Shown piece after piece: positions 1 through 64,000 of a stretch of 64,000 bases of DNA (positions are counted from its first letter, which is position 1; each line of letters opens with the position of its first letter). Under the pieces are notes generated by a model that searched no databases, was not told the DNA's origin, and saw nothing but the letters and a program-made list of their open reading frames with translations. The stretch comes from Botryllus schlosseri (lineage: Eukaryota): the NCBI GenBank assembly GCA_051294905.1, contig CM119372.1, positions 37,140,001-37,204,000 on the forward strand, in the 5' to 3' direction. Made by a program: the position numbers and the translations under genes.

Positions 1-1242
1 CCAATGGCTATGACAACCTACGGCTAAATGCAACTAAAATAATTTCGAGTAGGCTATATAATAACTGAAATGTAATGCTGAAGTAACCAAGTATTCCGGC
101 GGGGGCTGGGGCATATGTCGTATGCCGTTGAAAGGAGTGTGCAATAAACTCGGAGCGAAGTATAATTGATGTATAGATTTACTGTACTTAGGGAAATCGT
201 GTTATTGTAAGATAAAAAATAGCCATAATTGCAAATTATTAGCAACTTCTGGTGGAGGTAGGTATACTGCACCACCGCAACGAATCGTAATGGAATGAGG
301 ATTTAGCAGAGTGCATTAAACTTTGGATTTGGTTTAAAATGTTCGCCCTGATATCATTGTACATAATGTAAGACTCACATGAATTGATTGTATCGTTGGA
401 TTGAATATTCTGACATCGCCGCTTCAGTTGGTTTGGTACCAGATGTGTTATTGCATGCATATTAAAAAAAACTTTCTCTACTCTGTAGTACCCCATTCAC
501 CAATAAATTGTTGGAACCTGATCCAAAATGAATATATTATTCCTCGCAATAGTGGAACTAAAATCCCAATCACACAGTGGATGCGTGGATTTGATCATTG
601 TGTTTTGCGATGCGAATGGAGCAGCGGACGATCATGATATACACCAGAGTTCAGCCTATGATCTACCAAGGCCGTAACTAATGCACCAAAACCCCCCATT
701 GCAGAACCTCGAAGAGGGCCAAGATTATTTCGTTGGTCGTTTGTTGGAGGGTGTTTATACGACTTAAAAAAATTTCGTCGCGCTTCGCGCGGGGTCTACA
801 TTTTTATGTCATCAGTAAATTAAGGGCAAAATGCGCATATTTTGAGAAATAGGCATGTCGGCGCCGTCGATTACCACGCATTGAACAGGACTATGACTTC
901 AAGATAAGAGGTGGGCCACAGCACATGCTCAAACCGGAAAATGGGCCACGGCCAAGAAAGGGCTGAGAACCCCTGGACTAGACACTAGAGTAGGCTACTT
1001 CATGTAAGTATACCTACTTATAGGAGTCCCCGGAAGTCTCGCCCACGGCCCCTCAATCGTATGGCCACCACTGGTGATGAGGCCATGCTTCAAGTCGAAT
1101 ACAGTGAATTTCAATAAGGAACATCGTTCTGGGGTAACGTGACTTTAGGCTATGGTCTTTCATGTACCATGAATACCAACAACATACGCTATTCGATCCG
1201 TGTCATGACTTTTAAAGAATGTAAAGAAATACCATGCTTTGC

Positions 1243-1405
1243 CGAACGTTCCAATGACGAAACCTTCCATATCACAAACCACCTGGCCGAGGTGGAAGTA
1301 TCCCGCTGCAGTGGTAGTTATATTAATACACCCGCCAAATAACGCACTGCAAAAGTCAGTCACCGCCAGATTCTGAAGCATGAAATGTATGGGTCGTTGC
1401 AGATT
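1243..1405 (-). CDS. Opsin B (c-opsin-like GPCR), coding exon 2 (ICL1-TM2-ECL1-TM3 start); gene continues beyond left edge
   Basis: tttcag acceptor, then NLQRPIHFMLQNLAVTDFCSALFGGCINITTTAAGYFHLGQVVCDMEGFVIGTFG. Aligns without gaps to rhodopsin LRTPLNYILLNLAVADLF...GCNLEGFF (C110, E113). Length is 163 nt, identical to opsin A exon 2. The donor at the homologous position is GC. Confidence 0.9.
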
Positions 1406-1598
1406 CTGAAAGTCGACAAATGAATTCACTCCAAGCAACTGTCTGATAAGCAATAGTCTGAAACGAGAGGCCTTCAACATTTTTCTTCTTGCTTTTGATA
1501 TTCATTACAAAATGATTTGTTACTTAACCCGTATTAGCATTTGTCATCAGTCTTACATGTGAAGAGCTTCTTGGAGGTACAGAACTTCAATATACAAT

Positions 1599-2148
1599 TA
1601 AATAGTATATTCATATTGAAATGAACCCGAATATTTTCGGCTGACACTCGTCAGGGGTAATCGTCAGCAACTAGTAGAGAATTGAAAGAACATTGTATAT
1701 CAACAATCGTCACAAAATATGACGTCACCAGCATGAAATTTCGAATGAGAGAGCGTTCAATGTACTATTTTTAGGTGATACACGAACTCCTTTTGTTGAC
1801 AGAGTTTTGGTTGGTGTATTTTGATAAAAGTTGATTCCAAGGCTATCGAGACGACCGATTTCGAATCGTAGGTCGAGACCGTTCACAATTCCATTTGTGT
1901 GCCTTGGAATCAACTTTTATCAAAATACACCAACCAAAACTCTGTCAACAAAAGGAGTTCGTGTATCACCTAAAAATAGTACATTGAACGCTCTCTCATT
2001 CGAAATTTCATGCTGGTGACGTCATATTTTGTGATACGATTGTTGATATACAATGTTCTTTCCCATTCTCTACTAGTTGCTGACGATTACCCCTGACGAG
2101 TGTCAGCCGAAAATATTCGGGTTCATTTCAATATGAATATACTATTTA
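1599..2148. mobile_element. Foldback/MITE-like palindromic element in opsin B intron
   Basis: Arms 1599-1843 and 1901-2148 are near-perfect inverted repeats around a 57-bp spacer. A diverged single arm recurs at about 18625-18760. Confidence 0.8.
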
Positions 2149-2406
2149 GTCTTACATGTAATCTAAGTTCTTCTTTGAATCTAAATCCGTATATGCTCTG
2201 AGTGAATACGTTGCAAGAGTCATTGGAATTGACGACTATGGCCGTGTTGCTTCGGCAATGTCAGATATATTATATTCACGTTTGTATTAAAGAGTGATTT
2301 TATCATATTAGATTTTGCGATCTATCGGATACCAATTTTGACTATTGCCCGTTCCAACAAAGCCTCGCATACCTTCATTTGTCGACAAATAGGAAGGTGC
2401 ACTGAC

Positions 2407-2589
2407 CTTGCTCTCATAGGAAGTCACTAGGAATATTCCGTTCCCGAGAAGAGCAAATGCGGTGATCGTAGTAATGTAACTGAACAGTAAAAGGTAAACA
2501 AAACGGGGAACCGGTTTTATTCGAAGATTCGACCAATCGGCCACACTACGGAGAGCAGTTCCATTGTCGTACGACGCTAAATGAGACAT
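2407..2589 (-). CDS. Opsin B coding exon 1 (N-terminus and TM1)
   Basis: MSHLASYDNGTALRSVADWSNLRIKPVPRFVYLLLFSYITTITAFALLGNGIFLVTSYESK|gtcag. Contains an NGT sequon and the TM1 GN motif. The phase-0 donor is at the same position as in paralogs A and C. Confidence 0.88.
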
Positions 2590-2592
2590 ATC

Positions 2593-2657
2593 CTGAAATT
2601 CAAAGTATTGTGCATCTCGATATATAGATATCGTCTATTCCACTATATATAGCCTAC
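2593..2657 (-). other. Probable 65-nt 5'UTR intron of opsin B
   Basis: Minus-strand CAG|GTAGG donor at 2657 and aatttcag acceptor ending at 2593, 3 nt before the ATG. Confidence 0.5.
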
Positions 2658-3832
2658 CTGATACAAACTCGCTATCTCCCCGTTGCTTTGATAAAGTGAT
2701 TGCGTATATTAGCTGGCTTTCGCGAGAAGTGTTATAGTTGGAGGCGGACAAAACGGCGCAGCAACTTTATTTCCCGTCTTTTCACTCAGCATCTTGCGGG
2801 CGAACCGGAAAATCATGTGATGTTATTAGTGGACTACCAAGACTTATAATAATTATCGTAAATTACGATTGCATGAATATTCAATGAGCGACGAGGGCGA
2901 ATAGGCTATATATCAAAAGCTTAGATCCCCTTAAGGTCTATGTCCGCACGGTTATAAGCCGTGTCAATCAATACATTTGACGTGCAGTTCTCAGTGTCGC
3001 AAACGTCGATGTAAGACAGCAGTCGCCAATTCAATATGGGTTAAGGGTCACTTTTCAAACTTCGTAGGCTCCGCGGGCCGCAACCACCCATGTCGAATAC
3101 ACGAATAAGTTATACACTTGGACGAAATTTCCACGATACGTTACTGAATACACAGTTTTGCTCTCTAACTCATGTGATAGATATATATTTACTGACTATA
3201 TATTGGTCAGTGCACAAGGGATGAGCAGATTTGCACGGATTCAGATCATGCGATGGATTGTCATGCTAATTTCCATGGAGCCAGATTATAATATCGATCA
3301 AATGGGACGTCACAATTGAAGATTCGTGATGTCATCTCGGCACAAAATCCTGATTTGCGGCTACGTATGATTCCTCATGTGTGTCATATCTTCTGCGTTG
3401 AAAACTGATGTGATGTCAAACTCGTACAAAACCAAACCCCAACATTATTAGTGACTATCACAAGTTCACTTTCCAATGGAGGTGCGTGGTCAATAACGAA
3501 ATACTGCTCGTTTTCAGAAGTACATGTACTCGAGCAGTTTTTCCTAACTACGTTACTTACGCAAGTGGTTAGATGGTTACAATGTTACTTAAATTTCAGA
3601 TGTTATACTTCTATTTCAACACGATTGCCAAGGATGACTATTTCGTTCACTTCTACGTTCCACTAAATAGCCTACACCGACGTTCGATTTTTGTGCTCTC
3701 ATATAATGGCGATCTCGTTAATATTTCATGCTATGATTAATGATGTAAATCGGAACATCGAAATTACAGATCATCATATTCATTAGATATACCGATATTG
3801 GGAATATGTGTCTCTGAGTAGACAGTGTTGGC

Positions 3833-4156
3833 TAGGGTTACCATACGTCCTCTATTTAAAGTTGAAAGTGTCCTGGGAGGACGCCTAAATGTCCTAATTT
3901 TTGGGAATTTGTCCTCTTTCTCTCGGACAAGTAATAAAATGCCATGATAAAGGCGACTCCGACGCAGCGAACGTCATAACATCCGTGAAAATCCGGTAAA
4001 TTGGGAGTTGAATAAAAGTGATGACCCTTTTTTCAGTCAACACAGTACTATAGGTCGTACAATATTCAAAATCACCATTTTTCTTGTCCGGTGCTGGAGT
4101 TTTCAGAATTTATCAAAAGTGTCCTCTTCTTAGGATCTCAAAATATGGTAACCCTA
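3833..4156. mobile_element. hAT-type MITE (TAGGGTTACCA termini)
   Basis: TIRs tagggttaccata / tatggtaacccta; exact 8-bp TSD gtgttggc. Confidence 0.9.
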
Positions 4157-4480
4157 GTGTTGGCTCAATCCTACGAATCATCTCACCGATATCCAAAGCG
4201 TGGTATGTAAATCAATACTAGATCTGTTAGCTACGCGAGTGCTTGCTTTCATCGCAATCAAAAGCTAGTCAGCCACCAAATCACTTCAGCGTGGACAGAT
4301 TTTGAATTTGGTCAATGGGTATTAATTTGTGATAAACGGACTAGTTGATAACTTGCCACTGTAGGAACTCGTATCCTACTGAGTAGTTAACTAACTAGGT
4401 AACTCTCATTGCGATACTGAGAACGCCAGACAATTAATCTTTAATCACAACAACAATAATCATCAACATGCTATCTGACT

Positions 4481-7400
4481 ATAGATAACTAACCTACGGA
4501 TAGATGGGCAACACGTGATTCACGGTCGAGAGCCCAGATGCCGTTAGATTTGTTGTCGCTTCATAGCATGAAGCGGCAGGTTATTGGCCAGATTGATGTT
4601 TGGTGCAGATAGGATATAGGGCAATCACAACAGGTTATTTAGTGATACAGTACACAGGCACTGGCGCGGCTATCATTGCATTAATATCAGGAGGATATTT
4701 CATGAGCAAAATAAGTCATGATATTCACTCTATTATTAATTGGTTTCAATATTGATTTCGGCTGAGATTTCCTTGAACTATTTTGGTTTGTATAATCATT
4801 AGAGCGGCCATGTTTTGATATGTCAAAATCGTAGTAGTACGAAAGTTGCCTATTTCTGAGCCAAAAACGTTTTTTGATGCTTAACTACTTCGTTAGGACA
4901 GCTATAGTTCCTACCAGAAATGAAGATCGAAGAAGTTGGCTACAATTTTAACATTATGTGGTCAAAAAAAACGCCCTAATAATCAGAGATAGGTTTTAGT
5001 ATGTATTGCTAAATAAAGAGAATATGTTTTCATAATCCAGGCATAATTAATATGGAATAATTATATTTCGAATTACTGACTGAGGATATCATGTGTGCGT
5101 AGGGCTTGGCACAATGATTCTCGAATCTGAACATAATATGATTGCGGTGGAGGATGCATCAACGAGTCACAACTGGAGCTATTTCTCTTCGAAGTCAGCT
5201 GTCATAAAATAATCCAGTTTTTGGGCAACATAGTCTTCTTGCTTTGCATGTTGATACTGCCTAGCCATGCAAAGATTCCTCCTATGTAAAAAAGAGGTAA
5301 ACCAACACTATGGCTGAAACCTTGACGTTGGTGTGTTGGCTTTTGTCCAATATCAGCTGGCAGTCTACTTCGCAATGGTGACATATCAAACTGACACATA
5401 TATCCTCAGTATTTATTATTTTCAATATTTAATATTATCTTATATATATATTATTCAATCGACTTTCGCTTGGGTATTGGGGATGCATCGTAGGGCTTTG
5501 CCGATCTTTTCATTGCCTTTGATTGGGTGACATGATGGATGTCGTACGCTAGCTGTGGAATATCCGGATTTGTCCGTCTTCTCGCCATTTGTCTCTGCAA
5601 TCACAATCCCAGTCAATAATCTAACGCCTTATTACGTTTAAGTATCTTACTAAATTTCCAAAAAATGCCTCTAGCACATCTTGCGTGAACGTTCCAAGGG
5701 CCAACTTGGGCATTTCTTCGATGAGACGATCGCATAGACCCACCATATTCCGTGACGTGAAAATTAGGCCCAGGTTATTGCTGGGACAAAGAAGATTCCA
5801 TTAGATGGACTCTTTACTGATCCAAATCCGTAGGCTCCTGAAAGGCCAATTTTTCTATGCGCCGATCCTCAGCATCTCCTCAAGGTAGCTTTACCTGATA
5901 ATTTTAGATCATATTATATTGTAGTACGGTGAGCACTACCAGAGGTGGTCAAAGTAGTCAAGAAAGCTACTCAAGTAGAAGTACAAGTAGCGATGAAAAA
6001 ATCTACTCAAGTATGAGTAGAAGTACTTCTTCCATAAGCAACCTAAAACTACTTGGAGTAGAATTAGAATTGACTGACTTTAAAGCTACTCAAGTTAGTA
6101 GTTTTGAAAACTATCGTAATTCGTTCGCATGGACTGCCAAAAGCTATGAGGAAGGAGTAAAGAGCTTGATTCATATTGATGCATCCCAGGCGGGGTCAAT
6201 TTTTGACAGAATAGGCAGTCGTCCATATCATGGGATGTAAATGATAGTATTGATATGGAATGTGCTACTAATTCTTTGTTTACTTGAACACCCCGTTTTA
6301 GAGAATATCATGGCATGGTGCCCTCCCCCATATTATAAGGCGCCTAGTTTAGTCAATGAGCATTGGTGACAAGTTGTGTCGGATACGGCTTCAACACTTT
6401 GCGCGATTAGTAAACGTTAATTAAAAATATGGCAGTTCGTATGTTTTCAAAATGTTTACACAATAACTGAAACAATGACAATAATGCCCGTAATTTGGAG
6501 AAAAATACAAAAAAAGCGGTAATATATAATGTGTCGTTTGTCCAGAAAGTTTCAACGGTGGTCTGCTAGAACAGGTCTAAGTCAAACGTTAAAAAAAGTA
6601 AAGGTTCACTTTTCCGGATTTGGACACGTCATGTTACTGCTAGATTGCGAAACGATAGTATCAAATGTTATGGTGGGGGGGGGTATACTTACTGTGATAC
6701 TTTCGTTTAAACATATTTGTCACGCCGTATCTACTGCGCGCGAAGCGCAACGAAAATTTTGGGTATTACTTGACTTATGAAAATTAAATGTTAGTAGGCC
6801 TACCATGTGAAAACAGACCCGAAATTCCATACCCGATATATTCTTATATCCTAACAGCCACACGGAACTCTCTATTCATCGAAAGCAGAGGGATCTCGAT
6901 ACATGAACATGAATGGGAGAGGGCAAGATATATTATGGACGGATATCCAAAAACTGTTTGTCGTGGAGTCGCGCAGCCTGTCACTTTACCAGTCCGGATT
7001 TACATTGGCCCATGTTGATTTAAATCCACGATCTAAAGTAGGCAAAAAATATGTTTGACACCTCTGGTCTAGATCAGTGCTTTTCAACCGGTTGGCTGCG
7101 GCCCACTTGGGCCGCGAAGACATTTTAAGAAACGATGATAGATCCCAATTTGTAGATCTGTTCTCTACCACGAAGACCAAGTCGAAAAATGTCAATATTT
7201 TCAACGTTTTCTTCCACTTTTGGATGATGATTCTGGAACATGTAATTGACGGGCCTGCGGGGCTCGTGCACTTTCGGACTAAACTCAATACAGCCTTATG
7301 GAGAAAATGTGATTTTGGTCCCAAAGTGCATGAGTCCCACAGCTATTCGCTCTATTGTCTGTAGTGGTTTGAACGTTTGTCGCGAAAGGGTGTGTGGTGG

Positions 7401-9334
7401 GCCACGCAATGAAATTTAGATGGAAAGTGGGACGCGAACTGAAATAGGTTGAGAAGCACTGGTATAGATGATGCGCTTGCAATCATTCACTGGGCTGAAA
7501 TGTGACCGTTTTTCATGCCAGATGAATGTCAGTTTGGCTACAGGTGTATTGAGTCACAAAGTTGGAAATTGTTTGAAAGGGATGGGAGCAACCGGTACAT
7601 CTGATTTTGTTCTGATGATGGAAAGGTATGAGTAACGAATTTTCACTTATATAACAAGGGGCTTGATTTTATGACCTAAAACAGATGGTTCAATAATCAA
7701 TGTCGTCACATGCCGCATTAGTTATCCGATATGCAGCCTGGACGATGAAAGAATTGCATGGCTGGGTGAATTTTCGGATCGATTATTGAGTTGGAAGGTC
7801 AGTTCCTCATAGTTATTATTCGAGGTATTTTCGGGTCATCATGTAATTTAGAAATATGCTTCAAGTCGTGGTGAGCCAAAACGAATGATGGCAAAACCCA
7901 CAATGGAAGGCCTAATTTTCACGTCACGGAATATGGTGGGTCTATGCGATCGTCTCATCGAAGAAATGCCCAAGTTGGCCCTTGGAACGTTCGCATTTTT
8001 CAGTCGAGCTCAGCTGCGCGCGCCTCTTCAGATGCACTGTCTAAGAATTATCAAGGTGAAATACACTAAGAAAAAGTTGATCAAGTCCCTGCATTAATTC
8101 GATTTTTAGTACGCATTGTATCAATATTTTTAAAAAGTTTATTTAGACTCTCGCGGGCCGCACAGAACGGTGTTGCGGGCAGCATGCGGCCCGCGGGCCG
8201 TAGTTTGCCCACCCCTGCGTTAGATTATTGACTGGGATTGTGATTGCAGAGACAAATGGGGAGAAGACGGACAAATCCGGATATTTCACAGCTAGCATAC
8301 GACATCCATCATGTCACCCAATCAAAGGCAATGAAAAGATCGGCAAAGCCCTACGATGCATCCCCAATACATAATATAATATTAAATATCGAAAATAATA
8401 AATACTGAGGATATATGTGTCAGTTTGATATGTCACCATTGCGAAGTGGACTGCCAGCTGATATTGGACAAAAGCCAACACACCAACGTCAAGGTTTCAG
8501 CCATAGTGTTGGTTTACCTCTTTTTTACATAGGAGGAATCTTTGCATGGCTAGGCAGTATCAACATGCAAAGCAAGAAGACTATGTTGCCCAAAAACTGG
8601 ATTATTTTATGACAGCTGACTTTGAAGTGAAATAGCTCCAGTCGTGACTCGTTGATGTATCCTCCACCGCAATCATATTATGTTCAGATTCGAGAATCAT
8701 TGTGCCAAGCCCTACGCACACATGATATCCTCAGTCAGTAATTCGAAATATAATTATTCCATATCAATTATGACTGGATTATGACAAACATATTGTCTTT
8801 ATTATAGCAATACATACTAAAACCTATCTCTGATTATTAGGGCGTTTTTTTGACCACATAATGTTAAAATTGTAGCCAACTTCTTCGATCTTCATTTCTG
8901 GTAGGAACTATAGCTGTCCTAACGAAGTAGTTAAGCATCAAAAAACGTTTTTGGCTCAGAAATAGGCAACTTTCGTACTACTACGATTTTGACATATCAA
9001 AACATGGCCGCTCTAATGATTATACAAACCAAAATAGTTCAAGGAAATCTCAGCCGAAATCAATATTGAAACCAATTAATAATAGAGTGAATATCATGAC
9101 TTATTTTGCTCATGAAATATCCTCCTGATATTAATGCAATGATAGCCGCGCCAGTGCCTGTGTGCTGTATCACTAAATAACCTGTTGTGATTGCCCTATA
9201 TCCTATCTGCACCAAACATCAATCTGGCCAATAACCTGCCGCTTCATGCTATGAAGCGACAACAAATCTGACGGCATCTGGGTTCTCGACCGTGAATCAC
9301 GTGTTGCCCATCTATCCGTAGGTTAGTTATCTAT
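4481..9334. mobile_element. Large foldback element with ~1.2-kb inverted arms (Mutator/Foldback-like)
   Basis: 4481-~5627 is the near-identical reverse complement of ~8217-9334, and 5687-5770 pairs with 7909-7992. Flanking direct repeat tatctgact / aatctgact (9 bp, 1 mismatch). Confidence 0.8.
7075..7461. mobile_element. hAT (Buster-like) MITE nested in foldback spacer
   Basis: TIRs cagtgcttttcaacc / ggttgagaagcactg; TSD gtctagat / gtatagat with central TA. Confidence 0.85.
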
Positions 9335-12164
9335 AATCTGACTGGCACCTTTTGAGCGTGAAAGTCAGAGCGGTACGAATGTATCGGAATGCTAATATTC
9401 TAGCGGTAACGCGCCAGGAATAAACATAACACACTTGCGAGTCGCGATCGCTTGGATATAGTTTGTAGGTGTATTATGTGCAGCTACACCACTTTGATTT
9501 ATATGGGAGCAATACTCCACGATGAAAAGATGCGTGGCTCGCGACTCGGCGTGGGCAATATCGAGTACATGATTGATTAATTTCTGAATGGAGTATTATA
9601 GGCTCCGATTATGACTCATTGTGGCGTCATAAATGTGTGGAAGACGTGGGAACTTCGAATTAGTAACTTTCAGGCGACCGCGAAGAATATAATTACAGTG
9701 CTACATCTCGTGAAAGATACTTTGGTATATCTCAACCATATCCATTTCATTGTACTTTGTGATAATGGTGAGGGTTGATCACGAGATTACAGATACGCCC
9801 TTTCCACAAACGCACGTCGCTTTGTACTACAGGTTCGTATTATCAATTATGACCAATATAAATTTAAGGGCTTTCATATTGAAAGATAATATCGAAACTA
9901 TAATCCACGATTTTAAATTAAAACTTAATAGCAAGTGGTGTACAATCGGAGTCCACAAAACATCAAACCCTATTACTTGACAAGAATCATAGGAAGAAAT
10001 ACTAGATCCAAATTCGAGAACTCGGATCATTGTGACTAATAGGTTCCTGACCCCTTATCTAAATGCTGAAATGTTCGCAGCCGGAAACGGATCAAAGTCG
10101 TTCTTTGGTGGAGAATCGCAGAATCACAATGGTTTACACATAAATCACGAATATGAACATTTGTTTGCACCATCCTAGAACCTAGACCTAATTGACATAT
10201 CGGAAAGAAAATGCAAATGCAAATTAACATGAATGCTCTTCATCGATGCGGCACGCAAGTTCGCCTGTGACTTACCATGTTCGTGCCATTCGACCGTCTC
10301 GTGGGCAGCATACTCGTGTCGATCGGCCCCTTTCATTGAGAATTCAGGAAATTATAAGAAAATTCCAGCCCAATACCCGACGGAAGCGACTCGGATGCAG
10401 AATCGATAATTTGATTATTATTAGAATAATAATAATCAACATATATATTGACTTCAACAAATTGACAGGCATCTGCTACATTGGATATTCGATAAAATAA
10501 CTTTGTCACCAATCAATCTTCGAAAATGAATCTTCTCGGCCTGAAACTCTCCATCTGGATGTACCATCCGTAATCGCATCAAGGAAACTCATCATCAGGC
10601 AAGATTAAAGAGAATCGATCGAGTTGTACAGCACGCTAAATTTCATGCTCCTACACATGCTAATCCTGATAGGCATGATGGTATTACCACACTTGCAGTG
10701 ATTGATTCTAAATTAATGAGACTATACACAGTCGGACTATATATTGACTACATACAGGCTCAGGTCGGATATATATGGAGAGTTCGCCGTGCCTCTCTTC
10801 TTAGAATTTATATGGAATTGAATGATATTAGGCGAGGAACGCGTTTGCGTTGTTTTGACTAGTTGTGAGGCACAATTGGAACAGTATGCATACGCTAGTA
10901 GTGCGCTAATTCAATATTACTTTGACAATTCCTTTATCAGACTTTTTGTATGTTTGAGTATATGAAATGTTATCATCATATCCTAGTACTTTATCATGAT
11001 ATATATACATATATATTCTATTATACTTTGGTATACCGACGGCGAAATTATATTGGATCATTTTCTCAATATTTCTTTTTATTATCACGGCTTCTTTTTT
11101 TTACTAATCCCCGCATCCCAGAATCACAGTTTCGGCTAGTTGAGCAGTTCGGTTATTGTGCTATTGACGTCCCACCCTAGTGTGACCCAGATCCTCAATA
11201 TCAAGATATTTATGTTAGATATGGCCATTGTTAAGCTTTGTGGTGACCCATCTGATGTTTCTTAACCGTTTCCATAGCGAGGACCCCCGAATGTTTTTGA
11301 ATGGTTGCACGGTTTCCCAACCGAAAACTTTGGGAAGCTGATGAGCAGAAGTCAGCATTTCCGCCCAGTCCTAATCATATTGCGGTTAGGTCTATCAGTT
11401 GCCTGTAAAGCTACCTGATTACTAATTAATGTTATCTAATTTCATGGTTACCCGTGGAAAGTGCTGAAAGTAAGGACTTAAGTCAAATATAAAGACACTC
11501 GTTTTAAAGACCAATGGATTTAGAAAGTTGTAATTTTAACATTGCCTTTCATTTGATCTCTGGTCAAGAACCCAAGCCCACAACGTTGACGTGGACAAAT
11601 GCCACGGATGCATCAACATATTTAGATACCGCTTTATAGAATCGCATTGTGACAGCCTGCGACCATGCACACTATAAAAATGTCTACGCAATTGCATTTC
11701 ATATGTAGGCCTATACCGTATATTTATTCGTCATATACCCAACGACTGCAATAGGTAAACGAATACCAGCAGTGAAAAATGGTGTTGAAAGCAAAATATG
11801 TATTCTCACGAGTTTGTAATGATTAAACCCTTGAAAAGTAACGCCTTTTTTCATAGCTGGTCTTTAGTATCCGACAAACAGGTTTTATTCCAAAAATACT
11901 ATTCATTGCGAAGTTTATTTACGTTTATTTATATTTGAATGGTTTCCCTTCTTGGGTGTGCCTACCCAATGATCGGGTATGTGGTTCTTTAGTATTTCAA
12001 TTCTACATGCATCATTATTCTCTGAATATTTATATACTTTCAACGTTGAAAACTATGAACCGCTCTCTCTTTATATATATATATATATTTATTTCTCTCT
12101 TATCAAGCAGTTGCGGCACAAGAAATGAATGATATATATATCTGACTACAAAGGATTCGTGGCG

Positions 12165-12356
12165 ATGTCGCTAATGACTGATTCTAGTAACGAAACTGTC
12201 GACTCTCGTATCAAGATGGCGTTAAATTGGTCAGAACGTAACATAGAACCGGCGCAGCCTTACGTGTTAATTCCCGTGTGCGTTTACATGACCACCGTTG
12301 CAGCGATGGCTGTCACTACAAACGCGATTTTCATCGTGACTTCGTTCAGGAGCAAG
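12165..12356 (+). CDS. Opsin A exon 1 (N-terminus and TM1)
   Basis: MSLMTDSSNETVDSRIKMALNWSERNIEPAQPYVLIPVCVYMTTVAAMAVTTNAIFIVTSFRSK|gtgag. The start could alternatively be 12129 or 12174. Strongly similar to 57257-57439. Confidence 0.88.
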
Positions 12357-12686
12357 GTGAGCAAAACGTGTTGTCTATGGTTCAGTGTTTTAATTTTTTT
12401 CAGACCTGAGGGCCATGGCCCACTCGGGGGTCACAGGAGCAAATTCCAAATTATTCAGTTGGTTCCTCAGATTTGTAGCGTCAAATTTTGTTCGCGGTAA
12501 TCGGTTGACTCTCATTAGGGATCTTGGTCCTGACTCTTGTTAGATAGAGTTAGAGAGCTTGCTGATTTTGTCAGCCATTAAATACAGAGGGCGATATTAA
12601 TAACCATACAAGTCATCAAGTTATAGCATCTGAAATTGCCAAACTTGCATTAGATCGATCGTCTTCATAAGGAAACCCCATATGAC

Positions 12687-13140
12687 TAGGGTTGCATTTA
12701 AAACAAACGGTGATTTGAAACGCTTTGTTTAAAAAATGTTTTAAACAGTGTTTTAAAAAAAAGCCTTTGAAAAAAAAACAAAATGGTGTTTTTTAAGGGG
12801 TAAAATTATGCCATTATTGTGTAATACTTAACAAAAACATGTTGTATGAGCCTACGGACAACTACCACCCGATATAGCCTACTTATGTCGATATGGAATG
12901 GTTGCAACCCTCAAATTAGTCGGTTCAACAGCAATAGTAGCCTACATATATTTCGTCAAAAGAGCTAATTTTACCCTATATATTCAATTGTCAATGTCAA
13001 TCCACCATGGCGTCACAGTTGTTTATTCGTGACGTCATGGCTTTCAAAAAAACATAAAAAACAATAAAAATATGTTTTAAATAATGGCCCTGTTTTAAAC
13101 ATGCTTTTTATCAATTGATTTTTTTTTATATGCAACCCTA
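12687..13140. mobile_element. hAT-type MITE (TAGGGTTGCA termini), opsin A intron 1
   Basis: TIRs tagggttgcat / atgcaacccta; exact TSD catatgac. Confidence 0.9.
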
Positions 13141-13429
13141 CATATGACTGTAGTCTTCAAGGACCGAGTATAGCCAGTACATATCTGGATGTAGAAATGT
13201 GACGAAAACACAATCTGATTGCTTGCAAATTTGAACATTTTGAAAATGTGACGTCTGCATTGAATAAGTTCTGAAAAGCACATATAAAATAACTAATAAT
13301 CCTAAACTAACACAGAAGAAATGAAGTGTTCCGTGGGTCATATGTCAAATCGTTTATTCATCAATAATGTATGTAACCAAATAAAGAATTATTTTCACAT
13401 TTCGACCAGGACTATTGATAGGTGAGCTC

Positions 13430-13990
13430 AGGGTTGTGACCAGGTCACAAAGCTCCCAGTCACAAGTCAATCTAACTTTTATAGTTTTGACTCGAGTCAA
13501 GTCGAGTCATTTTCAATTCACCACCGAGTCAAGTCCGAGTCCAAGTCATCGAGCAGAGGTTCGAGTCCGAGTCATGGTATTATGACTCGACTCCGAGTCC
13601 AAGTCATTGTGTTGACTGACTGCTCAGTTTACAGCTAAAGTCTTGTTAAACCCACTTATTGTAACTCTGTTTAGCGATATCGAATGGTTCGCATTAATAA
13701 TATAATAACTTTCCTCACTTTCAACAGTTTCTTGTCGCATTTTCAGGTACCAGTACCAATAGACGAAATCTCAATAGGGTGGTTACTTTACTGTTCTTCG
13801 AAATTACAATGAAATGTCGGTCTTGACCGTCTGAGTCTCGAGTCATATGACTTGGTGCGAGTCCTGCGCAATGACTCAAGTCGAGTAAATACACAGACTG
13901 ACTCGAGTCGAGTCGAGTCATTTCGTATTTGAGAAAATGACCTGAGTCAAGTCGAGTCATCAGAAAACCGTTACAATTACAATACTGGGG
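13430..13990. mobile_element. GACTCGAGTC-rich MITE family copy (boundaries approximate)
   Basis: Subterminal gactcgagtc/gagtcaagtc arrays shared with 18920-20060, 20710-23055, 30110-30320 and 32832-33807. Confidence 0.65.
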
Positions 13991-14118
13991 GAGCCACAGT
14001 ACAAACAAACAACGCATTATTACGTGATAATAAGATGTTAAAGCAACTCTTAATAATTTTTCGTCGCGGGCCGGATATAGTCGGTAATAAAGTCGTTTCG
14101 ATGTTTTCTGGAATTTAG

Positions 14119-14281
14119 ACTCTACAGAAGCCAATACATTTCATGTTGCGTTCATTGGCGATAGCAGATACGTGTTCCGCATTTATCGAAGGTTTCATGG
14201 GTGTCATTACGACTGCAGTAGGTTACTACTACCTGGGGCGGATTGGTTGTAACATTCAAGGATTTATGATTGGGACATTCG
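14119..14281 (+). CDS. Opsin A exon 2 (TM2-TM3 start; E90, C110, Q113)
   Basis: tttag|TLQKPIHFMLRSLAIADTCSAFIEGFMGVITTAVGYYYLGRIGCNIQGFMIGTFG|gtaag. Phase-1 intron in G121, as in vertebrate rhodopsin intron 1. Confidence 0.93.
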
Positions 14282-15269
14282 GTAAGATACTATGATTTAT
14301 TTTTGTCATAATAGCTGTGTTACGGGGATTTCATATACAGGGCATGGTCTCGATTATAGGGTTTGTATTGGTTGTCCGACATTTAGGTGTGCAACACAGT
14401 GACGCACGACACTCAAGTCCGGGATTTCATAACCTAAAACTAGTCTCAACCCTATAATCCAGGGGAGTTCATGTGTTCAACCTTTTTGTTATTCACGACC
14501 GCTTCCGATTACATAGCGGGCAGGCGGAATGGACCAAGTGATCCCGGGGATTCACCGATTAAATTGCTAGGTTGCCTAAAGAAAACGCTACACACCAAAT
14601 TTAGCTCAATTTTCACCATAGTCGAAGCCGACGAAGAGCCTATTGAAATTTATTACTCAATATAAAAAATTGGAAGATTTTTTTGTAATTTTACTCTAAA
14701 CCTCATGAAATTGTTGAGTTGTCTGCGAAAACGATGCAAATCAAATTCAATGCAATTCCAACCACAGATGCGAAGTTATTTCATCTTTTCAATAATAATT
14801 ATGAATTTTCCCACCGTCAATGATATTCTTGCAAATTCAAAACTTTCAACTGCTATAACTTCGCTTCTACGAGTTGGTATTGAACTAAAATTGTTTTGCA
14901 TCGTTTTTTTTTATACAACTTGACAATTATATAGGGTTGACAGTAAACATCTCTTTGATAATCCCGGTTGTGCGAAAAAGTGTCGAGACGGCAGGTTTCG
15001 TTGCGTTGGGAGCAGCTGTTCACACTTCCATTTTTGTGCCTCGGAGCACTGGCGTAGCAGCATGTGCTGCCGCCCCTGGCTCTCGTCGCCGCCCCTCCCG
15101 TAAGTAGACCGCAGCAAATTTCGACATAGATTCATGTTCAAGCAACCTTGTCAATAAAAATAATTACAAACAATATGCCGCGTCTCAGCCTTGCCGTCTC
15201 AACGTTAATAAGGCCGAAAATAATAAAGACAAGAAATAGCGAACGATTGTATTGTGCAAATAGAAAATC

Positions 15270-16070
15270 AATAGCCGCCTCAAAGCAAAATCAGCGATAA
15301 TATCCTCAAATTCAAGTTTTTGAGCTTAGTCTCTTTTTATAGACAGAATGGATAGAGCTGATAGCCGATCATCATTCATGGTAGAACGTAAATAAGACTT
15401 AATCAGTTTGAGCTTTGAGAAGCTCGCCTCACACTGCTCGCAATTGAAACACCAATGGTCAGATAGAGTTTCAGACACGAGCATGAATATGGTGTCGAAT
15501 CAAGTATAGCTTTGCATTAACTAACCACTGTAAAACATCAAACGCTGTTGCACTACGATCAAACGTGGTTTTACTGCTCCGCACCAGCCTCTTAACGCTT
15601 TTAAAATCTCAAGTTGAACAACTTCATATTATCATATCTTAATATGTGTTCGTCCTAGAGGCCTCATATTGGTTTGTACGAAAAGCTAGCAATCTTCTGA
15701 ATTATATGATTCCTAATTCGAAGGTATAAGACATGACAATGTTTGCAGATAACTCCAAAAAGTCCACCTCGTTGTCATAAGTGCTTCTAAAAGCGCTGGT
15801 GAATAAATTGTGACTTTCGCTTTGCAGCAGCAGCAGCGCGTGGGAATTCAAAAATCCAAACATATCATTTAAGTGGTGTATGCCGGTAAACCTAGTTTCA
15901 GTTCCAAGTTTAACTCTGTCCAGAGCTTGAAACATGCATCGTCTAACTTCTTCAACAACACCGAGGCCAGCATCTTCTGATTGTTCGCCAGGCATGCTCC
16001 TTTTTCTGCAAACTCTCCGAACAATCGGCATTGACGGATATTTCGGAGTGGTTCCATCGCCATTTTAACA
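15270..16070 (-). pseudogene. hAT transposase C-terminal remnant (hATC dimerisation domain)
   Basis: Minus strand reads RRVCRKRSMPGE...FQALDR...RF...FGFL, then LKLYLTIGVSIAS / CEASFSKLKLIKSYLRSTMNDDRLSALSILSIKRD*AQKLEFEDIIADFA. Frameshifts and a stop are present. Confidence 0.85.
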
Positions 16071-16204
16071 TATCAATTCGTGTTTTAGGAATCAGCGCGA
16101 CACTATGGCTTTCGATTGAAACCTGTTTGATTAAATTTTAGCTCACGGGACGCCAGCTATATGACTACCATTTAACGCTTCTTTTAGACGCCTGTGTACA
16201 CCGT

Positions 16205-18473
16205 GTCGAGCGAGAGAGTGTAATGGTGATGCGTCCGGCTTCTTGATCGGTTGGTCGTGGGTTCGATCTCCAGCCGGGTCAGACCAAAGACTCGAAAACT
16301 GGCATCAGCGGTTATCCCGCTAGACCAGTGATTCCCAACCGCGGCCCCCAGCTAGCCTTATTGCGGCCCCCACAAAAATATTGCGAAATCGATTTATGAA
16401 AAAAAAGATATTTATAAAATGCTCTTGCTTGGCTTAGAGTCTGGAGTTTTCAATTAGGATTGCAGAAAAGTTGTGAGTAGACTGCTAAGATTACGTCACT
16501 GCTGTTTCAATGCAATGTGCCCTAATTTTCCAGTTGAACGAGCAGAACCTATAGATATAGGTATTGATATAGGTATTGACTGGACCGTAACTGCCTCACC
16601 CCAAGCCCCCCAATTGGGGGGAGCGAGCTCGAAGGGGACCAAAAATTATTTAGTGAATTAGCATGAATTATTGAGTATTTTATGAAATTTTGTGCAACTC
16701 TTTCAAAAGTTTTTCGCGCTGCGCGCGATTTCGAGTTTCGAATTTCCTTAATTATTGGGTACTCTTACACCAAGATAAAATACGCAAGATTTATATAAGT
16801 GGGCATATCGGCGTTGGCCATTACCGCGCCACGACGCACTGAGACATACAAAGTTTTAGACCATGTAACATGCGACTGCAAGAAGTGTGCCAGAACGATC
16901 GGCAGCGAGAAAACCTTGGTCGAAAAGGACTGCCCTTACGCTGACCGAAAACTTCGTTATGTATATACAAAATACATATGGGTATGATTGACCATAGGCG
17001 CCTAAATGACTGGCGGCGAATGTTCCTGTCTTGGCAATCTGAACCTCAGGAGACAAATAGGCTACCATCCCGCAGGGAAGAATTATATGCCAGTGAAGAA
17101 CTACCAATTTGAAATCATGTGCATCTTTCAGTGTAGTACGTTTGGGCGATTCTATATGTTTTGACATAGCACACTGGAGGTCACGAAATAACATCATGTA
17201 ACGAAGTCGTACCAACGGGTCCGCCCATCCGAATATGTTTAATTATTATTTACGGGCCCTACAGTTTCCAAGACACCTCACTCAGCTTTACCGGTAAATC
17301 TGATTACGTGAGCAGAGAGGACAAGTAGTTGATATCAATATATATGCAATTCCCGATCTTATTGACCTATTTTATTTTGAATTATCGAAAATTTTCGCGC
17401 TCCACGCCGGCTCACTAAACGGTGATCCTGATTTCATGGCAGAAGCGAACAACGGGGCGGGGGTCGGTTTATCACCATATAGGAGCTCAAGACCTAAATG
17501 TTTTTGGGGGCCTGATGAAGTGCTGTTTCGTTCCTGCCAACGGGTATACGCCCGAAGATGTTTAATTATTATTGAGTGGTCCTACCTTTTCAAACACAAC
17601 TCACTCGGCTCAACCGGTCAATCTGATTACGTGAGCAGAGAGAGGAAAAAAATTTATAATAATATATATGCAATTCCCGATTATATTGACCGATTCAATC
17701 ATGAATTATAGAAATTTTTCGCGCTTGGCGCGAATTGTCGAGATAAACTGCCTAAAACGGACACCCGATTTAGATGATAAATAGCGGTAAAAAGCCATCT
17801 AGCCTGAGGGGGGTCTGGGGGGCTTCGAAGTTCTGTTTATCACCCTCTGGTGGGGCCAAGAGCAACGTTTTTTTGGGGGTTGGGGCTGACGAAGTGCTGT
17901 TACGGCTCTGGGTATTGATAACTAGTTTACGGATAGATGTGCAACAAGTGACTCACGATTGAATACGCCGAGATGCGTACTGCTTAGACGGCAAAAAGCA
18001 ACATAATCGGTAGTCCTATAGCTCGTGACCCAAGCGTCTGAATAATTTGATATGTCGGTGTTTATCGAAAGCAAGTGTTGCACTGATTCCAAAAATACGA
18101 ATTGAAATCTCGTCAGGGCAATAAAACTACTCCGAAATAGCCAGCAAAGGTTGATTGTTCTGAACAACGGGAGCGCGGCAACACAATGGTCAATGGCGTC
18201 TCTGCAATGCCAATTTTCATATTTTGATGACTATTTTGGGTTCCTTGCATTGCCCTGGTATTCGTGCGGCCCCGACCGTACTCTGAAATTCTAAATTTGG
18301 CCCTGCCACCGAAAAAGGTTGGAAACGACTGCGCTAGACGCTCAGCAGTCACAGAGGGAAAAACGGGGGTGCAGACTAGATGACATCATAAAAAAAGTCC
18401 GTATCGCATCTCCGTCGTCAAAGCATCTCGATGGTGCAGGCTAAAAAGAATACCATCTCTCTCTCTCTCTCTC
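16205..18473 (+). mobile_element. tRNA-derived SINE interrupted by a MITE
   Basis: A-box-like agtgtaatgg (~16217) and B-box ggttcgatc (~16260). The body resumes at 18340 after the inserted element and ends in a (CT)n tail. Confidence 0.7.
16326..18331. mobile_element. hAT (Buster-like) non-autonomous element
   Basis: TIRs cagtgattcccaacc / ggttggaaacgactg; exact TSD cgctagac. Confidence 0.88.
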
Positions 18474-20101
18474 GCTGTGCAGCCACATTTTGCCGCCCCT
18501 TTGGAGCCTGCCGCCCCTGGCGCAGAGCCAGAACCGCCAGGTGGCTGCAACGCCACTGCCTCGGAGTTGACTTTTATTAAAATAGACCTGCCTAGGCTGT
18601 TTCAACAAAATAAGTTTGTGTGTACTATTTAAAAATAGTACATTGAACGCTCTCTTATTCGAAATTTCATGCTGGTGACGTCATATTTAGTGATACTATT
18701 GTTGCTATACAATTTTCTTACCCGTGGCTGACGATTACCCCAGACGAATGTCTGCCGAAAACATTGTGGCTCTTCTAATCAAAATTCTCATTTCAATCCT
18801 AACTCAAGTGTTGCATGAAATTTGTCGCATGCTCCAATTTCAACGGATCATTATCAAAGGTTTACTGTAGAGTTGGCACAAAAACGTCAAATTCAGTCAA
18901 GTGGACAACGCTGAGATTAAGGCACTACATTTGAGTCGCAAGTTATTTCGAGTCCATTCAAGTCCCTTGAAATTTTTTAAAGTCAAGTCACGAGTCAAGT
19001 CCCTCAAATTTTCGAAGTGACTCTCGAGTCAAGTAAAGTTATCTCAAACTTTTATTTTTCGAGTCAATTTCAAGTCACAAAATATTCTCAGCAAAGGTCC
19101 TTTGAATTCATTTGCGGACACAGATGGATATGCAATATTCATATTGGCTATAGATTTGGCCAAACAAACAATCTTGCTTTCAAAGGCATACTCCATTTTA
19201 AATATTATGAGGTTATAATTCAATACAACCGATGCTGATTGCCTGAAATACTGCATCATGGGTGTGGGTTATAGTGCCAAAGTCGCATGTGTATTCGTAG
19301 AGTATTGTTTCAGTGTATGGGAGAAATATTTGGTCGTAAATGTCGTCGAAGTGACCAAGCATGGATAAATTTCGATCTCAGAAAAGCATAACCTTTCATC
19401 ATCCAGCATTAAACTCAATATCGAAGATTTTCGTCTTCGGTGTTGTATGCACCCCTGCCTGCGAAATCCACCCAGGCCTTTGGCGTGAATTCGAACTTAA
19501 TGAGTGACTTCCGCAACCGAGCACAAAGTGCATCGGTATTTCAAAACTATTGTAAATATTATTTGTTTGCAACATGCCATATAGCGGATTCAGGCCATGT
19601 GGTTAGAGGCATGTTCAACTGTGCGGTGCCCAATCTAGTTCCACACAAACTAGGCTATATGCATATTTATCAAATTCATTCCTACTGATTGCAGTGATAT
19701 TACAATCCCATTCAAGGCATATGATAGTATTTAAAGTCATAATGATGCAGATTTTGTCTGCCATGTCCCTGATGTCGTCAGTTTCGAAACCTAAATGAAC
19801 ATGTAATCTTAAAAACAAAGAATTGACATTGAAGACATGATCATTTCTAAAGCAGCAGCAAAAGCTCAGAATGCTTTATTCCGAAGTAGAATATTTGATG
19901 ACCTGGAAATTGGTCTTCGAGTCATGGGTCATTGCACATTTCTCATACGTTGAGTCCGCGTGAGGTTAATTCAATTTATGCCACTGAATCGAGTCAAATC
20001 CAGTCACTTAGAAAACGTGACTCGAGTCAAGTCGGCACTGCGCCATCGAACCAGCACTGACAAGGATGAATGTTAATTTCATATTATTTCCATTTTCCCA
20101 G

Positions 20102-20206
20102 GCATTGCTAATTTGACATTGATATGTCTGCTGTCAATATCAAGATATCTCGTAATATGTAAACCTTTTGGACACTATGAACTGAAGATGAGCCATGCAA
20201 AATACG
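20102..20206 (+). CDS. Opsin A exon 3 (TM3-ICL2)
   Basis: ttttcccag|(G)IANLTLICLLSISRYLVICKPFGHYELKMSHAKY(A)|gtgag. Corresponds to rhodopsin [23 protein letters not shown]. Phases 1/1 are compatible with the neighbouring exons. Confidence 0.92.
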
Positions 20207-21163
20207 GTGAGATTTACTATATTTTACATATTACCAGTTGGGGTGCAATTATCAGCGCTGATATCGTCCACGTAGCCTTGTGACCGCTGGTTAAAACAGA
20301 AAATAATACAAAAATTTGGAGATTAACTATACATGCGCACTGAAGTTAGAAATTCAGACAATGTAGTTTGATGGTCCCATTCGCAACATTGGCCTTCAGA
20401 GGCCCCCTTAGAACAGGCACTCCACACCTAGGGGTCGCAACAAAAAAGGGCGTCGTTTACCTTTTCCTGGGTCGTAGCGGAGACGATAATTACATAACAA
20501 TGACTACTACGAGAACGCTACTTAGACAGATGCTATCGACCGCTCATTTCTGAGAAGTTTTGTTTATTTTTCATTTTGGCGAATGCTGACCTGGCTAATA
20601 AGGTATTGGTCGATGTGGCACTGACGATAACGTAAGAATGTTGTCAAGCCACAACTGTGAAGATTTGGGCGAGAAAACACTGAAGAAATTAACTTTACAA
20701 TGTCTCTATCAGTGTTCGGATGACTCGAGTCGCCTTTTTCGTGTGACTTGACTTGACTCGAGTCACTCTGCAAATATGACTGGACTTGACCCGGCGTTTC
20801 CGAAATGCGGATTGACTCGTGACTCGGATCAAAATTTACAAATCAATTGAAAGTAATCAAGTATTCGGTGTCGATAAAAATTGCCGTATAGTTTACAAAT
20901 GTTCGGATTGCTCACGATACGCTGGTCTGACTTGTGATAACGACAAAACTCATTCATTCGAATATTTTCCGTTTTACTGACCCTCCATTATTTTATCACA
21001 AATACATTGACCGCTTACAGCGTACGTCGTTGCAGTAGTAAAATAATACAATAACAAGGTATTTATCTCTGTTTTATAGACAGGTCGTTGGTGGTTAGTG
21101 ATCACTGATCACCTTAAGCAAACATCTTGTATGGTCTGAATCGTATTCGAATATAGTTTGAAA

Positions 21164-22258
21164 CAGTGGTTCTTAACCTTTTTTCCTGCAGCGCCCCTTT
21201 TCGGAAATTGCCCACGTATGCTCCCCCCCTATTTCAATGACGGTAGTAAAACAAGGGTTCAGAGTGTCGGTCTCTCCGGCTTGGGACTTAACTATTGGAA
21301 ATAGCTTGAATCGCGCCCGAGAACAACTCGACTAATTGACACTATAATAGTTTTATGTCCTATATTCGGAATCAAATCCAGGTTGTTATAACAAACCTCG
21401 AGTATACGGACTCATACCATCTGGATCTAGGCCGGATTAACCCAAACATCCCGCATTCACCTCTACGATTGGCAATATGGCAACATTGACTCGATTGGGT
21501 TTAGTTTTATTGCTTTCTGTGACTAGTAAATCAGCTGGGACAGTGGTAGAGATCTTTACCGACATTGAATTTAGCACTGCACCCAGTTATTAACATTTAC
21601 ATGAGTGTATATCGAACAAAGCTATACCCATATCATATAACGTTATTGTGAGGTTACTGGTCCCAACAGTATAATCCGTTATGATACCAGGAACAAATAT
21701 TCTGAAGATTTAATTTTGTAGTTCTCAAATATAAATATTATTAGTCAATAATTTTCGCCCAAAAGCTTCCATGCAACTTTAATGTACAAAAGGGCTCACA
21801 CTCTCAAATGTAGTAGGCCTACAATGCCTCTTTCTGGGGAAATGCCTCATTTTGTGGAAAATAATCCGAGCTAGCTTGAAGGAAGTGTTTTACCGGAGAT
21901 TAAAAAGAACCCTCAATTCATTTTCCAATAATTTTATAAACCCCTGCATTCATGGAAACATGTTGAAAACATGGTCGATGTATATTTCGCGCGAAGCGCG
22001 ACGAAAAGTTCGGGTTTGACAGATTTTGCCAAATGTTAATTTTCAATGAGAACTCGGGGGTATATAGAAATGTTGCTCTGCTATATAATCGTATGTCCGT
22101 ATACTGCACCCTCTACTGCGCGACGCATTTTTCTTCAGCGTTCTCCGTACCGCCATCATGAGCCCTGCGCCCCTCATATCGCCCCGTGAGCGTTTCCGTC
22201 CCCTTCATAAACATAATCGCCCCTTGGAAGGCGCTGGCGACAAGGTTAAGAAACACTG
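21164..22258. mobile_element. hAT MITE (CAGTGGTTCTTAACC termini), nested
   Basis: TIRs cagtggttcttaacc / ggttaagaaacactg; degenerate TSD gtttgaaa / gtttagaa. Confidence 0.8.
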
Positions 22259-22297
22259 GTTTAGAATTTTATATTACTATAGTCAATCATTGGTGCA

Positions 22298-22551
22298 TGT
22301 TATGTTCTTGATCTTGTTCGAACAATAACTCAATGCGACGAGGTTGCAATACAGAATCAGTATATTATCAACAGAATAACTTTACGGCAGCGACACGATC
22401 CAGAGTGCAGTTAAATGAAAGACCAGTAGACAACAGAACACAGGGTATAAATACGAAGCACGACACACGAAGAAATAATGATTGGCGGTAATTACTAATC
22501 CTAGACAAATAAGAAACAAACGATACCAACGTAAAATGCATGAACATAACA
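22298..22551. mobile_element. Solo LTR
   Basis: TG...CA ends with inverted termini tgttatgttc / gaacataaca; exact 5-bp TSD gtgca; internal tataaa. Confidence 0.75.
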
Positions 22552-23494
22552 GTGCAGGCCTAAATTGTATCCTATGAATATGTAGTTGGGTATTGTATCA
22601 TATCAATTTGTTTCCGCTTTATGTTTGGTTTCGTATTCTATTCTCTATTTGGCGGATAATTAAAGACTGAGAGTGACGTAACTTAGCACTCGTACACTCG
22701 TGTGCTATACAGCGCCTATTTCATGCATATTCAACTCTATATTCTTCCCTAAATTTAAAGTAAATGGAGACTCACCTTGAATTTCAAACAGCTAGCAAAA
22801 TGAAACGACCTTATCATGCCTCGTACTTTGAAAAGACAACGTGACCTGAATTGTTACTCGACCCTTGACTTGACTTGACTTGACTTGACTTGACTTGACC
22901 TGACTTAACTCGACTTGACTCGAGTAAACTCAAAAATCGAGGGACCTGACATGGCTCGGGTCACCTTCAAAAATCGATCGACTTGACCCAAGTCAAAATG
23001 TGCAATGATTCGAAATGGCTTGTAACTCAAAGGTAATGACTTGACCCAAACACAGGTCCCTATAAGGCTGGATAGAGTTATTTGGTGACAAATACATCAT
23101 AGAAATCAATATAACGATAATTGCTACAAGTGAACCGGACGCCGATTCCCTCTTTTAGCTTTTTCTTTATATGACGCGAAAGTTGATTAAAAAACGGCAA
23201 ACCAAACGGAAAGTAGTCGCGTAAGTCGTTTTTCCTAGCGCGGTCTCGGTAAAATGAACTTTTGTTAGATGTCGTCTTCTCCGGATACGTAAAAAAAGGG
23301 GGAGTGGCTAAAATTTGTAACGAGCTTGATAAGGGGGCGGTGTGTCGAAAAAGGTTAGGAACCACTGATATAGAAAAAAATCGTTTAAAAAAATCGTATA
23401 TGCCTTGTTGTTGTCTTGTCGACTGCGACGATTGCTGTTCATTCCGAAACGATTCCTGCGCACATAACCCTCCGCTTACCACATGGGTCGTAAG

Positions 23495-24021
23495 TAGGGC
23501 TGGGCAAAATAATTCGAGTACTCGAATCTGAATCGAGTATTAATTTTAATGATTCGAGTCAAGTAGTAAAATACGATTTTTTCGAGTACTGAAATTATGC
23601 GCTACTCGCCACTGAATGGTAATTTATCAACGAAAATTATAGCTTTGATGCTATTTTCCACTGTGGAAGCCAAGAAACCTTGATTGGCCGTACCGCAGCA
23701 TACAAAACAGGGTATAAAGTACAAGTACAAAGCTGTGAACGTTACTGGAAATACCACATTTCCGAAGTCATGATCATCCCACAACATTGTCACAAATCGC
23801 AATGAAATCGGTATGGTCGAAAAAATACCAAGTATGGTTAATGTGATGGATAACAGGCATTATATTCTTTGTGGGGCTAAAAAAGGTACGTATTTGAGAT
23901 TTGACATACTACATTCTGTTATGACGTCATAATGAGTGATACTCGAAAACTCGACTCGACTCGAAGCATAACACGTGATTCAGAATCGAATCATTCAGGT
24001 ACTCGAATTTGCCCAGCCCTA
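23495..24021. mobile_element. hAT-type MITE (TAGGGCTGGGCAAA termini)
   Basis: 14-bp TIRs; exact TSD gtcgtaag. Confidence 0.9.
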
Positions 24022-24429
24022 GTCGTAAGTAAGTCTGGGCGAAATTACTAGCAATAATTTAGTATTCATCTTCCCAAGCTGGATCTCGGAACATTTGCAA
24101 ATCGGAATTTGGGCCGCGACCGTAAAAAGTTGGGTACCTATGCCGTGGAACTAGTCCAATGCACGGCTGTGGAATCGGTAAATTTTACTATCGACTTCAG
24201 CTCCGACTCCGACTCTAGACATAATCATAATACCGACTTGAACTCTAACTCCGGCTCCGACTCCTACTCCTACTATTTTCGTCATAGAACTACGACTCCA
24301 ACTTAAACAGTACTACAAATTTACTTCGAAAATATAATCGACCGTAGTGGTTAAATGATTTTATATAACTATTAATCATATAGGCAAACATATTATTCAC
24401 GATGGCAGTTGAAATTGTGGCATTGTGGC

Positions 24430-25683
24430 CAGAGGTGGTCAGTAACGAAGTACTACTTTTTCGAAGTACTCAAGTAGATCCAATTTGCGCTACTTATACT
24501 TATACTTCGTAATATTTTGTGATCTACTTACTTACTTTTCGCTATTTTCAGTTGTCAAGTAGAAGTGGTTTATTCCTCCAATCAGGAAGATAGCCTGAGA
24601 AACTTCAGAGCTGTTTTCACGGAGTATCAACACTTAATTTTCATAAAAGTTGAGTAAACCCAGAATTTTCGTCGCGCTTCGCGCTCAGTGGATACGGAGT
24701 GACCAGTATGATTTCACGAAAGTATCGATGAATATAATTTAGGTAGAGGGTTGGCGTGGTTCCGCTCACACTGCATTGTCGCCCATATGGAATATTTCAT
24801 CACAGTATATACGGGTCATCACAACGTTTGAAACTGCTGTTTCGCAATCTAGCATTTACTTATCATATCGTAATCTAGCTGTCCATGGCGTGTCCTAATC
24901 TGGAAAAGTGGACTCTGACTTTTTTTTAGTTTCAGAGCTGTTTTAGCATACCACCTTTGAAACTTTCTGGACAAAAGACATGAAATACATTTTGCGCTGT
25001 TAGAAGTAGTATTTATATTGCACTTACAATTCCCGTATTATATACTTTGTGATCTAATTATTATCAGCTCTTTTGTCTAGATAACATACATGTTGATGTA
25101 TAAAAGCAAGTGTAGTAATGCCTTTAATTTACGGAAATAAATCTACACAATATGGCATTTTTACGATCCACCATATTTTTTATTAACGTTTCCTAATCTT
25201 GCAAAGTGTTTACACCGTATCCTATACAACTTCTCCGTATTGCACTTCGACTAAACTACGGGCCTTATTATATGGGAGAGTGCGCCATACCATGATATAA
25301 TTCCTAAAACGTGCTGTTCGAGTAAACAGAGGATTAGTATCGCATTTCCATACCAATACTATCATTTTCATCTTATGATGCGGACGAATGCTTATGCTGT
25401 CGAAAATTGATAGATACCTCCTGGTATCTATCAATATGAAATAAGCTCGGCCCCTTTCGCATAGCTCAATTTGCATCTTTGGATAATCCACGCGAACGAA
25501 TTACGATCGTTTTCACAACTACTTACTTACTTGAGTAGATTTAAAGTTAGTCAATTATACTTCTACTTCAAGTAGTTTTAGGTTGATTATGGGAGGAGTA
25601 CTTCTACTCGTACTTGAGTAGATTTTTAGTCGCTACTTCTACTTTTACTTGTGTAGCTTTCTTGACTACTTTGACCACCGCTG
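24430..25683. mobile_element. hAT-type MITE with AAGTA/TACTT subterminal repeats
   Basis: TIRs cagaggtggtca / tgaccaccgctg; exact TSD attgtggc. A truncated inverted copy lies at 5940-~6780. Confidence 0.88.
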
Positions 25684-25942
25684 ATTGTGGCACAGCTCGA
25701 AATATTCACTGTGCAATGAACTTGGAAGTATTCCTTTCAAAATATCCTTCTTTTTGTCATATTCCACAAGTTTCTTTAACATTGACAAGCCACGGATATT
25801 CTAATACGTATCAATCCTTCAAATATAATACATTTCGCATTCTGTATAATAAAATGTAGATACAAACAATAGAAGTTTAGCTTTTATGTATAAGTCAGTA
25901 ACTAATACAAATATGTACAAATTTTCTCATTACACACTAGAC

Positions 25943-26845
25943 CAGTGGTCGGGAACCTATGGCTCGCGAGCCATATATGGCTCTTTCGGGTTTCAGATAT
26001 GGCTCTATGACTTATTTCTAATTTTGTACTTAGTTTTATCGATATTGCAGCAACGTGTAAGTACATTTTCATAACCGCCAGAATAATGATTCTCGTGGCA
26101 GCATAAACATGTATTCAAGGGGTCAAGACAGTGGCGTATACAGGGTTAAGGGCTCGGACCCATTTACAAATTCCTCAAATTTAAGTTGCTGTAGCGCCAG
26201 CGACTGATATCCATCGCGAATTCGATGAACCGGACATCGCGCGCTGAGTAATCTTGGATTGTACCATACGTTGGTTAATGAGAGAATAGCAGACATCGGG
26301 ACGTCTCTATGACAATCCAGTCTTCAAATACACATTGTCTTCCTGATCTACGCCGAGAAATGAGCTGCCGTGGAAGTGACATTTTAAGTACAAATTCAAA
26401 TTACAAACAACGCTACATTATCCATTTTTTTCATTGGTAAGTCGGCCTAGCTTAGCAGTAGCCTACTTCTGTTAAAATGCAGGCGTACAGTGCAACGTTT
26501 ATGTTACCGAGGAATACTTTAAGAATTGATAAGTCGATCAATCCTTAGATTTTCGTAATCAGGGCTATAGTTATATTCAATTAATATCAGTTATTATAAA
26601 TTCTGAGCTAGTTACGATGAACTGCATTATCACGGGATGACTAGTAGCCTACGAGTTTTTACAGAGAACATATGGCGCCCACGACGAATCCCATGTACTG
26701 AGTTCGAATAAGTACGACCATGACGTCACGAATTTTCAATTGTGACGCAACAAGGGATCCACATGTATGGCTCTTTGGGAGTTGAAATGAAAAAAAAAAA
26801 CAGGGCCAACATTGCTCTTCAGTCGAAAAAGGTTCCCGACCACTG
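25943..26845 (+). mobile_element. Buster-like hAT MITE, CAGTGGTCGGGAACC family, copy 1
   Basis: 15-bp TIRs; exact TSD cactagac. Confidence 0.92.
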
Positions 26846-27465
26846 CACTAGACTGATGACAAGCATACACTCTCCCACTACTAATAAACGTAGGCCAGGA
26901 AGGAAATTTAGAGAGTAGTCAAATAGCATAAACCGGGATGCACTAAGTCAAGTATTCTGTGTTGGTCCCGAAGATGCATCTTGTAATTTTCTTCTTCTAT
27001 GCATCTGAACAGCAATTTGCACACAATGTCCAATTTTATCAATATGTTTACCAATAACAGTGATTGTTGGCACATACAAATCCTATTATATTTATTATTA
27101 CCATAGCAATTTCAAGAAACCTTTGAAAGCACCTGTTTTCATATTAAGGAAGAAGTCACGAAGCATTTTCACAAACTCCGGCTCCCGACCCCAGCCAGCA
27201 TTTGTTTCACGACTCCGACTCCGGCCACAAGGAGGGCTAAGAAATTTTTGAGACTTCGACTCCATTAAGTGAAAATTTAGCGAAACTCCGACACCGACTC
27301 CGACCCTACAGCCTTGAATCCAAGGAGCCTAGTTTAAGAACGTCTGCTCTAACGTAACAGTGAAAATTGAGAACGCCGAGAAGGAAATCGATCAGTTGGC
27401 GTTACCAAATTGCTGATTTCGCCATCGTAAAGCCATTACTTTGCGAACGTCACAGTACACGTTGA

Positions 27466-27700
27466 TTTGTTTGTTTGCTGTATTAGTGGTGTTTGTCGAC
27501 TACAATGGTCAATGGAAATTCAAACCAGGGCGATATTCCTTATTTTTGATTCCATGCCTGCCGACATACAGCACGGCCCGCTTCGTGGATTTTTTAAACA
27601 CCGCTTACGCGGATCACGTGGATAGGAAGAGCCTAGATAAACCTTTAACACTGAGGTAGGAATTTCGGAGTCGACCTCGGTCGAACTCGAACCAAAGTAC
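27466..27700 (-). mobile_element. Diverged copy of the tRNA-derived SINE with (CAAA)n tail
   Basis: Homologous to 41257-41536 (gtgtttgtcgactac...gtcgacctcggtcg). Confidence 0.75.
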
Positions 27701-27999
27701 TCCAGCTACATTATTAGTGATACAAATGGTAGGATGCGAGATTTACGTTCTGTATTATATGCGAACCTCCTTAAATTAAATCCGTGATACTTGACCATTT
27801 CCCTCCAGGCTATGATTCTGTTCGTTGCGAGGGCCTTGGTTAAGGTTAGAGATTTTGTATTATATATAGTCACTTGGTTATATGTCACATAGTAAACTGT
27901 GAGTTTATTTTGTCGCATACTCGAATGTCATACGACCTTTTAAAACAACTTCAATTCGCTTTACATGTATAATCTCCGACTGATGGATGTGACGAACAG

Positions 28000-28220
28000 C
28001 TGTGATCGCCTCCTGGATTTGGTCATTGATTTGGAATGTCACTCAAGAAATCAACGACGGATATGACCTGGAAGGATTCGGGACGCATTGCGCGCCGGTA
28101 TGGAATACAGAGCGGCCTACGTCGAGAACATACTTGATTCTGCTCGTTAGCTTTTGTTATTTCGGCAATATCATCATATTGCTGATATGCTACATAAAGA
28201 TATGGATGGCGATGAAAAAG
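28000..28220 (+). CDS. Opsin A exon 4 (TM4-ECL2-TM5; E181, C187)
   Basis: (A)VIASWIWSLIWNVTQEINDGYDLEGFGTHCAPVWNTERPTSRTYLILLVSFCYFGNIIILLICYIKIWMAMKK|gtaatt. Contains the YxxEGxxxxCxPxW motif. Phase-0 intron after residue 232, as in rhodopsin intron 3. Confidence 0.93.
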
Positions 28221-29019
28221 GTAATTCCCTATCTACAAACAATGCCAATTCCTTAAGGGAGCTGCATCTACGACACACTCTTAGGGGAAAAGTGTGTATT
28301 CACATTCACTGCCAAGAGGTGATACACGACAACAGAACCTGACTCAGAATAATATCGCGGTTATAAACCCCACGTGTCTACGTGCATACCTTTCTACGTC
28401 CCCAAGTGCACGCATTATTTGGATCAAAATATTGTTTTTGATCTATACCGTGGTGTAAGTCTGAGGTAAATTCTGATTTCGTGTATCACGGGTCTATATT
28501 CACACCCGTATGTCACCGCTTGTACACGGGTGTTAATACACACTAAGTTCGCTAAGGTGTGGGGTTGTTTGAATTTTTTAAATATTTCAGCGAATAAATT
28601 GTGTAATAGCCAGGTTGATTAAAAATAACGTTAGACGTAAAATATAGATCAATTCCAATCATGTATCAAAATCCGAGTGAGACCTAATTGAACGTTCAGC
28701 TATTCTGGAAAATAATTGTATTCGCGCTGGCATATTTCGTCTCTTCGACATGACCAAATATGATATTCCGAGTATGCCTATTGCAGATTAATGCTTTCCA
28801 CGCGCTTCTATTTTGACAATGGCGTGTGATAGAGGTTTAGTAACGACACTCCATTTAATGAAATATTGATTAGTTGGAAATCAGTCAAATTCATCGAAAT
28901 AGTCACGTTAAAATGATGATGATATAATTCGCAAATAAAATACCTCCCAAAGTGACTGCAATCAACGAGCTGGACAACAAAATTAATTGGTAACACGGTA
29001 AAATGCAGGTACCTTTTTC

Positions 29020-29421
29020 TAGAGTTGCCATACGTTTTCCTTTAGGAGGATTTATCATCCTTTTCCATGTTTTTGAAAATGTCCTCCGAGGACGCCCAAA
29101 TGTCCTCCTTTTTACGATTTTGTCCTCTTTTTGAAGAATTTTGGTCAAATCTACTGTGAAATTGGAGTGAGATACCGTAAATCAGCACCGAAGCAACCGG
29201 GCAATTTGGGAGCCGAGCCGGTAAAATGACAAAACCACCTATAAACGTGAAGTAAAAAACTGTATTTTGGGCGATGGGCGCAAAAGTTGACCTTTTTTTT
29301 AGTCAACTGACCACGAAGTGATAAAAATTTACTTTTTCGTCTAAATTTTTCTCCGGAATTCTGGGTTTGAAAATTTTGAAAAAGTGTCCTCTTTTTCCGA
29401 TTCCAAATTATGGTAACCCTA
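29020..29421. mobile_element. TAGGGTTACCA-family MITE (degenerate left end)
   Basis: tagagttgccata ... tatggtaacccta; homologous to 3833-4156 and 30654-30980. Confidence 0.75.
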
Positions 29422-29774
29422 ATATATTCCTAAAGTGATCGTTAGGATAATGTAGATTTCGCGAAATCTATACACGGATCTTGTGGCTGTATTCTTCAGA
29501 ATGAATTGTGATAATATGATATTATCCTATTTGCTTTTCCAAAGGAGTTAGGACTCACGGACATAGTTTCAAACTTTTAGTGGAACGACATTATCTTTCA
29601 CTCATTGTTATCTACTGAACTTGTATCGTCTTACGATGGGACGCTCGTGATGTAGCACCGCTGACTAGGATGACTGAGGTGATATTAAATGACCCCCTGA
29701 TAACTAAAGTGCTTTTATCTACTTGATGAGTTAGTAAATCAGTTATTATATGTTTGTGTCTACATTACAAACAG

Positions 29775-29915
29775 ACAAGACTGCACTCCACAACAGCGCA
29801 GCAAGCTGAGAGAGCAGTTACCACGACTATTATCTATATCGTCGTTGGATTTGTATTCTGTTGGACTCCGTACGCAGGTTTATCCATATACAATCTCGCT
29901 CGACCAGGATTTCCG
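29775..29915 (+). CDS. Opsin A exon 5 (ICL3-TM6)
   Basis: acag|TRLHSTTAQQAERAVTTTIIYIVVGFVFCWTPYAGLSIYNLARPGFP|gtaaa; CWxPY motif. Confidence 0.92.
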
Positions 29916-29969
29916 GTAAAATTGACGATGGTGACGGGGCCCATAAAATTACGAATATGTTTCTTTAAG

Positions 29970-30059
29970 GTGAACCCATACATGAAAACCGTATGTGTCT
30001 ACGTGGCAAAAACTTCCACCATACTCAATCCGATAATCTATGCAATCAAGAACCGACAG
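29970..30059 (+). CDS. Opsin A exon 6 (TM7 with K296, NPxxY, NRQ)
   Basis: ttctttaag|VNPYMKTVCVYVAKTSTILNPIIYAIKNRQ|gtata. K296 codon AAA at 30009-30011. Intron after Q312, as in rhodopsin intron 4. Confidence 0.95.
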
Positions 30060-30653
30060 GTATAATATATGTTTATTCCAAGCTTTTTAAAATAGGAATA
30101 ACTTGCCCTGCAGGCACACATAGTTCGAACCTTCGATTGACGAGTAACCTTGAGTATTGCACTTTTTGACTCGAGTGGAATCAAGACAATCGGTCTTTCA
30201 GGGTGAGTCGAGTCAAGTCAAGTCACTCGATTGTTGGAGGTAACTCGAGTAAACTAAAGTCCATTCCGGCACAACCTAAGTCAAATTGCATTTTCAAGTA
30301 CGAGACACGATTAGGTCAATGTGCTTTGTGCTTTGCTAGCTGTTTGTAATACAGATTGAGTCGCCATTTATTTTGAATCGAGGAACGAATATCAAATATA
30401 ATATCCCTACAAAAAGGCGTTGTATCGTCCATGCATACGTAGAACTGCTAAACTCGGTAAGTAGCATTATAGACAAAATACAGAATAGAATACAAAGACG
30501 CAGAAACTTGAAACGAAAAGATATGATGCTATAAACTACCCACATACACACCCGTGGGATACAATTCAAGCCTGGCCCTATTTTTGACCAGTAATTTGAA
30601 CCTATAAACTGTCTTCGAATTCGAATTCAATAATAAAACAGGTTTGGTAAAGG

Positions 30654-30980
30654 TAGGGTTACCATAAGTCCTCATTTAGGAGGATTTGTCTTCCTTTTTC
30701 AGGTTTTTGAAAATGTCATCCGAGGACGCCTAAATGTCCTCCATTTTGAGATTTTGTTGTTAAATGTAGGGCAAATTCGACTGAAATGCAGTAGATCCGC
30801 ACTGAAGTGACGATCCCGCGGCTATTTTGGGAGCTGAGTCGGAAATTTGACCTTTTTTCTAATCAACCACCTGATAACGTGAGGAGAGATTTACCATTTC
30901 AAGATTTTCCTCCGGTATTCTAAGTTTGTATGTTTTGAAATAGTGTCCTCTTTTCCCGATTCCAAAATATGGTAACCCTA
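30654..30980. mobile_element. TAGGGTTACCA-family hAT MITE
   Basis: 13-bp TIRs; exact TSD ggtaaagg. Confidence 0.9.
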
Positions 30981-31868
30981 GGTAAAGGTGAGCACTAGGC
31001 ATGGGGAGCAGTCTATAGAACAGATATAGACAATTTGCTGTTAGGTTACTACACTACTATAGTTTATTGACGTAAGCTGTAAGCTCTGATCACTTCGCTT
31101 GTGCTCATATCATTTGCGATATAACAATGGAGACTGAGTAAAACACATAATCATTCAATGATCGCATGGTCGCTCCGACATGTCATACCAGCGTATCGCG
31201 AACGATACGACATATGCACGATACAGCTATTTTTATCGACACCTACTACATGATAACTTAGAATTGGCGACTCATAAATTTTGCTCCGAGTTTTATCCCA
31301 GCACCGGACGTCACCTGATTATTATCTAAGACATCGTTTTAGCCGATAAAACGCAAGCAAAAGAAACTTTAAATCACAGGTTTTTAGAATTGAAATTCTC
31401 ACAGATCTTTCACGAGAGATCCATGGATAACTTGTATCGAGAGGTGGACAGTAACTAAACGGTATTTTACTCCTCTTGCTTGGTACTTCGGCACAACTTT
31501 TCGTTTTATGCGCCCCTAACTGTTTCTATAAAGTTACTCAAAGTTGTGATTCAATGTGAATCGTGCAGAAATGTCCTAGTATAACTTCTTATCTCATTAG
31601 GAAACAAATTGGCATCGGATGAATTAACAAAAGCATACTTTTGTCAGGAAACAAGCGACATGATGGTCATTCTGTTATGAAACTTCCTCTGGTAACGAGC
31701 CACAGTTCTAGACTCTTCGCGGTGAACGATCCCCATTCTTCTTCGAAATGACAGCGCCAGTCAGCGGCTAGTTATCTTTTCATTGCTTTGCTAATTTCAC
31801 ACATTTCTAATCAACACAAGAGGCCAACTGAACAGGGCTAAAAAGTCAATGGTCGGTACACGTTAGAT

Positions 31869-34800
31869 CAGGCCTGGGCAATGTGCGGCCCGCGGGCCAA
31901 ATGCGGCTCGCGGAGCGATTCGGTGCGGCCCGCCAAAGTGTGCTTGAAATTCAAAATATTAAATATTAATGTTGCTGCGTGGACTAAAACCATAGGAAAT
32001 ATAAAGTGAGCCAGATATTCGTTTATGATCAAGCCTGTTCATTAACATACCGTGATTTCGCATCCTATACGTACCTCACATGCCTAATCCAGATTCAAAG
32101 TAAAGTCAATGTAGCAAATTATGCCGTAAGAATTAAAGTCACAAGAAGTCACCAAACCTTCTTTGTTGCCATTATTACATTACGCATTACAAGGTTTGTG
32201 TTTCAATTTGTTACGTGATGTGTTTCCAAATCCATAATTCGCAGAACAAGTGAATCAGGGCTCATGCTCATCATTTCTATGAATATATCACCGCCCATAA
32301 AGGATGTGAAAAAAAGAAAGCCTAAAGTTGAAGTTCAAACATCGTTAATAACTGCAACCTTGGCTAAACAACGAGCCATTTCGGCAAGCTGCACAGTGAA
32401 CACGTCTCTGAAACCATCTACCAAGACAATAAGCAATACATTATCCTCGGGACCTTAACTCCCGCACCCCAAGTCCCCAAATCGGGTGGCGATTTCGTGA
32501 ATGAACATAAATTATAGGGTATTTTTTTTAATTTACGCAACTTCATTCAAATTTTACTCGCGCTTCGCGCGATTCAGAGATTAATGGTTTTTAGAATTGG
32601 GCATTTCGGCGCACGACACACCAAGATAAATGAAGTTTGAGCCAACACGGGATTCCGGGACATTTACACTGCAATTGCAACTGCTGATTAAATTAACCAA
32701 GTAAAGGGAACAAAGCTCGACAGCGAGCAAACCTTGGCCGAGAAGGACTGTCCTAATGTTGACCAAAAACCACGAAGTCCAATTGTCCATAGGCAATATT
32801 GCCAGTGAAGGAATACTTATCGGGAATCGGGCAGTGTTGGGATAACTCGAGTCATGACTTGACTCGAGTCACTTTTTCGTATGACTTGACTTGACTCGAG
32901 TCACTTGCAAAAATGAATTGACTTGACATGACTCGGTGCTTCAAAAATGCGGATTGACTCGTGACTCGGAGCAAAATTTACGATTCAATTTCAAGTCATC
33001 ATGTAAACGATATCAATCAAATCAGTGTATTTTGTGCATATGTTCGTATTGTTCGCGATACGCTTGTGTCACTTGTGAGATTAACCAGGCATTCACTGAA
33101 TGCACGTTTGAATGATCCTCCATTATTGCATCACAAATATATTGCCCACCAACGAATTGATCACAGGTTACGTTGTCGTAGTAGTAGTAGTAGAAGAAGA
33201 AGAAGAATGCAATAGCAATTAACGTATCCATGTTTCTTGGACGGCTCAGTGCTAACATTGCACAATGATCACCTTTATCAACCCTCTTGTATGATTCAAA
33301 TCCATATCAATTTGTTACAACTTCTCGAGGCTTCGTATTCGATCCTATTGGTTGATATAATAACAGACTTCTGCATAGTTATACAGTTAGTCGCGTATTT
33401 TATTTGCGGTTCTACGTGTGCGTGATAACCGCCTTCTTGCATGCACATTAAACTTTATATAAGTAATTTGAGGCAAGATAAATGGCAAATTATTCTGTCT
33501 CTAACACAGCTAGCAAAATGTAATGACTTTGAATCGTCGCTGATACTTCGAAAATTCAATTTGACGTGAATTAAGACTTGACTCGTGACTCGACTTGACT
33601 CGTGACTCGACTTGACTCGTGACTCGACTTGACTCGTGACTCGACTTGACTTGACTTGACTTGACTCGAGTCACATCCAAAAAACGAGTGACTTGACTCG
33701 ACTCAAGTCACCTTCGAAAATCGATTGACTTGACTTGACTCGAATCAAAATGTGCAATGACTCGAGATGACTCGTGACTCGAAGGTAGTGACTTGATCCC
33801 AACACTGGAATCGGGAGCGTCTTTTTAGTTTGGTACGCTTTGGCGATTTCAATATATTTTCACATAGCAGGCGGGAGGTCACGAAATAGCAACATGTAAC
33901 GAAGTAATTATACCAACTGACCCTCCCGTATATTTCCAGGACAGTACCTCACTCAGCTCTAACGGCAAAACGGAGTAGGCCATTACGTTGGCTGAGAGAG
34001 GTTAAAAAATATAGCAATATATATGCAATTACCAATATTATTGACCGATTGAATCATAAATCATGAAAAAACTCTGCGCTTAGCGCGATTAGGGCATAAA
34101 CGTTGCCCATTAGTGTATACAGGACATTTCGTGCATCGAGCATCTCGATGGGGACTGATCTGGGGGCGAAGCCCCCAGGAGCTTGGTTTAGAACAGTGGT
34201 TCCCAACGTGGGCGATATCGCCCCCCAGGGGGCGATTTGGCGGTCTAGGGGGGCGAAAATGACGAAGGGGCGACGGGGGGGGGGCGAAAATGGACAAAGG
34301 GGGCGATGGGGGCGAAAATAGCGAAGGGGGCGATAGGGGAGCGATGACGCGTCAAATCGGCTGACCTTTTTTTTTCAGTCAACCCACGGAAATTTAGTTA
34401 CAAAAGTGTGTCAAATTAGCCATCGAGCCGAAAATTTGACCTTTTTTTTAGTCAACCCGCCGGTGATTTCAGTTTTTATGCCCAATTTTCGGTACACAAA
34501 ATTTGGGGGGCGATGATCGGTGTTCACCTTGAAAAGGGGACGATGGGTCGAAAAAGGTTTTAGAACTTTATGGGGGGCCCAAGATCAACGTTTGGGGGGG
34601 ATGACGACGGTTTGTTTCGGCTATTCCAAATACATTTTAATGTATTAATAGAAAAACGCGGATAGGGTCTCAAAGAGACTTTAAAATTATCATGTTTAAT
34701 ATTGTTTCAAAATATGACGGCTAATAAATATTTTTTGGGTATTTAACCGTCACTTTGTCATTCCCCAATATCAACACATCCACTGAGCACCAATTCGTGT

Positions 34801-34924
34801 AATTCACTGCTCCCAATTTAGAAATAAAATCAATACGCCAGATATTCTGAGATTTCTGACTTGGCCCGCTAACATATTTCTGCTTCTCATTCGACCCGCG
34901 GAGAAAAATAATTGCCCACCCCTG
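31869..34924. mobile_element. Buster-like hAT element with nested MITEs
   Basis: Ends caggcctgggcaa / ttgcccacccctg; exact TSD cgttagat; gcggcccgc subterminal repeats. Nested elements at 32832-33807 and ~34194-34560. Confidence 0.85.
32832..33807. mobile_element. GACTCGAGTC-family hAT MITE (best-preserved copy)
   Basis: TIRs cagtgttgggat / atcccaacactg; exact TSD gaatcggg; 17-bp tandem gacttgactcgtgactc at ~33575-33650. Confidence 0.92.
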
Positions 34925-35145
34925 CGTTAGATGTTTGATAGTCGGCGTTACAATTAACAGTCCGTTAAAGCCGGGAGCATGTCAGAGTCAGAGTCGGAAA
35001 CTGAAACCTTACCGATAATATAAGTCGTTAGAACGGTCGGGTTTTAATTTGTTCGACTTTTATGCCCTGCTTCTATATTTAGCATTCTACTCACCTTCGA
35101 CGGTGTATTGATACAATAAAAAGGATTGATTTGTTATCCTCACAG

Positions 35146-35232
35146 ATACGCAGAGAAATGATTGGGAGCATTAGATCGAATAACGCAAAGCCAGAAGAGA
35201 ACGAAATGGTTCGGATCGATCGCGGCCAGTAG
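35146..35232 (+). CDS. Opsin A probable exon 7 (helix 8 and C-tail, stop)
   Basis: ttatcctcacag|IRREMIGSIRSNNAKPEENEMVRIDRGQ*. Gives NRQ|IRREM against rhodopsin NKQ|FRNCM. Total CDS 999 nt, 332 aa. Confidence 0.7.
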   Translation: MRREMIGSIRSNNAKPEENEMVRIDRGQ

Positions 35233-35961
35233 TTCCTACAAACGCCCATTGGTGGAGTAACAATTCACACTGCAATATCCGATAGACTTTGATGAATTTC
35301 AATTGTAGTCGTCTGTTTGGGCGATGCCGTAAGATATATCACAATTACCAACAAACTATTGATTTATTGCGTGTGTTGGTATTAGTGATACCATGCCAGA
35401 CTTAAATGTCGAACATCGTGAATTGTTTCCCGGTGTTCCTCACAGTCGTAATGGGCCATACGGGGTTGTGACATCCACTATTTTAAATTTATGTTCCACT
35501 TCCCTTCGCGTGTTCAGATGTGTTAAAGACATATACTGGCGGAATGGTGCGAACTGGTTAGTTAGCAACCAGGTGATCACCCACTATTGAGTTGACGAGA
35601 GAACAATCAGTATTGCTTAAATTATGTTCCGAAGTAGCTTACACCAGTAGATAATTACCGACCTTGGCACACCAGTCGCTTATGGGAGATAAGTGCTACT
35701 ACGACCTTTTACGATACTTATAATAGAATTTCAGCAAACGTTCGATTCTTGATCCAGGAGATCGCTTTTCGGGTATTGTACGTATTTTTCGGAGGACCTT
35801 GAATGCACCCTTGGACTAAATTACAACTGTACTCGAAAATCACAGCATAATTTTTGAAATTTCGATTCTTCATTTTCAATCATCTTTACCTGTGAAACCT
35901 TTGCCAATTCTTTTTCTGCCGTAATTATGCAATCTAACTTCTTCATGTATTGCATAAGAAT

Positions 35962-36948
35962 TAGGGATGGTGTGAACCTCTGAAAGGTTCAGGTTCGTGT
36001 GAACGCGAACCTTTTTGAAAGGTTCTGTGTGAACGCGAACGTGAACCTCATGACGTCACGTGTCGTCATATTGCTAATTCCAACCCTATATTAATGTTCA
36101 ATTGTACACGATACCTAGCGACGACTCGGGCCACATAATGCCACAATGTTGAAGTACATATTGGCGTTTTAAATGTCGCCAAATGTATAAACTGAGGCAA
36201 TCAAATGATATGATAATTCCATAAAATCAATATCTTCCGTCGCTTTGCCGACAATTGCGACGAGGACTTGCCAGGGAATATAAGCTTACGCCTTAACGGT
36301 CTAGGCCAGACCGTGCAATGTAGTCGGCGTCTGAGTATTATTACATTGATATTGAACAGAGTGTAAAACAGGTTTCTATACTTGCCCCCGATATTACCCC
36401 ATTAACAAGTTATACGGCTGTAGCCAACACCTCAATCGCACGGATTTGGTTTTAATGATACGTTAACATATGAAGTCAAGATCGCGCCTGCTTGATTTTG
36501 TACATCACAAAACGATATCAATCTCATTGATTGGTTGAATAAGCATCATTCGCTGACTACATGTAGTGTATTTCGCTCGTGATGTTGTGGGATTGCGGGT
36601 CAAGCTCACAGCAGAGAGTCATATCTAGCTTTCCGTTTGTAATCACCAACGGAAAGCTAGATATTTCGAGCAAACTTTCGTAACAAAGCAAGTAAAATTT
36701 TTGAGATTGCCAAGGTGCATGCTCGTTTATTGTTGATTTTTTATGCTGCCAGCGCCGTGCATAGAGTGACCCGCAGTTGAAATGCAATAAATTTGAACCA
36801 AAGATGTTATAATGAAGTGAAAATTGTAATATATGAAAAAGGTTCACAGTGCAGAACCTACCAAGGTTCTGTTGTGAACGCGAACCTCTAAATTTCCGAG
36901 GTTCACACACAGAACGCGAACGTGAACCTCACGTTCACACCATCCCTA
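35962..36948. mobile_element. hAT MITE (TAGGGATGGTGTGAAC termini)
   Basis: 16-bp TIRs, gtgaac subterminal repeats, exact TSD ataagaat. Confidence 0.92.
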
Positions 36949-38946
36949 ATAAGAATAACAATTTGACTTGATTACTGAAATTTTTAAAGTTTACTTCAAT
37001 CTCGCCATTTTCATTAGGGGCAGGTTGCTCCCCGGATTATGAATGTATTTAATAGTTTTACTGTGAATAATGAATATAATATAAGTATTGGTTAATTTGA
37101 CCTGCGGGCTACTCTACTATAGGATTAAGTGTTTGATGATATAATGAAATACTTTACTTTTCACCTGAACATTTTTCAATGAATCTCTATAATAATATGA
37201 AATCCTTAGCAAACTTTATTCTTCGATTGTCCCTTTCGAATTCATATTAACACCTTTCAAAAGATGTATGGATCGTTCGTTTTGGTATTAGTATTTATAC
37301 CGTGATGATGTGATCGGAAAAATAGGGACCGAGGACTACTCAGCACAGCTTTTTATGGGGAAATATGCAATAACTAGTTCTAAGTATATTACAAACATTG
37401 CGGTTATGTTGTTCCCAAGTTTCACCCCTATATGAGATAGAAAATTTCTTGACGGACTGGATGATTTGTATATGAAGCAACTATAGATGCTGATGTTGTG
37501 ATAATATAGTGTTCTAACGGTGAATTGAGCTGGGGTATTAGAAGAGATTGTCTACATAGCCAGATAATGTTATTTCTTCATATTGCTTCATCAGTGGTTC
37601 TCAACCTTTGTGACCTCATCGACAGGTAAAACTTCAAAACAAATTTTGCGAAACAGTGAGCTTTGAAAAATCGATTTAATTAAGACAAATATATACAGCC
37701 CAAAAATAATATATTGGAAACTTCATTTACCGCTGTCTTTTTATATTACATATTTATACGTGGTTATACTGAAGTTTTTGCAAGGCGAAGCTCACGTAGT
37801 TAGGGCCTTGGAATGCGGCAATGAATGCGCACCTGACACTTGTACCTCCCAACTACACGGTTAACGATTTTCTTCGTGATCAAAAGTATACACTAGGAGT
37901 GTCCCACCCAACTTGGGTCCCGGGCCGGATTCTAAAGTTTTGGTCGCTAGCGGGTCGGACCAGTCAATGAATACAGATTACTCCAAATCTTTACCTTTGT
38001 TTTTCAAGCGAATGCCATCCACGCCAAGCAGACTAGTATTAGACATTATATCATGGAAAATGTGAGCTCTGTTCGAGCAATACCGTTATTCGCGAACATT
38101 CGAATTGGCGCAAACACGATGCCTCACCGCTGGAATAGAGTTATAAAAATTTCCGAACTGAATGTGCAATTTTTGCCTTCTCAGAATGTAGTGTCAAACT
38201 GTCAATGTCACCAACTTGTTTCTGATGGTTGCTCGAGTGAGAACTCAACACTACCGACAGATGGTTGTGGCCATTGAACATGTTCGACATTTACGTTCTT
38301 GTGGGATTATAATTATTTACGCCAAAACATTTATTGGTAAATTTTCAACTTCTTTTTTAAATGTACCGAATATACCGGATAATTCGATACTTTTTCAATT
38401 TACTCAGAATGGCCTCGCCGGATGAGAGTATGTGGGCCGGATGATTGACACCCCTGGTATTCACAATTCATATCCGTGACAACCCGTTATTTATATCAGT
38501 CATTAGGAATATGTACTTATATCCGATACCCATCCTCTTTAATAGAACCTATTCACTACATCGCATTGTGTCCAGTGTAGCTCATTGTACAATGTACATT
38601 ACTTGTCCTGAGTGAATTAAAATACGGAAGCCCCAATTATTCCGATTAAAGCCCGCGTAAATCCCTGTTTTAGAGGGGTCTGTGGTCGCAGCACTGCGGC
38701 GAGATCGCTTCCTGGCCGTTTGCGCCGCCCCTCGCCTTGCTCACTGAACCATGGCCATAATAAAACTAACCAAGGGTATCGCTGTATGGTACGGTAACGG
38801 GTTGTCGTTAATTAATGGTATTATTGGTATTCCATTAATTTGATTTTGATTGTTCTGTATCTTTTGAAATAATTTCTAATAAATGCGACTTTGCTGTTTG
38901 GTATAGCCTCTGTTATACTGTCAAGTGTCGCTTAATTGCACTGTTG

Positions 38947-39046
38947 NNNNNNNNNNNNNNNNNNNNNNNNNNNNNNNNNNNNNNNNNNNNNNNNNNNNNN
39001 NNNNNNNNNNNNNNNNNNNNNNNNNNNNNNNNNNNNNNNNNNNNNN
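38947..39046. other. Assembly gap (100 N)
   Basis: Run of exactly 100 N, typical of a scaffold join of unknown size. Confidence 0.99.
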
Positions 39047-40007
39047 TCGGTTACGTTACATGCAGTGGTTCTCGAATATTTACACCGCGACCCATATCTA
39101 AGTTTTTATTTCATCTCGCGACCCAAGCCTCACACATCGATATGAATGCATTTTTACTGTCAGTATGCTACGTATTTACGGGCATGTATGAAGTAGAGAA
39201 TGCGCGGACAACCAGCTGTACGCAATGCAGTTCTATGGAACATCTGTGACGCAATTTCAAACGGGATGCATTATTTTCCTATGTTGGCTATATTTGTACA
39301 GCGGGGCTAAAATTGCAAGGTCAATTCCAATCGGTGTGACGACCAAACTAAGACCGGATATATCAATATTTACGGTTTCGGCCAACCAGCAACGGCCATT
39401 TTGTACCAGGTTTTATCGTATTTACCGTTATTTCGCACCGCATTTTGGCCGCAGCCGCATGTAGGCCAAAACTTCCTGTCGTCCAGCTCCCCGGCGTGGG
39501 TGGAAAGGGCCTCCTCGAAATACTGTTGTGCACCCTCAGTTCAAAGCAGCTAAACAGTCTCTGGAGGTGTGAAGCGATAATAGGAATATCCTGCTCATTC
39601 ACAATTGTGTATACAGTTCATTCATTTCTGTAAATTCTTCGCATTCCTAGAAATATCGGGTGCAGCAGTTACGGTCGCGCTCTTTCCCTCCCTCCTGTCC
39701 AAGTTAGACCTTTACAGAGTAACCAATGTCTGACATATCTTAGCATGACATCAAGCCTACTTGTGTGATACAAAGGTCTGCACATTTTCACGATCACGTC
39801 ATTTTAGAAACTTTTTTGCGTGTCTCACCTATCCACTATAGCACTCAGCACAGTGACCATGTATATGCACAAATTGAGCACAGGATATCGCTCCAAATGC
39901 GAAGAAATTTTGTTGTTACAAGAAATTTAGTAAACGCTTTGGTGCGATCGCGACTCAAATATATACTAATCGCGACCCATGTTTTGGGACCGGAAAGAAG
40001 AACACGT

Positions 40008-41186
40008 TAGGGATGGTGTGAACCTCTGAAAGGTTCAGGTTCGTGTGAACGAGAACCTTTCAAAAAGGTTCTGTGTGAACACGAACGTGAACCTCATGAC
40101 GTCACGTGACGTCATATTGCTAATTCCAACCATATCCTTCAATGAAATGACAGCCCATATTATTGTACACGATACCTAGCGACGACTCGGGCAACATAAT
40201 GTCACAATGCTGAAGTATATATTGACGTTTTAAACGTCGCCAAATGTATCAACTAGGGTAATCAAATGACATAATAATCCCATAAAATCAATATCTTCCG
40301 CCGTTTTGCCTACAATTTTGACGAGGACTTACCAGGGAATAGAAGGAAAGGAAAGGACAAAGTTTATTTTTGTCCTTTGGCATATACACCGAATCATGAT
40401 ATACCGCACACGATCTGCGCATATGCATACCATGAGTGCGTGATGTGCATATGCCGCCGGGCAAGGAAGATGCCGATATAGCCTTGTAGCAGTGTTGGGA
40501 TGACTCGAGTCATGACTTGGCTCAAGTCAGACTCGAATCACCTTTTTCGTATGACAGGTCGGAAAATGTATTCGGCATCCGAGTATTGCATTGATATTGA
40601 GCGGAGTGGGAAATGGGTATCTATGCTTGCTACTGATATTACCCCATTAACAAGTTATACAGCAGTAGCCAACATCTCAATCGCAGCGTTTTGATTTTAA
40701 TGATACAGTAGACATGAAGTCAAGATTAACCCCGTACGCCTGCTAGATTTTTTACTTCAGAAAACTATATCAATCTCATTGATTGGTTAAATAAGTATCA
40801 TTCGCTGACTACATAGCTTATTTCGCTCGTGATGTTGTGCGATTGGGGGGCCAAGCTCGCCGCAGAGAGTCACTAAATATTTACAAACGGAAAGCTGGAT
40901 CTTTCGAGCAAACTTTTGCAATAAAGCAAGTAAAACCTTTGAGATTGTCAAGGTGCATGCTCGTTTAGTGTTGATTATTTACGTTGCCAGCGCCATGCAT
41001 AGAGTGGCCTGCAGTTGAAGTGCAATAAATTTAAGCCAACGATGTTACAATGAAGTGAAAATTGTAATATATGAAAAAGGTTCACAGTGCAGAACCCACC
41101 AAGGTTCTGTTGTGAACGCGAACCTCTAAATTTCTGAGGTTCGCACACAGAACGCGAACGTGAACCTCACGTTCACACCATCCCTA
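40008..41186. mobile_element. TAGGGATGGTGTGAAC-family MITE (mirror copy at 43503-44681)
   Basis: Same TIRs as 35962-36948; exact TSD gaacacgt. Confidence 0.9.
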
Positions 41187-43152
41187 GAACACGTTTACGA
41201 AATCGTAAAAGGTAATTTAGCGAAATAGAACACAGCCGATTTTGCATCATACACTGTTTGTTTGTTTGTTTTGGGGTATTCATGGTGTTTGTCGACTACT
41301 ATGGTCATTTACACCAGGCCGATATTCTTCTTATTTTCCGTAACTGCCGACTTATAGCACGGCCCACCTCTAGGCTTTTTGTAAGACACCGCTGACGCGG
41401 ATGAGGTGGCGAGGAGGAGCCTAGGTAAACCTCCAACACTTAGGTGTCGGAATTCGGAAGTCGACCTCGGTCGGACTCGAGCCCGCACCCATTGGTGTTG
41501 CAGCCGCGGATTATACCACTGCGCTATCTCGCCACAGCATCATACACTGGAATTTTGCTTGTGTTGACTAAAGAAAAACGGTCATCACTCAGGCTCGATT
41601 TACTTTTTACTTAGTACTTTTCGGTCAAAATTCAAGGTCTTTCTGGGTATTTTAGGCTAAAACTGACCACGATTTAAAAAAAAAGAGGACATAATGAGTA
41701 TAGGGATAGTGTGAACCGCATGACGTTACGTGACGTCATATTGCCAATTTTAACCCTAATTTTCAGTGAAGTGATAGCCTATTTTAATGTACATTGTACA
41801 CGATACCTAGCGACGACTCGGGCTACATACTGTAGGAGGGTTACCATTCGTCCTCTTTTAAGAGGTGTTGTCCTCTTTTTTGACTTTTTTGAAAGTGTAC
41901 CGGCGGATGCCCAAATGTCCTCTTTTTTGAGAATCTTGGTTAAAGATAGATCAAAATTCGGCTGAGATACAGTAAATCAGCACTGAAATAACGCTCCGGC
42001 GGCTATTTTTGCTCCGGTATCGTAAATTTTGAAAAAGTGTCCTCTTTTTAGATTTCCAAAATATGGTAAGCCTATTATAACATCTTTGTTGGAAATTTAT
42101 TGCATTTCAACTGCTGGCCACTATATGCATGGCGCTGGCAGCATAACAAATTCACCACTAAACGAGCAGGCACTTTGATAATTTCAAAAAATCTACTTGC
42201 ATTGTTACAAAACTTTGCTCGAATATCCAGCTCACGTTTGTGAATATTCAGTGACTCTCTGCAGTGAGTTTGACCCGCAATCACACAACATCAAGAGCGA
42301 AATACACTACATGTAGGTAGTCAGCGAATGATGCTTATTCAACCAATCAATGATATATATATAAAGAATTCATCGATGTCAACCACATACCAACGTAGCA
42401 ATACTCAGACGCCGAATACATTGTCCAGTCTGGCCTAGATCGTTAAGGCGTAAGCTTATAAAGCTTATATTCCCTTGCAAGTCCTCGTCGAAATTGTTGG
42501 CAAAGCGACGGAAGAAATTGAGTTTATGAGATTATTATATCATTTGGTTGCCACAGTTGATACATTCGGCGACGTTCAAAACGTCAATATTTACTTCAGT
42601 ATCGTGGCATTATGTCAGGGTTATCATATTCCGGATATCTGAAAAGCGGACACTTTTTCAAAATTTACGATACCGGAGCAAAAATAGCCGCCGGAGCGTT
42701 ATTTCAGTGCTGATTTACTGTATCTCAGCCGAATTTTGATCTATCTTTAACCAAGATTCTCAAAAAAGAGGACATTTGGGCATCCGCCGGTACACTTTCA
42801 AAAAAGTCAAAAAAGAGGACAACACCTCTTAAAAGAGGACGAATGGTAACTCTCCTACAGTATGTAGCCCGAGTCGTCGCTAGGTATCGTGTACAATGTA
42901 CATTAAAATAGGCTATCACTTCACTGAAAATTAGGGTTAAAATTGGCAATATGACGTCACGTAACGTCATGCGGTTCACACTATCCCTATACTCATTATG
43001 TCCTCTTTTTTTTAAATCGTGGTCAGTTTTAGCCTAAAATACCCAGAAAGACCTTGAATTTTGACCGAAAAGTACTAAGTAAAAAGTAAATCGAGCCTGA
43101 GTGATGACCGTTTTTCTTTAGTCAACACAAGCAAGATTCCAGTGTATGATGC

Positions 43153-43432
43153 TGTGGCGAGATAGCGCAGTGGTATAATCCGCGGCTGCAACACCAATGG
43201 GTGCGGGCTCGAGTCCGACCGAGGTCGACTTCCGAATTCCGACACCTAAGTGTTGGAGGTTTACCTAGGCTCCTCCTCGCCACCTCATCCGCGTCAGCGG
43301 TGTCTTACAAAAAGCCTAGAGGTGGGCCGTGCTATAAGTCGGCAGTTACGGAAAATAAGAAGAATATCGGCCTGGTGTAAATGACCATAGTAGTCGACAA
43401 ACACCATGAATACCCCAAAACAAACAAACAAA
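43153..43432 (+). mobile_element. Full-length tRNA-derived SINE (mirror copy at 41257-41536, minus)
   Basis: A-box tagcgcagtgg, B-box-like ggctcgagtcc, ctgcaac loop (possibly tRNA-Cys origin), (caaa)n tail, 13-bp TSD cagtgtatgatgc. Confidence 0.88.
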
Positions 43433-46400
43433 CAGTGTATGATGCAAAATCGGCTGTGTTCTATTTCGCTAAATTACCTTTTACGATTTCGTAAACGTGT
43501 TCTAGGGATGGTGTGAACGTGAGGTTCACGTTCGCGTTCTGTGTGCGAACCTCAGAAATTTAGAGGTTCGCGTTCACAACAGAACCTTGGTGGGTTCTGC
43601 ACTGTGAACCTTTTTCATATATTACAATTTTCACTTCATTGTAACATCGTTGGCTTAAATTTATTGCACTTCAACTGCAGGCCACTCTATGCATGGCGCT
43701 GGCAACGTAAATAATCAACACTAAACGAGCATGCACCTTGACAATCTCAAAGGTTTTACTTGCTTTATTGCAAAAGTTTGCTCGAAAGATCCAGCTTTCC
43801 GTTTGTAAATATTTAGTGACTCTCTGCGGCGAGCTTGGCCCCCCAATCGCACAACATCACGAGCGAAATAAGCTATGTAGTCAGCGAATGATACTTATTT
43901 AACCAATCAATGAGATTGATATAGTTTTCTGAAGTAAAAAATCTAGCAGGCGTACGGGGTTAATCTTGACTTCATGTCTACTGTATCATTAAAATCAAAA
44001 CGCTGCGATTGAGATGTTGGCTACTGCTGTATAACTTGTTAATGGGGTAATATCAGTAGCAAGCATAGATACCCATTTCCCACTCCGCTCAATATCAATG
44101 CAATACTCGGATGCCGAATACATTTTCCGACCTGTCATACGAAAAAGGTGATTCGAGTCTGACTTGAGCCAAGTCATGACTCGAGTCATCCCAACACTGC
44201 TACAAGGCTATATCGGCATCTTCCTTGCCCGGCGGCATATGCACATCACGCACTCATGGTATGCATATGCGCAGATCGTGTGCGGTATATCATGATTCGG
44301 TGTATATGCCAAAGGACAAAAATAAACTTTGTCCTTTCCTTTCCTTCTATTCCCTGGTAAGTCCTCGTCAAAATTGTAGGCAAAACGGCGGAAGATATTG
44401 ATTTTATGGGATTATTATGTCATTTGATTACCCTAGTTGATACATTTGGCGACGTTTAAAACGTCAATATATACTTCAGCATTGTGACATTATGTTGCCC
44501 GAGTCGTCGCTAGGTATCGTGTACAATAATATGGGCTGTCATTTCATTGAAGGATATGGTTGGAATTAGCAATATGACGTCACGTGACGTCATGAGGTTC
44601 ACGTTCGTGTTCACACAGAACCTTTTTGAAAGGTTCGCGTTCACACGAACCTGAACCTTTCAGAGGTTCACACCATCCCTAACGTGTTCTTCTTTCCGGT
44701 CCCAAAACATGGGTCGCGATTAGTATATATTTGAGTCGCGATCGCACCAAAGCGTTTACTAAATTTCTTGTAACAACAAAATTTATTCGCATTTGGAGCG
44801 ATATCCTGTGCTCAATTTGTGCATATACATGGTCACTGTGCTGAGTGCTATAGTGGATAGGTGAGACACGCAAAAAAGTTTCTAAAATGACGTGATCGTG
44901 AAAATGTGCAGACCTTTGTATCACACAAGTAGGCTTGATGTCATGCTAAGATATGTCAGACATTGGTTACTCTGTAAAGGTCTAACTTGGACAGGAGGGA
45001 GGGAAAGAGCGCGGCCGTAACTGCTGCACCCGATATTTCTAGGAATGCGAAGAATTTACAGAAATGAATGAACTGTATACACAATTGTGAATGAGCAGGA
45101 TATTCCTATTATCGCTTCACACCTCCAGAGACTGTTTAGCTGCTTTGAACTGAGGGTGCACAACAGTATTTCGAGGAGGCCCTTTCCACCCACGCCGGGG
45201 AGCTGGACGACAGGAAGTTTTGGCCTACATGCGGCTGCGGCCAAAATGCGGTGCGAAATAACGGTAAATACGATAAAACCCTGGTACAAAATGGCCGTTG
45301 CTGGTTGGCCGAAACCGTAAATATTGATATATCCGGTCTTAGTTTGGTCGTCACCGATTGGAATTGACCTTGCAATTTTAGCCCCGCTGTACAAATATAG
45401 CCAACATAGGAAAATAATGCATCCCGTTTGAAATTGCGTCACAGATGTTCCATAGAACTGCATTGCGTACAGCTGGTTGTCCGCGCATTCTCTACTTCAT
45501 ACATGCCCGTAAATACGTAGCATACTGACAGTAAAAATGCATTCATATCGATGTGTGAGGCTTGGGTCGCGAGATGAAATAAAACTTAGATATGGGTCGC
45601 GGTGTAAATATTCGAGAACCACTGCATGTAACGTAACCGGCAGATATTACTGGTGGTGTATGGGAGGCGGATTAATATTGTTGGACCATGAGCGTCTCAG
45701 CTGAATTCGTAATTGACCGCACTCGTATGACACAGTACTCATTGAGCCTATAACATCCTGTTCCTGAATGTTATTAGGATCTACGGATAGATTTCGGTAT
45801 CAAATAACGCCACACTCACACGCAATATTGTTGACCTACTGCCAGGGAAATCGTGTGAGCCCATGAACAAGTTGGTACCACGTAACCCACATATACTTTG
45901 TGGTTTTATCAGGAATCATTAATTCTGTTAATACGGGATATTTCAAACTTGTGATATCGCTGCGCCCGGTTCCCGAGTACACATGTAGATGTGGCGGGGT
46001 GAGTCATTATATTATGCCTACTCACAACACATTGAGATAATTCAAACAAAATATTCGACTATTCAGTCACTGTCATGCAAATGGGGATAGGGAATTCAAG
46101 ACAATTTTATCAATGATTGAGGTTGATCACAAAAATATTGGTATATAAGTACCGTTATTCAAAGTGGAAAAAATCCCAACACGAACCTCCGAAATGAGCT
46201 AGTTCAACATGAACACGAACAGAAAGTTCGCACAATCGATATACCCCTGGTCCCATTGAAATAATGAATGGAAATAGAACCCGCGTCGGCTGCTCATCTT
46301 TGACCGAGATTATTTGAACTCGCCTACTACCCAATGCAACTCCCAGCGGAAGCGAATGCTATGCTCAAAATATTAGTGTATTAGTGATATTCATACATAC

Positions 46401-47843
46401 TGACTTTTAAATATTGACAGGCATCCCCTCGACAATTGAATGTTTGACAAATATCTCTATTCTACATTTCAATCTATTGTAATTGAAGCTTCCCATCCAT
46501 CACTCTGGCTATGCCTTCCGAACATACGTGTCATGGGATCAAGAAAATTCATCACTTGTCAAATGGAGCTGCTGTTTTTCGTCACTGTCGATTTCATTGT
46601 CGAAAATATCGTAATCCTGATATCCTCTGTGATATCAATATCACATCACTCGCGGTGATTGATTCTAAATTAACTCTAGCAGTTTGCTTATAAATTGGCT
46701 ACATCTATATGAAAACGTAAGCTATATTTGAATATCTCGCATCCACCCATCTTTTAGTGCTGATATTACAATGCTTAGTACGAAACAAGAGCTTATCGTT
46801 GTCTTCGACTACTCTCGTGGAACAGAATTAGAACAGTAGACTATATGCCTTCTTTAGTATTGTGACAGCCGCTTGTGTTGATTACTACAATGCAGTTATT
46901 GCAGCACTGCATATTGTAAGCTAATTGCATGCGACTATGTGCAATTGTCGAGTCATGGAGTAGATTCCAAGTCTGGTGATGATTATTACAATGTATAGTC
47001 ATTGCAGGAACGCATATTGTAAGTCAATGGCATCCTGTGCTATTGGTGAGTCGTGGAGCAAATATTAAGTCACTATTCTCAGTCTGCAAACCACTGACAG
47101 ACAACCCATCTGTATCTTTTGGTTTATGATACGATTTATAATACATACACGAAATAGTAACACACGAAGTGTATCTGTAACTTGGGTACTTCCGGAGAAA
47201 TATTTAAAGGGCATTTCATAATATTAGTTTCAATGCGAAGGTTTTCGTGGTCGACAAATCATTGAGACACAGAATCGCATTTTCGGTGGGCTGGAATATT
47301 CGGGTTCTTTCTGCTATTTATATCGCATCTTCGTGTGACTCATTTCTCAAAGAGATTTATGGCAGTGAAAGACTGGGTGGGGAGCATTCTCTGCGTCTAC
47401 TCGAACAAATCCGAATGTTGCAGCGAAGTGTTTTAATGGCCTTCAATAGCATCGTATTGTATCGGCCTGCTAATTGCCAGATTAGAAAAGATTTCCAGAA
47501 ACGTGTGCATTCACACCCAGAGGGCGCAAAAGGGTGGCACACGAAAACAGAACCGAACTCAGAATTATATCTCGGTCATAAATTCTACGTGCCCAACTGC
47601 CCATGCTCTTACCCTCCTGTTTACCTATTTGTACGCTCAATTTGAAATAAAATGACGTACTCGATATATACCACGGTATAATTTTGAGTTAGGTTCTGGT
47701 TTCTTGTGCCACGGATAGATATTCAAACCCGTATATCAGAGGTGGTAAACAGGTGGAAATGCCCAGGATTTTCGCTAAAAGTTTACTGTCTGTGTCATGT
47801 GTATATCTCCAAATTGTTTTTCACATATCCGTATACGCTACAG

Positions 47844-50446
47844 CAGTGGTTCTTAACCTTGCCTCCAGCGCCCCCGAAGGGTCGGAAACGCTCAGGGGGC
47901 AATATGGGGGGCGCTGACGACAAATGGCTTTGCTGTAGATGATGATGTAGTATAAGTATATATCCTTAATGAGTATTCAGAGTTAATTAACATTCCACTA
48001 AACATGTCAAATCTCGAGAATTTTGGTAGCGCTACGCGGCGACGTTCGCAACAAATGTATTCATAAATGTAGTGGGTTACTATAATTCATATAAAATGGA
48101 TTGCGCGTACTTTTAGATCGCCAATTCCCCGTTAAAACACTACCGCCACGCTTGCTAGGGCTATTTTCAGCAAAATGTTTCTAACTAGGTATTGTATCCT
48201 GCAGCGTAGAGCGTGTAGATATCGAAGGAGACACTGTATATCACTTTTGAGAGTGAGAGCCCTTTGTACATAAAATATGCTTTGAAGTTTTGTGCACGTA
48301 AGGAATAACTACATATACTTGTATTTAGGAGCTACAAAATTAAATCGTCAGAATATTTCTTCATCGTATCATAAAGTTGTAGTCCACAACCTCCCATTAA
48401 CGTTAAATAATATGAGTTACTTCGTTTGGGATACATTTATGATAAAAATTGTAACTGGGCACAGTACTAGATTAAATGTGAGCAGATTTATGCATCCCAT
48501 TCTCAGTAAACTCACTTAGTCACACAAAGCACTAAAACGCAATCCAATACCATTAATTTCCCGGTATTGCTAATCGCAGATGTAAGTTCGGGATGCGTAC
48601 ATCTGTTTCGAACCATAGGGTATGAGACTGTGCACGCTTGTTGTTATAACAACCTAGATTTCACCCTGAATATGCCACATACAATCATTATATGGTTCAT
48701 TATTGTCGAGTCGTCCTCGAGCGCGATTAAATCGCGAAATATTTCTTAATTCCCGAAAAGACCGACTGGATTTGACCTCTTACCAGGATCGAAACTGCTG
48801 CCACCCAAACCCACATTAGTGGAGGGGGAGCTCGACGGATGCTCTAAATCAGCGGTTCTCAACCTTTTTTGACACGCACCCCCATTGCCGATGGTCAAAA
48901 AAATCTCGCCCCCTGACCCCCTTGCATTTATCGTCATGTCAAAAAGAGCACATCATCTTATACAGATGTGGGCAACCTTCTTGTTAATCATGGCCGCATT
49001 TCGATTACTTATTTAGCCCAAGGCCGCATTCCAGGGCATAGCTGCAATGAACGATCTGGACGCAAAATACCTATGGTAAACTGACCATATCCATTCCCGG
49101 TGAACTCCGAACTATTCTACTTTTCACAACGGCCTATTGCACGCACCGAAATCGCGAGTGGCAATGTTCTGAATAGTTGCTGGGAGTGCATATTGTCGCA
49201 AGGTGCGCGTATATTTTTCAGAGCCGCGAATGAATTGTTATTGCTTTCCATTCCGGCGCGCCCTCCAGGTTGAGAACCCCTGCTCTAAATGATATCGGTG
49301 AATGAACATAAATTACACATGATGTTTTGACGACTCCCCCTCGAAAAAATACGCACATAATTATAGAAAATCTAAATAGGCATTTCGGCGTCGGCCATTA
49401 CCACGCCACGATGCACGAAGACTTATGAAGTTCCTGCTAATATGGGACTCCGAGAAGTGTGCCAAAAAGATGTCAGCGAGAAAACTTTAGTCGAGGAGGA
49501 TCGCCCTCATCTTGATCGATGTATATAAGTATAATTGTCCATAGGAGCTAAAATTGCCCGTGCCGAGTTATCATGTCGTCACACCCCATGTCGTCTGCAC
49601 CCGAAATGACATCATGTGTTTATTTAAGTTTAATACGTTTATACGTTTCAATATCTTTTGTGTATGCAGCGGACAAGAGCTAACAAAATAGCAACATTTA
49701 ATGAAGTAATTCTACGAACGGACACGCCCGAATATGTTTAATTATTGATTACGTGGCCTTCATTTTCCAAGGCAACAGTTCACCCAGCGCTACTGGTAAA
49801 TCTGATTACGTGGACTGAGAGGATAAAACATATATATGCAAATAACACCTATAATCATTCATGCATTATAGAAAATTTTGGCGCCTAGGGCGACCTGCCC
49901 ACCCAAACTTTGCTTACCATCGAAATCACGGGACGGATCTTTCACGCTATGGGTGCCTAAGACAATCGTTTTTATGGGTACTGACGAAGTGCTGTTACGT
50001 AGGGTTACCATATTTTGGAATCGGGAAATGAGGACAGTTTTTCAAACTTTTCAGACTTACAATACGTGAGTCAAATTCGGAAAAATTGGTAAATATACCA
50101 CAAAATTGCGGTTGGTTGACTAAACAAAGGGTCAACTTTCAGGCTCAACTCCCGAAATACAGTTTTTCTTCTAGATTTTACGCAGGTTGACTAAAAAAAA
50201 GTCGTCGCTTACGTTCGAACCACGATTTCCTGTTTAGCATCATGTATGCTCATTTTCACTCGAAACTATTCACCATCTTAGCTCTAAAAGCTGTCTAATA
50301 GGACGATTTGCCATAAAGGAGGACATTTAGACGTCCTCGAAGAACATTCTCAAAAACCTGAATAAGGAGGACAATATTGGGTGGGGGCGCTAGAGCACGA
50401 TCATATTTGAAAGGGGCGCTGGAGGAAAAAAGGTCAAGAACCACTG
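47844..50446. mobile_element. Buster-like hAT element with nested MITEs
   Basis: TIRs cagtggttcttaacc / ggtcaagaaccactg; exact TSD cgctacag. Confidence 0.88.
48850..49282. mobile_element. Nested Buster-like MITE
   Basis: TIRs cagcggttctcaacc / ggttgagaacccctg; exact TSD ctctaaat. Confidence 0.9.
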
Positions 50447-53364
50447 CGCTACAGTCTCACGAATTCCAGAAGCGAGGAATCCTTTTTAATTTTGCATTAA
50501 TGTAACATTTGAAAAGTAACGCCATGCTATGATCAGCTATTTTACACCATAACTGACCTTAAATATCCCGCAAACGCTTTGCTTAACCAAATGCTAAATG
50601 AACATTATTTACGTTTATAAAGAATTGCATGGTTTTTCATCTCAAATGTGCCAATCTAGGGCACAAACGCGATGACTGCTTCTGTGGTACGGTAGTGGTT
50701 CTCAAACTGGCGGAGCGAAAGCACCTAATTGGCGTGCCTGAGAGAAATGATGTTTCTTGATCTCGGAATGAATTTAATGTGAGCTGAAACTTCAAACTTT
50801 CAACAACGGCAATAATCATATTTATATTAGGATTCTAATAACATAATTGCGTTCGTGCGTGCTTTTATGGTCTGCCTGTTCAACATCTGTGCAAAGTGAT
50901 TAGAAAGACAGGAGGGTATGGAAGAATATGATATTTCCATCAAATATCATGTTGTATGCCATTCAATGTGTCTTTTGAATAGGAGAAACAAGGATTAATA
51001 TCGAAGTGGTGGCTTACAACGTCTAAGTATGAACAGGCCTCTAATAGTCTACACTCCTGGGAAACGCATTTCATGGCTGCCCAAAATTTACTCAATTGAA
51101 TTCTCTTGCCTTCAAGAAAATTGTTTGCGCCGTGAAGTAGTTCCAAGTTAGCATGGCATGCGGCCTTTGTCATTTTTTTTTGGTTTGGCCTAGGTTTTTT
51201 GAAGCTATAGGCTCATGTGGTATAGTTGAAGGTATTAGACACGAAAATTAGTAAAATATCCATATGCCACGAACTACCATTGCACATGATTATTTTTGAT
51301 AGCCAAATCAACTAAAAATTATCTGCGCTCGGAACGATCTACATCCAGCTCGTAATTAGTGTTTTTTATATAGTCTGGAGTTCATATTTGAGAAGTCTCT
51401 AAACAGGAAGAATCAGGAAGATCGCTGGCTATAGAACCGTGGATGAAGAACGCGCCGAATGGCTTTGTCCTTGCAACCTGACTAACCCCGAAACATGTGC
51501 CGACGATGTTTGTAACATGTTGTCATGTAGGCTATGCAGTGGTGTATTGTAATTTATTTAAAATTAATTGAGCGTACTTCTAGATCGTCAGCTCCCCGTT
51601 ACAATACTTCCATCACGCTACCTCGAGTTATGTTTCACAAAATGTTTTGAACTATGTATTTTATCCCGCAGCGAACTGCGTGTCGAAATCGAAGAAAGAG
51701 GCACTGTATCACTTTTAAGATTGAGAGCCCTTTGTACAGTAAAGATGCTTCAAATTTTCGTTGGTCAAAATGAATACAGAAGTATAATTTTATTTGAGAT
51801 CTGGGAGTGGGGGAGCTAGAGCTAGGAAATTTCCGAAAGGGGGCGCTGAAGGAAAAATGGTTAAGAACCACTGGACTAAATAATGCAAAGGCAGAAGAGG
51901 ATGAAATGGTTAGCTTCGCTTCGAAGAAGGCCAGTAATACTTGAAAAAAAACCATTTCGTCTTCAGTATCCATTCCGGCAACAATGTCCTGCAGACTATG
52001 ATGAATTATATTCCCCTGTTTGGTCGATGTCCCATGAGTTATCGCAATTACGACGAACAATTGATCTATGGCATGTGATTATATGGCTGCTTGGAAGACA
52101 ATACGCCGAATTCGTTGGAACGCTTGAATATTCTTTATCGGAAGGAGGCGTATAATGATACAAACAAATGACGACGCCTGCAGTCGCTGCTGGTGGCTTT
52201 TGTGCCCGGAAAAGTCTCCGTCCTGGCACTTGGGTGCTCTGCTTGTACAATTGGAAATTCTCAAATGAACAGAGCAACCAGACTAGCCAGACAATACAAG
52301 GGAGCTATGTCAATGGTTTATCTTGGATCCCCCTCGCCAGCTATTCCGATATTACAGCAAGTTAATCAGCTGCTTCCATACTCAACATTTGTCTTTGCAC
52401 TTGCCAACTAGTCTACATAGGCGTGCGCAGATGTACTAGGGTTCAGATCTTGCGATGGGTTCTCATGCTAGGGACCTGACGTCACTAGTATATTCGTAAT
52501 CAAAGCTGTTACTTTTATCCGCCCAAGACCCGCCATCCTACAATACGACAAGCATGATCCTGAAAATGATATTATTTCCAAAGTAATAGAGGATGATACT
52601 AAATCATTTTAATAAAGTTACTGTTACAGAAATAGCACAGCAAATCGCCACACCATTGCTGTTGCGTTTCCAATCAACATATCGCTGTGAATGTGGGTTT
52701 CAACAATGTTTCAACTTAATGTTTCAACCAGCAAGTAGACATTGTCAGAGCAAAAACAAGCTGAACCATAACGTTAACTGAATATGTGTTGTTATCATGT
52801 TTATTGTGTGCATTGTATTTATATCATTTTATCATCCTAACTATACCAGGCGCTGTGTAAACCTGTTTAATAATTGAGATAACGTTTTACAATTGCTTCA
52901 AACTTTTGTGAAATAGTAGATCCGCTGATTTCCCTAAATTTTAGAAAGGGGCCATGGTGCAAAAAACGGCTGGCAACCCGTAACCTAATATCTTCGATTC
53001 TTAGCTTCGCACAGATGTACTCTCAGGCGTACAGCGTAAAATGGCGTCGACAATCCCCCTTTCATCTACATTCGTCGAGTTTGAGTAAGTGCAATTGCCG
53101 TTCCCAAGGGGAGTGACTCTGATTCGAATAAGATCCTATGATCATTAGTATCGTAGTATATCGATCTTTGAAAAGTAATTTTCCCGGCCTCGAACTTATC
53201 ATCTGGTTACACCCTCCGATCATACCTATCACATCAACGCATCAGCCAAGATTACAGCATCGATCGAGTCTTACATCACTCTCGATTTCATTCTCAAACC
53301 TAACCTTGGAGGAATAAGTATTAGCAGACTTGCGGAGATTAATTCTAAACCTATTAACCTAGAG

Positions 53365-54469
53365 CAGTGGTCAGGAACCTATGGCTCTTTCGGGTATACG
53401 ATATGGCTCTTTTACAAACATCTATTTTTGTACTGAAATTGATCAATATTGCAGCGACTTGTTAGCAAATTTCTATCACGATCAGAATATTTATTCCAGT
53501 GGCAGTATAAACATGTCTTTGAGAGGTAAAGGCGATGCCGTCTTCAGGTTTAGGGGCTCGAACTCTTTTCAAAATCCTCGAATTTAAGTTACTGTCGCAC
53601 CGGCGACCAATATCACTCGCGGAATCGATATAACCTACCCTACTCGAAATCTTGGATTGCACGATACGTTGATAGATCAAAGAGAATAGCAGACATTGCG
53701 ACACCAATATGACAACGCAGTTTTCCAACACACATTGTCTTCCTGATCTATAGTGCGAAATGAACTTCCGTTGACGTGACATTCATCACAATTACAAACA
53801 AGCAAGTAGCTCTACGGCCGAATGTTTTGAGAATTAAGAAGTCGATCAGTATTTAGATTTTCGGAATCAGTGCGACAGTTACATTGGATTAATATAATTT
53901 ATAATCAATTCTAAGCTATTTACGATGAATTGCGTTATCAATGGCGAGGCTTGGCCCCTCTGTTGCTTACCTCTCGTTTCGCGATTTATTTTCGAACAAT
54001 ATAACGCAAATTGTGTGAATTTGGGAGAAAAATGCTCAAAATCTAGTCATTCATGAACATCAATAGAAAATACAAATAAAAATTGAAGGTTTCAAAATTT
54101 TAGTTAAAAGCTTAGAGTGGGTAGGCCAGGCCTATACATAGATTGCTGTAGGGACCATGGTTGGCTCCACCTACCCATGTGATCATGGGTGCTCGCATTT
54201 AAAAGGAGCATCACGGCGAACCTACGTTCTCGTAACTCACGTTTCCCATGCTCAAGTAAGGCAACCAGCATGATTAGTTCGAGTTTTTACAGAGAAAGTC
54301 TGGCGCACACGACGAATCCCGTGTAGTGAGTTCAAATTAGTGCTACAATGACGTCAGGAATTTTCGATTGTGACGTTACAACTCATTGACATGTATGGCT
54401 CCTTGGGAGGTAAAATGGTAAAAATAGGGCCAATATGGCTCTTCGGACAAAAAAGGTTCCCGACCACTG
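53365..54469 (+). mobile_element. CAGTGGTCGGGAACC-family MITE, copy 2
   Basis: TIRs present; TSD acctagag / tcctagag. Confidence 0.9.
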
Positions 54470-54886
54470 TCCTAGAGTATAGGACTATATATAGGCAATA
54501 TATATTGTCAGACCGGCTATAGTTCGATACTACACTGTTCGTCCCTTTATTAAGGTTGATATCGTTAGGAAAGGTGATTTGCAGCTTTTCAAGTAGTTCA
54601 GCGGTACAGGATTGGAACAATGGACACAATGTAGCAAATGTAGGACGGCTATTGGATTCGATCCTGTGCTCTTGTTCAGTTGTGGTGGAGCAAATATCAA
54701 GTTGTTATTCTCATTTTGCCATCCGCTAACAAACAATCATATTGTAACTTACGTTCAATCATACGTATTGGGATATTTGCACGATATAGACATCCTATTT
54801 TTATAAAAATTTACTTTCAAAGTGGCGTTTTGGGATTGTTTAATCCTTGAGACCCAGAATGGCAATTTTGGTGTGATGATATAGTC

Positions 54887-56009
54887 TAGGGTTACCATAT
54901 TTTTGTGAAGCAAATTCCGCACACTCTGTAGCGCCCACTAGCGGATTTAAGAAGAGGTATTACACATTGTCTGTCAATATGACGTCACACTAGCAAAGCA
55001 TTGTCAAACGACTGTATACAGGAAGGGAGTGGAACATAGGTCATGAATTGGACCCTCTGTAATGTGAACTCTGCTGATTGCTACTTGCTATGGTGTGCAA
55101 TAGATTTCTCCACTTGCCGGATGAAATCGTCTGGCGGGCCGTGTTTGGCCTGTCAGGATTGTGTTTGACAGTCCCGCTATACTGTTAGGTCGATGCGGCT
55201 ATCTGATTGTTTGTTTTTATTTTATTCAGGTCCGAGACAACATTTTTCCCGCCCCCTTCCGCCCAAAAAAAGCACTGATCTCTAACCCACCATAGGGTAA
55301 TCGATGTAACTTCTTGGGCAATTACTATATGCATTTGGCTGTGAAATTTTATCAAGGAATTCTTCAATAATTTTGATTTTTTTCATTGGGCTACTATAAA
55401 ATGCACCAGCAGGTTGCTCATCCGGTGATTTCCAGCCTTTAATGGTCGCGACCTCATTTCAAACTTAAAAATGTTCCATGGCCCTGGTAAAAACTTGATA
55501 AGCTGATTATTAAAAAAATTCAGCTTGCCCAAACTTACTCCCGGCCTAGGACGGTGATTGCGTCCAACATCATCGCGATCCCCAGATAAAGGTAAACGAG
55601 CCCAAGAATTTGAAACCACTGTCTGTGACTAAATCATCCAATCGGCCCTAACCAACTCTAGTACTATACCGTTAGCTTATAATTGCGATTACCGTTGGAC
55701 TTATTTTAGTAAATTATGGTAATTTATATTAATTTTGATTGCATTTGTTTGGCGAATGTGATGCCAGGTGCCCGTACTAATACCAATAAACGTTGCATTA
55801 CCTCGCGCGCAGCGCGAAGAAGAATTTCGAATATCATAAATCTGCTTGAAAAAAATATTGTTTATGTTGACTTACGAAAAACTTTTGAGCCTACTTCAAC
55901 CTTTCAAAATTCCGGACATTTGGGCATATTTTAGGAATTCCTCCCGGACGCAGATTTTTCAGTGAAATTCCGGACATGTCCGGGAAATTCCGGACGTATG
56001 GCAACCCTA
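54887..56009. mobile_element. TAGGGTT(A/G)CCA-terminus hAT element
   Basis: tagggttaccata / tatggcaacccta; TSD atatagtc / ataaagtc; ccggac subterminal repeats. Confidence 0.8.
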
Positions 56010-56039
56010 ATAAAGTCCGATTCTTTACGTTATTCAGCA

Positions 56040-56560
56040 CATTGCATCCACCCTAGTTTCCGTACAACATCTTCATTGAGCTACCTGAAACTGCCACCCG
56101 TTCGGTTGAATTCAGCTTTAACAACAATATGTATCGCCATATTGATGCTGTTGCCATGGACCTTGCTTGACAAATATATTCGTTGGTTCCAGGAAAACAA
56201 ATTAATTTCAAATGTAAGCAAGCCGCGTATGTATATTGAATACGTTGATGACACGTTTGCAATTTTCGACATGAAGAAGAGTGCAATGTTTATTTAGATT
56301 CTTTACACAACTTGCACCCGTCTCTGAACTTCACCATGGACAAAGAGTTTAGCGGGTCACCAGCCTTTACCGCCGTATGACGGAAAGGATCAACACCAGT
56401 ATCATCACTTTAGTATATAGAAATCCAAAATGTAAAGGTCACTTCATCAGCTGGGGCTCATTTTGCCCAAACAACGAAAATTAAATTTGATATCGACACT
56501 TGTTCACCGGGCGCTAATAATCTGTTCAGATGTGCTTATTGCTTTTCAAAAGGAGAATAT
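56040..56560 (+). pseudogene. Penelope-like retroelement reverse transcriptase remnant
   Basis: Across frameshifts: EFSFNNNMYRHIDAVAM...NIFVG.QENKL...PRMYIEYVDDTFAIF...LHNLHPSLNFTMDKE...VYRNP...LNLISTLVHRALIICS. These are typical PLE RT and thumb motifs. Confidence 0.85.
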
Positions 56561-57256
56561 TATATATAAATCCAATGTCGCTGTGATTGTCGGTATGTGG
56601 GGCGCACATCGTTGCGGTTGACCGAACCCCAAACTAGAAAAACAGCATGTGCCTAAATGAATTAGATCAGTCAGTCAGTCAGTCAGTCAGTCAGCCAACC
56701 AACCTATACATCGTTCTGCGCTTGTTCGTCGGTGCACAGAAGTAGGCTGTCTGCAGTGGGGTATAAGAGGCACACGAACAGTCCACGAGTTAAGAAATTC
56801 TACTGTAACGAATGTAGCGCTGAAAGCGCTATTCAGCAAGCACACCGCTCCCGTGCGCTTTGAAATCGCAATATCAAATTCCGGGATTGTGCAAAAATAA
56901 ATTATTTATAAATGAACGCAGTGTTATCATCATTTCCAACAAACATTATAACTGACGTCCGTCAAATCGTTTTGTTTTGACCCATGTTCAAAATTATGTG
57001 TGTTGTTTCCATATGTATAGACATTAAAGTTGATTTTCCATTTCGAATGCGCCAATCTCGTTGGGCAATAAACCCAATGGTCACTGGTGTGGTTTTGTTT
57101 TCGTGCAGGTATAAATGTTTTCTGAGTATTTATGTACTTTTACCGTAGAAATAAGAGCCTAATAAACTTCAACTGTTACCAAGCAGCTGTGACACACGAA
57201 GCAAATGCGAGCCTAACCGAATGCTTCACTGAACGGGACTAGTTGCGATATCACGG

Positions 57257-57439
57257 ATGGCTGTTGCAAGTAACGAAACGTACAACTCTCGTATCAAGAT
57301 AGCGCTGAATTGGTCGGAACGTTTCATAGAACCTGCTCAGCCTTCTGTGTTAAATGCTCTGTGCGTTTACATGACCTTTGTTTCTGTGCTGGCTGTTACT
57401 GCGAACGCTGTTTTCATCATGACATCGTTCAGGAGCAAG
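57257..57439 (+). CDS. Opsin C exon 1 (close paralog of opsin A); remaining exons not found in window
   Basis: MAVASNETYNSRIKIALNWSERFIEPAQPSVLNALCVYMTFVSVLAVTANAVFIMTSFRSK|gtgagc. Same donor context as opsin A. Upstream 57030-57250 is homologous to 11930-12160. Confidence 0.85.
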
Positions 57440-58199
57440 GTGAGCACGAGCGTTCTTCGTCATGTCCTAAAACAGTTACTACATCGTTCCACCTCCCAAC
57501 TGAAACAGGTAATCAAGCCTGGAAAACTAGCTACAGGGAATCCATATTATATAGACGGAAAGTAATTGTATTGAAATTTCTACCCCATCGTGAAATTGTG
57601 GACATCACTACTTCATCGCACCAGATTTTGCCTTCACGCCCATTCCATTGGGCACGCAAGAATCAAATGCATCAATCCTTGTCGAGATGTACATATCCAG
57701 GGTGTTGTGGGTTCTGTTTGTTTGTATCATCTTTTTATGCCTTCTTGGGGTGGTCTACTACTGAGTTGTATCTTTATTATAAGATTTGATGCATTCGACT
57801 CTTTTTTTCTCATTGACATCGGTGCATAAACATGATTTCGAACTAAAAAATCGGGTATATCTAATTTTCACCCCACATTATCACGGAAATCAAATGTGCT
57901 TAGATCAATCGATTATATGTGTAGTTGTTCAAAAAAGCAGTGGTGGGCTCTGATTTGTCCCGAAGGCTCAACAGGAAGTACCTTGTCCGGTCGAGCCAAT
58001 AATTTGAACCATAATCTGCGACGTATTAATCCTAATTATGGATAGAATGCAATATATTACATTGTTTGCACAAGTTGCTAGGTGGGTGTGTTATTATTAT
58101 GTAATGAGAAAGTGAGGGTTTATTACCAAAAAATATAATTTATTTACTGTCATTGTTCACAACAATTGTAAACAAGAAACATGACTAACTCTTTTTAAA

Positions 58200-58570
58200 C
58201 ACTTCAACGCCCAGACACCTTTTTCTGTTAAGACACAATACATTTATCTCGAATATTACGAAGTTAGTCTTGGTCGCTGCTTTTCGAGCTGTGCGTAGCT
58301 TGAAAAAATAGCCTTTTTGTATTGCTAACTGCGCAAGCAGGTCTTTCGAAATGCGTGTACTCTCAGCCTCAGTTGACTGATTGTATTTCACGCCGTGTTT
58401 TTCTCATAATTTCGATTAAAAAAATATTCCTCAAACACGGCAACCTGCTCACATAAACTGAAAATACGGCTTTAGCTGTGGCTTCAGTAACCAAATATAT
58501 AGTGTTACAAATCATCGGGAAATGAGGACGTCAGTCTCCCGCTTTCTGTTTAGTCATGCCCGTTCTGGTC
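58200..58570 (-). pseudogene. Buster/SPIN (GTF2IRD2-like) hAT transposase N-terminal remnant
   Basis: Minus strand, with frameshifts: YLVTEATAKAV...QVAVFEEY..NRNYEKKHGVKYNQ...LLAQLAIQKGYFFKL...AATKTNFVI. Resembles the VAVxKEYNLxRHYxxKH motif. Confidence 0.55.
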
Positions 58571-59023
58571 ATGCCGCTAATTTTGTTCATTTATTGACTC
58601 GCTTGACGACTAAGGATTTGGAAACTCGTGACGTGACAATTTAAAGACAGACCGTGTAATTCATATTGCGTAACAATAGCTAACAAACAAGCAAACAAGG
58701 TTTGAACTACACTATAGGGCCCAGGGAGTATTTGGTTTTATTAAGTGCGCGAAAGAACGAGATATTACAGGATATACTCGATATATACTTGATATTGGAT
58801 ATACTGGATAGCTGACTATACGACGTAACAATTCAGGAAATATCCGATTACCAATGGCGACGGCCATGGAGACGTACAACGCTGACGATACCTATGCACA
58901 ATGAAATGCTACACAAGTATCATATGCAACAGTAACAGAAAGAGCAGAGAATCCAAAAGTACAGAGAAAAACCAATCATGAAACACCGATGTTCAACCAT
59001 ACCAGGCCAAATACTTTCTATAT

Positions 59024-60720
59024 CAGTGGTCGGGAACATTTTTTGCCCAAAGAGCCATATTTACCCTATTTTTTCCATCCCAACTCCCAAAGAGCTATAC
59101 ATGCCAATCAACTGTTACGTCACAATTGGAAATTCTCGTGACGTCCTGGTAGCACGAATTGGAACTCAGTACATGGGATTCCTTGTGTGCGCCACATTTT
59201 CTCTGTAAAAACTGGCATTTATTGTTCAAAAATAAAGCTCGAAACGAAGGGAAGACGCGGACGGGCCAAGCCTCCACCAAGGATAACGCAATTCCTTGTA
59301 TAAGTAGCTTAGAATTTATTATAACTGATCTTAATCGAATGTGACTGTCACACTGATTCCGAAAATCCAAGGGCGGAGATAATAAAGTCAGCTGACCAGG
59401 GAGAATGCTAATCGTGTGATTAAATACAGCTGATCGGAACGCATCTCAGGCGGAGATAATAAAGTTAGCTGATCCGGATTATTGCTAATCGTGTGATTAA
59501 TTACTGCTAAGCGCGACTCATCAAGTTGGAAAGGTTACGCCCGATGGTTAGTCGAGGTGTCCCGAGTTTTCAATCAAGTAGCGATATCTGTTGCATCACA
59601 GTGCGAAAACGCGTTAGAGGCCATCAGTTGTCAATTGGTTGAATGAAACAGTAGCCTGTTGATAGCGACACTGCCACTGTAATATGTCGAATTATCATCA
59701 TCGCGAAATGAAGGTCGTGTACAACTCGTTCGGTACAGCTAAGAAATGGATTATAGAATATTGGTGTCGCTCTGCAATGGCGCGTACATAATTAGTGAAG
59801 CAATTACCTAGGAGGCCATCGGCACGGTCAATATCGGAAATATTTGTGCGTAGGAATGGTACGCAGTTTTTATCGATAACAAGTTATCTATAGTTTGTTC
59901 CGGCGATAACATAACGTTGCGCTACACGCATAAATTTTATACTACACAGAACGTGGAGAAAACGGAACGTGGATAGCTATGGCGTTGTTTGTAATTCGAG
60001 TTTTTAATTGTGAATGTCACATCCACAACAGTTCATTTCGGGCCGTAAATCGGGAAGACAATGTGTATTTGAAAACTGCGTTTTGAAATGGGCGGTGCCA
60101 TATCCGCTGTGCTCTTTGACTCAACGTATCGCACAATTCATGATTTCGATTCGGATACATCGCCAGAAGGTTTGAGCCAGTAGTCATTTCGATGGCGTGG
60201 GTTCGAATCCCATCGCTGCCACCACGCCAGGATACAGAGCCTGTACTCTCTGTTGCACCACGAAACGATGTCGCCACACGACAAACGTTTATTACAGAAG
60301 AGACATCTTAACAGCACGAATAGTCGTTACGTCAGGCAACTAAATAAACGTCGCAATCAGACAACTAATCATTAGCGTGCCAATTAACAGGTTCCGAGAT
60401 TCGGCTCCAGTATATATCACTAACAATACTGGCTCATGGAATTTGCGAGTGATATTGGCCGCCGGCGTGACAGTAACTTAAATTTGATGATTTTGAAGAG
60501 GGGGGTCCGAGCCCCTAAACTTGAAGACGGCATTGTCTTTACCTCTCAGAGACATGCGTATACTGCCACGAAAATAGGTATTTTGGCCGTGATGAAAATT
60601 CACCAACAAGTAGCTGCGATATTGATCAATTCAGTACAAAAATAAATATTTGGCAAAGAGCCATATCTTATACCCAAAAGAGCCATATATGGCTCGCGAG
60701 CCATAGGTTTCCGACCACTG
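59024..60720 (-). mobile_element. CAGTGGTCGGGAACC-family MITE, copy 3, with internal insertions
   Basis: TIRs present; exact TSD ttctatat. Insertions at ~59390-59870 and ~60161-60434 relative to the other copies. Confidence 0.9.
60182..60224 (+). pseudogene. 3' half of tRNA-Leu including CCA (tRNA fragment, not a gene)
   Basis: agtcatttcgatggc (long variable arm), gtggg-ttcgaat-cccat (T arm), cgctgcc-a-cca. No D arm or anticodon arm. Confidence 0.8.
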
Positions 60721-60789
60721 TTCTATATAAAGGGAAATGAAGACATTCAGGTCGTTACGATAATTGAACAATTACAACACAGCAGCATC

Positions 60790-62340
60790 ACAAGTAAATA
60801 CTACAAATACATTGCAGGCTTATATGAGCAGAGGAAGGGAATATGGATAATGAATTTGATCACAGAAACCAATGGAAAGAATTTGAGAGATGAATTGTAC
60901 CAACAGATGAGACAAAACCTTAATGAAGCAAAATTCCGCAATATAACTTTCGAACCCACAAGACGTTCAACGACACATCTCATTGTTAAAGGCATACCAT
61001 GCGAATCCAAAGAGGAGAATATAGTCGAACAATTGAGTGAATACGGTTTCGAGACGGTTATTAACCAGACCAGGGTCTTCAAAAGAAACCCGAACTGGTA
61101 TAATGGTTTCATTAACATCTGGGTGGAAGAATTCAGAAATAAATTAAAAAACCTACCATATAAAAGTTGATCGGTATGTATGCCTTATCAGAACAGCTGA
61201 AGACGCTTATCAGAAGCGATGTTACAACTGCAATCTGACGGGACATATTGTAACGGAATGCCCAAATGAAAAATTGGAATGGACGATGTGCAAACGACTG
61301 GGTCATCGTGCAGACGAGTGCAGGTCCAAACTTCGACGAGACAAGCCCGGGTATACGACCGAGCATGAAAATGCTGAAATAGCCAACAATGAAACGGTAG
61401 GTACGTTTGACCCGAAAACACCCCGGAACGACGACATGAAAAGGAACGAAACAAGGCAGAAGAGCCAGGCAATTATCAAAACATACTCCTTAACTGACGC
61501 CGCATTCGGAAATGCAGACACAACACAGGAGGAAACCGAGCCAGCGCAAGCCGTGTTGGAAAACTACAAAACTGACAAACAAAGGGAAATACAGACGGCC
61601 GGAAAGCCAGCCATCAAAAAGCCGTCGGATACGAAACCTCATAAACAGGCAAACGGCTGTGAACAGACTATGAAACATGGACACAGAGATGGAGTGACTA
61701 CCAAAGGAACTGCAAGCAGTCAAGCGAAAAAGCCGAATAACAATAAGAAGAACCAACGCAACAATTCTCCTCGACTGACATGATGGCGAATCTATTGAAA
61801 CTAAAGTCGATTAACGTAAAAGGATTTCAAAGAGAATGCAAAATCTGTATCAAAATATTTATAAACCTGCATATGGCTATCGACGCTACACCCGACGAAA
61901 CTATGCGCAACGTATATGATTGACCACAAGATCCGACTATAATGCAAGCTATCCGATAGTTCGCGATAATTTGTATTTATCAACCCACAAAACCCAACCA
62001 TTTCACCCACAACCTATCCCAAGCATCCTAACCTCCCATCCCATCCCATAATCCCAACCCTTCCTCAACCCATATCACTCCCCCACTAATACCCACCCAA
62101 ATTATCCACCAATCATCATAAACGATCAAATTACGACTACAAAGACTTAATATGAACATTAGACGCATACGAACGCCAATTAACGGCGGCTTCTACTACG
62201 ACTTCAACTACAAATTCGTCTTCGACAACGACTGCGATTAGATGACCCGATGATGGAGACGAGCCAAACCGAAAGAATTGCATTCATGATATTATTGATG
62301 TTTTATGTATACAATATACATAATTGTATAAAAATCACAA
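60790..62340 (+). mobile_element. Internally deleted non-LTR retrotransposon (L1/Tx1-like ORF1 plus ORF2 start)
   Basis: Broken ORF1 with TTHLIVKGIP...EQLSEYG...WYNG and a degenerate zinc knuckle (MCKRLGHRADEC). The ORF1 stop overlaps an ATG (ATGA, 61780-61783) that begins MMANLLKLKSINVKGF, resembling an APE endonuclease N-terminus. C-rich 3' region follows. Confidence 0.6.
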
Positions 62341-62609
62341 AACGGGATATCTCGTCGAAGTAGGCTTGAATTCCTGCCCTCTTACTCTGCATTCTCAAGC
62401 CTTCCTGTCCTTTGCGTCGGAGGGAAATGAATGGAAAGATCGGTTCTTCCCCAGTTCCATACCATTGGTGGCACTGCATTTATAAACACAGCAGTATTGA
62501 CGCATTATATTCGAGTATGTGGTACTGAATATTTTACTTTATTTCCTAATAATTCTTATTATTGATGAAGAAATCAACATTTAACTCTAATCTTGTCGTT
62601 TTTATACAG

Positions 62610-63523
62610 CAGTGGTCGGGAGCCTATGGCTCGCAAGCCATATATGGCTCTTTTGGGTATAAGATATGGCTCTTTGGCAAATATTTATTTTTGTATTGAA
62701 TTGATCAATATTGCAACGAGTTGTTGGTAAATTTTAATCACGGCCAAAATAATTATTCTCGTGGCAGTACAAACATGTCTTTGAGAGGTAAAGACAATGT
62801 CGTCTTCAGGTTTAGGGGCTCGTACCCCCTCTTTTCAAAATCATCAAATTTAAGTTACTGTCACGCCGGCGGCCAATATCACTCGCGAATTCTATGTACC
62901 CGACCCGAAATCTTGAATTGTGCGATACGTTGATTAATCAAAGAGCATAGCACGGCGCCGTCCATTTCAAAATGCAGCTTACAAATACGCCTTGTCTTCC
63001 TTATCTACGTCGCGAAATGAACTGTTGTGAATGTGACAATTACAAACTCGAATTACAAACAGCGTCATAGCTATCCACGTTATTGATCGGTTAATATAGC
63101 TCTGTGTTACCGGCGATAAAATGTAGGCGTGTAGCGCAACGTTATGTTACCGCCGAATACTTTGAGAAGTCGATTAAGTATTTAGATTTTCGTAATCAGT
63201 TTGAAAGTCACATTCGATTAATATCAGTTGTAAAAAAATTCTAAGCTACATATGAATTACGTTATCAAGGGTGGGGCTTGGGCGCGTTTGTTCTATACCT
63301 CTCGTTTCGACCTTTATTTCCGAAGAATATATACGATATTTTACTGAGAAAATATGGCGCACACGAGGAATCACATATAGTGAGCTCGAATTAGTGCTAC
63401 CATGACGTCATGAATTTTCAATTGAAGCGTAACAGTTGATTGGCATGTGTGGCTCTTTGGGAGTTGAGACGGAAAAAATAGGGCCAATATGGCTCTTCGG
63501 ACAAAAAAGGTTCCCGACCACTG
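62610..63523 (+). mobile_element. CAGTGGTCGGGAACC-family MITE, copy 4
   Basis: TIRs present; exact TSD ttatacag. Confidence 0.92.
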
Positions 63524-64000
63524 TTATACAGCCTGCACGGCTATTGGACTATAATGTAGTGCCAACTAGGCTTAAGTAAATGCAGCGTCCTCCGTTGCTG
63601 CGTCGTATCCATGGCCATTGTCTTTCGACCAATCAGCGCAAAGTTTGGTTTACGACCGTATATGGAAACAGTGATGTGTGACGGTAATCGTTACGACATA
63701 CTTTGCTATCTTGGCTTTATTTTAAATCTAGCTTACGCACACGACGTACGTAGGCTACGTAATCACGGCACATAAATAAAGAGGCTCTAAATTAAAGGCA
63801 TTCCCGGTTCAGTTTATACAACCTGTGGTTTCATCTGCTTTCTCGGCAAGCGTCCCAGTCTATATAATGAGGCGTCTTACATCGAATTTGAAGGAGACGC
63901 ACAGTAATAAAAATTGCCACAGCAATAAATTGCTTTAGCTCCACATCTCCATTGAACAGCTATCTGAGTGCCGAAAACTGTTGTTTTTGTTGTGATATAT

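Follow-up and report, generated by a model that had tools for sequence, protein, structure and literature searches.

Three ciliary-type opsin paralogs at one locus of Botryllus schlosseri, with residue differences at candidate counterion sites

Locus organization

The analysed window, a 64-kb stretch of Botryllus schlosseri DNA (assembly GCA_051294905.1, contig CM119372.1), carries three opsin genes, here named B, A and C in order along the forward strand (Table 1). Only gene A is complete within it; gene B is represented by exons 1-2 and gene C by exon 1. B and A lie head to head on one gap-free stretch, and the distance of 9,576 bp between their ATG codons bears out an earlier sequence-only reading, which had the two genes diverging from an intergenic region of about 9.6 kb. 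Such a repeat-filled spacing is no evidence for a shared promoter. The Otx-type motif TAATCC is absent from the 1 kb before each of the three ATGs, which is uninformative at the window rate of 0.5 per kb. Searches of the window for tRNAs and Rfam families gave no match. CpG is not depleted in this DNA, which, together with the grouping of A with vertebrate-type c-opsins, points to a tunicate. Since a 100-N gap separates A from C, the adjacency of these two genes depends on a scaffold join; a 3-kb inverted repeat (99.4%) starts 2 bases past the gap.

Table 1. Features of the opsin locus, in window positions
Feature	Position	Strand	Description
Gene B exon 2	1243..1405	-	helices 2-3; G90 (codon 1336), N94, E113 (codon 1267)
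Gene B exon 1	2407..2589	-	N-terminus, helix 1; 61 codons; GT donor; phase 0
B-A divergent intergenic region	2590..12164	.	repeat-rich
Inverted repeat pair inside B-A intergenic region	4474-5627 / 8217-9341		1.15 kb, 95.6%
Gene A exon 1	12165..12356	+	first ATG 12165, second in-frame ATG 12174; phase 0
Gene A exon 2	14119..14281	+	D83, E90 (GAA at 14188), C110, Q113 (CAA at 14257); phase 1
Gene A exon 3	20102..20206	+	S134-R135-Y136 replacing E-R-Y (20140)
Gene A exon 4	28000..28220	+	W161, E181 (28071), H186 (28086), C187, Y223; P171 and P215 absent
Gene A exon 5	29775..29915	+	E247, W265, P267, Y268
Gene A intron 5-6	29916..29969	+	54 nt, GT-AG, in frame, stop-free
Gene A exon 6	29970..30059	+	K288, K296 (30009), NPxxY, N310-R311-Q312
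Gene A exon 7	35146..35232	+	helix 8, C-tail and stop codon; a prediction based solely on frame and splice sites; no Pfam match
Scaffold gap between A and C	38947..39046	.	100 N
Gene C exon 1	57257..57439	+	GT donor

Gene structure

Gene A (plus strand, 12165-35232) consists of seven exons encoding 332 aa in an intact frame, with six GT-AG introns out of six, the longest reaching 7.8 kb. Exons 2-6 matched the Pfam 7tm_1 profile in order (positions 15-65, 71-95, 107-181 and 192-260). Contigs of run X3 were identical to A over 11900-12707 (exon 1) and 13938-14573 (exon 2), and because they match exons 1-6 with 0 differing letters (exon 7 lies outside their coverage), the codons of A are not base errors. 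The counterpart of the 54-nt intron of A in the relative P0001 has an inferred length of 56 nt and must therefore be spliced there; P0001 and exon 6 of A have 29 of 30 residues in common, including K288 and K296.

The predicted protein carries the retinal-binding lysine K296 (the same site in B and C lies beyond the window), the cysteine pair C110-C187, and the majority of the G-protein switch residues (R135, Y223, E247 and NPxxY). E134 is replaced by serine, P171, P215 and P291 are missing as well, and the branch of A is long, so that A may fold or signal unusually. AlphaFold, run on the 54 residues of exon 2 alone, returned one helix, a result with no bearing on the pocket. In the ESM Atlas the best matches to exon 4 were unnamed, and family matches were to 7tm_1 at no more than 0.90.

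Exon 2 of gene B matched 7tm_1 with an E value of 3.9e-6 over 1244-1435 (profile positions 12-65). The donor that comes after it, at the conserved phase-1 position G121, is a weak GC that agrees with the consensus at 4 of 9 positions, against 6-8 in the eight other donors. A tblastn search with A did not find exon 3 of B in positions 1-1242; as the introns of A reach 7.8 kb, its absence from this 1.2 kb is expected. An open stretch at 178-11 (minus strand) was considered as exon 3 and dropped, having neither a tblastn match nor an acceptor. Downstream of exon 1 of gene C, no further opsin exon was found up to position 64000.

Reads were matched at 80% likeness, and repeats dominated the output (2603 further differences and 3038 further joints beyond those listed). 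In two bulk RNA runs, their tissue and stage unspecified, of which 6% and 13% of the reads were used, the bin of A exon 1 had a depth of 0, those of exons 3 and 4 had depths below 1, and none of the 15 joints listed was a splice of A. No RNA run was listed among the 11 runs containing exons 4-6 of A.

Shared exon architecture and paralogy

The exon-1 positions and strands given earlier for B, A and C were correct. The common exon-1 architecture proposed for the three genes stood in part: an N-glycosylation sequon near the start and TS(F/Y)(R/E)SK followed by a GT donor occur in three of three, but the middle motif, written as WS..I.P, fits none of the three and has to be corrected to WS...I.P, with three residues from S to I. 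A tblastn search of the window with A gave E values of 4e-23 (exon 1 of C), 6e-17 (exon 2 of B) and 3e-6 (exon 1 of B), and on these values the likenesses in exons 1 and 2 are not due to chance. Exon 1 of A and C is 80% identical (dS 0.47, dN/dS 0.36, p 0.008), and exon 2 of A and B differs with a pN of 0.28 against a saturated pS of 0.75 (p 5e-7), both in keeping with purifying selection; exon-1 codon tests of B vs A and B vs C were non-significant (p 0.3 and 0.87). The assignment as three paralogs of ciliary opsin is supported; the expansion may be lineage-specific, as the sequence-only reading proposed. C was also held to be the closer tandem duplicate of A: it is closer (43 of 61 residues, against 19 of 61 for B), while "tandem" hangs on the scaffold join across the gap.

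Three other accounts of the locus were weighed against three divergent paralogs. An allelic haplotig of A in place of C, for which the intervening gap could speak, is given practically no credence: the exon-1 divergence to which the sequence-only reading had pointed refutes it, the upstream kilobase and intron 1 of the two genes do not align, intron 1 spans at least 6.5 kb in C vs 1.76 kb in A, and in one contig from run X8 just 2 of 266 bases depart from A. If A and C are true paralogs, their adjacency or orientation could still be a product of scaffolding, given the gap and a right-hand contig that opens with an arm of the 3-kb inverted repeat, a typical break point; we hold this to be very improbable, as a wrong join is unlikely to place the closest paralog 22 kb off in the same orientation, and the adjacency of B and A is free of gaps. 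It is also unlikely, though less so, that B is a decaying copy and that only A (perhaps with C) is alive, which would reduce three divergent pigments to two similar ones. The poor GC donor, the nearest GT lying 10 bases on and shifting the phase, and the lack of exon 3 in positions 1-1242 would fit such decay, but the frame is open through both exons of B, which also has a strong acceptor and a strong first donor, exon 2 has been under long-term purifying selection, and GC-AG introns form an established minor class.

Opsin-family placement of gene A

The tree compared the Rh1/Rh2/SWS/LWS/pinopsin/VA/parapinopsin clade with Opn3/TMT and pteropsin, with presumed labels for the unnamed rows, outgroups included. 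A fell inside the vertebrate-type c-opsin (VVNVO) clade with a support of 98/95 (73 columns, 21 rows, no tunicate rows, and a long branch for A), and the AU test did not reject a topology joining A to the Opn3-like rows (p-AU 0.117). A grouping of A with QB-like rows (82/82) in another tree was gone from this one, made without P0093, P0094 (a very long row), P0005 and the near-duplicates P0049, P0079 and P0128. Against solved structures, exon 4 scored 29-32 bits with cone opsins, 24 with squid and 18 with spider, and the best solved relative of exons 2 and 5-6 was rhodopsin.

The introns of A at 121 (phase 1), 232/233 and 312/313 (phase 0) occupy all three c-opsin positions; site 121 is an intron position in vertebrate opsins. 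Read-through ORFs among the matches break alike, with V after site 312 in 54 of 70 and Q ahead of the loop motif between helices 5 and 6 in 24 of 33. These three positions are also present in Opn3-like rows and so are not diagnostic for VVNVO. Homolog searches, all weak and covering longer proteins only, matched 0 of 2 candidates with A exon 4 (a single exon), 0 of 77 with an A+B exon-2 profile, and 1 of 816 (P0126) with an exon-1 profile.

Chromophore-pocket and counterion residues

The expectation that the paralogs differ at chromophore-pocket sites held for A vs B at 90, 94 and 113: B has G90, N94 and E113, and A has E90, G94 and Q113 together with E181 and H186. Thus E113, the counterion of vertebrate visual opsins, is kept in B and is glutamine in A. 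Gene C was read from exon 1 alone, its pocket sites lying outside the window. Site numbers follow an alignment that is gap-free between D83 and C110; the gapped HMMER alignment places the helix-2 glutamate of A at 89 instead of 90, an ambiguity also remarked on in PMC4571949.

At the site matching 89/90, replacement of Lys by Glu or Asn moves fly Rh3 from the UV into the visible, and fly Rh5 has Asn at the site matching 90 (PMC4571949). Three amino-acid counterion sites, 94, 113 and 181, are confirmed (PMC12401545, 2025), and PMC6004467 counts two documented counterion moves. According to the same paper, the counterion system of the box-jellyfish opsin consists of helix-2 E94 with basic R186, and E113 and E181 act jointly in a tunicate opsin (PMC6004467, citing Kojima 2017), which B resembles in carrying E113.

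With JellyOp, A has in common a proximal acid in helix 2, no E113, E181 and a basic side chain at 186 (PMC6004467). Unlike A, JellyOp has its acid at 94 and Arg at 186, and it belongs to another opsin clade, so the resemblance would be convergent. Parietopsin and QB opsin are like A in having Q113 with E181 kept, here in the form of Q113+E181 without E90, but they are vertebrate subfamilies for which the passages of PMC11893379 consulted describe no acid at 90. The rhodopsin mutants G90D and E113Q also resemble A, with an acid at 90 and a neutral 113; they are mutants, whereas in A, an intact gene with about 30% identity to rhodopsin, the combination occurs naturally. In work of 1994 by Rao, G90D was reportedly able to replace E113 in rhodopsin. 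G90D rhodopsin is a constitutively active night-blindness allele (PMC5095885, PMC12470097).

Interpretation of the residue swap

The account that we favour, at slightly less than an even chance, is that of a tunicate cluster of vertebrate-type c-opsins in which, after an old duplication, the A lineage would have moved its proximal acid from helix 3 to helix 2. An old inverted duplication would have parted B from the ancestor of A and C, and a younger direct one A from C. B would retain the older state, in which glutamate 113 lies next to the Schiff base; the A lineage would have lost this glutamate and gained another one helix over, at 90. E90 would now keep the Schiff base protonated, alone or jointly with E181, which H186 may weaken as R186 does in the box-jellyfish opsin. 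On this view A would serve as a Gi/Gt-type pigment for visible light, probably with a shift to the blue, its spectrum and photoproduct unlike those of B, and one locus would give the animal several light inputs. The narrower proposal, that A and C use E90 as a natural Schiff-base counterion and B keeps the ancestral E113, with both ends of a counterion move in one locus, is tentative and on the doubtful side.

Two readings of the same residues compete with a counterion at E90. A may use the ancestral E181 as parietopsin does, with E90 protonated or a mere spectral tuner, a possibility to which we give well under an even chance. E181 is present in A, both parietopsin and QB opsin have evolved Q113+E181 (PMC11893379), and E181 could take over upon loss of E113 because it works with E113 in a tunicate opsin (PMC6004467). 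Against this, a new acid on the pocket face of helix 2, the loss of E113 and a basic 186 would be easier to understand as compensation. Rather improbable is a UV-sensitive, bistable pigment with a Schiff base unprotonated in the dark, in which E90 or E181 would serve the photoproduct only: QB opsin, with Q113 and E181, is UV-sensitive and bistable (PMC11893379) and the basic H186 and K288 near the pocket lid of A could neutralise the acids, but an acid at 89/90 makes fly Rh3 visible instead of UV (PMC4571949).

Significance

Neither the clustering nor the head-to-head layout is out of the ordinary; the interest lies in the residue swap. Full-text searches that reached few subscription papers turned up no paper describing this cluster or E90 as a natural counterion, and supplementary opsin tables of genome papers could already list the genes. 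As here, Ciona Opsin1 and Opsin2 are vertebrate-type c-opsins of a non-vertebrate, paralogs with possibly different roles. A differs from them by Q113/E90. In Ciona, Opsin2 turns on in a subset of the Opsin1 photoreceptors and times attachment (PMC13170672). One Ciona list holds three opsins and three unclassified opsin-like genes (PMC2396169). Two vertebrate-type genes are named for Ciona, Ci-opsin1 and 2 (PMC3826523), against at least three copies at one locus here, a larger c-opsin number than one would expect from the Ciona model.

How the counterion passed from 181 to 113 in the ancestry of vertebrate vision is a question of long standing; moves of this kind are rare. Having a paralog with E113 next to an intact one with Q113/E90/E181, this tunicate locus makes a direct test of retuning possible. 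A would represent, in nature, a parallel to the night-blindness change G90D and, if E90 is indeed its counterion, would add a site beyond the confirmed 94, 113 and 181 (PMC12401545), in the sister group of the vertebrates.

Organization of the opsin cluster

The three opsin genes lie where the sequence-only reading had placed them, with the first exon of B on the minus strand and those of A and C on the plus strand (see the table below). These first exons align without gaps over 61 residues, and tblastn E-values (4e-23 for C; for B, 6e-17 with exon 2 and 3e-6 with exon 1) place the likeness among the genes well above chance. As had been described, each first exon carries a glycosylation sequon and ends in TS(F/Y)(R/E)SK, followed by a GT donor; for the middle motif the corrected form is WS...I.P, one residue longer than first given. 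Gene A is the sole complete gene of the three in the window; B runs past the left end after exons 1 and 2, and no second opsin exon was found after exon 1 of C up to 64000. The B-A interval, put earlier at about 9.6 kb, measures 9,576 bp from ATG to ATG and is gap-free. With 9.6 kb and repeats between the genes, the head-to-head layout gave no sign of shared control. The inverted repeat pair in this interval and the near-palindrome within B intron 1 are much younger than the B-A split and are probably non-autonomous DNA transposons.

Coordinates of opsin exons and associated features (window positions)
Feature	Position	Strand	Remark
Gene B donor after exon 2	1233-1243	-	weak GC
Near-palindrome, B intron 1	1599-2148		550 bp, 92.5%
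Gene B exon 1	2589-2407	-	first-exon alignment
Inverted repeat pair between B and A	4474-5627 / 8217-9341		1.15 kb, 95.6%
Gene A exon 1	12165-12356	+	first-exon alignment; part of 332-residue frame
Gene A exon 2	14119-14281	+	Pfam 7tm_1 match
tRNA-like repeat head, A intron 2	16213-16291	+	
Gene A exon 3	20102-20206	+	Pfam 7tm_1 match
Gene A exon 4	28000-28220	+	Pfam 7tm_1 match
Gene A exon 5	29775-29915	+	Pfam 7tm_1 match
Gene A exon 6	29970-30059	+	Pfam 7tm_1 match
Gene A exon 7	35146-35232	+	splice sites and frame only
Partial copy of 3-kb inverted repeat	35961-36948		about 85%
3-kb inverted repeat	39048-42073 / 42617-45639		99.4% identical
Broken reverse-transcriptase-like fragment	about 56200-56600	+	YVDD motif; ~1 kb upstream of C
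Gene C exon 1	57257-57439	+	first-exon alignment
Gag-like ORF, C intron 1	60646-61780	+	two overlapping frames; CCHC zinc knuckle (Pfam E 3.6e-7)

C had been proposed as a paralog of A, and this is borne out: exon 1 is 80.3% identical, with dS 0.47, dN 0.17 and dN/dS 0.36 (Fisher p 0.008, 61 codons), and neither the upstream kilobase nor intron 1 gave an alignment between the two. This divergence rules out C as an allelic haplotig of A; for scale, 2 of 266 bases separate A from a contig of sequencing run X8, and the listed one, at 12320, falls at a third codon position and leaves Thr unchanged. How C is ordered and oriented with respect to A depends on the scaffold join, since a 100-N gap lies between them and the right-hand contig opens with one arm of the 3-kb inverted repeat, 2 bases past the gap. 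That repeat, part of which recurs to its left, is either a foldback element of recent origin or an artefact of the assembly. The gag-like ORF resembles a frameshifted non-LTR retroelement ORF1, with scant ORF2 remaining.

The donor after B exon 2 agrees with the consensus at 4 of 9 positions (the other 8 donors agree at 6-8), whereas A has a strong GT at the matching donor; B may have a GC-AG intron or be decaying. B exon 2 bears strong past constraint (pN 0.28, pS 0.75, p 5e-7), and constraint on B exon 1 was below significance against A and against C (p 0.3 and 0.87).

Structure, expression and placement of gene A

The 7 exons of gene A join into a 332-residue frame; all 6 introns are GT-AG, and the Pfam matches to exons 2-6 come in order. 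The introns fall at 121, 232/233 and 312/313, with three more at 66, 156 and 282. The intron between exons 5 and 6 has 54 nt and is in frame and stop-free; it is very likely spliced, because its removal restores rhodopsin spacing and an equivalent intron of 56 nt is inferred from a frame shift in the relative P0001. P0001 is a read-through ORF sharing 29 of 30 residues of A exon 6, K296 among them, and P0126 is a read-through ORF with a fourth exon-1 type (46/61 residues as in A, 43/61 as in C); both are close relatives, and may be C, further paralogs or orthologs in a different species. In a third read-through ORF, P0038, perhaps a more distant tunicate opsin, the helix-6 exon appears to stop at the point in extracellular loop 3 where A exon 5 also stops.

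RNA read mapping took in gene A. In two bulk RNA runs of unspecified tissue and stage (6 and 13 in 100 reads sampled), depth was 0 in the exon 1 bin and <1 in the exon 3 and exon 4 bins, and no A splice was among the 15 joints listed (a further 3038 lay outside the listing). The tRNA-like repeat head attracts thousands of RNA reads that run on into other sequence, including 2744 reads in run X14 and 1015 in X18 with the 5' template-switch adapter; it had no ARAGORN or Rfam match, and the reads appear to be an abundant small RNA or a SINE transcribed from copies elsewhere.

Among proteins of solved structure, the exons of A come closest to vertebrate rhodopsin and cone opsins, with squid and spider opsins ranking lower; over its whole length the A protein shares about 30% identity with LWS and Rh1. 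A tree of helices 6-8 (73 columns, 21 rows) placed A within the vertebrate-type clade (98/95) on a long branch without a stable sister; the named reference rows were Rh1, LWS, VA, Rh2 and a parapinopsin-like sequence, and most rows are nameless fragments whose family labels are presumptive. An alternative placing A with Opn3-like rows was not rejected on the same data (p-AU 0.117). Window GC is 40.5%, and CpG observed/expected is 1.08, which is unlike vertebrates. Vertebrate-type opsins are reported from vertebrates and tunicates only (PMC11893379), so the window probably comes from a tunicate.

Chromophore pocket and candidate counterion

The claim that the paralogs differ at chromophore-pocket sites is confirmed for A and B: in rhodopsin numbering, A has E90, G94 and Q113, and B has G90, N94 and E113. 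The A pocket further comprises G118, I122, E181, H186, A188, K288, V292 and K296. Site numbers in A and B come from an alignment that is gapless from D83 to C110; an HMMER local alignment puts the A glutamate at 89, so 89 versus 90 depends on the alignment. The A codons are solid, as contigs of run X3, possibly from the same individual as the assembly, agree with exons 1-6 without a differing letter. H186 (28086) and K288 (29985) lie near the extracellular lid of the pocket, and K288 also occurs in P0001.

A would bind 11-cis retinal at K296 and, judging from its family, signal via a Gi/Gt-type protein. It retains R135, Y223, E247, W265, P267, NPxxY and N-R-Q at 310-312, and is without P171, P215 and P291. 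Basal activity may be raised, since A has S134 and E134Q rhodopsin is reported as constitutively active (PMC13076888).

Three counterion sites are described as confirmed in animal opsins, 94, 113 and 181 (PMC12401545); A has lost the acid at 113, retains that at 181 and has a new one at 90. We tentatively propose, a little short of an even chance, that E90 keeps the Schiff base of A protonated, alone or with E181, and that B is a live E113 pigment. That E90 is the counterion in the strict sense is doubtful. In rhodopsin, G90D can reportedly replace E113 (Rao 1994). The box-jellyfish opsin is reported to use a helix-2 glutamate (94) as counterion, with a basic residue at 186 isolating E181 (PMC6004467); A likewise has a helix-2 acid and a basic 186, although its acid is one turn away and its 186 is His. 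A parietopsin-like use of E181 as counterion, to which Q113 and E181 in A would correspond, is likewise unlikely. Least probable is a UV pigment like QB opsin, another vertebrate opsin with Q113 and E181; in fly Rh3, an acid at the 89/90 site is reported to shift UV to visible (PMC4571949). As for the direction of change, parsimony suggests that B probably shows the older state, E113 being common to a tunicate opsin and vertebrate visual opsins.

Conclusions

The earlier observation of the cluster holds, and its interpretation holds in part. Use of several opsin paralogs has a precedent in late Ciona larvae, where an Opsin1 to Opsin2 switch is reported to time attachment (PMC13170672). In the open literature searched, no published account of a natural E90 counterion or of this opsin cluster was found. 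A local group of opsin paralogs is an already known sort of thing; the distinctive part is the reciprocal G90/E113 in B versus E90/Q113 in A, in neighbouring genes.

Follow-up and report, generated by a model that had tools for sequence, protein, structure and literature searches.

A Glu90/Gln113 residue pair in two opsin paralogs of Botryllus schlosseri and its possible role at the Schiff base

The opsin A gene and its paralogs

The window (the whole stretch of 64,000 nucleotides of the Botryllus schlosseri genome analyzed here, C2:37140001-37204000) contains an opsin gene, opsin A, on the plus strand at 12165-35232. On the evidence of its open reading frames, its splice signals and comparison with its paralogs, the gene is intact and comprises seven exons for a product of 332 amino acids; a model of the same length, proposed in an earlier sequence-only reading of this DNA, was thereby reproduced, with the last exon placed at 35146-35232. 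Exon 1 (12165-12356) is an open reading frame followed by a GT donor at 12357, and encodes helix 1, Asn55 and an N-terminus that carries the glycosylation motif NET; a further in-frame ATG lies upstream at 12129, and homologs of this exon were found by tblastn in paralogs B, C, D and E. Exon 2 (14119-14281) is bordered by AG at 14117-14118 and GT at 14282-14283, ends in phase 1 within the Gly121 codon and covers helix 2, extracellular loop 1 and the start of helix 3, including Asp83, Glu90, Cys110 (14248-14250) and Gln113. The remainder of helix 3, including Ile122, and intracellular loop 2 are encoded by exon 3 (20102-20206). Exon 4 (28000-28220) encodes helix 4, in which Thr-Gln replaces the Pro170/Pro171 pair, extracellular loop 2 with Glu181, His186 (28086-28088) and Cys187 (28089-28091), and helix 5.

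The end of intracellular loop 3 and helix 6, with the Cys264-Trp265-x-Pro-Tyr268 motif, lie in exon 5a (29775-29915), and helix 7, with Lys296, NPIIY and Asn-Arg-Gln at 310-312, lies in exon 5b (29970-30059), which is followed by a GT donor at 30060. These two exons are separated by a mini-intron of 54 nt (29916-29969, GT..AG), which is in frame and stop-free and would add 18 residues if retained; its excision brings back the 33-residue spacing from Cys264 to Lys296. Gaps between tblastn matches place a mini-intron at the same position in the paralogs (56 nt in C, 72 nt in E and approximately 80-86 nt in B and D), with two of these lengths not divisible by three; the modelled intron ends in C and E are GT and AG. 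The last exon (35146-35232), preceded by a pyrimidine-rich acceptor, encodes helix 8 and a 28-residue tail (IRREMIG...) and ends with the stop codon; it was matched by the last exon of paralog C in tblastn (E = 1e-6), and a scan for AG followed by Phe313 gave no candidate for it. Copies of one repeat flank exon 5 at 29020-29421 and 30651-30985, one of which mimics a last exon at 30795; the candidate at this position was dropped because it is located inside the repeat, which is found at several other places. Position 29396 is joined to 30960 by many reads originating elsewhere in the genome.

A search with exon 2 against the 495.5-Mb assembly identified six loci. Besides opsin A, these include paralog C, which is encoded on the same strand, with exon 1 at the right end of the window (57257-57439, plus strand) and exon 2 beginning 44 bases past the window end (window-equivalent positions 64044-64206), and paralog B, which is arranged head-to-head with A at the left window edge, with exons 1 (2589-2407) and 2 (1405-1243) at 1243-2589 on the minus strand and its other exons to the left of the window (C2:37134652-37138760). 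Paralog D is located on contig 8, and paralogs E and F are located on contig 16. Members A to E have identical exon sizes (163, 105, 221, 141 and 90 nt) and phases, and A and C each possess seven intact, stop-free exons with canonical splice sites. In paralog B, exon 4 is interrupted by an in-frame stop and exon 2 is followed by a GC donor; this paralog is 92% identical to the intact gene D (dS 0.14), which points to a recent inter-chromosomal duplication; B is probably a young pseudogene copy of D on another chromosome. For F (C16:14467984-14472070, loci L026 and L027), exons 2 to 5a were found and the helix-7 exon was absent within approximately 10 kb beyond exon 5a, so that this member is possibly incomplete or a pseudogene. 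At positions 134-136, where Glu/Asp-Arg-Tyr is found in most class A receptors, all six members of the family have SRY (in opsin A, the Ser134 codon is at 20140-20142). The E/DRY motif is likewise described as missing from the coral ASO-II opsins (PMC12401545).

Several other features were noted around these genes. A large inverted repeat (4474-5627 and 8217-9341) lies between the divergent genes B and A and consists of three blocks of 497, 421 and 154 nt that are 97-99% complementary; it could be a foldback element or the trace of an inverted duplication. Between A and C, positions 51879-51911 contain a short remnant (NNAKAEEDEMV) similar to the last opsin exon, with no other exon relics found near it, and a run of N at approximately 38940-39040 marks either a gap in the assembly or sequence that was withheld. 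Intron 1 of paralog C contains an open reading frame of 211 amino acids (61148-61783) with CCHC zinc-knuckle-like motifs, of the retroelement gag type as judged by eye.

The assembled sequence was compared with contigs of other sequencing runs. A contig of run X5, which has a different sample and study code, matches positions 13938-14573 with no differences and no gaps, and further X5 contigs match exons 1, 3, 4 and 5 of opsin A without a difference; the animal sequenced in X5 may be the one used for the assembly. The sequence-only reading had allowed that the unusual codons in exon 2 were assembly errors, and the X5 contig is identical across the whole of this exon, which speaks against such an error. 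With respect to expression, the bulk RNA run X14, of which approximately 6% was read, gave a depth of 0 to 0.4 in the 667-base bins containing exons; run X11 covers the introns too and is therefore uninformative on splicing, and no RNA run was listed as containing the stretch. In run X8, which is of unspecified kind, one contig (record 23) matches the gene precisely up to the exon 4 donor (28220) and then continues for 17 letters that do not fit the intron, and another (record 24) starts at the exon 5a acceptor (29774/29775); these contig ends hint at spliced RNA of opsin A.

Residues at the Schiff base and the class of the opsin family

In opsin A, site 90 is GAA (Glu, 14188-14190) and site 113 is CAA (Gln, 14257-14259), both in frame in exon 2 and both where the sequence-only reading had placed them. 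Its other assignments were also confirmed: paralog B has Gly90 (GGC, 1336-1334) and Glu113 (GAA, 1267-1265) on the minus strand, and Glu181 (GAA, 28071-28073) and Lys296 (AAA, 30009-30011) are intact in A. The same reading had left the numbering to be confirmed with chordate c-opsins. MAFFT alignments of spliced opsin A with fish rhodopsin (P0049), LWS opsin (P0079) and VA-long opsin (P0098) are gapless between Asn55 and Gly121 and assign Glu to site 90 and Gln to site 113. Ile89-Gly90-Gly91 of the VA opsin corresponds to the arrangement in the Gly90 paralogs and ties the register to that of the vertebrate opsins. HMMER aligned exon 2 with bovine rhodopsin chains (query 2-50 on chain 68-116) at an offset that is equal at the start and the finish, with two compensating gaps, one per side, that put the opsin A Glu opposite Gly89. 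The gapless fit of exon 2 to bovine rhodopsin that had been claimed is thus reproduced by MAFFT with the vertebrate opsins, but not by HMMER. We consider the sequence numbering of opsin A sound and predict a structural register of either 89 or 90; the same ambiguity between 89 and 90 attaches to Asn87 of squid rhodopsin, as described in a paper on Drosophila Rh1 (PMC4571949). Asp83, Glu90 and Glu181 are the sole acids among the tabulated pocket sites, and opsin A also has Cys110, Cys187, Trp265, Tyr268 and NPIIY.

The Pfam family 7tm_1 matches four of the five opsin A exon peptides scanned: exon 5 with 35.9 bits against a cut-off of 30.5, and exons 2, 3 and 4 with 18-21 bits each, below the cut-off when taken alone; the exon 1 peptide gave no match. 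Spliced opsin A aligns with rhodopsin over its full length, and it has the marks of an animal (type II) opsin, namely the seven-helix GPCR fold, Lys296 in helix 7, the Cys110/Cys187 pair and NPIIY. Exon 2 gave 25 matches in the PDB, to bovine or human rhodopsins and to cone opsins, and the family profile of this exon (helix 2-3) gave a single match, the fish VA-long opsin (E = 2e-12). An exhaustive HMMER search with exon 5 returned 97 matches, the best being a mis-called 241-aa open reading frame of a close relative, on a 1-kb contig that covers helix 7 only; the 10 others that were examined and read as opsins were of the vertebrate type, with 34-52% identity over exon 5. No match was obtained in word-indexed protein searches with exon 2 or exon 4, and the ESM Atlas returned only generic GPCR clusters for exon 4. 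Of the sequence words in the exon 4-5 stretch, 6-12% occur in sequencing runs of three other organisms. The overall identity of opsin A to vertebrate opsins is 25-29%.

A maximum-likelihood tree of 11 rows unites the six family members in a clade (99/98) with F basal; the groups A+C (100/99) and B+D (100/99) and member E meet in an unresolved fork, and the nearest outgroup is a lizard non-visual opsin (81/86); the stem branch of A/C is long (0.48). Introns of opsin A fall at aligned positions 121, 232/233 and 312/313, which we take to be the intron positions of vertebrate visual opsin genes. At 310-312, A has NRQ and C has NSQ, both of which conform to the Asn-x-Gln motif associated with ciliary and vertebrate-type opsins (PMC4289182). 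Two marks of vertebrate-type opsins deviate in the family: Glu113 is present in B, D and E and replaced by Gln in A and C, and the E/DRY acid is replaced by Ser throughout. The layout of parietopsin and Q113-bistable (QB) opsin, a neutral residue at 113 with Glu181 and no further acid near the Schiff base, differs from that of opsin A by the presence of Glu90, and the marks of the box-jellyfish opsin JellyOp are also absent: A has Gly and C has Ser at site 94, both carry His at 186 and the helix-2 acid at 90, and by ancestry they belong to the vertebrate type. The motifs GCNIQGF, AFIEGF, ACIEGI and GYDLEG are absent from a published supplement listing the opsin sequences of three Branchiostoma species, and the amphioxus c-type opsins viewed (op2, op3 and op5) are unlike the present family and have Tyr at the aligned site 113. 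Vertebrate-type opsins are described as reported from vertebrates and tunicates only (PMC11893379). On sequence criteria, the opsin A family is assigned to this group, which includes visual and non-visual opsins.

Conservation and direction of the changes at sites 90 and 113

What is new here is that paralog C shares Glu90/Gln113 with A, and that the four other members have Gly90, three of them (B, D and E) with Glu113 and one (F) with Tyr113. Over 323 codons, A and C are 68% identical at the amino-acid level (dN 0.19, dS 0.63, dN/dS 0.30); opsin A is intact and under purifying selection. Identity between the two is higher at the listed retinal-pocket sites (32/35) than elsewhere (185/283, p = 0.001). 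Their codons differ synonymously at site 113 (CAA/CAG) and at site 186 (CAT/CAC), and the occurrence of the same pair in C with a synonymous change at 113 indicates that Glu90/Gln113 is more than a chance combination.

Fixed differences between A/C and D/E occupy 39 of 300 columns and include the pocket sites 44, 90, 113, 186, 188 and 208; these A/C-specific changes are not enriched in the pocket (6/34 vs 33/266, p = 0.42). Site 186 is His in A and C and Asn in the paralogs with Glu113. A and C are further distinguished, near the Schiff base, by Ile89, Ala188, the loss of Pro291, Val294 and Thr297, and both proteins also lack Pro170 and Pro171.

As Gly90 is found in B, D, E and F, and in fish rhodopsin and VA opsin, Glu90 is interpreted as derived, by the single change GGA to GAA. 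At site 113, the direction is likely from Glu to Gln (GAA to CAA, one base), Glu113 being common to the vertebrate opsins and to paralogs B, D and E; an alternative route leading to Glu113 by way of Gln113 is also possible, because F has Tyr113 and the fork between A/C, B/D and E is unresolved. Whichever direction was taken at 113, the combined Glu90/Gln113 state is older than the duplication that separated A and C (dS of approximately 0.6). The proposal in the sequence-only reading that A lost the acid at 113 and gained one at 90 therefore stands as regards the gain, given Gly90 in the four other members, and as regards the absence of Glu113, whereas the direction of change at 113 is only likely. 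Its view that the change was private to A and followed a duplication from B has to be abandoned, because C carries the same pair, the pair predates the A/C split and B is a probable pseudogene copy.

Possible location of the counterion in opsins A and C

The location of the counterion decides the visible-light sensitivity of an opsin, the strength of its G-protein activation and its bistability, and the known displacements away from 181, to 113 in vertebrates and to 94 in jellyfish, are read as key steps in eye evolution. The established counterion sites are given in a 2025 paper as 94, 113 and 181 only, together with chloride in coral opsins (PMC12401545). In full-text literature searches, at the level of abstracts, no site-90 counterion was found for any animal opsin; among the papers listed for Glu90, the subjects were microbial rhodopsins (channelrhodopsins and their relatives) and one green cone pigment, and no animal opsin with a counterion at this site. 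The residues, their sequence numbering, their conservation in two paralogs and the integrity of the genes are direct observations; the Glu90/Gln113 pair itself is well established, and the mechanism proposed for it below is a hypothesis.

Both A and C have an acid on helix 2, one turn below site 94, together with an intact Glu181, a neutral residue at 113 and a basic one at 186. The reading that we favor, tentatively and just short of an even chance, is that Glu90 is the proximal Schiff-base counterion in A and C and that both are working retinal pigments. Glu90 would then provide the main negative charge stabilizing the protonated Schiff base at Lys296, Gln113 would serve as a neutral hydrogen-bond partner, His186 would keep Glu181 within the distal loop network, and the pigment would absorb visible light, probably blue to blue-green; in this model, the inferred elements are how Glu90 is oriented and how far it lies from the Schiff base, which groups are protonated and to which spectral class the pigment belongs. 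Glu90 is the residue most likely to bear the charge by analogy with bovine rhodopsin, in which the proximal Glu113, and not the distal Glu181, is the dark-state counterion. Several points count against this reading: the HMMER register places the Glu at site 89; Gln113 with intact Glu181 is a layout known to work in parietopsin and QB opsin; the fixed changes specific to A/C show no enrichment in the pocket; the RNA depth over the exon bins in run X14 is only 0 to 0.4; His is a weaker, pH-dependent substitute for the Arg186 of the jellyfish opsin; and the function of A and C may conceivably be unusual or reduced, in a family lacking the E/DRY acid and with Pro170, Pro171 and Pro291 lost.

An acid at site 90 has precedents among mutant pigments. 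In engineered rhodopsin, Asp90 was reportedly able to replace Glu113 as the counterion in the work of Rao, Cohen and Oprian in 1994. In the bovine G90D mutant, the Asp90 side chain is described as interacting with Lys296 and as sterically closer than Glu113, and both Asp90 and Glu113 are proposed to stabilize the Schiff base (PMC7496284). These pigments resemble A and C in the acid at helix-2 site 90, but they are disease or engineered mutants with Asp in a backbone that otherwise keeps Glu113, whereas the state in A and C is natural, involves Glu paired with Gln113, is found in two paralogs and is accompanied by Ile89, His186, Ala188 and the loss of Pro291. Within the vertebrate-type group, which includes the present family, VA opsin and the tunicate Ci-opsin1, the last of these is reported by Kojima et al. 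in 2017 to have the Glu113 and Glu181 pair. Paralogs B, D and E keep this pair, while A and C differ in having Gln for Glu113 and Glu for Gly90. At the equivalent site in squid rhodopsin, Asn87 has been proposed as a hydrogen-bond partner of the Schiff base (PMC4571949).

A natural counterion on helix 2 is described for JellyOp, the one opsin of this kind known, in which Glu94 has this role and Arg186, located between Glu94 and Glu181, restrains Glu181; without Arg186, Glu181 takes over, and Glu113 can substitute (PMC6004467). The likeness of A and C to this system lies in a helix-2 Glu one turn away (90 instead of 94), a retained Glu181 and a basic residue at 186 (His). JellyOp is a cnidopsin, however, with the acid at site 94, Arg at 186 and a function demonstrated by experiment, whereas A and C are known from sequence, and the resemblance is one of working principle only.

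The strongest competitor of a Glu90 counterion, although somewhat unlikely in our estimate, is that Glu181 is the counterion, as in parietopsin and ancestral-type pigments, and that Glu90 tunes the spectrum or the pKa, is possibly protonated in the dark, or shares a complex counterion. Glu181 is conserved in all five full family members and is described as the commonest counterion among animal opsins (PMC6513861), and the combination of Gln113 with a conserved Glu181 is documented in parietopsin and QB opsin, which are vertebrate-type non-visual opsins as well (PMC11893379). They differ from A and C in that no helix-2 acid is mentioned for them in the text of that source, and in that QB opsin is UV-sensitive (PMC11893379). 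In insects, moreover, the equivalent of bovine site 89/90 is a tuning site, at which Lys leads to UV sensitivity (PMC4571949). Against a role of this kind for Glu90 stand the fact that Glu113 was lost and Glu90 gained in one lineage, the presence of His186 at the jellyfish lock position, where it would hold Glu181 away, and the rule that the charge normally resides on the proximal acid, as in bovine rhodopsin, where Glu113 bears it even though Glu181 is there.

It appears improbable that A and C are UV pigments with an unprotonated Schiff base and no dark counterion, with Glu90 having its role in activation or at the photoproduct stage: protonation is favored by a buried carboxylate next to the Schiff base, and the jellyfish opsin turns UV-absorbing when its helix-2 acid is removed (PMC6004467), even though QB opsin, with Gln113 and Glu181, is both UV-sensitive and bistable (PMC11893379) and the E113Q substitution makes bovine rhodopsin UV-absorbing (PMC2726285). 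We give an equally small chance to the view that A and C are decaying or non-photoreceptive receptors in which Glu90/Gln113 is tolerated drift. Such decay would fit SRY in place of E/DRY, the prolines missing at 170, 171 and 291, the stem branch of 0.48, the pseudogene next to A and the lack of clear RNA support, but it sits poorly with the seven intact, stop-free exons and canonical splice sites of each gene, the dN/dS of 0.30 and 32 of 35 identical pocket sites, the retention of Lys296, Trp265, Tyr268, the disulfide cysteines and NPxxY, and the two X8 contigs that end or start exactly at exon borders.

If Glu90 is indeed the proximal counterion, opsins A and C would provide a chordate parallel to the Glu94/Arg186 system of the box jellyfish and a natural version of the G90D state that causes human night blindness, and would show how this configuration of human rhodopsin can be made to work. 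The wider claim, which we hold with less confidence, is that site 90 might be a fourth natural amino-acid counterion position, displaced from Glu113 within a vertebrate-type lineage, with His186 holding Glu181 aside. The natural Glu90/Gln113 genes stand beside Gly90/Glu113 sisters and thus offer a ready-made swap comparison.
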